Positions 1 through 64,000 of a stretch of 64,000 bases of DNA are shown here, one piece after another. Source of the DNA: Leptogorgia sarmentosa (taxonomy: Eukaryota). Made by a program: the position numbers and the translations under genes. Each line of letters begins with the position of its first letter. Within the stretch, counting starts at the first letter, position 1. Under the pieces are notes generated by a model. The model was not told the origin of the DNA. It did not search any database and saw only the letters and a list, made by a program, of their open reading frames with translations. The stretch lies in the NCBI GenBank assembly GCA_964658305.1, contig OZ210885.1:10416001-10480000 (forward strand). Direction: 5' to 3'.

Positions 1-1175
1 TCAGTTAGCGATACTAAACGTTCTCTTGGATGACCCATCTGATCCACATACCGGCAGGGAATACCAAGGCGATCTTTGTGCGATACATCTGGTGTTTTAT
101 CCGCCATAACCGAGTACATACCAGCATCCTCGATTTCTCTAACTATGCGTTGTTGAACCTCGTGCCCAATGAGTTCAATAAACTCGTTTTGCGATTGGGC
201 ACTTAAGTAGGTGACGTGGTATGGACGCATTCGCGACGTATCTAACCAATGCCTAAGTTCCGGGCAGTACTTTGCCACTAGTTGTACAATTTGTTTAAAG
301 TTCCCGTCATCATCGCTCTGGTGACCGCGGAAGGCAATCCCTTGACGTCCAAGGGTCTTAGTAATATCCAACAAGATCTCAATTACCCTTCTATTTTGCT
401 GAAGATCTTTCCCTTCTTGAATGAGGGCGAACCGCTTGGTTTTATCCAACAGGACATCGATGTGTCCAGAGGTTTTGGCGAAGTGAGCATAGGAAAGGAG
501 CGCACTCTTATGGGCTTGAGATGAGAAATGCTTCGCGAGTTTTCCTTGCTTTTTCGTACCAGAACTTTTGAACTTGTGCCACGATCGGACACCTTCGTTG
601 ACCCATGCACTGTCAGCCTTTTCTGCGCCAGGACCGGTACCAAACAAGCAGCAAACAAAACAAAAAGCGGAATCCTTTGATATGCTGTACTCTAGGTGAG
701 GATACTCCTTAAACCACGCTGAATTGAAACACGAATGCTTATGATCTTCATTTGCAATCCTTACAGTACCTGGATATTGTTGTAAAATAGGTTGATGCGG
801 TCCAACTCTGATAAGATACTTTTTTTGGTTTTCCGTCAGGCTGGTAGATCTTTCCCCAGGATCAAGCAATGGCAAAGTAGTATCCTCGTTGTTTTCGTCC
901 AGGTTACCTTTTGAACTTTCAAGTTTTTCAAGGACCTTGGATGATAGTTCCAAAAGTTGGTTTGAGGATTCTTTCACCTGCTTGGCGAATTCTATCATTT
1001 TGATTAAAAAATATTCTTGATTGACAATTTCAGTTGATTCAATTTCATTCACAATGGTTTCGCTTGTACGAAGTTTCGACTTGAGATATTGGAGGTGACC
1101 TGCACAGTCTATCCATGTTTCTGATTGAAGTACTTCATCTTTTTCTTTCATTTCATTTTTTTCGAATTCCAACAT
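1..1175 (-). CDS. hAT transposase exon 3, ZMYM1-like (TTF-type zinc finger plus DUF4371-like region), partial
   Basis: Acceptor TTTACAG|ATG. Manual translation stays open to the window edge and shows family motifs: FNSAWFKEYPHLEYSISKDSAFCFVCCLF, LAKHFSSQAH, LGRQGIAFRGH, GNFKQIVQL, TYLSAQSQNEFI, YSVMADKTPDVSHKDRL. Confidence 0.9.
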   Translation of the reverse strand, partial: MLEFEKNEMKEKDEVLQSETWIDCAGHLQYLKSKLRTSETIVNEIESTEIVNQEYFLIKMIEFAKQVKESSNQLLELSSKVLEKLESSKGNLDENNEDTTLPLLDPGERSTSLTENQKKYLIRVGPHQPILQQYPGTVRIANEDHKHSCFNSAWFKEYPHLEYSISKDSAFCFVCCLFGTGPGAEKADSAWVNEGVRSWHKFKSSGTKKQGKLAKHFSSQAHKSALLSYAHFAKTSGHIDVLLDKTKRFALIQEGKDLQQNRRVIEILLDITKTLGRQGIAFRGHQSDDDGNFKQIVQLVAKYCPELRHWLDTSRMRPYHVTYLSAQSQNEFIELIGHEVQQRIVREIEDAGMYSVMADKTPDVSHKDRLGIPCRYVDQMGHPRERLVSLT

Positions 1176-1441
1176 CTGTAAATTTAACAAATAACAATAA
1201 CTCAATAAGAAGGTATTATTGATCAGTTCCTTTGCCTTTGGTAAGCTTGTATGTTTGCGTGGTGGTATTGTTAATATAATACTTTTGTTCATGTAGATTA
1301 AACAACACAATTGTTTAACTTTATTCAAACAAACAATCGCGAATTTTCAAGAAAAATCTATTGAAGTCAAAACAATTTTTTATTTTTGTAAAAGAGCCTT
1401 ATCAAAAAGCACACAAAATAAACCGCTAAAAAATGAAATAC

Positions 1442-1600
1442 CATCCCCTGTTCTTTAGAGGGTTTATTAGAGGTTTTATCAAGGTCTTGCTCACATGTGA
1501 CGCGTTCGGGGCTTTGGACTTGGGCAGTCCTCAACTCTTCAGCCACGCGAGAAGGTCCAGGATTTATTGAGACAGCCGCAATAGTAGATTCTGTAGATAC
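1442..1600 (-). CDS. hAT transposase exon 2 (linker)
   Basis: Acceptor TGTAG|, 159-nt open frame VSTESTIAAVSINPGPSRVAEEL...KEQGM, donor |GTATTT; phase 0-0 joins exons 1 and 3. Confidence 0.6.
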
Positions 1601-1711
1601 CTACATGTGAACGCAGACAAACACTGCATAATTAGTGATTGATGTTACAGTGTTACCACAAATTTGTTCACAATGCTTTTTAACAGCCTTTTCTTATTAA
1701 TAATTACTAAC

Positions 1712-1912
1712 CTTTTTATTCTTTTGTGCAAAAACAAATGGGTTTGCTGGCGCACCCACGGTCTCATACGCAATAAATTTCTTCTCATTTAGCATCCTTG
1801 CATGATGCTTTTTGTTATGTTGGATTCGATAGTCGTCATCAAACGTTTGCTGACACACCAGACATCGTAGTTTCGTTCGCTTTCGCTTGCGTTTCAGTTG
1901 AGCTTTTTCCAT
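1712..1912 (-). CDS. hAT transposase exon 1 (basic NLS-like run, CxxC...H...H zinc-finger-like motif)
   Basis: ATG at 1912: MEKAQLKRKRKRTKLRCLVCQQTFDDDYRIQHNKKHH...; donor AAG|GTTAGT at 1711, phase 0. Confidence 0.7.
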
Positions 1913-2906
1913 GGTTTGCGAGAAGAACGTCGAGCACTGAAATGCTTTTGATGACTATACTTGTGTTCATATGTGTATATATGTGACTATATTTGTTCAG
2001 CGACGAGAAAAGCATGTCCTGTAAAGTTTGCGATGCAAACGTTGTTTAAATACGAGTAATATGCAGTATCCTGGTTCATTGTTTCTCTTTCTCCAGCCAG
2101 ATCTGGCAGCCGTCTTTAAAATTTGTTAAGTTACGAGTGGTTACGTCACTCACGCGTGCGCCCGCATACTAAAAACACAACCGCTGACTGTATCAAATTT
2201 CTGGCAATGCTCAGTTTCCTGAATCACCTAAGTCGGACGTATTTACGTACTTCAGAACATTTTCCAATGCCTTCATATTAAATAAATACGCAAAACCACT
2301 GATCTAGAAACCTAACAAACTATCAATGCGGATATAGCGCACGCGCTGGTCCCACCCCAAAGTCAAGGTTGGTCTAAAGGTCCAGCCAATCAAGGTTGGT
2401 CAAAAGATTAATGTTATATAGAACATTGAACACAAAATTAATAAAAATGTGCTACAATGTTTACGTAAATTGTCAACATAATAAACCTATAGTTTTGTAC
2501 TAAAAATGAAATTATACATAGACGTTCATAGGCGCTTGCTAGACTTGCTAGTGGTGTAAGACGCGCAATTCAATTATCTTTCTCTCATGTCATAATGTTC
2601 AGGAAGAGAAACACTTGTTAATCAGATTAGGCAGATTACGCTCCTTGCGGATGGGTGATACGCAAATTTTGCCGACATTTCGTCGGCATTTTCTGAATTT
2701 TCCAATATAACATCGTCATTTTTAATCTTCCGTCAGAATTTTAAAAAAAATTAGACAAATTTAAAAATTGTCCAACATTTTTCTAATTATCTGCATAAGA
2801 CCTATCTCTCGCCTTAAATTTGCCGACAGAAGTGCAATTTGTGCCGACAGAGACAACATTGGGGGGGGGTCCGGTACCCCCCTGACCCCCCTTCGCTACG
2901 CCCCTG

Positions 2907-2969
2907 GGTTCAGTGCAAGAATTCTCGCCTGCCACGCGGGAGACCGGGGTTCGAGTCCCCGCCAACGCA
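2907..2969 (+). pseudogene. tRNA-Gly(GCC) lacking its first ~8 nt, disrupted by the hAT element
   Basis: ggttcagtgcaagaattctcgcctGCCacgcgggagaccggggttcgagtccccgccaacgca matches eukaryotic tRNA-Gly; the 5' acceptor strand is replaced by the transposon terminus. Confidence 0.85.
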
Positions 2970-3059
2970 GATTATTTTCATTTTGTTGCATTTCAATTTC
3001 AACTCCAACACGAGAAACAAACTGGCTTTGTAACACAGAAATAGTCAACAAGTTATCAC

Positions 3060-3131
3060 TCCCATGTGGTCTAGTGGTTAGGATCTGGCGTTTTCTCCGC
3101 CATGGCCCGGGTTCGATTCCCGGCGTGGGAA
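3060..3131 (+). tRNA. tRNA-Glu(TTC), nearly intact (position 37 is T)
   Basis: Acceptor stem TCCCATG/CGTGGGA, anticodon arm TGGCG-TTTTCTC-CGCCA, T-loop GGTTCGATTCC. Confidence 0.8.
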
Positions 3132-3217
3132 CTTTATCTGAAAATTTCAATCTGAAGCAGCTTGTGTTCACATTTTCAAACTCGTTCACTGAAATCAAAC
3201 CATTTTAACAGCGCGAC

Positions 3218-3290
3218 GACCCTGTGGCCCAATTGGTAGCATGTCTGACTCCAGATCAGAAGGTTAAGTGTTCAATTCACTTCAAGGTCA
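3218..3290 (+). pseudogene. tRNA-Trp(CCA), degenerate
   Basis: gaccctgtggcccaattggtagcatgtctgactCCAgatcagaagg...ggtca; anticodon arm intact, D, T and acceptor stems mismatched. Confidence 0.75.
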
Positions 3291-3386
3291 AGGACTTCTG
3301 GCCACGCTGTCTCTCGAAATATTTTTCGAAATTCAAATTAAAAATATTATCGTTATTTTTACATTCCGAGAAAAGATAAATGTTTT

Positions 3387-3458
3387 TCCCATGTAGTCCA
3401 GTGGTCACGATCTGGCGCTCTCACCGCGAGGGTCCGAGTTCGATTACCGGCATGGGAA
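3387..3458 (+). pseudogene. tRNA-Glu(CTC), degenerate
   Basis: tcccatgtagtccagtggtcacgatctggcgctCTCaccgcga...gttcgattaccggcatgggaa; several stem mismatches. Confidence 0.75.
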
Positions 3459-3916
3459 TAGGGTTAGTGTTAGATGATATCGAGTTAACGTACCATGACG
3501 TCAGAATTTTATTATTAACGGAGTTTTCTCTGTAAAATGTTTTTTTTGAGGAATTTTGTGAAAAATAAAGGAGTAAAGAAATAATGGAAGAGCAGAAGAA
3601 AGAACCTATTTGTCTAATTGTCTGATAAGTTACGTTTGTAAATTCATTTTGGCCATTTCCGCGCTTGTACATGTTTATCAAAGAATGCATGAACAATCGA
3701 AACAAATTTGTCGGAAATTCGCAAATCATAAAGTTAGTTTTGAGAATGCGAAATAATTTTAAAGTGGAACTGAGAGTACCGCTTACTAGCTTGAAATATA
3801 TTCCATATTATAAATCAATCAAAGACTAAATGGTAACGTTTTACAAAGAATGAAAACAAGTGCATAATCAGTGCAGGATGGGAAAGTAATATAATTCTTC
3901 AGCAAGCTTTCGAGAA

Positions 3917-3989
3917 GCCTCATTAGCTCAGGGGTTAGAGCACTGGTTTTGTAAACCAGGGGTCCAGAGTTCAAATCTCTGATTAGGCT
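3917..3989 (+). tRNA. tRNA-Thr(TGT)
   Basis: Full 73-nt cloverleaf, CTGGT-TTTGTAA-ACCAG anticodon arm, one acceptor-stem mismatch. Confidence 0.8.
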
Positions 3990-4138
3990 TTGTTTTCTCC
4001 GAAAACGTTGAAGGACGGGGAAGACAATCGCCCAGATTGTATTCTATGTGCTGTTGAACTGTTCAGTGAGTTAAGACTGATGAAATAAAAAAGCTATTGG
4101 AAGAGTACTATGTTGGAAAAAAATGCTATGAAGATTTT

Positions 4139-4188
4139 GCACGGGTTTCGTAAACCAGCGGTCCAGAATTCAATTCTCTGATGAGGCT
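4139..4188 (+). pseudogene. tRNA-Thr(CGT) 3' fragment
   Basis: gcacgggtttCGTaaaccagcggtccagaattcaattctctgatgaggct; 5' third missing. Confidence 0.65.
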
Positions 4189-4398
4189 GTGGCAATAAGT
4201 ATCCATCGTGAATAAGAATTCATCCATTACTTTTTGTGATTGGTTACAAGGTATGCAATTAACTCTCCAGATTGTATATGTGTGACCTGAAACAAAATTT
4301 TTCAAGTGAGTTTAATGAAAACACGTGATAATACTGGAAATTCAGTTTAATTAACTTCGTAATTGGATTTATGTTCTGAGTTTCAACAGGAAGAAGTA

Positions 4399-4442
4399 GC
4401 CTCATTAGCTCCGGGGTTAGAGCACTGGTCTAGTAAACCAGC
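4399..4442 (+). pseudogene. tRNA-Thr(AGT) 5' fragment
   Basis: gcctcattagctccggggttagagcactggtctAGTaaaccag; cut at an inverted-duplication junction just after the anticodon stem. Confidence 0.7.
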
Positions 4443-4495
4443 AGAGTTTGAAAATGTGAACACAAGCTGCTTCAAATGGAAATTTTCAGAAAAAA

Positions 4496-4567
4496 TTCCC
4501 ACGCCGGGAATCGAACCCGCGCCATAGCGGTGAAAACGCCAGTTCCTAACCACTAGACAACATGGGA
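4496..4567 (-). tRNA. tRNA-Glu(TTC), mildly degenerate
   Basis: Reverse complement tcccatgttgtctagtggttaggaactggcgttTTCaccgctatggcgcgggttcgattcccggcgtgggaa. Confidence 0.75.
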
Positions 4568-4651
4568 GTGATAACTAGCTGACTATTCCTGTGTCACAAA
4601 GCCAGTTTGTTTCTCGTGTCGCATTTGAAATGCAACAAAATGAAAATAATC

Positions 4652-4703
4652 TGCGTTAGCGGGGAATCGAACCGCGGTCTCCCGCGTGGCAGGCGAGAAT
4701 TCT
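4652..4703 (-). pseudogene. tRNA-Gly(GCC), 5'-truncated
   Basis: Reverse complement agaattctcgcctGCCacgcgggagaccgcggttcgattccccgctaacgca; first ~18 nt absent. Confidence 0.8.
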
Positions 4704-4708
4704 GTTAA

Positions 4709-4780
4709 GGTTCTGTGGTGTAATGGTTAGCACTTTAGACCTTGAATCCAGCGATTCGAGTTCAAGTCTCGGCAGAACCT
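4709..4780 (+). tRNA. tRNA-Gln(TTG), mismatches in the anticodon arm
   Basis: GGTTCTG/CAGAACC acceptor stem, GTGTAATGGTTAGCAC D arm, loop CCTTGAA. Confidence 0.75.
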
Positions 4781-5274
4781 ATATTGGACAGGAGATTTAG
4801 AGGTTATTTTAAGGTCGCCAATTTTATTACCTTTCTCTTCCAACATCCTATCTTGCAATTCGGAGTTAATTGACAGAAATTGATCCATGAACAAAATGAT
4901 TGCAAAAGCAAACTTGTTATTTCAATTACAAAAGGGATACACTCTGTTAAAAGCTCTTTTAACCAATAAAATTATAAAGGAGTGAAAATCAAGAACTTAA
5001 TAAAAACCAATGGAAAAACTCTTTCCATGATGAATTAGTTTTTTTTTCATTATTCATGGATTCAAAATTTTCCAGCCTATCGCGAATAGCTTTACTGTGC
5101 TGGAATTACATCTTTATTAATCGTGTCAGCAAGCAAAAACGGTAAAATGAGAAAATATTAATGTTACTTTCTTCCGTTAAGGGTAAAATTTTTTCCGTAC
5201 GGACGTCCAAGCCGGTAAATAACATTTATTTATTTTTAGTTTATATTTCTTTCGGAAAGTTTTTCATGGTGTCA

Positions 5275-5348
5275 GTCTCTGTGGCGCAATCGGTTAGCGC
5301 GTTCAGCTGTTAACCGAAAGGTTGTTGGTTCGAGTCCAACCAGGGACG
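5275..5348 (+). tRNA. tRNA-Asn(GTT)
   Basis: Full cloverleaf gtctctgtggcgcaatcggttagcgcgttcagctGTTaaccgaaagg...cagggacg; one anticodon-stem mismatch. Confidence 0.85.
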
Positions 5349-5432
5349 TGTTTGGTGGGATGTTATACTGACGTCGTATTTCGTAACAAGGGGCGGATCC
5401 AGGCCATATCGAACGTATCAGCTGATATGGTC

Positions 5433-5826
5433 AGAAAAAACACAATAATAATGGATATTATTTTTTTACCTAAATCCAATTTTTGCCAAGCCCACATTGA
5501 AGGGGAATAAGAAACAGAACTTCAACGGTGACAAATGAATGCACGCAATGGTGATTACAATACTTTTTGGTGTTTGAAACAGATGCCGTGACCATGCAGG
5601 ATTCGAACCTGGGTTATTGCGGCCACAAATACTAACCACTATACGATCACGGTGACTACGCTGGAAGATTGGAAAATATTTTGGAACTGCTGAGATATTA
5701 CATTAATCCCATATTTTTCTTTCTCAGTACAAAGTACATTAGAGAAAATTTTGATACCATCAATGGCTTGGTGGTCTAGTGGTATGATTCTTGCTTTGGG
5801 TGCGACAGGTCACGGGTTCGATTGCT
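5433..5826. repeat. Left arm of an imperfect ~390-bp inverted repeat; partner ~6015-6405
   Basis: His(-)/spacer/Pro(+) mirrors Pro(-)/spacer/His(+), including spacer sequence such as cattaatcccatatttttc versus gaaaaatatgggattaatg. Confidence 0.9.
5584..5653 (-). pseudogene. tRNA-His(GTG), degenerate
   Basis: Reverse complement of the His gene at 6187 with a 4-nt insertion and a deletion in the anticodon stem. Confidence 0.8.
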
Positions 5827-5830
5827 GTCG
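5765..5830 (+). pseudogene. tRNA-Pro(TGG), 3' end lost
   Basis: ggcttggtggtctagtggtatgattcttgcttTGGgtgcgacaggtcacgggttcgatt, then diverges into spacer-derived sequence. Confidence 0.8.
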
Positions 5831-5922
5831 AAATTCTGTTCTTTATTCCCGTTCAATGTGGCCTTGTCAAAAAATAGTATCCATTATTGTAATGTTTTTT
5901 TCCAAAAGTTGTCAATAGTGTC

Positions 5923-5955
5923 AGTCTCAGTGGCGTATTCGGCTGTTAACCGAAA
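5923..5955 (+). pseudogene. tRNA-Asn fragment with internal deletion
   Basis: gtctcagtggcgtattcggctGTTaaccgaaa, preceded by the same upstream flank as the Asn copy at 6425. Confidence 0.6.
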
Positions 5956-6004
5956 CGATTTACGGAAGCTTTCAAAATAGAGAAGGTCTTGCTTGGTTAA
6001 TGAA

Positions 6005-6076
6005 GGGCTTGCACGGGAATCGAACCCGTGACCTCTCGCACCCGAAGCGAGAATCATACCACTAGACCAGCAAGCC
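6005..6076 (-). tRNA. tRNA-Pro(CGG), intact
   Basis: Reverse complement GGCTTGCtggtctagtggtatgattctcgcttCGGgtgcgagaggtcacgggttcgattcccgtGCAAGCCc; stems pair. Confidence 0.92.
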
Positions 6077-6186
6077 ATTGATAGTAACCAATTGTTCTCT
6101 AATGTACTTTGTACTGACGAAGAAAAATATGGGATTAATGTAATATCTCAGCCGTTCCAAAACATTTCCAATTTTGGTGCGAAGTC

Positions 6187-6258
6187 GCCGTGATCGTATA
6201 GTGGTTAGTACATTGCGTTGTGGCCGCAATAACCCAGGTTCGAATCCTGGTCACGGCA
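6187..6258 (+). tRNA. tRNA-His(GTG), intact
   Basis: GCCGTGAtcgtatagtggttagtacattgcgttGTGgccgcaataacccaggttcgaatcctggTCACGGCa. Confidence 0.92.
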
Positions 6259-6424
6259 TCTGTTTCATACAGCAAAAGTATTGTAATTACCATTACGGAC
6301 ATCGTCACCGTTGAAGTTCTGTTTATTATTCCCGTTCAATGTGGCTTTGGAAAAAATCAGATTTTGGCCAAAAATAGTATCCAATATTTTTATATTTTTT
6401 CCCGAAAGTTTTCCGAATAGTGTG

Positions 6425-6463
6425 AGTCTCTGTGGCGCAATCGGTTAGGGCGTTCGGCTGTTA
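6425..6463 (+). pseudogene. tRNA-Asn(GTT) 5' half
   Basis: gtctctgtggcgcaatcggttagggcgttcggctGTTaa, then switches to a copy of the Thr upstream flank (~4246-4398). Confidence 0.8.
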
Positions 6464-6621
6464 AAACAAGTTAACTCTCACGATTGTATAAAAAGTGTGA
6501 CCTGAAACAAAATTTTTGAACAGAATTTATTTCATGAAAAACACGTGATAATAGAGGAAATTAAGTTTAATTAACTCAGTTCGTAATGATTTATATTCTG
6601 ACTTTCATACGGAAAGAAGTA

Positions 6622-6704
6622 GTCTCATTAGCTCAGTTGTTCTCAGTTGTTAGAGCACTTGTCTTGTAAACCAGAGGTCCAGAGTTGAAATCTCTGATGA
6701 GGCT
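6622..6704 (+). pseudogene. tRNA-Thr(TGT) with a 10-bp tandem duplication in the D arm
   Basis: gtctcattag(ctcagttgtt)x2agagcacttgtctTGTaaaccagagg...atgaggct. Confidence 0.8.
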
Positions 6705-7111
6705 CAAAAGTAGCGTTACCGAAGTTTGGCCTGTTTGTTTTGGGGATGGAGAACAATTTTTAAAGTGAAACTCAGAGCTCATCTTACTTGTAACATACTC
6801 GATATTGTACGTAATGTAATTTAATCAAAGATTAAACAGTAATGTTTTACAAAGAAAGAAAACAATTGCAAATAATTGCAAAACCATTGCTATTATACTA
6901 GCTCTATCCCTCATACCAAATCTTTCAGTGTTTTCTGTATTTAAGTCTTTGTTGTCATGATTTTGCTTTTCTAAAATAAATATTTTGCTGATCATGTTTA
7001 AAGTGAAACAATTTCCTAGAACTTCAAACCCAGAATATTTTGATTTTGTTGCATTTCAATTTCAATTGCAACACAAATTGAAAATCATTCTTGGCATGTT
7101 TCATAACCTTA

Positions 7112-8670
7112 ACTAGAAATACATACATGCAGCAACCCCTCGCCTTACTAACCAATTAATGCAATTATATTTTTGGAACATGAAGTACTTCAAAGGCTGC
7201 CTGAGGTTGTTGTCATGGCAACACGATCGGAATTCATATTTCTGTATTTTTTGAAAACTGTCAAATAACATATATTTATCTTTGTTTTATTGGCATTTTT
7301 TTTTTAAATTTCGAGAACCATTTGTTATCCGTACGTTATTAAGACTAATATAAACTTGAATTTGGTGCGAAATACTACATTTATTTGTACAAAACGTTTT
7401 AAATATAAAATATACAAGTCAGTCTTTGATATGAAACAATTTCCAGCCAATGTTCGCTCGTGTTCTTTTGGGGTAAAGTTTGTAAATATTTTGTGAAGTC
7501 TTGCCTTTAAAACGATAAACTTATACTCTGGAATTGAGCTGTGAATAGATTAAATGCGGCTACGGCGACCTTTCATGAAAATAGTAGACTGTAGATAGTA
7601 AATACGCAAAACAAACGTTCACTGCCGGCAACATATTGACGAACTTATCTTGTGTTTCAATCCGTAGTCGTTTGTGCTCCTTTCTCAGCGTTTTATATCT
7701 TCTGAGAAGGCTTTTCAAGTCCTACAGCGTAGATCTTGTCTTTATTTTCGCCTTTCCAAAAGCTTTAAGCCTTTAAAAAGCTTCGGCTCGTCATGATGGT
7801 CCAGCATAATTTTGAGATCAGTGATGACCACCCTTACGCATTTTGCTCTTACCACTGAGCTAAAGAAATACTGGAGAGAGTGCACGGCATCAAAAAGTGA
7901 AGCCAAAATTATGGCGTGGATTCATGCTTGCCACGCCAGATCCACGCCACTGGTTCCTAATTTTCATTGGAGCACCACTGACCACAACTAACTTTGAGCC
8001 CACTAAAGACTTGTTTTGGCGAAAATATTTTGGTTTTTGCAAAGGATTTTTCGGTTTTTCTTCCTTTTTTGACATTCTGATATCATTTGCTGCCTTCAAG
8101 ACGACTGAAGAAGTGGCGACATCCATTCTAGCTAGTTAAAAATTAAGCGACACAGATATTCAGAGCTCGAAAATCTCATTTGAAACTTGAAAGGTAGTCT
8201 TTTTAGAAAATATTTTATTCAATTTTTTGCATAAAAAAGGGATTACATTTACCTTTTTGGTTGAAAAAACTCTGCTTTTTTTATAAGGATTGCGAAACCG
8301 TTTCAGCCGTGCAAAAATTCGGCCTTTTCGTCTTGATTTTTTCAATATAAAAACAAAATTTCGGCTTTTTTTTACAAAAACATCGTCGGTCGGAAACATG
8401 AGACCGCTGTTGGTCAGTGGAAATTATGTGAGAAATAGGAACCAGTGGCGTCAGCAACGGTAAAATCCGCCATGTTTTTGGCTTCACTCCTTTGTATGAA
8501 AAAAGTCGAGTGCACTCTCTCCAGTAATATTATATCTCAGTGGCTCTTACACCTTGACCCAAAATGGCCGCCAAATCGAGGAACTTTGGACACGCTATAG
8601 CGGAATTATTACCCTCGCCCCGGGCTAACGCCCGGACGGCGCTTCGCGCCGTGGCTCGGGGATAAAATAA
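7112..8670 (+). mobile_element. Unclassified interspersed repeat; inverted relative at ~40505-41165; carries a nested MITE
   Basis: 7112-7830 aligns to the reverse complement of 40590-41165 (e.g. gttgtcatggcaacacgatcgg, gcggctacggcgacctt). Ends in a GC-rich hairpin region at 8615-8665. Boundaries approximate. Confidence 0.7.
7852..8543. mobile_element. Non-autonomous TIR element (MITE) with apparent 6-bp TSD
   Basis: Termini CCACTGAG...TACTGGAGAGAGTGCAC / GTGCACTCTCTCCAGTA...CTCAGTGG, imperfect TIR about 120 bp; CTCTTA at 7846-7851 and 8544-8549. Confidence 0.85.
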
Positions 8671-8836
8671 AACGGGACATCTTTCCTTTATTTTTGTAGA
8701 TGGAAAACGGACATTGAATCTGTCACTTTAAACACTCAGCCACCACCACCGAGAACACAACTTCCTCTCATCCAGTTTTTCCCCCCAAAAAAATCGTGTT
8801 TGCATTCGAGACAAAAATGTTGAAGGCTTTGCAAAA

Positions 8837-8911
8837 CGTAGTCGGCAGGATTTGAACCTGCGCGGGAAACTCCCAACAGATTTCGAGTCTGTCACCTTAA
8901 CCACTGGGCCA
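8837..8911 (-). pseudogene. tRNA-Ser(CGA) lacking the 5' acceptor strand
   Basis: Reverse complement tggcccagtggttaaggtgacagactCGAaatctgttgggagtttcccgcgcaggttcaaatcctgccgactacg (long variable arm). A matching 5' piece gtagtcgtggccgag lies at 9251-9265. Confidence 0.85.
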
Positions 8912-9570
8912 GGATTAGAAAAACAAAAAGAAAAAGAAAAGACAATATTTTCTGTTTGGACTCTCATATAATATTCTCAACGATAAAGTGTGTCCAGTGA
9001 AAATAAAGATCAGTGCTTGGTAACCAAGCCTTAAAGTGATTCCAAAAAAAAATTCTGCTTGCGCCACAGAGACTGATACTACTAAAAACCTGCGGAAAAA
9101 AATAGAAAAATAATGAATCCTATTTTTGGGCAAAAATCTGATTTTGGCCAAGGCCACATTGAACGGTGACGATGCCTGCAATGGTAATTACAATACTTTT
9201 TGGTGTTTGAAACAGTTGCCGTGACCAGGATCACAGGATCGCCTCAATTGCTCGGCCACGACTACGTTGCTGCAACCAACAGGTTTCGCGTTGTTCAACT
9301 AAACATTGACGTCTACAACTCACCTACACTCTCAGCTTTATACACTGTGAATAATATGAAGTAGAGTAGTGAGCGGAGTTTACCACGTGGGGCCTGGGGC
9401 CAACGTTGCTTGAGAATAGAATGGATTGTTTTGGGTGTTTCTTTCTTAATAATATATAAATGAAAGCATTACTCAAAGTTGGCCAATTCTTTCGTTATAA
9501 TGTTCATATTCCACAAGATGCCGAACATATTCACAAACACCTTCAAATAATAAATCAGAGTTAGTTAAAA

Positions 9571-12500
9571 TTCTCACGTGCTTGTCTACCAAACTCTTTC
9601 CCTCGGTAACACATGACTTATGGTTGAAAATCACGGTAACATCTACTTCACTGTGAGGGGTATTTAACTACCAAATTCTTTGCGAAATTTCATATGCGAA
9701 CTGTCTTTAATTTTTCATTTTTATGATAATTATATTTCCAAAGAAGAGGGACAATACCACCCGAAGATTTTAAATTCATGACGGATTAAAAACAATTTCA
9801 CTTACTGACAACACAAGTTGTGTCGTATTGTGCGCTTCTGTACAGCTACGAACTCACGAAAAAAAACGAATCATATTTTGGTATTTTACTTCATACGGCA
9901 AGTTTCTATTGGTCGTTCAGACATCGCTTTTGAATAATAGCTAAATATTAAATCCAGCGAATAATCTCTTAATCTAATTCTGTTCAACCTGAACTAATCA
10001 TTGCTGCTCTTTGCTCCCACGCAACTTGTGACATAAGTGTCTTCCTGTTATATTGTTCTTCGACCCAGCATTATTCAAGTGAAATCCGCAAACACAATTG
10101 CTGGAACGTTCTCGATATGTGACGACATGTATTTACGTCGTAGAGGTTGAATACAGAAGCGTTTGTCCTTTTAACATCATTGCGAATTCAACATTCGGTG
10201 AGTACTAAAATGTTTTTGAAACTATAATTTCCAGTTTGCACAATAACGTTATAAAATCCCATATAACAAATTCCCTTTCAAAGCACAATATCCATCTGAT
10301 GACGTTGCAACACAATGACAAACAAACATGCCTTTACGCTTCTACCATTCGTGTAAAATCGTCTCAGGTTATGTGAGGGAGTTCTATGTCGCTCTTACTT
10401 TTAATTATCTGTGATTTTGTGAGCCTTGTATTGCACATAAACTTCTCATATCACCACTTAGTCTATCTAAGATATTTGTCATGCAAGAGCGCTTGTTTGT
10501 AAATTAAACTTAATTTATTCAGACAAGATACTGATAAAACTAGACAAGATTTGGATCCCTTTGTAAAAGCTGAGGTCATGAATCAATATTTAATAAATGC
10601 TTTAAAGCTTTTCATTACTATCTGTTCTGATTCTTGGGTGGTTATATCATGGTGAACATACATATGACTGGTGCGTGTTCAATCGCTGACATGTCATGCA
10701 AACAGCGCTACTTGGCACGATTTGTTGAAAATCCTAAATTGAATTGAGCATTGCCAAACAAAGCAGCCTCCATCCTCACTTCGGGCTTATTCAATACAGA
10801 CTTGAGCATGCAATAACCAGGGACCAAACAACAGGTGGACCTTTATTGCTTTCCTGGTTTTCAGCGATATAACTGCAACTTAGCAACGCTCATTCTGTAG
10901 CGCTGTTAGCAAATTTGCTGTTCTTGACTAATTAGGTTGCGACGAAGTCTTCAAATTCATACAAAAGCAAACTTCAATACTAGCAGTGTATACCTCACGC
11001 AAGTTTGTTTACAAGTTTCATTAAAAACTATAGGATATGATTGGCAACATTTCAGTCCGTAAAAGTTGATACATTCTTTCCAGCATAAAACATTCACTGT
11101 TAATTAATCAATACAAGACTGAGATTAAATCGACTGATAGCATGCATGTAAATTGTATTATAGCGGACGTTTTTGCGATTGTTTATTATGCCCTCGGCCC
11201 TCCAGTGTACTACATGCATATTTTTTGTCTAATATAGTGCAATATGGACCGAATGTCCCAAGACAGATAGCACATGCAATCTCAATATCATGCTATAAAA
11301 ATAGTACAATGAAATAAACCTATAAAGGCCTATCCACACGATGTGAATATCTTATACGATTCGTGTTCTGACTTATGGAAATGAGTAGTGATCTCTCATT
11401 CCCTGTTGATTACGTTACGACGGCATTTCATTGTTTCACGCATGTTTACTGCATGTATTCCGTACGCTACAATACAAATCTTATCGTGTAAATGACCTTG
11501 GAAGAATCTCAATACCACGGGATGAAAAAATTCAATACATTGAAATGAACCCAAAGCAACTTGTCGTGCAGTGGAGATATTAAAAATATTTCAAAAAACA
11601 AACTGTGGGATTCTTCAAAGGAATGTAGGATATGTGCTTTCGTTTTAATATTCTCACGTGTATATCTACAAAACTCTTTCCCTCTGTTACACACGACTTA
11701 TGCTTGAAAACCATGGTAACATTTACTTCACTGTGATCCATGGTATTGAACTGTCAAAATCTTTGCGAAATTTCATATGCGAACGTCTGGCTTTAATTTT
11801 ACATTCATATGATAATTATATTTCCCAAGAACAGGGACAATGCCACCCGATGATTTTAAATTCATGACGGATTAAAAACAATTTCACTTAGTGAAAACAC
11901 AAGTTGTGTCGTATTGTGCGTTTCTGTAAAGCTACGAACTCATCAAAAACGAACCATATTTTGGTATTTTACTTCATACGGCAAGTTTCTATTGGTCGTT
12001 CGGACATCGCTTTTGAATAAGAGCTAAATATTAAATCCAACTAATATTATACAATTGAATAATCTCTAAATCTAATTCTGTTCAACCTGAAGTAATCATT
12101 GCTGCTCTTTGCTCCCACGCAACTTGTGACATGAGTGTCTTCCTGTTATATTGTTCTTCGACCCAGCATTATTCAAGTGAAACCCGCAAACACAATTGCT
12201 GGAACGTTCTCGATATGTGACGACAAGTTGAATACAGAAGCGTTTGCCCTTTTAACATTATTGCGAATTAAACATTTGGTGAGTAATAATAAAAGTTTTG
12301 AGACTATTTCCAGTTTGCACAATAACGTTACAAAATGCAATATTACAAATTCCCTTTCAAAGCACAATATCCATCTGATGACGTGCCTTTACGCTTCTAC
12401 CATTCGTGTAAAATCGTCTCAGGTTATGTGAGGGTGTTCTATGTCGCTCTTACTTTTAATTATCTGTGATCTCGTGAGCCTTGTATTGAACATAAACTCC

Positions 12501-13471
12501 AGAAATCACCACTTAGTTTATCTAAGATATTTGTCATGCAAGAGCGATTGTTTGTAAATTAAACTTAATTTATTCAGACAAGATACTGATAAAACTAGAC
12601 AAGATTCGGATCTTTTTATAAGAGCTGAGGTCATGAATCATTATTTAATAAATGCTTTAAAGCTTTTCGTTACTATCTGTACTGATTCCTGGGTGGTTAT
12701 ATCATGGTGGACATACAAATGACTGGTGCGTGTTCAATCGCTGACATGTCATGCATACAGCGCTACTTGGCACGATTTGTTGAAATCCTAAATTGAATTA
12801 AGCATTGCCAAACAAAGCAGCCTCCATCCTCACTTCGGGCTTATTCAATACAGACTTGAGCATGCAATAACCAGGGACCAAACAACAGGTGGACCTTTAT
12901 TGCTTTCAGGTTTTCAGCGATATAACTGCAACTTAGCAACGCTCAGTCTGTAGCGCTGTTAGCAAATTTGCTGTTCTTGACTAATTAGGTTGCGACCAAG
13001 TCTTCAAATTCATAGGAAAGCAAACTTCAATACTAGCAGTGTATACCTCACGCAAGTTTGTTTACAAGTTTCATAAAAAACTATAGTATATGATTGGCAA
13101 CATTTCAGTCCGTAAAAGTTGATACATTCTTTCCAGCATAAAACATTCACTGTTAATTAATACAAGACTGAGATTAAATCGACTGATAGCATGCATGTAA
13201 ATTGTATTATAGCGGAAGTTTTTGTGATTGTTTATTATGCCCTCCAGTCTACATGCGTATTTTTTGTCTAATATAGTGTAACATGGCCGAATGTCCCAAG
13301 ACAGATAACACATGCAATCTCAATATCATGCTATAAAAATTAATACACTGAAGTAAACCTATAAAGGCCCATCCACACGATGTGAATATCTTATACGATT
13401 CGTGTTCTGACTTATCGAAATGAGTGGCGGTCTCTCATTACCTGTTGATTACGTTACGACGGCATTTCATT
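9571..13471. repeat. Tandem array A, left block (~2080-bp unit, ~1.9 copies)
   Basis: ttctcacgtg...aaactctttccctc recurs at 9571 and 11651 with continuous high similarity; no credible coding frame. Confidence 0.92.
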
Positions 13472-14063
13472 AATCCCCTGAGTATAGAAGACCTTGTGTT
13501 CTTGCCCAACCTTAATTCAAAGCAATTAGCCATGTCAGAATACTACATGTAGCTACAGCTAATTTGAATTTGAAAGGGTTCATGATCTCGTTATTTATAC
13601 ACCCGTATTTTGTGGCTATTATGAATTATAAAGATTATCAAACAATTGAAATTGATAGACATTTTTAACCATACATTTGTGCTATACATGACATGCAATG
13701 AATCTACTGGGATTCAAAAATCAATGAAAATTTTACTGTATAGCGTGGAATATTCCCTAATCGGAACAACTTTTTCCCATGATTTCAGCTGGAAAGAGCA
13801 GTCCAAATTTGCAGTTGTGAAATATCGTTATCATATGGAATGACTTCGCAATGACGGTGTGAAAGAGCGTTATAATATTTCGAAAGTATACAAAATTCGC
13901 AAAATTCGCAAGCTTCACATGACTATTGTTTACACAAGTGTGCTTTTCAGATTGAAAATTTGTATTATGATGGTTCAATGAACACGAAGACTTGTTTGAT
14001 ATTTTGGACTTATCCACCGTTTTGGCTAAACGGGCTACGACCAACCGGCCCCTGAGACGTAAC

Positions 14064-14203
14064 TAGAGCGTTAATTGGGGTGTGTGTATATTCATATAAT
14101 ACTACATGTTCTTCTCAACGAAATTCTATTGAAAACAAGTCAGTGGAGAAGAATATGAATATATGAATAATGAATATATGAATATACACTCACCTAACGC
14201 TCA
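14064..14203. mobile_element. Small degenerate MITE-like palindrome
   Basis: gagcgttaattggggtgtgtgtatattcatata pairs imperfectly with tatatgaatatacactcacctaacgctc. Confidence 0.5.
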
Positions 14204-14370
14204 ATCTACTCACTGACTATATTTTCAATAGTTTACCTGCACAACTAAAGGTTAGCGAACGAATAGTCTCATTAACTGACTGATAAACTGCCTTCTAGTT
14301 ACATAAGCTCGGTTGTTGATTGGAGGAGACGACAAAATATGAATTTTCGTCGGTCAGACGTATGTGACAA

Positions 14371-17300
14371 TCACTTACTGTTCGGAAGCTGTTGAGAACA
14401 GCATATTAGAATTTTAGAACCACTACGTAACTCAAGCCGGATAGTATATTTACCGCCGAGAAAGTTAAGGCAAATTTAGTTCTTTGCATCCCAATGCAAA
14501 AAGTACTCGATTCTTAAACCTTCAATTTTCTTATTTCTTAATCTAAGTTCACATTGTAGTTTTGATGATTCGTTTTTGCTGAGCAATGCAATTATTTAGC
14601 CAGTATTACAAAATATCACATGTAAAGAGCGTCAGATGCGATGATCGCAGAAGTAATATCAATTTTATTCATTCTGAGCTAATTTTTTTGCTTCCATGTC
14701 TAATATGCTTATAACCAAGGTTTACGTTTATCAATTTTTGGTGTAAAAATACTGAAAAAAACCCAGATCAAATAGTATACTTCCAAACCTCCCAATCAAT
14801 GATAAATGTTACATGACTTTGAATTGTGGGCCCAGAGGGGGGATTGATCATTTCTGGCCGCATGGTTAACAATTCTGGTGTTGAGCGAATATAGTAAGAC
14901 AAGATAAATGTTCAGTTCAGAATTGCTCGGAAGATTCCAGTATATGAAGCCACAATCGCGCTCCATGGCTTGTGCCGACCTACGTATATCTGTAGGCGGT
15001 ATCTAAAGAATTTACGGGTAAAAAACACTCACTGTATGATACATGGTATGCTATTATTCACGATCACTCAATCACACCGGTCCAATATATTTTGTTATTG
15101 CAAAGCAAATTATATATTTAAATTATCACAGAACCCCTGTGATCTTCAGACAGTTTGATGCCAGTGAGATATATTTTTGTCTCTATCTTGATCGAGTATA
15201 AACCGAAGTATTAACACGGATTGTTCCTTGATATTAAAGCTCTTTTGGTTTAGATTAACGGAATTGAAGCAAGCGATTTAAAAGGTAAAATATTCGCAAT
15301 TGGAATATGACAATATCATAATATGATAATGTCTGTATGTTATTAAATATCGATGTACATGCACGGTCTTATTTGTATATATACAATTTGTGATCCGAGT
15401 TTGTAAGATCTTCACTTTTTAAAGACTATACTTATAAATTAGTTGCCCAATTCAAAGTTTTCATATCCTTTGATTCACAGTGATTTAGCTTCAGCTATAC
15501 CGCACACTGTGAACATTTTACAAATACGTAGGCATGCTTGGAAAATGCTGTACTAAAGAAATACTCCATAATTTTTCTCAATCATATTCGAATTCACATT
15601 TCAATATAAACTGTGGTAAATGTTCCGGTTTAAATCTGATTAGAACCTGTTCCTAATTCCGATCTAACTGATGCAATAAAAATGGAATTTGAGGATGCGG
15701 GAGAAAAATGAAAATTCCCTTTATGTTTTGCAATCATGGAAGTATTTCAAAAATGTGATCATTATATAAATTGAATGTTGAGGCGTAACACAATTTTAGT
15801 GTATTTTGAATTTAATTTGCCCACAAAGTGATAAAAATGCAAAATTATTTACATTATTTACAAAGTAATAAAGGGATAGGGTCTTTGGAAATCCTATTGG
15901 ACTTTTAGGTAAGGCCATATGACATGGGATATAATAAGTAGCTATCGTAATTGCTAAAACAAATATATAGCAGCGTACGTATAATATATTAGAACTATTT
16001 ACATGAAGTAGTGAAAAGATACAATAAAAGGCGATGTAAGTTGTCATTACAATAATATATTTACAGTATTAATTACGTGTAGATAGTAAGTATTGTAGTT
16101 TCATGCATGTATTAATAATTCAATCTGAACTATGAATGCTACACAATTGTGATCAGAAGTAGCTAGTTAACAAAGACGTTTATCCCAAATTACATTTAAA
16201 TTTAAATCAGCAAATGTTTCAAGACATTCGCATATTAATGTTGTCAATAATTGAACCTAAATTTAATCAATTAAATGTGTGTTGTTCTACAGCGCCATTG
16301 ATCTAGAATAACAAGATCTAAGATTCATGCAGCACAGTGTGTTAGCTATGTGTATAAGCTCTAATTTCGCTCTACGGCTGTATGGCCATGTCCATGTTTC
16401 ATATGGAAATGTAGTTTTAATTACTAATGGTCCCTTCATAGTCGAATTCAACAAGTCACAAATTTAGTTCGGCACGGCAGTAACGCAATGTTGAATTCAT
16501 TATTAATTGCTTAAACCAAAACGTAGCTACAAATTATGAATTTATTGGCCTATTCAAAATTAGCATACAACTTGTGTGTTGGGTTTGGTATACAAAATCA
16601 ATGCTGCATGTGAATTTTGGGTTTCAATGAAATTGTTGTGTTTTGCAGACGACAGTATAACATCTCCCTATTACATTTGACTGTATTTTGTTGTTTGCAA
16701 GCCATTTGAAAGGTAAATCAATTCATGTATATCAATTGTTATTGCAAGTTAAAACATCATGGATCTGGCAATACCCGCAATATATCTTGCTCTGGTTACA
16801 AAAGAGTATTTATTGAGGCAACAAGATTTTTTGTTACAGCGCGCGTGCACACAGAGTTTTTTCTAATATATGCTTATAAACAAGGTTTACATTGATCAAT
16901 TTTTGGTGTAAAAATACTGAAAAAAACTGATCAAATGGGATACTTCCAAACCTTCCAATCAATGATAAATGTTACATGACTTTGAATTGAGGGCCCAGAG
17001 GGGGGATTTGATCATTTCAGGCCGCATGGTTAAGAATTCTGGTGTTGAGCGAATAGTAAGACAAGATAAATATTCAGTTCAGAATTGCTCGGAAAATTCC
17101 AGTATATGAAGCCACAATCGCACTCCATGTGTTGTGCCGACCTACGTATATCTGTACGCGGTATCTAAAGAAATTGCGGGGTAAAAAACTCACTGCATGA
17201 TACATGGTATGCTATTATTCACTCAATCATACCGGAACAATATTGTTGTTGCAAAGCAAATTATATATTTAAATTATCACAGAACCCTGTGAACATCAGA

Positions 17301-20300
17301 CAGTTTGATGCCAGTGAGATATATTTTTGTCTCTATGTTGATCGAGTATAAAATCGAAGTATTAACACGGAGTGTTCCTTGATATTAAAGCTCTTTTGGT
17401 TTAGATTAACTGAATTGAAGCAAGCGATTTAAAAGGTAAATATTCGTAATTGAAAATATGTAATGTCTGTATGTTATTAAATATCGATGTACATACATGC
17501 AGTCTTATTTGTATATATACAATTTGTGATCCGAGTTTGTAAGATCTTCACTTTTTAAAGAGTATATTTATAAATGAGTTGCCCAATTCAAAGTTTTCAT
17601 ATCCTTTGATTCACAGTGATTTAGCTTCAGCTTTACCGCACACTGTGAACATTTTACAAATACGTAGGCATGCTTGGAAAATGCTGTACTAAAGAAATAC
17701 TCCATAATTTCTCTCAATCATATTCGAATTCACATTTCAATATAACGGTGGTAAATGTTCCGGTTTAAATCTGATTAGAACCTGTTCCTAATTCCGATCT
17801 AACTGATGCAATAAAAATGGAATTTGAGGATGCGGGAAAAAAATGACAACTCCCTTTATGTTTTGCAATCATGGAAGTATTTCAAAAATGTGATCATTAT
17901 ATAAATTGAATGTTGAGGCGTAACACAATTTTAGTGTATTTTGAAGTTTTATTTGCCCACAAAGTGATAAAAATACAAAATTATTTACACTATTTACAAA
18001 GTAATAAAGGGATAGGGGCTTTGGAAATCCTATTGGACTTTTAGGTAAGGCCATATGACATGGGATATAATAAGTAGCTATCGTAATTGCTAAAACAAAT
18101 ATATAACAGCGTACGTACAATATATTAGAACTATTTACATGAAGTAGTGAAAAGATACAATAAAAGGCGATGTAAGTTGTCATTACAATAATATATTTAC
18201 AGCATTAATTACGTGTAGATAGTAAGTATAGTAGCTAGTTTCATGCATGTATTAATAATTCAATCTGAACTATGAATGCTACACAATTGTGATCAGAAGT
18301 AGCTAGTTAACGAAGACGTTTATCCCAAATTACATTTAAATCAGCAAATGTTTCAAGACATTCGCATATTAATGTTGTCAATAATTGAACCTAAATTTAA
18401 TCAATTAAATGTGTGTTGTTCTACAGCGCCATTGATCCAGAATAACAAGATCTAAGATTCATGCAGCACAGTGTGTTAGCTATGTGTATAAGCTCTACTT
18501 TCGCTCTACGGCTGTATGGCCATGTCCATGTTTCATATGGAAATGTTGTTTTAATTACTAATGGTCCCTTCATAGTCGAATTCAACAAGTCACAAATTTA
18601 GTTCGGCACGGCAGAAGCGCAATGTTGAAATAATTAGGTCATTATTAATGTGCTTAAACCAAAACGTAGCTACAAATTATGAATTTATTGGCCTATTCAA
18701 AATTAGCATACAACTTGTGTGTTGGGTTTAGTATACAAAATCAATGCTGCATGTGAATTTTGGGTTTCAATGAAATTGTTGTGTCTTAATTGCAGACGAC
18801 AATATAACATCTCCCTATTACATTTGACTGTATTTTGTTGTTTGGATTGACGGAGTTGAAGCAAGCCATTTGAAAGGTAAATCAATTCATGCATATCAGT
18901 TTGTTTTTGAAAATTAAAACATCATGCATCTGGCCATACCCGCAATATATCTTGCTCTGGTTTCAAAAGAGTATTTATTGAGGCGACAAGGTGTCTTACT
19001 CACAGAGTTTTTTCAAGAGAATTCTTTGGATTGTGTGATATAATTATTCAAGCAATGGTGCGTCATCTTTGTGATCATATTTCAGCATACTAGAGCATAG
19101 TCGTGGTTGTCGTTTCAACCTAATCAGAACCTCTCCCTAGTCCTAACCCTAGCCAACCCAAGCTCTAACCTTATCCTGTTCTGTCGGATGCAATAAAAAT
19201 GAGATTTGTGAAAGGTGAAAGCCGTATAATCAAACGTCGCTTTGTGTCTGGGTAAGATTATTTGAATGATGTGATTACTAAATCTGACGAAATCATGATC
19301 AACAAATAATTTATATACGAAAATAAAAAAATATATGGTATACTGCGGATTGAAGAGTTAATTAACTCAAAAGTTCAGCCGGGGAAATACCATATTTGTG
19401 AATTTCATTCAATTGTTCTGTGGTTTACTCAAGCTAAACTGCATGTGAAAAGTACTAAATAAGATCCAAGATTCAGCACATTGTCCTACGGATGTGCGAC
19501 AACAGAATTTTATTCTATACTTTCGCTCTATGGCAATATAATGGGTACATGCATGTTGTATACAAAAGTACATGAACAATGTTAGACCTATAGTCATATT
19601 TGTATCAACCTTTTAACGGTAGGGGATTATTAATGAACTTGACATAATTAAAATAGTTATAAAAGTGACGGAAACACAACAAAAGCCTTCACTGCATGGT
19701 GTATTGAAACACTGTTGGTCATTTTAAATCACTTAAGTCTAGAACAATCTTGTTATTCAAGGTATATTATGTATAGAAAAATAAAGATGATTAATTAGCT
19801 TCGTCTCAATAGAATTTTCCTGTCTTGCAGATGAGGGAACGAAGCGCAGTATTGTTGTGTGAATTGATGGTTGTATATTAAAATATCGTCAAGATTCACC
19901 AAATTGAATTGAGCGTCGACAAAGGTGATTATTTATCATGTTATTGCTTTAGTTTGTTTTTCAAACTGACAATATCATGTTTTATTCTTATTTGTCATCA
20001 TTTACATATATTTGTCGCTCTCTGCGAGGACATCACAAATATTCAAGTATCAGTTATTATATATAAAGCAAACGTAGGAAGGGATCTGATAAAACTCGAC
20101 TACAACAGCTTGAAATGGCTTAAAAAGCGAGCCATGTTTATGAGTTCAATATTCAAAATTATAACTTCGTCTTAACTGAGAAAATTAAAGCTAAAGTGAA
20201 TACAAATTAACATAAACGTTTATGACATACTTATAATAAACAATTATTGGATGAGGCTGAGCATGATATCAAGAATTATTCAGACCGAGGTCATGTTATC

Positions 20301-23300
20301 TGCCGAAGCGAAGCTGAAGAACTAAAGTGATAATCACTTACTGTTCGAAAGCTGTTGAGAACAGCATATTAGCAATTTACAGGAAATGTACTATATTATA
20401 CTAACATGCAGCTGCTAGTGCGAATCAGAACCACTACGTAACTCAAGCCGGATAGTATATTAACCGCCGAGAAAGTTAAGGCAAATTTAGTTCTTCGCAT
20501 CCCAGTGCAAAAAGTACTCGATTCTTAAACCTTCAATTTTCTTATTTCTTAATCTCAGTTCACATTGTAGTTTTAACGATTCGTTTTTGCTGAGCAATGC
20601 AATTATTTAGCCAGTATTACAAAATATCAAATGTAAAGAGCGTCAGATGCGATGATCGCAGAAGTAATATCAATTTTATTCATTCTGAGCTAATTTTTTT
20701 GCTTCCATGTCTAATATGCTTATAACCAAGGTTTACGTTTATCAATTTTTGGTGTAAAAATACTGAAAAAAAAACAGATCAAATAGTATACTTCCAAACC
20801 TCCCAATCAATGATAAATGTTACATGACTTTGAATTGTGGGCCCAGAGGGGGGATTGATCATTTCTGGCCGCATGGTTAACAATTCTGGTGTTGAGCGAA
20901 TATAGTAAGACAAGATAAATGTTCAGTTCAGAATTGCTCGGAAGATTCCAGTATATGAAGCCACAATCGCGCTCCATGGCTTGTGCCGACCTACGTATAT
21001 CTGTAGGCGGTATCTAAAGAATTTACGGGTAAAAAACACTCACTGTATGATACATGGTATGCTATTATTCACGATCACTCAATCACACCGGTCCAATATA
21101 TTCTGTTATTGCAAAGCAAATTATGTATTTAAATTATCACAGAACCTTGTGAACTTCAGACAGTTTGATGCCAGTGAGATATATTTTTGTCTCTATGTTG
21201 ATCGAGTATAAACCGAAGTATTAACACGGAGTGTTCCTTGATATTAAAGCTCTTTTGGTTTAGATTAACGGAATTGAAGCAAGCGATTTAAAAGGTAAAA
21301 TATTCGTAATTGGAATATGACAATATCACAATATGATAATGTCTGTATGTTATTAAATATCGATGTACATGCAGTCTTATTTGTATATATACAATTTGTG
21401 ATCCGAGTTTGTAAGATCTTCACTTTTTAGAGAGTATATTTATAAATGAGTTGCCCAATTCTAAGTTTTCATTCATATCCTTTGATTCACAGTGATTTAG
21501 CTTCAGCTATACCGCACACTGTGAACATTTTACAAATACGTAGGCATGCTTGAAAAATGCTGTACTAAAGAAATACTCCATAATTTTTCTCAATCATATT
21601 CGAATTCACATTTCAATATAACTGTGGTAAATGTTCCGGTTTAAATCTGATTAGAACCTGTTCCTAATTCCGATCTAACTGATGCAATATAGCTAAAAAT
21701 GGAATTTGAGGATGCGGGAAAAAAATGACAACTCCCTTTGTGTTTTGCAATCAGGGAAGTATTTCAAAAATGTGATCATTATATAAATTGAATGTTGAGG
21801 CGTAACACAATTTTAGTGTATTTTGAAGTTTTATTTGCCCACAAAGTGATAAAAATACAAAATTATTTACACTATTTACAAAGTAATAAAGGGATAGGGG
21901 CTTTGGAAATCCTATTGGACTTTTAGGTAAGGCCATATGACATGGGATATAATAAGTAGCTATCGTAATTGCTAAAACAAATATATAACAGCGTACGTAT
22001 AATATATTAGAACTATTTACATGAAGTAGTGAAAAGATACAATAAAAGGCGATGTAAGTTGTCATTACAATAATATATTTACAGTATTAATTACGTGTAG
22101 ATAGTAAGTATTGTAGTTTCATGCATGTATTAATAATTCAATCTGAACTATGAATGCTACACAATTGTGATCAGAAGTAGCTAGTTAACAAAGACGTTTA
22201 TCCCAAATTACATTTAAATTTAAATCAGCAAATGTTTCAAGACATTCGCATATTAATGTTGTCAATAATTGAACCTAAATTTAATCAATTAAATGTGTGT
22301 TGTTCTACAGCGCCATTGATCTAGAATAACAAGATCTAAGATTCATGCAGCACAGTGTGTTAGCTATGTGTATAAGCTCTAATTTCGCTCTACGGCTGTA
22401 TGGCCATGTCCATGTTTCATATGGAAATGTAGTTTTAATTACTAATGGTCCCTTCATAGTCGAATTCAACAAGTCACAAATTTAGTTCGGCACGGCAGTA
22501 ACGCAATGTTGAATTCATTATTAATTGCTTAAACCAAAACGTAGCTACAAATTATGCATTTATTGGCCTATTCAAAATTAGCATACAACTTGTGTGTTGG
22601 GTTTGGTATACAAAATCAATGCTGCATGTGAATTTTGGGTTTCAATGAAATTGTTGTGTTTTGCAGACGACAGTATAACATCTCCCTATTACATTTGACT
22701 GTATTTTGTTGTTTGCAAGCCATTTGAAAGGTAAATCAATTCATGTATATCAATTGTTATTGCAAATTAAAACATCATGGATCTGGCAATACCCGCAATA
22801 TATCTTGCTCTGGTTACAAAAGAGTATTTATTGAGGCAACAAGATTTTTTGTTACAGCGCGCGTGCACACAGAGTTTTTTCTAATATATGCTTATAAACA
22901 AGGTTTACATTGATCAATTTTTGGTGTAAAAATACTGAAAAAAACTGATCAAATGGGATACTTCCAAACCTTCCAATCAATGATAAATGTTACATGACTT
23001 TGAATTGAGGGCCCAGAGGGGGGATTTGATCATTTCAGGCCGCATGGTTAAGAATTCTGGTGTTGAGCGAATAGTAAGACAAGATAAATATTCAGTTCAG
23101 AATTGCTCGGAAGATTCCAGTATATGAAGCCACAATCGCACTCCATGGCTTGTGCCGACCTACGTATATCTGTACGCGGTATCTAAAGGAATTGCGGGGT
23201 AAAAAACTCACTGCATGACACATGGTATGCTATTATTCACTCAATCATACCGGAACAATATTGTTGTTGCAAAGCAAATTATATATTTAAATTATCACAG

Positions 23301-26300
23301 AACCCTGTGAACATCAGACAGTTTGATGCCAGTGAGATATATTTTTGTCTCTATGTTGATCGAGTATAAAATCGAAGTATTAACACGGAGTGTTCCTTGA
23401 TATTAAAGCTCTTTTGGTTTAGATTAACTGAATTGAAGCAAGCGATTTAAAAGGTAAATATTCGTAATTGAAAATATGTAATGTCTGTATGTTATTAAAT
23501 ATCGATGTACATACATGCAGTCTTATTTGTATATATACAATTTGTGATCCGAGTTTGTAAGATCTTCACTTTTTAAAGAGTATATTTATAAATTAGTTGC
23601 CCAATTCAAAGTTTTCATATCCTTTGATTCACAGTGATTTAGCTTCAGCTATACCGCACACTGTGAACATTTTACAAATACGTAGGCATGCTTGGAAAAT
23701 GCTGTACTAAAGAAATACTCCATAATTTCTCTCAATCATATTCGAATTCACATTTCAATATAACTGTGGTAAATGTTCCGGTTTAAATCTGATTAGAACC
23801 TGTTCCTAATTCCGATCTAACTGATGCAATAAAAATGGAATTTGAGGATGCGGGAGAAAAATGACAACTCCCTTTATGTTTTGGAATCATGGAAGTATTT
23901 CAAAAATGTGATCATTATATAAATTGAATGTTGAGGCGTAACACAATTTTAGTGTATTTTGAAGTTTTATTTGCCCACAAAGTGATAAAAATACAAAATT
24001 ATTTACACTATTTACAAAGTAATAAAGGGATAGGGGCTTTGGAAATCCTATTGGACTTTTAGGTAAGGCCATATGACATGGGATATAATAAGTAGCAATC
24101 GTAATTGCTAAAACAAATATATAACAGCGTACGTACAATATATTAGAACTATTTACATGAAGTAGTGAAAAGATACAATAAAAGGCGATGTAAGTTGTCA
24201 TTACAATAATATATTTACAGTATTAATTACGTGTAGATAGCAAGTATTGTAGTTTCATGCATGTATTAATAATTCAATCTGAACTATGAATGCTACACAA
24301 TTGTGATCAGAAGTAGCTAGTTAACAAAGACGTTTATCCCAAATTAGATTTAAATTTAAATCAGCAAATGTTTCAAGACATTCGCATATTAATGTTGTCA
24401 ATAATTGAACCTAAATTTAATCAATTAAATGTGTGTTGTTCTACAGCGCCATTGATCTAGAATAACAAGATCTAAGATTCATGCAGCACAGTGTGTTAGC
24501 TATGTGTATAAGCTCCACTTTCGCTCTACGGCTGTATGGCCATATCCATGTTTCATATGGAAATGTAGTTTTAATTACTAATGGTCCCTTCATAGTCGAA
24601 TTCAACAAGTCACAAATTTAGTTCGGCACGGCAGAAGCGCATGTTGAAATAATTAGGTCATTTTTAATGTGCTTAAACCAAAACGTAGCTACAAATTATG
24701 AATTTATTGGCCTATTCAAAATTAGCATACAACTTGTGTGTTGGGTTTGGTATACAAAATCAATGCTGCATGTGAATTTTGGGTTTCAATGAAATTGTTG
24801 TGTCTTGCAGACGACAGTATAACATCTACCTATTACATTTGACTGTATTTTGTTGTTTGCAAGCCATTTGAAAGGTAAATCAATTCATGTATATCAATTG
24901 TTATTGCAAGTTAAAACATCATGGATCTGGCAATACCCGCAATATATCTTGCTCTGGTTACAAAAGAGTATTTATTGAGGCGACAAGATTTTTTGTTACA
25001 GCGCGCGTGCACACAGAGTTTTTTCTAATATATGCTTATAAATAAGGTTTACATTGATCAATTTTTGGTGAAAAAATATTGAAAAAAACTGATCAAATGG
25101 GATACTTCCAAACCTTCCAATCAATGATAAATGTTACATGACTTTGAATTGAGGGCCAAGAGGGGGATTTGATCATTTCAGGCATGGCTAAAAATTCTGG
25201 TGTTGAGCGAATAGTAAGACAAGATAAATGTTCAGTTCAGAATTTCTCGGAAAATTCCAGTATATGAAGCCACAATCGCACTCCATGTGTTGCGCCGACC
25301 TACGTATATCTGTACGCGGTATCTAAAGGAATTGCGGGGTAAAAAACTCACTGCATGATACATGGTATGCTATTATTCACTCAATCATACCGGAACAATA
25401 TTGTTGTTGCAAAGCAAATTATATATTTAAATTATCACAGAACCCTGTGAACATCAGACAGTTTGATGCCAGTGAGATATATTTTTGTCTCTATGTTGAT
25501 CGAGTATAAAATCTCGAAGTATTAACACGGAGTGTTCCTTGATATTAAAGCTCTTTTGGTTTAGATTAACTGAATTGAAGCAAGCGATTTAAAAGGTAAA
25601 ATATTCGTAATTGAAAATATGTAAAGTCTGTATGTTATTAAATATCGATATACATGCAGTCTTTATTTGTATGGATACATTTTGTGATCCGAGTTTGTAA
25701 GATCTTCACTTTTTAAAGAGTATATTTATAAATTAGTTGCCCAATTCAAAGTTTTCATATCCTTTGATTCACAGTGATTTAGCTTCAGCTATACCGCACA
25801 CTGTGAGCATTTTGCAAATACGTAGACATGCTTGAAAATGCTGTACTAAAGAAATACTCCATAATTTTTCTCAATCACATTTCAATATATGGTAAATGTT
25901 CAATGGTAAATGTTCTGGTTTAAATCTGATCAGAACATGTTCCTAATTCAGATGTAACTGATGCCACAAAAATGGAGTTTGAAGAGGCGGGAAAAAATTA
26001 CAACTCCCTTTGTGTTTTGCTATCATGGAAGTATTTTAAAAATGTGATTATTTGATTAATTCAATGTAGAAGCGTAATACAATTTTAGTGTATTTGAAGT
26101 TTGAAGTTTTATTTGCCCACAAAACGATAAAAATACAAAATGGTTTACATTATTTACAAAGTAATAACGGGCTAGGGACCTTTGGAATTCCTATTGGACT
26201 TTTAGGTAAGGTGCCTAGGTATCACGAGAATCATTTATAGCTATATGATATGGGATATGATAAGTATCGTAATTGCTAAAACAAATATATTAGAACTATT

Positions 26301-27966
26301 TACATGAAGTAGTGAAAAGATACAATCAAATAGTGAAATATAAAAGGCAATATAAGTTGTCATTACAATAATATATTTACAGTATTCATTAGGTGTAGAT
26401 AGTATGAATGCTACTAATTGTGATCAGAAGTAGCTAATTACAAAGCCATTTCTCCCAAATTACACATAAATTGAAATAACTCGAATAAGCAAATTTTCAA
26501 GACATTCCCATGTTAATGTTGTCAAATGTCAATTATTGAACCTAAATTTAATCAATTAAATGTGTGTTGTTCTACAGCGCCAAATCAATTCATGCATATC
26601 AGATTTGGTATTGCAAATTAAAACATCATGCATATGGCCGTACCCGCAATATATCTTGCTCTGGTTTCGAAAGAGTATTTATTGAGGCGACAAGGTTTCT
26701 TACTCACAGAGTTTTTTCAAGAGCATTCTTTGAATTGTGTGATATAATTATCCAAGCAATGCATGGTGCGTCATCTTTGTGATCATATTTCAGCATAGTC
26801 GTGGTTGTCGTTTCAACCTAATCAGAACCTCTCCCTAGTCCTAACCCTAGCTAACCCAAGCTCTAACCCTATCCTGTTCTGTCGGATGCAATAAAAATGA
26901 AAATTGTGAAAGGCGAAAGCATAATCAAACGTCGCTTTGTGTCTGGGTATTATTATTTGAATGGTGTGATTACTAAATCTGGTGAAATCATTATCAACAA
27001 ATAATTTACGAAAATAAAAAAATATAGCTATAGGTATACTGCGGATTGAAGAGTTATTTAACTCGAATGTGAAAGTTCATCCAGGGAAATACCATTTTGG
27101 TGAATTTATTGAATTAATTGTTCTGTGGTTTATTACTGTATTCCTTCCATAACTCAAGCTAAACTGCATCCGAAGAGTACTAAATAAGATCCAAGGTTCA
27201 GGACATTGTCCTATGGATGTGCGACAACATAATTCTATTGCTATGCTTTCGCTCTATGGCAATATAATGGGTATATGCATGTTCTATACAAAAGTACATG
27301 AACAATGTTAGACTTAATCATATTTGTGTCAACCTTTTAACGGTAGGGGATTATTAATGAACTTGACATAATTAAAATAGTTATAAAAGTGGCGGAAACA
27401 CAACAAAAGCCTTCACTGCATGGTGTATTGAAACACTGTTGGTCATTTTAAATCACTTAAGTCTAGAACAATCTTGTTATTCAAGGTATATTATGTATAG
27501 AAAAATAAAGATGATTAATTAGCTTCGTTTCAATAGAATTTTCCTGTCTTGCAGATGGGGGAACGAAGCGCAATATTGTTGTGTGAATTGATGGTTGTAT
27601 TTTAAAATATTGTCAAGATTCACCAAATTGAACTGAGCGTCGACAAAGGTGATTATTTATCATGTTATTGCTTTAGTTTGTTTTTCAAACGTACTGACAA
27701 TATCATGTTTTATTCTTATTTGTCATCATTTACATATATTTGTCGCACTCTGCGAGGACATCACAAATATTCAAGTATCAGTTATTTTATATAAAGCAAA
27801 CGTAGGAGGGGATCTGATAAAACTCGACTACACTGCCCTTGAAATGGCTTAAAAAGCGAGCCATGTTTATGAGTTCAATTTTCAAAATTATAACTTCATC
27901 TAAACTGAGAAAATTAAAGCTAAAGTGCATACAAATTAACATAAACGTTTATGACATACTTATAAT
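14371..27966. repeat. Tandem array B: ~2136-bp monomers in two higher-order blocks (14371-20238, 20334-27966)
   Basis: Identical short ORF starts recur at 16047, 18183, 22065 and 24201 (spacings 2136 and 6018). The head tcacttactgttcg is at 14371 and 20334; the tail ~18990-20238 recurs at ~26700-27966. Confidence 0.93.
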
Positions 27967-27973
27967 AGTCCCC

Positions 27974-28250
27974 GATGCTTATTTCGATTCCGTCGACGGT
28001 CGGACACCTCCAAGATGGTCGGACACCTCACTGTATTACATGAACAGCAGTGGCATTAGAAATAAGCATAATAATAATTTTTCAACTATTTTTTTCAAAA
28101 TACGCATTTTATTTTGTCAATGTTTAAAGTTAGGGTTAGGAATAGGGTTTGGGTTAGTGTTAAGCGCTGTTGAGTTGCTGAATACGAGTGAATGAGGTGT
28201 TCGACTATTATTGAGGTGCTCGAATGTCGGCAGATTAGAAATTTGCGTTC
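27974..28250. mobile_element. Short non-autonomous element with imperfect terminal inverted repeats and a GTTAGG-type microsatellite
   Basis: atttcgattccgtcgacggtcggacacctc versus gaggtgctcgaatgtcggcagattagaaat; internal gttagggttaggaatagggtttgggttag. Confidence 0.5.
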
Positions 28251-29534
28251 CCGATATAGGTAGAATTACTACATGACACAATGTTACTTGAAGGGCCGGC
28301 TTATATGATCCTACTTCATAACATCTCACCATGTGTGATCAGTAGAAGACTTGAGTTGAAGTTTTGAGCGAAGGCCCTTCGTTTGGGAGTTACTTAGTTA
28401 CAAATTGCCGCCGGAAGGTGGGCCTTTACTCGAAATGTCAAATGTGTCGTTCAAGTAAAACCTTTCTTTGCTGTCTGTTGATGTTGTTATCAGCTTTTCT
28501 TTGACGTTCGAGATCTTGTCATAATCTTTCTGGATCATCACATGTTTTTGTTGGCAAAAACAAGCATGAGAAAAGTCTATTCTGATTAAAAAAGTGGAAT
28601 TAATTTCAATATGTGGCCAGATTGTGAATAGTAACATCAAAGGACAGCAAATGTCCTGCTAGCATACGTCATAGACAATACGATTCCTCGTAGGAATACG
28701 TATGAATCGCGTATTGATATATATCACATCATTTGATTCCCACGATTTTTGATTTCATGATATATTTCTGATTTGTCTAGGAACAATCTTTACTCCGGTC
28801 GCCTCTTGTGGAAATCAACAGGGACTGGTAGGTAAGTGTGTTAGTATGTAATTTATAATCTACCAATCTAGTACCTCTGCAAAACGGACATTGTTGGTAT
28901 TTTAGTTTTTGATGTGTTGGCGTAACCTATAGCTAAAATATGTAATGTTGGTTGACCTCATTCATCGTCCGTAATTCATGAACTATTTCAACTCCTCGCT
29001 TCGACAACCCCAGACACGGTTGATCCTACGAGATCATGTCGAGATTCCTTCATGATTCAGTTGTGATTTGTGAGATCCCGGTATCATATTTAAGACCTTG
29101 AGCCATGGTATTAGAAGCAAACATCGTATAATTGTGTCCATTATTACTATTGCATTATTACCATTGCATGGTATGAAAGTATGATGTGCAATTAATAAAT
29201 CAAAGATCGGAAAGCATTCACACTATTTGTAAACAGACCTATCTAACGCGGGCCGCAAAATATCCCTTCTTCTTCCATAAAAAAATATACATTGATACGG
29301 AATTCTATCCTTATCCTTATTTTATGTAAGAATGAGAAAAAGATTAATAAGATACAGCTTGTACAATAGCATATACTGCTTTGTACATGACATATACATT
29401 TCGACTTTATTATTATATATATATATGCTGTGCCGCCTGTCCTGAGAATTTTAGGAGTGGTACTTAAAGTATGATTCAGTGTCTAGCTTCACTGCAACCT
29501 AGAGAAACAGCCGATCAATATGTAAACTTACATG

Positions 29535-32500
29535 CTGTTGCCACACGTACATGAGTGTCTTACTGTTATATTGTTCTTCGACCCAGCACCATTCAACTGA
29601 AACCCGCAAACACAATTGTTAGAACGTTCGCAATATGTGACGACATTTATTTACGTCGTAGAGGTTGAAAACAGAAGCGTTTGCCCTTTTAACACCATTG
29701 CGAATTCAACATTCGGTGAGTACTAATAAAAGTTTTTGAAACTATTTCCAGTTTGCACAATAAATGCAATATTACAAATTTCCTTTGAAAGCACAGCATC
29801 CATCTGATGACGTTCAACACAATGACAAACAAACATGCCTTTACGCTTCTACCATTCGTGTAATATCGTCTCAGGTTATGTGAGGGTGTTCTATGTCGCT
29901 CTTACTTTTAATTATCTGTGATCTCGTGAGCCTTGTATTGAACATAAACTCCACATATCACCACTTAGTTTATCTAAGATATTTGTCATGCAAGAGCGTT
30001 TGTTTGTAAATTGAACTTAATTTATTCAGACAAGATACTGATAAAACTAGACAAGATTTTGTTTTTTTTATAAAAGCTGATGTCATGAATCATTATTTAT
30101 TAAATGCTTTAAAGCTTTTCATTACTATCTATACTGATTCTTTGGCGGTTATATCATGGTGAACATACATATGACTGGTGCGTGTTCAATCGCTGACATG
30201 TCATGCATACAGCGCTACTTGCCACGAATTGTTGAAAATCCTAAATTGAATTGAGCATTGCCAAACAAAGCAGCCTCCATCCTCACTTCGGGCTTATTCA
30301 ATACAGACTTGAGCATGCAATAACCAGGAACCAAACAACAGGTGGACCTTTATAGCTTTCAGGTTTTCCGCGATATAACTGCAACTTATGTAGCAACGCT
30401 CAGTCTGTAGCGCTGTTAGCAAATTTACTGTTCTTGACTAATTAGCTTGCGACGAAGTCTTCAAAGCAAACTAAGGAAAGCAAACTTCAATACTAGCAGT
30501 GTATACCTCACGCAAGTTTGTTTACAAGTTTCATAAAAAACTATAGTATATGATTGCCAACATTTCAGTCCGTAAAAGTTGACACATTCTTATGTTGGCA
30601 TAAAACATTCACTGTTAATTAATCAATGACAAGACTGAGATTAAATCGACTGATAGCATGCATGTAAATTGTATTATAGTGGACGTTTTTGCGATTGTTT
30701 ATTATGCCCTCGGCCCTCCAGTGTACTACATGCATATTTTTTGTCTAATATAGTGCAATATGGACCGAATGTCCCAAGACAGATAACACATGCAATCTCA
30801 ATATCATGCTATAAAAATTGTAGCTGCACTGAAATAAATTTATAAAGGCCCATCCACACGATGCGAATATCTTATACGATTCGTGTTCTGACTTATGGAA
30901 AAGAGTGGTGATCTCTCATTACCTGTTGATTACGTTACGACGGCATTTCATTGTATTCACGCATGTTTGCTGCATGCATTCCATACGCTAGAATACAAAT
31001 CTTATCGTGTAAATGGCCTTGGAAGAATTTCAATACCACGGGATGACAAAATTCAATACATTGAAATGAACCCAAAGCAACTTGTCATGCAGTGTAGATA
31101 TTAAAAATATTTCAAAAAACAAACTGTGGGGTTCTTCAAAGGAATGTAGGATATGTGCTTTCGTTTTAATATTCTCACGTGTATATCTACAAAACTCTTT
31201 CCCTCTGTAACACACGACTTATGCTTGAAAATCACGGTAACATCTACTTCACTGTGATCCATGGTATTGAACTGTCAAAATCTTTGCGAAATTTCATATG
31301 CGAACTGGCTTTAATTTTACATTCATATGATAATTATATTTCCCAAGAACAGGGACAATGCCACCCGATGATTTTAAATTCATGACGGATTAAAAAGAAT
31401 TTCACTTAGTGACAACACAAGTTGTGTCGTATTGTGCCTTTCTGTAAAGCTACGAACTCATCAAAAACGAACCATATTTTGGTATTTTACTTTATACGGC
31501 AAGTTTCTATTGGTCGTTCAGACATCGCTTTTGAATAAGAGCTAAATATTATATCCAGCGAATATACAATTGAATAATCTCTAAATCTAATTCTTTTCAA
31601 CCTGAACTAATCATTGCCGCTCTTCGCTCCCACGCAATCTGTGAGATGAGTGTCTTCCTGTTATATTGTTCTTCGACCCAGCATTATTCAAGTGAAACCC
31701 GCAAACACAATTGCTGGAACATTCTCGATATGTGACGACATTTATCGTACAAGTTGAATACAGAAGCGTTTGCCCTTTTAACATCATTGCAAGTCATTGA
31801 GTACTAATAAAGACTGAGATCACATTGACTGACAGCATGCAAGTAAACGAACTATGGGGTTGTTTAAAGGAATGTGAGATATATGTGCTTTAGTTTTAAA
31901 ATTGTCGCGCGTATATCTACCAAACTCTTTTCCACATGACCTATGCCTGAAAATCACGGTAACATGTACTTCACTGTGATGGGTATTTAACTGCCAAAAT
32001 CTTTGCGAAATTTAATATACGAACTGTCTTTAATTTTTCATTCATATGATAATTATATTTCCTAAGAAGAGGGAAAATAAAACCGAATGATTTTAAATTC
32101 ATGACGGATTAAAAATAAGTTGAGTTGCATTGTGCGCTAGTGTAAACATACGAACTCATGTCAGGCGAAAAACATTTTGGTCAATAACATTTTGGTTACG
32201 TCATAGGGTAAGCTTTTATTGTTCGTTCAGACGTCTTATTATTGTGACAGAAATAATTTCAATGTACTGTTTTGTTGCATGAAACCCGACATGCATTACT
32301 TTGCACTTTGCAACAATATTCCCGAAGCTTAAACAGCAACTTGCTTCAGCTTCATGTAGTTTATACACAGAATGTCTTGTGGTGAGTAGAATTCATCAAA
32401 TTTATTGTCACTGAATTATTTTTACCAAATAGTGTGTAAGGAAATATTCAATATGCGGCGCGCCAGTGCAGGTAGCAGATCACAACAGCAAACACCAGAA

Positions 32501-33850
32501 AGGGTTTTGCTCACTACCTAAACGATGCAATAAAGTTTCAATATTTGGAGCGAACGCCTTTTGTCGGAGTTCATCGTTTAATTTAGGTATAGTCTGACGA
32601 ATAATAGCATCAAGAGCACCGGAAAATCCACTCACCAAGGATTGTATTTTAGCAAAAGTTCGACTAAGAGCCTTTGTTCAAAAATTCGAATCTGCGTATT
32701 GTTTTAGTACTGATCAACTGTCACCTCATAGAAAGCAAGTAATTCATTGCTTCATTGGAATCAGAGTTGAAACATATATAAAATATTCTACATGCAAACG
32801 CATGTTGACAATGTCTTTGTGACCTTAACGATCTTCAATGTTTCACAACGACCGTAGTGCAGTTTCATATTGTATTTTAAAAGATTTACCCAAATTTGCT
32901 TAAACTTTAGCCTGAAATGAGCGCCGAAAAAACCATGTAAATAAATTGTGCTATCAGTTATATTTATAATCTTTATTGCAGACCGTAATCTAATCATTGC
33001 GGCTTTCTGTTCCCACGTAAATGTCACATATGACTGTCCTGCTGAGTTATGTCAGTTATATTGTTCTTCGACCCAGCACCATTCAAGTGAAACCCGCAAA
33101 CAGAATTGCTCGAACGTTCGCGAGATATGACGGCGTTGAGTTATGTGACACAAAATGAATACGGAATCGCTTTTTCTTTCAAAAGTCATTTTAACACTCG
33201 GTGACTCTACGAAAATGTTTCGAAATTGTTTCCAGTTTGCAGAGTAACGTTATAAAATGTCACATTGCAAATTTCCTTTCAAAGCACGATATCATGCGTC
33301 TGCAACAAAATGCCAAATAAACGTGCACTTGGAGTATGTCTCTCTTACTTTATCTGTGATTTCGTGAACACATAATAAACTCCTCACACACCACTTAGTT
33401 TATCGAAGCAATTCGTCATGCAAAAGCGTTTGTTTGTATGTTGTAGACTTCAATTTTCAATTAAAAAGCTTTTCATGACTATCTGCAGTGTATTCTTGGG
33501 GTTATTATATCATGGAGACGTATGACTCCGGCGAATGTTCAATCATTGCCATGTCATCCATTAGACATACAGCGCTACGTGGCACGATTTACTGAAATTC
33601 CTAAATTGAACTGAGCTTATTCCGACTTGAACATGCAATGACCAGAGAGCCAAACAACGCGCAGACGGACCTTAATTGCATTGTAATTTGACAACTTACA
33701 GTCTGTATCGCAAATTTCCTGCCCTTAATTATGATTGGATTTCGACGAGGCCTTTAAATTCATACCAAAGCAAGCTTCAATACTGGTAGTGTGTACCTTC
33801 ACAATTGGTTATTCAATTATTGCAAGATTAAGAATATTTGACTGATAGCA
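29535..33850. repeat. Tandem array A, right block (partial and progressively diverged copies)
   Basis: Same unit as 9571-13471: copies at ~29535-31170, 31171-31790, 31850-32240 and a diverged copy at ~32985-33850. ORFs 11658/31179 and 11694/31215 are near-identical. Confidence 0.9.
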
Positions 33851-34087
33851 TGGAAGTACTGTAAATGCTCGCAATTTTTATTGCCCAAAAACCTAGAATA
33901 GAATATTAATAGAATAGAATAATCAGAATAGAATATTAATTTCCTTCACATCATCGTCACCTTGACAACCGTGTTGTTAAAAACGCCCCCTGCTTGAGTT
34001 CTCTATTATCCTCGATTAACTGCCGCACTGTAGTTGCAAAAGTGCGACGTTAATTAAATTCATTATTCCCTATATCAGTAGGCTATT

Positions 34088-34570
34088 TAACAATTAGTCG
34101 CCGAAGGCGAGGTGATTATGAGCTTGTGATCACCGAAGCCTGAGGCGACTTAGTATAAATATTATTTAGTATAAATTCCCAGGTCAAACTGATTTGATTC
34201 AAACTGTCTTTTAAATAGAAACTCAAGTTTTGTTTACTTTGCTTATAGTTTGTTTACATAAAATAATTCACGCTCATATCACCACTTTGCTAGTGAAAAA
34301 AGCCAGTTTTGTTGCAAAAAAAAAACAATAAATAAAATATTTTACTTTGAAAGATTTTTAAACCATATTTTGTTGTTTGTTTAACTTTCTTGGGGATGCT
34401 TTCTTGTTTAATTTCGTCAATTTCCTCCTGCGAAACTTCAGCAAACCGAGCGGCCATTTTGAATTTTAATTATGTTATAGTCACTGCCCAGTGACTATAA
34501 GACCAGAGACAGCAAATTTTAACCAATCAGATTGCAGGAAATGTTATTGTCACTTGAAATTTTATACTAA
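34088..34570. mobile_element. Unclassified repeat with cgccgaaggcg hairpin upstream of the first coding exon
   Basis: tcgccgaaggcga hairpin, ggtgatta...tgatcacc palindrome, and ttagtataaat/tttatactaa inverted ends. Confidence 0.45.
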
Positions 34571-34816
34571 GTATAAATATACATATGTCGCTTTACAAAT
34601 TCAATAAATCTTGCTTGTCTGATTTTTCAAAACTGGGTTACTCATACAGTATTTTCAAAGGACATACCAGTCTTTTCAAAGAAACTTCTACTTTCACAAA
34701 TTTGTAAAACATTAAAATGTCAGAAAGTAATTATGTCTGTACTATTTACAAAAGCTGTGTGCTTTGGTAGCTAAAATTGTAACACCATTATTTTATATTT
34801 ACTTCATAGAACGATA

Positions 34817-35402
34817 ATGATATCAGAGGAAGAACAACATTGGGTTTTAGTTGGCATTGCCTTTACCAAAGTTCTTGCACCTGCATTGAGGAAAGTTGTA
34901 GACACTGAACTTGGGAAATGGTATCATTCTTTATGCCAACCACCTGATGAAATTCACATGCAAGATTTTGCGGCATACAGAAGGAAGAAATTACCCCCTT
35001 CTACCCATAATCTACAATATCAAAACATTAACAACAACATTATTCACAAGCCTACTAAATCAGCTTATGATTATGCTGTTAAAGATCCTGTCTCGTTGGC
35101 GAAACTATTCGTCACGGACTTTATGGCACATTTCACTGGATTTGATAAAACCATGGATATGTCAGCACTTTTGACTATTATCGGCAAGGCAGCTCCTTTT
35201 GTATCTTCTGGCGCTGCAGCTGAAGCAAACAAAGTTCGGTCGGACATCAGAAACCCATGGGCTCATTGTAACATCTCTGAATGGACACTACATATGTTCA
35301 ATGACTCGTTTCAAGCAATGGAATCTTTGGTCAAAGTGTTAAATTTACCAACAGCTGACGAAAAAAGGATTTGTGATGAACTAGATTTCTGGAATAAAAC
35401 AG
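34817..35402 (+). CDS. Apaf-1-like STAND receptor, coding exon 1: putative HEPN RNase domain
   Basis: Predicted helical ~195-aa domain: EEEQHWVLVGIAFTKVLAPALRKVV...FTGFDKTMDMSALLTII...KVRSDIRNPWAH (Rx4H). Acceptor cttcatag lies 6 nt before the ATG; donor ACAG|GTACTG, phase 1. Confidence 0.85.
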
Positions 35403-36033
35403 GTACTGTATTATTAGCATTATTGCCGGAATTTCATCATGCCTTTAAATATGTTTTGCGCAGATCATTTTTTATTTCCTGTAGGAAAACCCCCTTATTC
35501 AAACTCTCTTATTCATTTATTATTATTATTATCCAATTTGATTCCTATATTACCATATTATACAATTCAATGCAATTCTCAGTACAATCAATCGTTGGAA
35601 TTCTGCGATAGTGTAGCTACTTTAAACTTTACAGGGTCATATTTTTCGCATTTTACAACATTTTCTCAACCAAACTTTACAGTTTTACTAACTTTGGGAT
35701 GCTCTTTAACGCTGTTGCTCTGAATTGTACTATTTCGAAATTTTTAAAAATTGTCTATTATGCAAAAAGTCTACTTTACTCAAAACGTCCAACCTAGGTT
35801 GCATTGTTTAGGTAGTGGGTATGACATGTGCTGCTTGCTGATGTTGTTATCCCCACCTACTACACTGGCCGCATATTGAAGTTTGCTAATAACCACAGCA
35901 GACCATGCTTATCATATAGTTTGCATGGACAGCAGGGCATGCTTTTCCATGTATCCTTCGTGCTACGCCCATTAGCAGCGGTATATTTATAGTGTTTGTG
36001 ATACTCAAGATAAGTTTTCTTCATTATTTCCAG

Positions 36034-36128
36034 ACATTCTTGTTGATGGTCGTCACGCAAAGCTAATTGCAGAAAGTGTAGCTGAACTTTGCGGTTGTAT
36101 CAAAAACTGCGATTTGGACGCCACAAAG
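36034..36128 (+). CDS. STAND receptor exon 2 (linker)
   Basis: tttccag| DILVDGRHAKLIAESVAELCGCIKNCDLDATK |gtttga; phase 1 to 0 bridges exons 1 and 3 exactly. Confidence 0.75.
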
Positions 36129-36907
36129 GTTTGAGGAACTTTTGATGTTTCATTTAACAGTCATTGAATAAGTAGGAAGACGCTGTTCAAATTAATATAA
36201 GACATGTTTCAAATGCGAGCGAGTGCAAATTTTCAGCGTGGGAACGCAATCTGTGCTTTTTTCGATAATGCTGTTTTTATTGGTTTTACTTTAACCGTCG
36301 CACGTTACAAGTCAAACTTCTGCATACACATTTTGGGACACGTTTGCAACAGAATATTTAGAACGAAGCGTGTACCGATAAATAAAACACACTACATATC
36401 AATTATTGATAAATACTAATATAAATACTCTTTTAGAAAAAAAACTAGCCCTATGACATGCACCCCATTAAGCAAAACAATTGAGGCATTCTCATAGGCA
36501 AGAGATAAACCTAAATTTTGATATATAACTATTATTTTTCCTGGCAAAATTGCTATTGATGTTCCAACGTTGAACTACAATTTTCTGAAAAGTTTAAAAA
36601 CTAGAAAACATACATATCAAATTTCAATAGACCTTATGTATAATGACGTCACAAGAGGTTATCTTGCATGGAATTCTGGTTCTGCTGGTCGGGACGGAAA
36701 CGTTCATTCGTTTTCAAAGATTCCTGCTTTTACTACCAGAATTGTAAGTACGTATCTACCCTTCTGACGTTTTATGCATGAGGTCATGTAGTTTATTTGT
36801 TGAAATGCCATGCAGTATTTTGCACGCTACTGCTTTATAACTACAGGAACATTGTTTTATTCAATACGAATCCAACCTGAGCATATTCGTTGGTGTCTGT
36901 GGAATAA

Positions 36908-37034
36908 GGCCAGTTGAAACTTGAGACGTCGAACTTTTCATGTGCCGAGCCCAATCCAATTGAACTCAAACAAAGAACTTAGCTCGTTAACATTAGGTTT
37001 GGCACATGAAATGTACGACGTCTGAACTAGGCCT
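36908..37034. mobile_element. Small MITE (Harbinger-like ends)
   Basis: ggcc...agacgtcgaacttttcatgtgcc versus ggcacatgaaatgtacgacgtctgaactaggcc. Confidence 0.6.
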
Positions 37035-37377
37035 ACGGCATCCTAAAGAACGAAAATCTAATGGCGGCAACGCTTATACCATGCCTTTCGAATATGAATC
37101 CGAAATGAAGTATAACGAAACTTGAATCTTTAAAAGTAAAGAGAAATTTGAAAACCTTTTTTATGCTAACGCTTTGGCTATAATACTTCCGCGAAAATGA
37201 ATGTAAATTTTGTCGACATATGGCCCGTTTTATAATTATTTTTATCCCGTAACTGTTGAATTTGCTTTATAATCGATCAATAAGTTCCAAAAGCATATAA
37301 ATTGTTTAATTATAGAACTTTCTGCTTCTTTTTATGGCAATTTAAGATGTGATAGCTAAATATCGCTGACTTAACAG

Positions 37378-37496
37378 TGTCCATTATCATGCACCCTGCC
37401 TTCATTTACCTTTATGAATCATCGACTTCTTTTCGAGCTCATCAAGTATACGTCTTCCTTCACGACGGCTGCACGAAGTTCTTCCGGCTACTTTGG
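37378..37496 (-). pseudogene. Antisense fragment homologous to the exon 5 3' end and donor site (41878-41996)
   Basis: Minus strand reads KVAGRTSCSRREGRRILDELEKKSMIHKG|gtaaatgaaggcagggtgcat, versus KVAGRTSCKDREARRILDELEKKSMIQKG|gtaaatgaaggcagggtgcat in exon 5. Confidence 0.9.
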
Positions 37497-37737
37497 TCGC
37501 ATTTTTGGAGCACATTGTGGGACAATAGGGCAATATTTCTAAAAAGAATATTGCATGATGCTTCGAAATATAATTTCATTTCTAATGCTGACCAGAGAAT
37601 ATCGCACATTCATACATGTATTGTTCTCTGAATAAAGCATCATTTGTATCTCTGCAGATATTTTAATCTTTAATGTTTATTCATGAAAATTTAATATAAA
37701 TTGAAATATTTATAGCTGTTTACTTGTATCTCTGCAG

Positions 37738-39169
37738 ATGAATGCCGTGGTAGAGAAACTTGACAACATCCAGTCAAAACTGGTCTGCAGAATTGAAAAA
37801 GTTGAAAAATGTGTCGCGAAAAACTCGGAAAAACTTGTCCATCAGTCGAAGGAACTTGGAGAACACTCAGAGGAACTGGACCATCAGTCAAAGGAACTTG
37901 GAGAACACTCGAAGGAACTGGAACATCAGTCAAAGGAACTAGAAGAACACTCAAAGGAACTGGACCAACACTCAGCAAAGTTTGATCATCAGTCAAAGGA
38001 ACTTGGAGAACACTCAAAGGAACTGGACCATCAGTCAAAGGAACTTGGAGAACACTCGAAGGAACTGGAACATCAGTCAAAGGAACTAGGAGAACACTCA
38101 AAGGAACTGGACCAACACTCAGCAAAGTTTGATCATCAGTCGAAGGAACTTAGAGAACACTCAAAGGAACTGGACCATCAGTCAAAGGAACTTGGAGAAC
38201 ACTCGAAGGAACTGGAACATCAGTCAAAGGAACTAGGAGAACACTCAAAGGAACTGGACCATCAGTCGAAGGAACTTGGAGAATATTCAAAGGAACTGGA
38301 GCAACACTCAGCAAAATTTGATCATCAGTCGAAGGAACTTGGAGAACACTCAAAGGAACTTGAACAACACTCGGCAAAATTTGATCATCAGTCAAAGGAA
38401 CTTGGAGAACACTCAAAGAAATTGGACCAACACTCAGCAAAATTTGATCATCAGTCGAAGGAACTGGATCATCAGTCGAAGGAACTTGGAGAACACTCAG
38501 AGGAACTGGACCATCAGTCAAAGGAACTAGGAGAACACTCGAAGGAACTGGACCATCAGTCGAAGGAACTTGAACAACACTCGAAGGAACTTGGAGAACA
38601 CTCGAAGGAACTGGAACATCAGTCAAAGGAACTAGGAGAACACTCAAAGGAACTGGAACATCAGTCAAAGGAACTTGGAGAACACTTAAAGGAACTGGAC
38701 CAACACTCAGCAAAGTTTGATCATCAGTCGAAGGAACTTGGAGAACACTCAAAGGAACTGGACCATCAGTCAAAGGAACTTGGAGAACACTCAAAGGAAC
38801 TGGAACATCAGTCAAAGGAACTTGGAGAACACTCAAAGGAACTGGACCATCAGTCGAAGGAACTTGAACAACACTCGAAGGAACTGGACCATCAGTCGAA
38901 GGAACTTGGAGAACACTCAAAGGAACTGGACCATCAGTCGAAGGAATTTGAACAACACTCGAAGGAACTGGACCATCAGTCGAAGGAACTTGGAGAACAT
39001 TCAAAGCAACTTGGAGAACACTCAGCAAAATTTGAACATCATTCCAAGGAGCTTCAAAGCCATGCGGACAAAATTGAGAGTACTTTCAAAGAAATTAAAT
39101 GTTTACAGCAAAATGTCAACAAGACGGAGAGTCATCGTGAGAAACAAAGAAATTATTCGCCACCAAAAG
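37738..39169 (+). CDS. STAND receptor exon 3: long heptad-repeat coiled coil
   Basis: tctgcag|ATG, phase 0; 21-bp coding repeats SKELGEH/SKELDHQ/SAKFDHQ; donor AAAG|GTATTA, phase 1. Confidence 0.88.
37846..39063 (+). repeat. Coding minisatellite: 58 x 21-bp units with a 147-bp higher-order unit
   Basis: 1218 bp equals exactly 58 heptads; 7-heptad blocks start at 37846 and 37993. Confidence 0.95.
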
Positions 39170-39802
39170 GTATTAAATTGTTGAAAAAAATATTACAATG
39201 TGATTACGCGCCACAAATTAGCCAGCGAGAGTAATTGTAGGAGTATATTCGGATCTGTTGAGAAGCCACTTAATTTTATGTATGAATTAAGCAGTTATAT
39301 AGGTATATCAGTTAGACGTTTAGTATTTTAGCATTATTCAATATTTGGTCCATCAGTTAGATAGTTTGCGTAGTGTTCTCCAGTTTAACGTTTCTAAATT
39401 AGCACAGGTGTACAACGCAAAAAGTTGGGAAAATGGCGTGTATGCAATCCAAAAGACCTCGCATGCAGTGTTTTGGCACAGGCAGATAACAGAATTTTCT
39501 TGAATATTTATTAAACTATTTTAATTTGACGATTTCAGACACGACAACTCATGCGAGGAAAGCCATACGTAAAAAATTCTGAAGATTTAGCCAATCAGGG
39601 TGAAGTAATTTTTCCCTGAATGAGGAAATATCCTCTTCATTAGTCATTCATCAGGTTTTATTAAATTTACCCTCTATATGATTATGGGAAAAAGTAGCCA
39701 GTTTGAGACAATACAAAGAATGTGCATGAATTTAGCTAGAAAGTCAGAGAATGTGCATTTTTAAACGCAACGCCTATTAAATACATACACCCCCCCCCCG
39801 AT

Positions 39803-39953
39803 AAAACGCCACCATTGAAAATAATCTATAACAACATTTTCGATAGCTATTAAGAAATTTTCAACAATTTGTGCACCCTTGGGTTAAACTTATAGTGCGA
39901 GGCACGGAGGCATTGTAATTCTAACAATAGATTATTTTCAATGGTAGCGTTTT
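39803..39953. repeat. 27-bp inverted repeat pair (MITE relic)
   Basis: aaaacgccaccattgaaaataatctat versus atagattattttcaatggtagcgtttt, one mismatch. Confidence 0.7.
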
Positions 39954-40097
39954 CAATTGTTTGGGACGCCCAGTAGATTGACACGATGCAGCGTTAGCAA
40001 AAGGGTCGCCGGCTAATATATGTAATTAATTGTCCATTCGTTACGCACACAAAAGTGGGTCTACTAATACAGCATCAATTCTTATTTTATATGTTAG

Positions 40098-40435
40098 TTG
40101 CCCATGGATTACGCAGTCTACCTCGTGACATGGTGGAAAGACCATCAGAAGTGAACGAGATATTAAGGTTACTTGCGGATGGAAATGATAGAGTTGGTGT
40201 GGTTGGGAATCGTGGGGGCGACGTCGTTGGTATCCGTGGTATGGGGGGTCTGGGTAAGACCATCTTAGCTCTGGCCGTTGCTTGGGCTGCCAAAGAATCT
40301 CGTCAGGTAATATGGCTTGACATTGGAGAAACTCCAGACTGTCTAGCGCTGATTAACCTCCTCATAAAAGACATTGGTGGAGAAATGACGTTCCCTGATA
40401 TCCGTGCCGCGCAAGGCTGGATAAAAGCAAATACG
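40098..40435 (+). CDS. STAND receptor exon 4: NB-ARC with Walker A
   Basis: atgttag| phase 1; LPRDMVERPSEV...VVGIRGMGGLGKTILA...VIWLDIG; donor ACG|GTATGT, phase 0. Confidence 0.95.
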
Positions 40436-40504
40436 GTATGTGCGCATTTCCCAGGGTTTATATAATACTGGTTGCCACGATGTAACAAAATATACCCATA
40501 GGGC

Positions 40505-41165
40505 TAATTTACTTTATCCCTGTAAACGGCAGCGTAGCGGAGTATGTAGGGCTCAGATTCGGCGCCGCCGTTTTGGGCTATCGTGAATGGTCATCACTGA
40601 TCTCAAAAATATGGCGGACAATCATGAAAAGCCGAAGCTTTTTAAAGCCTTTGGAAAGGCGAAAACAAAGACAAGATCTGCGCTGTAAGATTTAAGGTCG
40701 CCGTAGCCGCATTTAATCTTCTCACGATTTAATTCCAGAGTATAAGTTCATGTTTTTAAAAGCAAAACTTCACAAAATATTTACAAATTTTATCCTAAAA
40801 GAACACGAGCGAACATTGGCTGGAAATTGTTTGATATCAAAGATTGACTTAAATATTTAAATGAAAAGTTTCATGCAAATAAATGCAGTATTTCGCAGCA
40901 AATTCAAGTTTATATTAGTCCTAATAACGTACGGATAACAATTAATGGTTCTCCAAATTAAAAAAAGCGCCAATAAAACAAAGATATAAAAGCTAATATT
41001 TTGACTGTTTTCAAAATATACAGAAATATGAATTGCCGATCGCGTTGCCATGAAACAACCTCAGGCGGCTCTGTCGTACTTCATGTTCCAAATATATAGT
41101 TGCATTTTTTTGCAACTTCTAAAAAAAGGCGAGGGGTGCTGCATATACGTATTTCTATTTTCTAG
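40505..41165 (-). mobile_element. Second, internally deleted copy of the 7112-8670 repeat family, in intron 4
   Basis: Reverse-complement similarity to 7112-7830; lacks about 150 bp found at ~7572-7720 and lacks the nested MITE. Confidence 0.75.
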
Positions 41166-41321
41166 CATAAACTTTCATTGATCCCGATTCTTTTACCACG
41201 TTTCTGTCATGAGAGTTGGTGAGGGTCGTCCTTCTGATTCAGAAGCCATGTTTACTCTACCCCTGCTTTGCCACAATTAATTTTACCCTTGCGACGATAA
41301 AGTAGATTCTATGTATTGCAG

Positions 41322-41964
41322 AGTGACAAAGATTGCTTGGTGATTCTTGATGATGTTTGGAATGTAAACCACGCTTCTGTGTTTGATCATCTCTCTGGAA
41401 AATGCCAATTATTAATAACTACCAGAGATTCTGAAGTTGTCCGCGGTTTACAAGGTTCTGCTTTGTACACACTCAAATTTTTAAAACGGGATGATTCTTA
41501 CAAGCTCTTGTATCAAACTGCCCGAGTCACCACGGACGAGCAGTCTAAGTTTAGTTCAAACATGCGGCAAATTATAGAGGAACTGTTAAACCACTGCGGC
41601 GATCTACCGCTAGCTCTGTCCCTAGTGGGTTCAAGTTTAGCCGACACTCGCGACGAACAAGACTGGGAGGACGTTTTAAATGACCTAAAAACAGCAGACT
41701 TGGTAAAATTACGTTCAATATATCCCGCCAACGCTTATCCTTACAACAACGTTTTAACAGCCATTAACGCCAGCTTTCAACATTTGGACGAAGAAATACG
41801 AGAAACGTTTCTAGATTTCGCTTTATTTCCAGAAGATACGGATGTACCATCAGACATTCTTGAGCTGTTTTGGTCTTCCAAAGTAGCCGGGAGAACTTCT
41901 TGTAAAGATCGTGAAGCAAGACGTATACTTGATGAGCTTGAAAAGAAGTCGATGATTCAAAAAG
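41322..41964 (+). CDS. STAND receptor exon 5: Walker B, sensor 1, GxP, start of winged helix
   Basis: ttgcag| phase 0; CLVILDDVW, LLITTRD, CGDLPLAL, FLDFALFPED; donor AAAG|GTAAAT, phase 1. Confidence 0.96.
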
Positions 41965-42157
41965 GTAAATGAAGGCAGGGTGCATAATAATAGACAAAAA
42001 TATATCGCTACAGTTGGAAACAGGGTGTAAAAATTACTATAACTGAAGAAACATCATAAAATGGGAATATCATTGCCAGACACAGTTCGCTCATTGTGTG
42101 TACATTGTATCAGTGCGAACAAAATTATATCCATTTCAGACGATAATGGGTATTGTT

Positions 42158-42582
42158 ATATAGTTGGTGTCAATGTTCAATTTTCCTGTTTGCTGATTGG
42201 ACAAAACCGTATCACGTGCCGGTCCACATAACGCCATGTTCGCCAACCGGTCAAAAATAAAAAAATTATTGACCGGGCAACAATTAAATAGGCACAATGC
42301 GCTTGCGCGTCAACCGTGAAGTCCAAAGTTCATTCAATCGTACGATGTTTTGAAATTTATCGAACATGTACGGCGTAAGGCGTCCCATTCAATGTCTGTT
42401 TTTTTGGTTTCAAAGTTAACTCCAGTATTAAACCGGTGAATTCATTGATATTTTGACACTAAACTATACAAAAAAACGCTAAACCTCGAGAAACATTGTG
42501 TTTTGTGGCCCCTCAACCGCCATTCAACGGTAGTCTCAGGGCCACAAAACACAATGTTTCCCTCGGTCTCAGTAAATAAGTG
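42158..42582. mobile_element. Unclassified repeat ending in a long hairpin
   Basis: gaaacattgtgttttgtggccc ... gggccacaaaacacaatgtttc perfect 22-bp stem within ~42490-42560; overall boundaries approximate. Confidence 0.5.
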
Positions 42583-43098
42583 ATAATTAAATCACTTCTG
42601 CGTTATAAATAGTATGTAAATTGTGCCAAATTTGCATGGGCACAATTTCCCCATTTTATGATATTTATTCTTCAAACTTGGCTTTCATACTAATTTCAGC
42701 ACGCTGTTTCCAACTGTGATGATAGCTTGTTGCTTGTTGTCTTATTTTTAAACTTTTGTGATCGCTAAATTTGTATGTTGCTTCCTGCACCATAATCAAA
42801 TGAAATTCAAGAAAACGACGTGAGGTTTCTGAAATATTTTTTTACTACAGCTCCTTTTGCGAAAGCTGGATATTAACTGTCAACACGTTGTTAGGCTGAA
42901 CATTTAATCAAACCAATGTCAAACAAGCCTAAGGAAATTAATTTTCAGCTATAATCGTATGTTGACTCATATGTGGGCAAGCCAAATTTGCCCGTTCATT
43001 TGCCCAATATTTATAGTGTTTTCCTCTGACATTCCTAGATGAGTAACAAATCGAATTGAATGGAAAATACTTCCATCGCCCTGGGGTATGCTAAGTCT

Positions 43099-45460
43099 AA
43101 AAAATAGGTTCGCAAAGCGCACATGTATCTGCGAATGGTGAAGCAGAACTGACGGATGAGCCGTCGGAAAGCGCAATCGGACATGCTAAAAAGTCCTGGT
43201 TGCGCTTAAATCTACCTCTAAAGTATTGGTTTGCAAGCAATAAATGAACCTAAGCTAAAGCTAACCCTAAATATGAAACTAATCGAACCCCAAAGCCTAA
43301 CGCACAAAACATTAAAACCTAGAACTATACTCAAACAGATTTCCTAAATCAGCATACTGTCTTATTAAATATGCGATGTTTAGTTAGTGTTGACTGTTCT
43401 CATATACAGCATTTCTCACCTTCCTCCTTCGACTCTTTCGTGAAAAATACGAGGAAATTCCTTGGGAAAAAACTTTCTTTGTGCCTCCAATATGCATAAA
43501 ACTATGGCTTTATACTGAATATCGTGGGATTACCTAATATTACATGTAAATGTCATTAAATTATTTAATTATATCGTTTTGGCCTTAATTCAATTTTGAC
43601 CGCCATCTTGAATATGATTAGATTTAACCTGCGAACAGGCTACTTTAACAGAATGTATCCAGTTTTTATTTAGCGTGCTGTGACAAAACCGTTCATGGGT
43701 CGGCCATCTGGACAGTGTGCTCTGTACGCATTTTCAATTTACAAATCGAAAGGCCGATAAAACCAGGGGCGTAGCGAGGGGGGGGGGCGTGGGGGGTGTG
43801 ACACCCCCCCAATTTTTTTGAAAATGGTCGGTAAATGAATTGCGGTCGGTTTTGAAGCCAAAGGGTCGGTAAATTTTCAATTTATGTCATTAAATCACAG
43901 AGAGAGCAGAAAAGTAAAATATGTAAAAGTATATGCCTGTTGTCTATGTCCGTGTGCGATTACTTCGCAAGCTGTGGTTGTACTACATCTAAGACCTCTA
44001 GACTCTATTCTGAGTGTTAAGGCTTTGGTTAACACTCTGAAATGGCCGTTTCCGGCGATCTAGAGGCTCTAAATTCACAAAATTTTCTCGCTCGACGCCA
44101 ACCATGGTGGCGTCTCGTGAGACTCGCCCTCCCCACCAAATAATCCGGCCCTGTCGTGCCCAAACCTATTTAGTCGGTAAAATATTTTGCTTTACACCCC
44201 CCCTATCGGAATGGCTTCGCTACGCCACTGGATAAAACAGCACGCTGCCGTTTCAAATCCTTTGTTAAATTACAACTGCACATTGACAGGGTCCTGCAAA
44301 GTCAAGATTGTTTGCTTAAACCGTCGTACTTAAACACTGCACTTCACATTTTCGCAAAAATCCGATCGAACATCGCCTTCACTCCTCGAACGCCGCCATC
44401 TTGCATTACGTAATTATAAGCAAAAGCTCGTCGCTGATTGGCTAGAAGCTAACAGCTAACAGGTAACAGCTAACAGCTAACAGGGTCATAGCATAGTATC
44501 TGCGTTCGCAGATACAAAAATAGGTTCGCAAAGCGCACATGTATCTGCGAATGGTGAAGCAGAACTGACGGATGAGTCGTCGGAAAGCGCAATCGGACAT
44601 GCTAAAAAGTCCAGGTTGCGCTTGAATCTACCGCTAAAGTATTGGTTTGCAAGCAATAAATGAACCTAAACTAAAGCTAACCCTAAATATGAAACTAATC
44701 GAACCACAAAGCCTAACGCACAAAACATTTAAACCTAGAACTATACTCAAACAGATTTCCTAAATCAGCATGCTGTCTTATTAAATAAGCGATGTTTAGT
44801 TAGTGTTGACTGTTCTCATATACAGCATTTCTCACCTTCCTCCTTCGACTCTTTCGTGAAAAATACGAGGAAATTCCTTGGGAAAAAACTTTCTTCGCGC
44901 CTCCAATATGCATAAAACTATGGCTTTATACTGAATATCGTGGGATTACCTAATATTACATGTAAATGCCATTAAATTATTTAATTATATCGTTTTGGCC
45001 TTATTTCAATTTTGACCGCCATCTTGAATATGATTAGATTTAACCTGCGAACAGGCTACTTCAGCAGAATGTATCCAGTTTTTATATAGCGTGCTGTGAC
45101 AAAACCGTTCATGGGTCGGCCATCTGGACAGTGTGCTCTGTACGCATTTTCAATTTACAAATCGAAAGGCCGATAAAACAGCACGCTGCCGTTTCAAATC
45201 CTTTGTTAAATTACAACTGCACATTGACAGGGACCTGCAAAGTCAAGATTGTTTGCTTAAACCGTCGTACTTAAACACTGCACTTCACATTTTCGCAAAA
45301 ATCCGATCGAACATCGCCTTCACTCCTCGAACGCCGCCATCTTGCATTACGTAATTATAAGCAAAAGCTCGTCGCTGATTGGCTAGAAGCTAACAGCTAA
45401 CAGCTAACAGCTAACAACTGAAAGATCATAGCATAGTATCTGCGTTCGCAGATACAAAAA
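43099..45460. mobile_element. Two head-to-tail copies of a ~945-bp Helentron/HINE-like non-autonomous element
   Basis: Units start aaaaataggttcgcaaagcgc at ~43099 and ~44516. Each has a subterminal gtatctgcgaa motif, a terminal hairpin gtatctgcgttcgcagatac, (agctaac)n and ctaaccct microsatellites, A-run junctions and no TSD. Confidence 0.7.
43764..44230 (+). mobile_element. hAT MITE copy 1
   Basis: TIRs CAGGGGCGTAGCGA/TCGCTACGCCACTG; 8-bp TSD GATAAAAC at 43756-43763 and 44231-44238; empty site visible at ~45172. Confidence 0.96.
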
Positions 45461-45736
45461 TTATTGTTCTATAGCCTGACTGCAGTCCCAGAATGCTCTA
45501 GTGTCCTGTACAAAAACGTTTCGAATCACCATACGTGACTAATATGTTCTCTAATGGCAGAATTTAATTCAGTGCGAAATGGCGCACGATCGACTTTTAG
45601 CGAACGCCCTATTTTGAAATACAAACAGTCAACGATTCTCATTAACTTTGGGTGATTGCAAGCATTTCAAAAGAAAGCGATCGCTAACCAAAATTTTGCA
45701 CTTAATTGAAATTCGCCTTATAACGATAATTTTCAG

Positions 45737-46150
45737 GATCTGGTATCCATGGAAAGAAGAGCTACCGTCTCCACGATCTGCTTTTGGGTTTTGCACGTGC
45801 AAAACTAGGAGGAGGCAAACTAAGTTCTGTCCAAAGATTGTTCGTGAAGGCACTTCGTGGTCATTGCGAGAACGGTGATTGGGGAAAATTTGAAGGCCAC
45901 AAGGATTATTATTTCAAGTACCTGACCTATCACCTCCACTCCTCCGAACAATTTGATGAACTACATAAACTGTTCTTCAATTTTAACTGGCTTTATGAAA
46001 AGGTGAATCAATTCGATCTCCCCTCCTTAATATCAGATTTTCGTTTTCTGGACCCTCCCTCGGAAGAAATCGAACTGCTCAAGTCGTCGTTGATGCGGTC
46101 TTTCGAGGTTATCGAGAAGAATTTGCATTCTATTGGTCCACAGCTGTTAG
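45737..46150 (+). CDS. STAND receptor exon 6: MHD-type motif and helical domain 2
   Basis: ttttcag| phase 1; SYRLHDLLLGFAR...YYFKYLTYHL...LFFNFNWLYEKV...PQLL; donor TTAG|GTAATT, phase 1. Confidence 0.95.
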
Positions 46151-46954
46151 GTAATTACTTCCTTTTTTTGCTAAATTTTGTTTCACTGCTTACACGATAC
46201 GATAAGATTCCACATTTCTGACGAAGGCTTTTGAAAACTGGTGTATCAAATTCATCCGATTGGTTTTTACTTGGTTTCCATATATTCACTAATATAAAAA
46301 CCCTTGTGTTTTCCCCCGACCCAACTTCTATTTAACGACTAAGGGTCTTTGCTCGATACGTCGAAACGGCTACCAGCACTGCCCAAGTACGGTTGCATGT
46401 AGATGAATGGCAATTGTTTTGGATTGTTGCCACACTATATAACGCGAAGTATTACTTCATGAATGTTATGCCTATCTTTATAAATACTCCATTAGGCATG
46501 CTATCCGAAAACAAAGATTCTCTATTGTTAACCAGCTAGTTCGTATGTATACGCGGTTCTTACATATGATGCGTCTCCATGGGTAATACACGCCCATGAT
46601 CACTGTCATTCACACTGCAAAAAATCCATTTCTGGATATGAGTAAAATGACTCAAAAATTGAGTCAGGATGCTCACGTTTTGAGTGAATTGAAATTGTTA
46701 CTCAAATAGCTGAGTAAAAATACTCACATCTGAGAGTAAGCACTATTTGCAAGTAATTTTACTCAATCATGCGAGTAATACAATACTCATTATATTGAGT
46801 AAAAAGTCATCTTGAGTCATTTTAACCAACAACATGAGTAAATTGACTCAAAAGGATGAATATTTACTCAACCGCAAAAACAATACTCAAAAATTTGAGT
46901 AATTTGAACTATATAACTCAAAAGTTGAGTAAAGTCAACAAAATGTCAAAACAA

Positions 46955-47730
46955 GTTACTCACAGATATCCACGACATGAGTAAGTTCACTCACAGCTAC
47001 CACGACATGAGTAACTTTACTCACAACTACCATGACATGAGTAACTTTACTCACAGCTACCATGACATGAGTAACTTTACTCACAGCTACCATGACATGA
47101 GTAACTTTACTCACGCTACCACGACATGAGTAACTTTACTCACAACTACCATGACATGAGTAACTTTACTCACAGCTACCATGACATGAGTAACTTTACT
47201 CACGCTACCACGACATGAGTAACTTTACTCACAACTACCATGACATGAGTAACTTTACTCACAGCTACTCATGACATGAGTAACTTTACTCACAGCTACC
47301 ATGACATGAGTAACTTTACTCACGCTACCACGACATGAGTAACTTTACTCACAACTACCATGACATGAGTAACTTTACTCACAGCTACTCATGACATGAG
47401 TAACTTTACTCACAGCTACTCATGACATGAGTAACTTTACTCACAGCTACTCATGACATGAGTAACTTTACTCACAGCTACCATGACATGAGTAACTTTA
47501 CTCACAGCTACGCATGACATGAGTAACTTTACTCACAGCTACGCATGACATGAGTAACTTTACTCACAGCTACTCATGACATGAGTAACTTTACTCACAG
47601 CTACTCATGACATGAGTAACTTTACTCACAGCTACGCATGACATGAGTAACTTTACTCACAGCTACGCATGACATGAGTAACTTTACTCACAGCTACGCA
47701 TGACATGAGTAACTTTACTCGCAGCTACTT
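46955..47730. repeat. ~30-bp minisatellite (~25 copies) with an internal palindrome
   Basis: Unit TGAGTAActTTACTCAcagctaccatgaca, 29-31 bp variants. Confidence 0.95.
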
Positions 47731-49024
47731 ATGATATGAAGATTGTCATCGTTGCATATACGTAAAAATTTGCATAACTGCCAACATGAACCAATCAGTG
47801 AGTCCCAAAGGGATACCGTTGAGTCACATAATTGTCTATTCGGCACCTGGAATCCTACACGTTTATCCTGCTTTGTGTTCAGAGCAAAGTTTCTTGTGGT
47901 CGAAGACCCGCTTATACTACCGAAAGTTAAGCTTTTTTAAATCTCGCTATTATGGAGCAAGTCCAGGAATGTTTGAAGAAAAATGGTTTTGAAGAATATC
48001 GTGACAGATTCCTTGGTAAGTTATTGTGGAATAATGTATTAATGCGCTACTTAAGGCGAAGCACATTTGTCTACATCTGCCGATTAACAGTGCCGAGTAT
48101 TAATGTTTAAAGCCTAGTTATAGGTTTGTGTTTTTGAAATACCTTCTGCTTTGTTTATTTGTGACAACGGAATCTGCAATTGTGACTGTGTGCCACCCGA
48201 AATACCGTATAAGCTAGCGGTATAATCAAAGGAGTTTGATGTCACTAAACACCATGAGCAGTGGTTGCTAGTAATCTCTCAACTAGCTGATGCTATAAAT
48301 AATAAATTATCTGCATCAGAAAGAAATTCTTCATAATGACATAAAGTGCGACAACATATTACTTGTAATTTGCTCGCGTTTGTGTTGTCCAATACTTATT
48401 GACTTTGGTAAGGCATGTCTTATCAATAAAGAAAAGAAGAAAACTGATATAGGCTACATGCACTGGTATAATATGCATGTGCTTAATAATTTCATTGTAC
48501 TTGACCATGCAATTCAGGGATTAACTTAACATTCTGTAATAACAGTACATGCAAGTAAACAGACTGTCCTGAAATAAATATCTTAGTATAGGAAATTTTA
48601 CTTAAATGTTGTCATATCACATATGCATGTGATTTGTTGCAAACAACTCCGCATTCGTGATAAATCTACATCACTCAATCTCTGCACGTATTTTGCATTT
48701 TAGGAGGAATCCACGGTTGAGAAAACCGTCGAGGGTTATCGGAGAGATTACCATAGAATTTTTATCAAAGATGACTGTCGAACACCCGAACGAGTTGTCA
48801 TTGCGGCAGAACGCACAGTGTTGTTCTCGGTGGAAGTTGTGGAATCGTCAAAGCAAGTTTAGCACTGCTGGAAACGTATTACGTATTTATGTTTGAGTAT
48901 CCTCAAATATTGAACACAACTTTTATTTATATTTGCAAAAATGCGTTTTAAATATTATACAGGATGGGAAAAAACTTCCTGCAGCAATTGTAAATTTTGT
49001 TAACGATATGGATTAAAGGATTTT

Positions 49025-49620
49025 GAGGAGTCAGAATTACTCATAAATTTGAGTCAATTTTCATTTTACTCAGGATGTTGAGTCACTGTGGGTACATTTT
49101 GCGTGAGTCAATTTTACTCAACATTATGAGTCAGAATTACTCATAAATTTGAGTCAATTTTCATTTTACTCAGGATGTTGAGTCACTGTGGGTGCATTTT
49201 GCGTGAGTCAATCTCACTCAACACTTTGAGTAAATTTACTCTTAAGTTTGAGTAAATTGTAGTTTTACTCAGGATGTTGAGTCACTGTGGGTGCATTTTG
49301 CGTGAGTCAATCTCACTCAACATTTTGAGTAAATTTACTCTTAAGTTTGAGTAAATTTTAGTTTTACTCAGGATGTTGAGTCACTGTGGGTGCATTTTGC
49401 GTGAGTCAATCTCACTCAACATTTTGAGTAAAATTACTCTTAAATTTGAGTAAATTGTAGTTTTACTCAAGATGTTGAGTCACTGTGGGTGCATCTTACT
49501 TGAGTCAATTTTACTCAACATTTTGAGTAAAAGTACTCTTATTTTGAGTAAATTTTACTCAACAATTTGGGTCACTGTGGGTGCATCGTTTTACTCAGAA
49601 ATTTGAGTCAAAATACTCAG
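49025..49620. repeat. Subterminal tandem repeats (~100-bp period) of the CACTG element
   Basis: ttttactcaggatgttgagtcactgtgggtgcattttgcgtgagtcaat recurs about every 100 bp. Confidence 0.85.
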
Positions 49621-50559
49621 GGATTTTTTGCAGTGCACCCACACCATATATTATTGGAGATTGGAATCAAATTCAGTTAGACATTAAATAATCAATAATA
49701 TTAAGAATTTACAAAACTGTAGGAAGTAACGCTCTGTTCCATTGGAGTAAAGTATTTTTTGGTGTTAAGCATGAGATCGGTGCTTTGCAAATTCACAGAA
49801 CTTTAACAGTCTTTCTACTTTTGTTTTGCGAAGCGATGTTTTATTCTTTCTGGCATTGTAAAAAGGGCGTCAATGGACCGCTTACATAATAGAGAAAATT
49901 TTCAAAAACCTCGAAATAATATGCAATTCAAAATAACAGCGTTAAAGAGCATTCCAAAGTTAGTAAGATTGCAGAGTTTGGTTGCGAAATGGTATTAAAT
50001 GCGAGGAATATACCCCTGTGAAGTTTTAAGTTTTACGCAGACAAAATCAGCTAAAATTGATACCCTTTTAACGACAAGGGTATCAATTTGCCGCACAGAA
50101 TGGTTGAAACTCTCAATCCCAGGAAAATACATTTTGTAGCATGTAATAAAATGGATTTATGCGTTTATTAAGCGCGAGACAAAACAAACGAAATCATATA
50201 TAGTTTCAAGTATTCTGTTTTGAACCTACACACATACCGATCATACACTATAGCGTCCAGGCAAATGCTGCATGAATGGACAGAACATAGTGTATATAAA
50301 TATATTATTAAAATATGGTTTTGAAAAGAGTAAATTTGGTTTTTAGAAAGCCACATGTTTCACAAACAATCGCAAAGCGCTGTCTCTATTTTAAAGACCC
50401 AATGACATGCGATATCATATGTCGTCAAGTTTCAACTCCTTATGCAATTTTATATGATCGCGCGAATTCCGGAATGCGAGATAGTCATGAAAGCTTATAT
50501 GAAGTATTGAATACGTCTCACGTTTTAACCACGCCCAACCTCACGTCTTAAAATGTATT

Positions 50560-51575
50560 AGTATTTGCAACATTATCAATTTCAGAATGCTATTAGTAAA
50601 ATTTCAGAACCAGCTCAATTCTTCGTTCGTACCAGTGAATTATTTAAAAACGAAAGAATACAAGTAATGGACAGTTATGTATCAAATCAAGTGGGTAATA
50701 ATGAAGAGGAGTGGTCGCAAATTACTTCCATGGGACTGAACGGTCATCAGGTCTTATGGATACATTATTACAAGAAACCGATATTACACAAGATGGTGAC
50801 AGAATAATAAGTTTTGCACCAGGAGAAGGAATGCCTGTTCATTATAGCACTATATGTAAATGGGAATTGCGAAGCAAAGATAGAAGACTCGCGCAGTCTG
50901 TCCCAAACATTTTTAACGAACTAAAGAAATTACAGATCAGGCAAATTCAAGGAAGTGCAAGTCTTCATTGCGTAACTGTAAAACTAAAATTAAAATTTTT
51001 AAATCAGAAAGTTGTGTCAACAAGTTAATAAATTTGGTTGAAGGATTTGGAGTTTTAAGAAATTTACGCGGATCTCCTCCATACTTTGAAAGGTGTAAAA
51101 AAGATCTATTTGCCATGATTCGCCAGCTTGGTAAACCTACGTGGTTCTGTTCATTTTCAGCAGCTGAAACACGGTGGATTCATTTGACCAAAATTCTTGG
51201 TCGTCTTATAGACAATAAAGATTATAGTGATGACGAAATTAAACAAATGACATGGCAGAAGAAATCTGAACTGATCATGATGCAAAAAGATCCAGTCACA
51301 TATGCAAGAAATTTTTGACATATGGTACAATTATTCATTCACAACTTCATTAAAAGCCCAAGTCATCCAGTTGGAGAAGTTGTTGACTTCTTCTATCGCG
51401 TTGAATTTCCGCTAAGAAGTTCTCCACATATCCACGGCTTATTCGGGATAAAAAATGCTCCTGAGTATGGTAAAGATATATAGTGATGAAGATATTGCTG
51501 AGTTTGTCGATAGTTATGTTTCATGTAGAGCTGACTCAGATTATTTAACTGATCTCGTAAATTTACAAATGCAGA
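50560..51575 (+). pseudogene. Helitron/Helentron Rep (Helitron_like_N, HUH endonuclease) relic with stops and frameshifts
   Basis: ISFAPGEG; LRNLRGSPPYFERCKKDLFAMIRQLGKPTWFCSFSAAE; KDPVTYARNF*; FFYRVEFPLRSSPHIHGL (HUH motif). Confidence 0.9.
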
Positions 51576-52485
51576 TGAAACCATGACATTAATTTTGTTG
51601 AATTTTCTCAGAAGCTAAGTCAACAGAACAGCAGTATATAAAAGCTATAAGGCTACCTGTTATGCAGTATTTCATCTGTACTTCAACTACCAAATGTCAG
51701 CCACCAATGATCAGATAAGAGAACTATAGCACGATCGTAAATATGTCTGTGATCTCAACTTCCCGAAAATGACTATATACAATGAAAACTTCCAAGATTT
51801 TTTGAAGACACGACCAAAGAAGGATTATTCTTCCCAGAGCTGAAGTCGATATTTATGGACTTTATGCATAACCGCACATGTTGCATATCCTTCCCGTCGT
51901 AAAGAAAATTGCTAACTCAATGAAGAACAAATGCATACTATACTCTGTTAATCGTTGGTTGTGATGTCAATAATTGTAACTAGCAACTAAGCATGACAAC
52001 TGCTGGTATATAGCAGAATTAACCCTTGTCAGTTTAACATATGCGGAAATAAATCATTTCATAAATACTCGTTCCGTTATCATAAAATAAATTACTCATC
52101 TTTTTACTGTCACAATATAAAACAGAATAAAACATCATTTCAACAGTTGCAAAGCTTTCAAAAACGTTTTTTCAGTGTCTCATTTTCAAACTTTGATATT
52201 ACTTTATGTCTCCCTTATATGAAAGTCACTGAAGGGGAACGAAAATTTTGTTAAAACAATGAAAAACTTCCTTTACAAATTAGAAAGGGACTCATATGAT
52301 TAATTTTAAGAACCTATTGTGTTAATAATCAAGAAACAGATATATATAGTATAATCAGATAGGCCCGTTAGTTGTTCAATTTTAATTTTTCCCGGTCAAA
52401 AAATTGTCTTAATCTTTATATAGCTATTTTAAATGTTATGATTTTGTTACGTACGTCAATAATGTTGTGTAATTTTGTTTTACAG

Positions 52486-52731
52486 GCAGACTGCTATCTT
52501 ATGAAGAGTATCCGGGGATAAAGACGCTATTAGTGCAACTCCGTGCAACATGCACGGAGACTTGCCGTCTTATACCGGAATTCTCATGTTTAGATCATGG
52601 TGGCCCTGAAATCTTTCGAAAAACGTTTGATTCAAGGGTATGCTCATTAGCGACGTCCAATACCTCATCCGCTACTCTTGTCATTTGTGGTTTAAGGAAT
52701 GGTTCAATCACAATCTTTGATCTTGACACAG
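52486..52731 (+). CDS. STAND receptor exon 7: end of HD2 and first WD40 blade
   Basis: tttacag| phase 1 completes QLL-GRLL; ...LVICGLRNGSITIFDLDT; donor ACAG|GTAGGT. Confidence 0.92.
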
Positions 52732-53384
52732 GTAGGTAACCTTGTAGTAACGTATACTATGGATAAACTAATGGCAAGGTTTGGGGTTTTCAATAGTTTT
52801 TTTTTTCTTTTGACCGATCGTCAGTCCGGAAAAGGGATAAAACACAGATTCAATGCCGCCTCTGCTTGTAATTGTAATTATATGTGCAACCATATCCTCA
52901 CTCCTGAGCGGCTGCGCGATATACGTATATAAAAAACTGAGCAATTTTGAAATCGCTCTCAATTTCGCAAAACCATTCGGGTGACGTTATTAATTAACAA
53001 AACTTTGCAGTGCAAAATCACCCCTTGTCAAGAAACGTTGTACTAGCCTTCAGCTTCAATTCTTTTTGTTATCGCTGATAATGAACTAAGTAGATAAAAA
53101 GTTTAATAAAGTGCATGTTTAACTTACCTGCTGTCACATGTACAGTAGTTGATTACATCGGAAATTTACGGCGCTATAATCTCATGGAGCTCACTGGCCA
53201 CTGGCCTCAGGGCTCGTTCCATTATGCTTCGTATCACTCTAGTTATTGTGGCTATATGCTTCGCTTCAGTTATATATCGGTTGTTCTCAGATTACTTACG
53301 TGCTTCTCGGAATCGGCAAATAATTGATCCGCTCGCCAACGATAACTCGCGGTATTTCGTGCGACGTCGTCCAATAATTGATAG

Positions 53385-53745
53385 TAGGGACCTTAAGATG
53401 TAAAACGCCACAAACTCGACAACGGGGTCTAAATTTCAGCTTGAAAATGAGTGCTGACCTTTTTATGCTTTAAATAGATGTTGGAATTTTTTCAAGAAAC
53501 AGATACGCAGGTTCAGCTAAAGCAATGCGATCGTTGCTGCCGAGTCAACTTGAAGTTACAGCTCTCACGTTGTAATCAGTCTTCACGTTGCTTTGAAGAC
53601 GTTATAATGCTTAGCTTAACGTTGCGTTGATAACAACAAAGCCGTTGATACCACAATTTATGCTTGGTTTTTGTTCAGCATAAAAATTTGTTTGTTCGGA
53701 AAGCTCGTCGTCGAGTTGGTCACGTAATAGATCTTAAGGTCCCTA
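53385..53745. mobile_element. MITE with 15-bp TIR (Harbinger-like)
   Basis: TAGGGACCTTAAGAT/ATCTTAAGGTCCCTA. Confidence 0.75.
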
Positions 53746-54525
53746 ATCCTCTCCTACAAAATTGCTATGACACCATTTTTGAACTTATCCACAATGCAGT
53801 TGTCTTTCTATTAGGAATGCCAGAAAAGTCTGGTGATAGTTACAGTTTGATAAAATAAAAATAAACCACTGTATAGACGCATCATATTTCGCGCAAATAA
53901 GTAAGTATTAATAATATCACGCCATCCAAATCTCATTTCGTTACACGGATAATTATCCAAATTTTTCAGACCTGCAGCCCACTGCCCCGGTTTTTGAGAA
54001 AAGTTTCAGTTTTGGAAGCATAGAAATTCAATCATAACGTATATATTATGATTATATTATACACATATTCATACATGCCTTTTTTGCTAAGCAAAAAATC
54101 TTTGATCTTGGTTATTCATTGAAATGAGAATATAATTAATATGCAGTTGATATGGGTGAGGGAACAAAGGTTTACACTCAAAGTAATTGATAATTCATTA
54201 GAAAACAAGACGCCCGCTCTGGCGTTAGCTTGCGATGCGGTTACAGTCAGTGTTGATCGTCAAAGATCCTGTATGTACTACACAACTGTGCAACTAAATA
54301 TGAGGCTCAAGTTTAGACGTCAAACTTTTGTCGAATCAAATGCATTTCAAACAAAAAATAAACAGTCAACTCGTGACTTACTCGTCTAATTATCCATTAT
54401 TTGAATTGCATTTGACTTGGGGTTTTACTACATCCCGGGCGTTCTTTGCCGGCGCCCGCGATTAGCATAAAATTAGACAGCGGTTCAACAAGAAAGCATC
54501 ACAGCTTAGCATTGCTGATTTCTCG

Positions 54526-54655
54526 ATAGGTTAGGGTCAGATTACCGGCCGGGTTGGGGTTATTAATAAATAACCCCAACCCGGCCCGTAGTCTGACCCT
54601 AACCTATTTCTTGACAGGTTAGGGTCAGATTACGGGCCGGGTTGGGGTTATTAAT
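54526..54655. repeat. Forward-inverted-forward triplication of a ~39-bp unit
   Basis: aggttagggtcagattac[c/g]ggccgggttggggttatt at 54526 (+), 54569 (-) and 54616 (+). Confidence 0.92.
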
Positions 54656-56059
54656 CAAGCCTAAACTTTAAACAGTGGAATGGCACTTTGCAAAAGATGA
54701 AATATTGGTAAACGGCAAAAGTTTGAGTTGTAATTTGTGGTTCAACTTTGCTGTAAAACGAATGATCCATCACGCATGCGTATTAAATCACGCCTAGGTT
54801 TACTAAATAAATGGGTCCCACAATTTATGCTCAAGACAATAGTAATTTGAATATATAGGTAGTGACACTATTAACTATTGAATAATAGTTAAATGTTTTA
54901 GTGTGACGTAATTGCAAGACTCTGGAGAGTGACGAAATTACAGGCTTGAATACTAATGATCCAGGGGGAGAATAACTGAATAATAATGAGTTGCTGGTAG
55001 TTTTAGCGGTTGGCCGAGCGGGAGACTGCTGTCTACACGATTAAAAAAAAAATAATAAAAAAAATGCCGAATTTAAAGCTTGCTATGCTACGCATCGCAA
55101 GCAATTAGCCAATCATGTACGGTAGTCGTCGTAATATGATGATGTTTGAAATTTGGATTAGATACTTGAAGAGACATGTTCATCCATATAGTAAAATATT
55201 CAGTCATTTCTTGAACAGGATCAATGTTTAGTGGGTAAAAAATAATAAAATCTCACAAATGGCTGGAGGGAATGCTTTTGTCTTCAACATATTAATAAAA
55301 GTATAAAAATCAATTCGGACAGAGTGACATATTATTTCTTCTAACATACAATTATTAAGAAATCGTGTGCATAAATGATATCTGCCAATTTTAAAATGTG
55401 AAAGTTCAGTAATTACAAATACAAGTAGGACAACATTCCTGTGCAATCATTGGTATTCGCTGTATAGAATATTTCCTGTTTATAGCTTCATGCATCCTTT
55501 CCAATTATCTACTTTCTGTTCTACCACCAACATCAGCCACTAAATTTTAAGCACTAGTAAATATATTATAAGTTTCAGTAAACTGTTCGGCATTGACCGT
55601 TACTCTACCACTTTTGTTATCGAGGCAACAGGGACCGGTAGCGAGTCTTACCCAAGCGTTCATGTTGGCTCGATACCTATATCTATGGACTTACACAACA
55701 AAGATGAGGGCATATTTTTATGAAATCCCAAGAAGTAACGAATGAAAACACACGCCTGTAAAACACGCCACAGTAAATTCCGCAAAATTACAGTTATTTT
55801 GTTTTTAGTATTGAAGATCGTTTCGGTGTTTGTCTATCGCTTACATTGCTGTTTAAGTTGCTATAGGGACGTAATAGTATAAATGGAAGTTAACGGTGTA
55901 AACAGAGTGTAGCTGATGGGTTAGTTAATGTAGTTACTTGTCTGAATTATTTATTTTATCGCCGCAATGTTTTGAAAAATACTCCCAATGTAGTAACGAT
56001 GTGAGTGAAAATTACCTATTACACCCTTTTATATGCGTACTATCTTATTTTATAAACAG

Positions 56060-56278
56060 GTAGAGAAGTTCAACAACTACAGGGACATTCTCGCCACGTT
56101 AGCTGTTTGGCTGTGTCACAAAGTGGAACAATACTAGCGTCGGGGTCGTGGGACCGAAGTACAATCCTTTGGAGAATGGATAATTATGAACAGCTTTTTG
56201 TGTTCCAAGGGGAGAGAGCAGCTAATGCTCTGAATTTCAGTGCAGATGATCAGCGAGTGTTTATTGGAACAGACAATG
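56060..56278 (+). CDS. STAND receptor exon 8: WD40
   Basis: aaacag| phase 1; LQGHSRHVSCLAVSQSGTILASGSWDRSTILW; donor AATG|GTAAGC. Confidence 0.95.
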
Positions 56279-58302
56279 GTAAGCATCTTAAACACAAATC
56301 AAACAAGGATATCAAAATGTTGTTCAGAATAGGTAAACGAAAATTTGCATAAACGTTTTCTCGACTTCCGCTCTGCTTAAAAGTTAGTATTAAAGTGCGC
56401 GAGTTTCGATAAGAAATAAGATTTTGCTGACGTGTACGGATTTAACGGTTCTGAAGGAACGCCAGCAACGATGCCATTGGAGAAAAAATTAAATCCTTTT
56501 CATATCATGTTTGTCAAATAACTCCACAAATGATCATACTTTCGGAAATATGTTACCCTGCCGGTACCAAATTAAATATTGGAATACTTTTATTAAATTA
56601 AAATAATTATTTTTTCTTCAAATAAAAATACTTGAAAGTACGTTCACAAAATGTTTGTTTTACGTTGCAAATTCAGCGGCGTCAATCTCCAGTGTCGGCG
56701 CTCGGTTGAACCGTTGTGGATGGCCTCTTAATTATACCTCTTAGCTTCACATTTTTACTATGCTAACTCTACGAAATATTCTCCTGAATTCTGCATATGA
56801 TATGCATTTTAATTCTGTTATTTCTTATCGAACATATTATAGCTATTTAACATCTCTTCTGCTTCAATTATACCCAAAAGGCAAAAACGTTCGGTAAAAA
56901 GAAGCACACTAAGATAAGTTCCTATAAAGCAGAAACAATGACAACAGTAAAAGTTTGACTGTAATATATACAACAATTAATATACTGTCAACATCCAAGC
57001 ACAATTTAAAAGGCAACAAAATTGTTTCAGCTAGCTACTGAATGATATCAAACATTTTGTTAACTTCGAACTTTTTTGCATCTTCAGTTTCAATAAAAAA
57101 TTTTTGAATTTCACATTAGCCACGGTCCTGAAGAAACCTCTTCCCAGGGCCCCCGGCCAGGTTGGGCCCCTAGTAGTTACGCCACTGTGTACATCGCTAT
57201 TTACTAAAAAATTGGCTTCACATTTTAAAACAAGAACGTTTATGAAGCGGATTGATGCATATCGTTTCAGTTCTTGGGCTTCACGTAACGTTCCATATTT
57301 GAGTGGGAGTGCACTCTAAATAGCGACGCAGTCATCACAGTGAGTTAAATATTCACTGTATGTATTCAACTTGTGCTTCGTAGCGAATATGTGAAATTCA
57401 GAAGCATTTCGTCAGATTCGTGCAGCATAATGGTTAATACATTTTAGAAAAATGTATTACTTACGAAAAGTACTCTTCCTCTCCTACTCTCTCTCCCTGG
57501 GGGGGGGGGACAAAATTCCTGGAACACCTGTCATGTTTTTATGTCGTGTGCGAATAAACCAGAAGTGAGTTTATCCAAGACTGAAAAACCTACGAATAAC
57601 GCACCCTACGTAATCAAAGGCATGTTTTCCACGTGTTTCAGACTATTGCGCAACCTGATTTACCTGTTTTAGTAAATGCCGTGCGCGTGCGCAAATTTTT
57701 GACAATTGCAAAAAAGCTTGTAGAAATGTTATTATACGTGCAAATAACACGAAATATGCAAAATAAAAAGAACATAACACAGGTTTCATGACTATGCGGC
57801 TTCAAGGAGAAATAAGGACATGGAATTCAACATATAAGTTTTTCTCAGATAGATGCTAATATGCCTTACGTTTCCGACGATCAATCTTTATTTTTTTTGT
57901 GTTGTGTTTTAACCAGCATGCGACCCACCGTTCGAAAGATCATTTTATTAGGATTTCAATGGTGTTTGTTTTTATTTCGTGCGGTATATCCTCTGCAGCG
58001 AAAAAAAAATATTTAAAAATTTGTATTTCAACTTCCGGAAAAGTGTTGGAGAGAAAGAGAGCTCGTTTGTACATTTACAAACGTCGTCGTACATTTCAAC
58101 CATTTTTATCTGAATTCTTACCTGTAACCTGTTGTACATAATCGACTACATTTGGAAACGAAGTATATTTTCATTATTTTGAAGCGAAGCCCAACTGCCA
58201 TACATGGCCCTTGCTTCATGGTTGTAACTTTCGCGATCTGTAATCAAGTTTTACCAACAGTACCACTGGTATGGATGCCCTGTGCAATGCATACAATTTG
58301 AC

Positions 58303-58783
58303 CAGGGGCGTAGCGAGGGGGGGGGGGGAGGGGCTGTGGGGGGTGTGACACCCCCCCCCCAATTTTTTGGAAAATGGTCGGTAAATGAATTGCGGTCGGT
58401 TTTGAAGCCAAAGGGTCGGTAAATTTTCAATTTATGTCATTAAATCGCAGAGAGAGCAGAAAAGTAAAATATGTAAAAGTATATGTCTGTTGTCTATGTC
58501 CGTGTGCGATTAGTTCGCAAGCTGTGGTTGTACAACATCTAAGACCTCTAGACTCTATTCTGAGTGTTAAGGCTTTGGTTAACACTCTGAAATGGCCGTT
58601 TCCGGCGATCTAGAGGCTCTAAATTCACAAAATTTTCTCGCTCGACGCCAACCATGGTGGCGTCTCTTGAGACTCGCCCTCCCCGCCAAATAATCTGGCC
58701 TTGTCGTGCCCAAACCTATTTAGGTCGGTAAAATATTTTGCTTTACACCCCCCCCCTATCGGAATGGCTTCGCTACGCCACTG
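58303..58783 (+). mobile_element. hAT MITE copy 2
   Basis: Near-identical to 43764-44230; 8-bp TSD AATTTGAC at 58295-58302 and 58784-58791. Confidence 0.96.
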
Positions 58784-59243
58784 AATTTGACAACAATGTA
58801 GCTATGGTAGAGGGTGGGTTTATGAAATTTACAAACGGCATCGTATCGTGTGATTGGACCATGTTCACTAATTCTTTTTGTGGTTGATGCCAGGAACAGC
58901 AGTTTTACAACGTAGCTGTAGTAAAATGATTTCCTGGGAAAACCAGATACGTCTGTTTGAGTAGCACCTCTCAACCTTCGCCAAAAGTACAAATTGTTCA
59001 TATTCAAACAATAATTGCAACAGCTGGTTTGAGGATTCCAGCGACTGCGTATCTTCAAACCAGCGGTTAACTGTAAACGTCGTGTAGAGCGCGGTGAAAC
59101 GCAGTGTAAAAACATAAGCCAGCAACAGCCAGAGCATGTTCAGCGCCGGAGAGGGACACAATTAAAAACAAGATTTCACAAAATCGTCTAGGGTTAGACA
59201 TTATTGAAACATCAGTCTGACGAGTATCCATCATGCGTTGTAG

Positions 59244-59453
59244 GGCTGAAAGTGTATTGCGTATCTACTGGAGAAAACCTCTCAACAAGTATTCCTGAGG
59301 GAGTCACGTCGCTGTGTACGACCAAAGATGGACAGTTCATTGCTACTGTTGGATATGATGACAAGACTATCAAGTTGTGGAAAGCCGATACACTAAATTT
59401 TGAGGCCAGTTTTGTTGGCCATAAAGCTTGGGTGAAATGTGTTGTCGCAACAG
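59244..59453 (+). CDS. STAND receptor exon 9: WD40
   Basis: ttgtag| phase 1; GQFIATVGYDDKTIKLW...FVGHKAWVKCV; donor ACAG|GTATGC. Confidence 0.93.
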
Positions 59454-61072
59454 GTATGCAATACTGTATGAGTTAATATTTCATAACATTTTGAAGATCT
59501 TACTTTAATACAGTTTCTTCGTATTATTTTTGTTATTTTTTTCGGATAAAACATATTCTTTATTATAAACTTCCTTAATGGTTCAATAAAGCAAGGATTG
59601 GAGGGGAATATCATGTCTTGGAATAAATTTTCCCAATTATTGCACAAAAATACCTGCTTGCAACAGCATTCTAATATTGTAATTAAAAATTATGCCCAGA
59701 AAGAAAGCAATGTCTTTCCTTAATTGTTAGTATGGTGGTAACCAGTGCATTCATGTACAAGCAATATTTTAGGACTTTCTGATTTCTTTTAAATTTTTAA
59801 GCTGGTTGTATTTGTATATGCTAAGAGTATTTTAAAATGGCCAATAGATTTATCTATGCTAGCTTTCTAAATATACTTTGAGACAATTTGCTTGTGTGCG
59901 TATATTTCAACTGATTACACTGTGTTGCAGACCTTAATGTATAAATTGCAATACTGTACTAGTAGATTCAAAAGACTTGGCATTTATTTGGCATGAAGTG
60001 ACGGATGAAAGCCAACATGAATGTTTTTTATAAAGTAATATTGTTTTAGATATACTGTCCATTGCCAAGGTATATAGCCAGGTGTCGTTTGACATACCTT
60101 GTCCATCTTCACCTCAGATCCTCTTATTCCAACAGACAAAATTTATATAGTTTGACCTGTTTTATAATTGTTGTGACAAACGTTGTGCTGTACTGTTAGA
60201 ACTTGGTAGGTTAATTGCTTGGATAAATGTGATAATAATTGAATTTAATTGGTCAATTTTCACAGTTACTCAGTGACATGAAAGAGCAGCTAGGCAACAG
60301 TTAAGAGCAGTTGAACACAGTTATGTTCCCAAACATAAATATGAATACATGTGCAAACCAATAATCATGACATGAAATGCAGCAATGAAAATTTCCCATT
60401 GCGGTACATGCTATAGTGTACGTACTGTTCAGTACTGTTACACTCTGGTTTTGAGTAATTGCACCGACGCAGAGTTCTTACGATCTTTCATTAGACTTTT
60501 CCGTAACTTTACAGTACATAGTATTGATATAGGTTGAAATAGCAATTATAAATTTGGGTACTCGAATATTTCCTCAGGAAAAAACGTTTTAGACTTTTCA
60601 GAAGTTAAACTTCGTTTTAACACTTATATTATCATATCGTGTTCACAGACCAACACACACACATACACACACAAACAAACCAAGATGATTACATAACCTC
60701 CTCGCCGTGGTAATGAGCCTTAACACTGTGCAAAACTAACTGGAAGAATGGTGTTACTTTGCACAATTCATTCGTGATCATGACTGTTGTACTTGCCAGA
60801 CGGTTCGGCCATATTTTGAGTATTTCAACTGACACATTGGAATTTCTTTTTGCGTAAATTTCTCTTAAATATCCTAACGGTACCAACAAAATCAACTTTC
60901 TGTATAATTATGGACTACTATAGAATCCATTGCCTTGACTTGCAGAAGCATATATGAACATTTCTCCTGTCAGCGATCGAGTTATTGAATATATTTAGGA
61001 TATCAATATGTACTTTGCTTCCCCTTGTTTTTTTTGTGCCAGTTCGACTAAAGTGCAAAGTTTCTCTTTTAG

Positions 61073-61316
61073 ATTCAGGAAAAAACAATCCAATGCTTGT
61101 GTCTGGTTCATACGATGGGACAATAAAAATTTGGGATTTAAAACTATATAAAGAAATTCGTACTCTTAAGGGTAATGAATCCATTGTTACCAGTGTCGCT
61201 GTGAGCGATGATAAAAAGAATATTATCTCTGGAGACAGCAGAGGAAGTGCGAGGTTGTGGTGTTTGCACACTGGAAAGTGCCTTTCCTGTTATGAAGGTC
61301 ATATCAATGAGATCAG
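61073..61316 (+). CDS. STAND receptor exon 10: WD40
   Basis: cttttag| phase 1; LVSGSYDGTIKIWDL...IISGDSRGSARLW...EGHINEI; donor TCAG|GTGAGT, phase 2. Confidence 0.95.
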
Positions 61317-62134
61317 GTGAGTTCACTCTAGCAGCTATATCTAATTTAGCGAAAGGATCGTTAAGCGGGCATGGCAACAACGAAGACCCAATACATCACA
61401 TTAAGCTTAACATACAACACATTCTGTTTTGTGTAATTGTATTAATTTATTACGATATTTCACAGTCACACTTAGACGTACTGCTTCTTGAAATAGGTTA
61501 CTGATGAATTCAAAAGATAGCGAAGTTGAACACCATGAAAGTAATTTTCAGTCATCCATTTGTTCACAACGCTATAAGAATTTCTAGTTGTTACACTAAT
61601 ATACTGATTGGCTTCTGGCTATAGTCGTGCTTATTTGCAATGGACGACTTGGGCTTTAGAAAGATTTTAATGAGGGATAAACGTAGGAAATTCAGCGTAT
61701 GACATCCAATGCAACATAATTTTACCTGTTGTACATCTATCATTATCCTATCTTGTATTGCTGCTTTCGTTGATTTTCTGCCGTACTGAACTCTACAATA
61801 TGTCAATAGGGCTCCCGTTGATAACAGTGATTTTTATTACTGACGGGACTACCCTATGTAAATAAAGGTTTTATCTATCTATCTTCTTAATTGTTGTCGA
61901 CATAATAATAGAACGATTTTTGCTAAAGATAAAGTGACCATAGATGTAGTTTTCATTTGCATTAACATTCGATGAATAGGACATATTTCCCAGATCATTT
62001 ATGAATAAATTATACAGCATATTTTGATGATATGGGTTTCTTAAACTATCAATAGTCCGGCAGAGATCGTCTTTGCCATTTTTCGGTAGAAAAAATTATT
62101 GTTAGTAATAAACAATCAACTTGTAATATTTCAG

Positions 62135-62367
62135 CGGTGTTGCAATAATTCCCAAAGAAAAGAAGGTATTGACAGCGTCATGGGATGGAAGTATCAGGGT
62201 TTGGAACCTGGGAACTGCTGCGTACATGGAACAAAACAGTTTCTCTGATCATTCAAATGACGTCACAGATATTACAATCACTCGTGGTGACTCCAGATGT
62301 GTTTCCACATCTACAGATGGAACTTTCAAAGTTTGGAATCTTCACACACAGTGCTTTTCTTTCACAG
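62135..62367 (+). CDS. STAND receptor exon 11: WD40 (gene probably continues beyond the window)
   Basis: atttcag| phase 2; VLTASWDGSIRVWNL...CVSTSTDGTFKVWNL; donor ACAG|GTATAG. Confidence 0.93.
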
Positions 62368-64000
62368 GTATAGTTCAAATTGTCTATTTGGGCCAGCTTT
62401 CTTATAAATAGGTTGCGGACGTTCTCGTTTTCATTTCATTTCACTAAACTCATTTTCATTTTACTAAATTCATATGAACCTAACCTCAACCTTGTTAATT
62501 TTTGTGCTTCAAGTACTGTACCATGTTCAAAAACTACTATTTTTACGTAGAACAAATTTACCTGGAAATTCAAATCTTGTAAAACTCGTGTAAAATAAGC
62601 AAATCGGAATAGTTAATAGAAACGTTCTTGTCTGCGCAACGCTCTGCACTGATATGAAGACAGAAAACCGGTGGTTAAGTACATTTGAATGGATAGCAGG
62701 CTTTCGTAGATTAATTAGGCCTACGTTAATTGCCTTTTGATTTGTATTCCCTAAGATAATTGCATGTAAAGAAAAGAATTCCTTTGGTATTCTTATAACC
62801 GATCGTAATTACAAAATTTCAACTAGTTTCATGCAGAATGACGATATAAACCTCCTTGAAAACAAAACAATACAGTAAGCTAAGATATTTTATATTTTGA
62901 TGTTTCGCTCGTGTTTTGTCTGTCATTGTCGTCTGTGTGTATCAAATATTCCATATCTCTACACTATTCCTTGTATTCATATAATAAACAAATTACTTCA
63001 TGCGCAGTTGGCTCGTTTGTTCGAATTTTATTATTTGCGAATCGTAAGGTACACATCTCTATTTAGCATCATTGACGAAAGGGAAATGTTTTATGAGATT
63101 TGGCGACTGTCTAAGATGGAAAGACAATACATAGAGATTGGCTACTTCACGGTTGGCGAGTGCATACAATTTTTATTTAACAATTGTGATGGATCGCTAA
63201 ATACGATCTTAGCTTATACGATCGTGAGCTTAGCGATCACAGCGAGTATATAACGGTACAAACGAGCAACTGGGAAGTAATTTGTTTATTACAGGAGTAT
63301 AAAGAAGATGGTAGAGATACGGATATTTGATACTGAAAGGCAACAATTTAAGTTTCAGTGTGCGTTTCCAGTCCGTTCTTTTGATAGTTTATGGTCTAGT
63401 CCATTAGAATAAGGTTCAATATGCGACCACACTCTAAATTCCGAAGTGTTCAGCGAACACTAAATAAGTGTAAATTTGCCCAATTTTGGTGTGGCTAAAT
63501 GGGTGAGAGGGCGCGAATATTCCTATATCGTGTTTTGCATTGGTTAATTTCTTTGGAAATCCCTCCTATTATCGCAAATAAATACAAACCAGATTTTTTT
63601 ATGAAACTTATATATATTTAAAATATTGACAAATGATCCAGCATGTGGGAACAATATTATATATTACATTACAATATATATTTGCATCTTGACTTTTCAC
63701 AATCCGCTAAATCGTATCGCATTCTAATGTACTTTCTCACAATTCCACCAGTTCTTACATTATAAATATCTAAAGGATGGTAGTCTAGTAGTTCATCGTA
63801 ATTTATTCCTACAAAGTTATTTATCAATGCAACGTCATATGAATTTACAAGTAAAAAATACATCTCCATTTGTGATGATGAAAATATCTTCTATGATAAA
63901 AAATGGCAATATCGAATGCTGGTAGACAACTGCTGTGTAGGTTCCAGATATAATAACATCAACAAGCAACAAAAGTTCTACTTACTACCTAAACGTTAGA

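Follow-up and report, generated by a model that had tools for sequence, protein, structure and literature searches.

A putative HEPN domain on a CARD-less Apaf-1-type NB-ARC-WD40 scaffold in Leptogorgia sarmentosa

HEPN-tipped receptors and exchangeable N-termini on STAND scaffolds

STAND receptors tipped with a HEPN domain have been tabulated for stony corals as HEPN-NACHT-WD40 (DZIP3-like) and HEPN-NB-ARC-TPR proteins (PMC10236652 Additional file 17; PMC8260672), with a counterpart in the pearl oyster (PMC9646362). HEPN-NACHT-WD40 proteins fill 112 of the 180 WD40 rows of the coral table (PMC10236652 Additional file 17), NB-ARC-WD40 proteins only five, all of them with an N-terminal DEATH label. 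Similarly to the product of the gene described here, the coral receptors combine a HEPN effector (putative in our case) having an intact Rx4H with a STAND NTPase and a repeat sensor, and a role as RNases has been proposed for them. They join a DZIP3-like HEPN (PF18738) to NACHT, or NB-ARC to TPR, whereas our gene carries a putative HEPN of another subfamily on an NB-ARC-APAF1_C-WD40 scaffold. CARD-less Apaf-1-like proteins known from Nematostella, amphioxus and sea urchin (PMC2246300; PMC10959488), and their relatives from Dendronephthya and Xenia, share this NB-ARC-WD40 scaffold, and their N-terminus is likewise exchangeable. The published N-terminal swaps (2xCARD, DD, DED, TIR) have been presented as interaction domains (PMC2246300; PMC10959488), while the domain in that place here is a putative enzyme carried by a long rod of heptads.

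The N-terminal domain itself is closest to the CXorf38/DUF4559 family of the Abi2/Swt1 HEPN group (PMC3710099), with which it shares an RNxxxH motif, an upstream conserved Asp and, in its relatives, collinear profile similarity. In cnidarians, members of the CXorf38/DUF4559 family, like those of the family studied here, have STAND NTPases and ankyrins as fusion partners. However, CXorf38/DUF4559 proteins have a Zn ribbon inserted in the HEPN (PMC3710099 Table 1), which our gene lacks, and the fusions listed in that paper are with NACHT, not with NB-ARC-WD40. In bacteria, an Apaf-1-type scaffold likewise bears an enzyme of its own where an adaptor would sit, in that case a protease and not a putative RNase. 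The KEN domains of RNase L and Ire1 are activated by ligand-driven pairing of HEPN-type domains, as in the model proposed below; they sit, unlike the domain studied here, on a kinase and ankyrin scaffold that is not a STAND, and their HEPN is circularly permuted.

HEPN-tipped receptors on other scaffolds are thus already catalogued in corals, and the Apaf-1-type NB-ARC-WD40 version, which we did not find in print, appears to be the new part. Hundreds of invertebrate HEPN-STAND genes have been catalogued; our literature search turned up no animal HEPN-STAND protein that had been tested experimentally, and the present gene offers a chance to probe how such receptors work. Since its scaffold is the best understood among STANDs and the effector (DED, DD or HEPN) is the main point in which its close relatives vary, the question whether NLR-like receptors of animals can kill via a fused RNase could be tested cleanly on it.

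A spliced gene with a CARD-less Apaf-1-type scaffold

Within the window (the whole 64-kb stretch of DNA that was analysed), 11 forward-strand exons with AG/GT ends and matching phases splice into one frame of 1,551 amino acids without a stop, which confirms the uninterrupted frame seen by the first-pass annotation and corrects its length of ~1553 residues. Exon 1 (34817-35402) encodes the helical N-terminal domain (aa 1-195), a putative HEPN from the Abi2/Swt1-CXorf38 side of the superfamily; exon 2 (36034-36128) is a short linker behind it, and exon 3 (37738-39169) encodes a helical rod of 59 heptads, with a 42-bp tandem array at 37832-39011. The NB-ARC begins in exon 4 (40098-40435) with the Walker A motif (GMGGLGKT, aa 752, 40238-40261) and continues in exon 5 (41322-41964) with Walker B (LVILDDVW, aa 823), TTR (TTRD, aa 850), the GxP region (GDLP, aa 910, 41598-41609; D for G) and the start of the winged helix. 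Exon 6 (45737-46150) holds the LHD motif (aa 1043, 45769-45777) and the APAF1_C helical domain, which ends in exon 7 (52486-52731), where the WD40 region starts. WD40 repeats occupy exons 8 (56060-56278), 9 (59244-59453), 10 (61079-61316) and 11 (62135-62367); the acceptor of exon 9 was picked by phase, and the alignment to L002 starts there at 59312.

L002 is an intronless contig of a relative, the protein P0001 being encoded in a single frame; it is collinear with exons 1-10, and the alignment breaks at or adjoining the predicted junctions. Contigs close to the gene sequence also exist in spliced form. The gene is therefore real and its architecture spliced, exon 1 being joined to the NB-ARC exons as earlier proposed. 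In the search of sequencing runs five runs contain a fraction of 0.40-0.44 of the words, with no RNA run listed among them. The junctions 36128-37738 and 39169-40098, singled out earlier, occur in the run contigs (compared without the 3' exons) solely as paralogue-like loose ends.

The contigs contain a further 5' exon, joined at a splice acceptor at 34810 (forward strand) just 5' of exon 1, which was not found in the 64-kb window. At the other end, exon 11 runs into a GT donor without a stop codon and the relatives extend ~550-570 amino acids beyond it, so the window covers only part of the protein, whose WD40 sensor would correspond to the two propellers of Apaf-1; the interval 62400-64000 contains no candidate downstream exon of at least 30 codons. 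Elsewhere in the window, no exon encoding a DED or DD turned up.

The scaffold is of Apaf-1 type, as first read. Pfam recognises NB-ARC (E 7e-21), APAF1_C (E 5e-12) and WD40 repeats in exons 8-11, along with an APAF-1-like WHD (E 0.007, on a partial exon), and residues 392-778 of P0001 match residues 150-526 of Apaf-1 at E 6e-57. Apaf-1 oligomerises. No CARD is detected by Pfam in exons 1-3, and the protein hence lacks the N-terminal CARD by which a strict Apaf-1 is defined; CARD-less Apaf-1-like proteins are hypothesised by Krasovec et al. to be probably uninvolved in oligomerisation.

Walker A, Walker B, TTR and LHD are intact, in agreement with the first-pass annotation, which had also counted GDLP among the intact motifs. 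The latter does not hold, since the sequence at this place is D-L-P in this copy but G-L-P in all eight relatives compared. Together with the big repeat expansion in exon 3, this substitution would fit a switch-impaired paralogue in a fast-turnover family (a decoy, a sensor partner or a decaying gene), whatever its relatives do. We regard that as improbable: 1,551 codons are free of stops, the other switch motifs are preserved, close spliced contigs exist, and dN/dS is 0.24-0.50 in all four regions compared (0.26 over 192 codons versus L002), showing that the gene is under purifying selection.

Kinship of the N-terminal domain with HEPN families

The N-terminal 195 residues belong to a large animal family of 554 clusters. 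RNPWAH (R145-H150, 35249-35266) closes a predicted helix (133-149), and its R, N and H are each kept in 112 of the 113 members of the family alignment; D114 (35156-35158), an acidic residue 31 amino acids ahead of R145, is invariant (113/113). At ~30% identity these four positions are among the most conserved columns, and the R and H of the RNxxAH motif are retained in 122 of 131 diverse family rows covering it, so that the Rx4H signature proves conserved across homologues. In nine relatives the spacing from the acidic residue to the R is 29-35, and by this spacing D114 is possibly the counterpart of D134 of CXorf38, a residue given together with R162 in a preprint. C151 is the sole conserved Cys in the family alignments, and the insert has neither conserved Cys pairs nor a Zn ribbon of the CXorf38/DUF4559 type.

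Exon 1 itself matches no Pfam family, and such genes are consequently annotated without an N-terminal domain. The link to HEPN families comes through its relatives: 83 of 113 family members match HEPN_Swt1 and 42 match DUF4559 at E<=0.1, and among 35 members picked for rescanning four pass the DUF4559 cut-off of 27 (P0187, P0237, P0244 and P0256, scores 28.0-36.9) and one (P0249, score 29.5) passes the HEPN_Swt1 cut-off of 27.5. The relatives that pass are 32-38% identical to exon 1 and their matches span the motif. The DZIP3-like HEPN (PF18738) is matched by none of the 113 members at E<=0.1 and by none of 66 at E<=0.01; for DZIP3 there is an Atlas lead only, HEPN_DZIP3 or DUF4559 being present on 11-38% of the members of the Atlas neighbours, and the Atlas match is weak, as its recognition score of 2029 is under the guide value of 2300. 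In PADLOC the matches were weak throughout, a CARF-HEPN model being hit by two of 66 at E 0.004. We rejected filing the domain under PF18738, PF18731 (Swt1-like HEPN) or PF15112 (CXorf38/DUF4559), none of which exon 1 matches; it stays under the curated cut-offs of the latter two.

The model of the exon 1 domain is all-helical (pLDDT 93). Its best Foldseek hit is AbiF, at E 1.7. In VIA, HEPN-type chains recur among the top rows at Z 6.8-7.5 (2hsb: Z 7.1, rmsd 3.4, 97 aligned residues; 4pqz: Z 7.1, rmsd 3.4, 118 aligned), tied with acyl-CoA dehydrogenases at Z 7.5-7.9, and bromodomains fill the list of a second structure search. A search of PDB sequences with the family profile returned nothing significant. 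We therefore grade the N-terminal domain as likely a HEPN, given that exon 1 remains under the Pfam cut-offs and that the structure searches fail to tell HEPN apart from other four-helix bundles; of the first-pass identification, the sequence link stands, through relatives, while the fold searches gave it no preference. The lack of structural preference and of a PDB sequence match would be expected of a non-HEPN helical bundle with RNxxAH as a structural motif, a very improbable reading in view of the relatives that pass the curated thresholds of two Pfam models related to HEPN and of the recurrent HEPN-type entries in VIA.

The domain may also be a HEPN fold without nuclease activity, an RNA-binding or like-with-like adaptor that took over the recruiting role of the DED or DD it replaced and links the receptor to other family members. 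It sits in the slot of its relatives' interaction domains, and the longest of its structural alignments, with 118 of 136 residues, pairs it with the C-terminal domain of yeast Swt1, termed inactive by Anantharaman et al. According to the same authors inactive HEPNs typically lose the motif, however, and the conservation of the motif R, N and H and of D114 makes an adaptor unlikely in our estimate.

Origin of the architecture and a proposed RNase activity

The same architecture recurs in two further full-length proteins, P0001 and P0289 (two of 120 among the Apaf-like matches listed). The nearest relatives are CARD-less Apaf-1-like proteins that share 53-66% identity with P0001 across the NB-ARC region. 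They have DED or death domains, and we accordingly rejected the earlier view of a HEPN in place of a CARD. Similarity to these relatives starts at the 5' edge of exon 4. The NB-ARC tree relied on is a smaller, careful one with 17 of the 36 rows of a preliminary mixture-model tree, both built without vertebrate Apaf-1 and cnidarian CARD-Apaf-1. In it the three HEPN-bearing NB-ARCs form one group (support 89/91, not starred) within a clade of 100/100 support, the rest of which bears DED or DD; a constraint uniting the seven non-HEPN members, a group defined after viewing the preliminary tree, is rejected (p-AU 0.012). In the domain tree the HEPN domains of these proteins nest among HEPN-NB-ARC-TPR proteins. 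We infer that the exons for HEPN and linker came by capture from the expanded HEPN-NB-ARC-TPR family. In a CARD-less Apaf-1-like paralogue they would have taken the place of the DED exons, with the phase-1 intron ahead of exon 4 as the site of exchange.

We propose that a ligand binds the WD40 repeats, that the NB-ARC switch would then oligomerise into a ring, and that the putative HEPN domains, once paired, would cut RNA, leading to antiviral RNA decay or caspase-free cell suicide; the heptad rod may keep the HEPN domains off the hub and aid their pairing. For Apaf-1-like proteins dsDNA has been reported as a ligand (PMC11747288). HEPN catalysis requires a dimer, according to a preprint. A ligand-gated RNase activated by oligomerisation is the best reading of the gene product and, in our judgement, a fairly probable one.

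The rod bears on how the domains would pair. Its heptads are copies of L/F-x-x-H/Q-S-K-E, of which P0001 has ~8, and among the three HEPN-bearing proteins the linker varies from ~105 to 513 amino acids, which implies that no fixed ring geometry is conserved. An RNase whose HEPN domains are already paired by the rod, the STAND gating them by release of autoinhibition or by relocation instead of ring clustering, would suit this variability, the prediction of exon 3 as helical nearly end to end, and the CXorf38 site, predicted in a preprint to be occluded by a downstream helix. The His or Gln at the heptad d position makes a weak core, though, and the rod model, a single chain with pTM 0.25, shows no pairing, leaving a pre-paired RNase with only a small probability.

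There is also a wider reading, to which we give an even chance. An animal apoptosome scaffold would have been rewired by exon swap, in that a cnidarian Apaf-1-like receptor gave up the death-fold domains that recruit caspases, gained in their stead a HEPN nuclease on a helical arm of variable length, and would kill or silence the cell by cutting RNA, like bacterial antiviral STANDs with fused enzymes; this HEPN subfamily would be a widespread, poorly annotated effector on many invertebrate sensors. No bacterial or archaeal relative was confirmed among 23 pattern matches in genome contigs. Across 43 long members of the family, the fusion partners of the domain are NB-ARC-TPR, NACHT-LRR, nSTAND3-ankyrin, Roc-COR, AIG1 and kinase-KEN, and its capping of the first three is the pattern expected of a swappable effector.

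Gene model and transcript continuity

The gene at 34817..62367 (forward strand) has 11 exons, each bounded by AG/GT and consistent in phase with its neighbours, and these translate from the window sequence into 1,551 amino acids with no stop; its 10 introns measure 631 to 6,335 bases. A Pfam scan assigned NB-ARC to exons 4-5, APAF1_C to exon 6 and WD40 to exons 8-11, and matched no model in exon 1 (34817..35402). The 3' edge of exon 11 is a donor, and five relatives align with the product no further than their residue 919-1144 of 1,472-1,709, which implies that about 550-570 amino acids lie outside the window. The closest named relatives are from Dendronephthya and Xenia, which by itself makes an octocoral source likely.

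Two lines of evidence place exon 1 in the same mRNA as the remaining exons: (i) L002, an intronless contig of 4,084 bases from a relative, with a single open frame of 1,209 codons encoding the full-length protein P0001, is collinear with exons 1-10 at 71-87% identity, the alignment breaking at or adjoining the predicted junctions, and P0289, another full-length relative, has an architecture identical in kind; (ii) contigs of sequencing runs cross the junctions. In three of the four runs searched (X2-X4, from one study and without record as RNA) contigs carry on from 35402 with 8-13 letters matching the start of exon 2, contigs from two of the four join 41964 to 45737, and contigs from two of the four continue from 46150 into exon 7. 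The spliced single-frame gene of the first-pass annotation, with exon 1 joined to the NB-ARC exons, thus holds. Among the junctions it had singled out, 35402-36034 is matched by those 8-13 letters in three runs, but 36128-37738 and 39169-40098, which border exon 3, occur in run contigs only as paralogue-like sequence. At 34810, X3 and X4 contigs connect to a further exon upstream, whose reading frame is open into the ATG at 34817; this exon, not found within the window, may lie far upstream or be part of a paralogue.

A probable N-terminal HEPN domain

The exon 1 domain (residues 1-195) belongs to a large family of 125 proteins of similar length and 16 longer ones, with 554 clusters at 50% identity. 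Of 113 aligned relatives, every one has D114, and all but one keep R145; the same count of 112 applies to N146 and to H150. R and H of the motif are both kept in 122 of 131 aligned stretches covering it (150 best representatives). Rx4H is conserved in homologues, as the HEPN proposal required. The dN/dS of exon 1 against L002 is 0.26.

The HEPN identity proposed for this domain is made likely by its relatives, of which 83/113 match Swt1-like HEPN and 42/113 match DUF4559 at E<=0.1; exon 1 itself has no Pfam match, and fold searches score HEPN and other folds alike. A curated Pfam cut-off was passed by 5 of the 35 members selected for rescanning, and these five share 32-38% identity with exon 1 across most of its length; by Pfam, the gene product itself falls in none of the named HEPN families. 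AlphaFold gives a confident, all-helical model (pLDDT 93), for which AbiF is the top Foldseek row (E 1.7). Among the top 18 rows of a wide structure search, three titles name HEPN (2hsb, 7ae2, 3o10), and 5yep, 4pqz and 8oz7 are HEPN entries as well; these six score Z 6.8-7.5, no better than acyl-CoA dehydrogenases and a designed cage, which reach equal values. Bromodomains filled the rows of a second structure search. PMC3710099 places AbiF, Swt1 and CXorf38 in one group and reports CXorf38-family fusions to NACHT from cnidarians. A 2026 preprint proposes, as a prediction only, D134 plus RNEIMH as the CXorf38 site (10.64898/2026.05.28.728550); D114 is comparably spaced and may correspond to D134. 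We consider the domain very probably a HEPN, and likely a catalytically active one, that is, a putative RNase.

Origin of the architecture and proposed mechanism

The domain had been thought to stand in place of a CARD, a view which the near relatives do not support: the N-termini of the six scanned bear DED in five cases (two partial, under the cut-off) and two death domains in the sixth, from Xenia, with CARD in none. Among the NB-ARC-region matches listed, 2 of 120 relatives carry the exon 1-type domain. A tree of 17 rows puts the three proteins with HEPN into one group (89/91, not starred) within a 100/100 clade bearing DED/DD, and the exon 3/4 junction is where similarity to the DED/DD-bearing relatives sets in. 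In a quick tree, the HEPN domains of the HEPN-bearing Apaf-1-like proteins nest among HEPN-NB-ARC-TPR proteins. Exon shuffling would be the simplest account; the gene product is an Apaf-1-like paralogue, not Apaf-1.

Exon 3 (37738..39169) encodes 59 heptads with Leu/Phe at position 1 and His/Gln at position 4, the repeat count in the L. sarmentosa genome being taken from the assembly alone, and is predicted helical almost end to end (single chain, pTM 0.25). The linker spans about 513 residues, against 146 in P0001 and 105 in P0289. Our best reading, which we favour modestly, is a ligand-gated, oligomerisation-activated putative RNase, in which ligand gating and oligomerisation would switch on the RNase; it would work like the catalogued HEPN-tipped NLR-like receptors. 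The sequence indicates no ligand. Possible points against this mechanism are Asp at the GxP position, where 8/8 relatives have Gly, and the hypothesis, in PMC10959488, that CARD-less Apaf-1-like proteins are probably non-oligomerising.

HEPN-tipped NLR-like receptors are already catalogued. HEPN-NACHT proteins number 17-83 per anthozoan (PMC8260672) and over 50 in the pearl oyster (PMC9646362); Apaf-1 N-terminal swaps comprise CARD pairs, DD, DED and TIR (PMC2246300); a caspase-like protease is fused to bacterial Apaf-1 homologues (PMC13581612); and Apaf-1-like proteins are reported to sense DNA (PMC11747288). For five stony corals and no octocoral, all 180 WD40 rows of Additional file 17 of PMC10236652, counted by hand, include 112 DZIP3-like HEPN-NACHT-WD40 rows and five NB-ARC-WD40 rows, the latter five all with DEATH; the file also holds HEPN-NB-ARC-TPR rows. 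The InterPro scan behind it would probably overlook the HEPN subfamily of exon 1. HEPN on an Apaf-1-type NB-ARC-WD40 scaffold is absent from the accessible text of PMC11251625 and PMC8195603 and was not found in the literature searched, where subscription journals are thinly covered and supplements may list such architectures; nor, with the same coverage, was an experimental test of any animal HEPN-STAND.

Fusion partners and other features of the window

The fusions of the N-terminal domain are those of an effector-like module: in the 43 long members scanned its partners are NB-ARC-TPR, NACHT-LRR, nSTAND3-ankyrin, Roc-COR, AIG1 and kinase-KEN, with WD40 in P0001 only. The database proteins P0240, P0166, P0185 and P0180 carry a putative HEPN of exon 1 type on kinase-KEN, Roc-COR and AIG1 proteins: the fusion with a kinase plus KEN RNase resembles RNase L and so has two domains of RNase type, the Roc-COR GTPases have the putative HEPN at the C-terminus, and one AIG1 GTPase is likewise fused to it.

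Upstream of the gene, ten tRNA genes (Glu x3, Trp, Thr, Gln, Asn, Pro x2, His) lie on both strands at 3060-6258, some in inverted duplications, and a long direct-repeat array (unit roughly 2.1 kb, 85-97% identity, without long ORF) occupies about 14400-28000. Intron 2 contains an 88-bp inverted copy of the end of exon 5 (37409-37496, 89% identical). Intron 6 holds a 31-bp minisatellite of 25 copies (46956-47728), a 99-bp array of 5 copies (49035-49557) and a Helitron helicase-like fragment (50917-51315; Pfam Helitron_like_N, E 2e-8), and near-identical repeated elements (95-98%) are found at 43100-45461 in intron 5 and 58301-58783 in intron 8.
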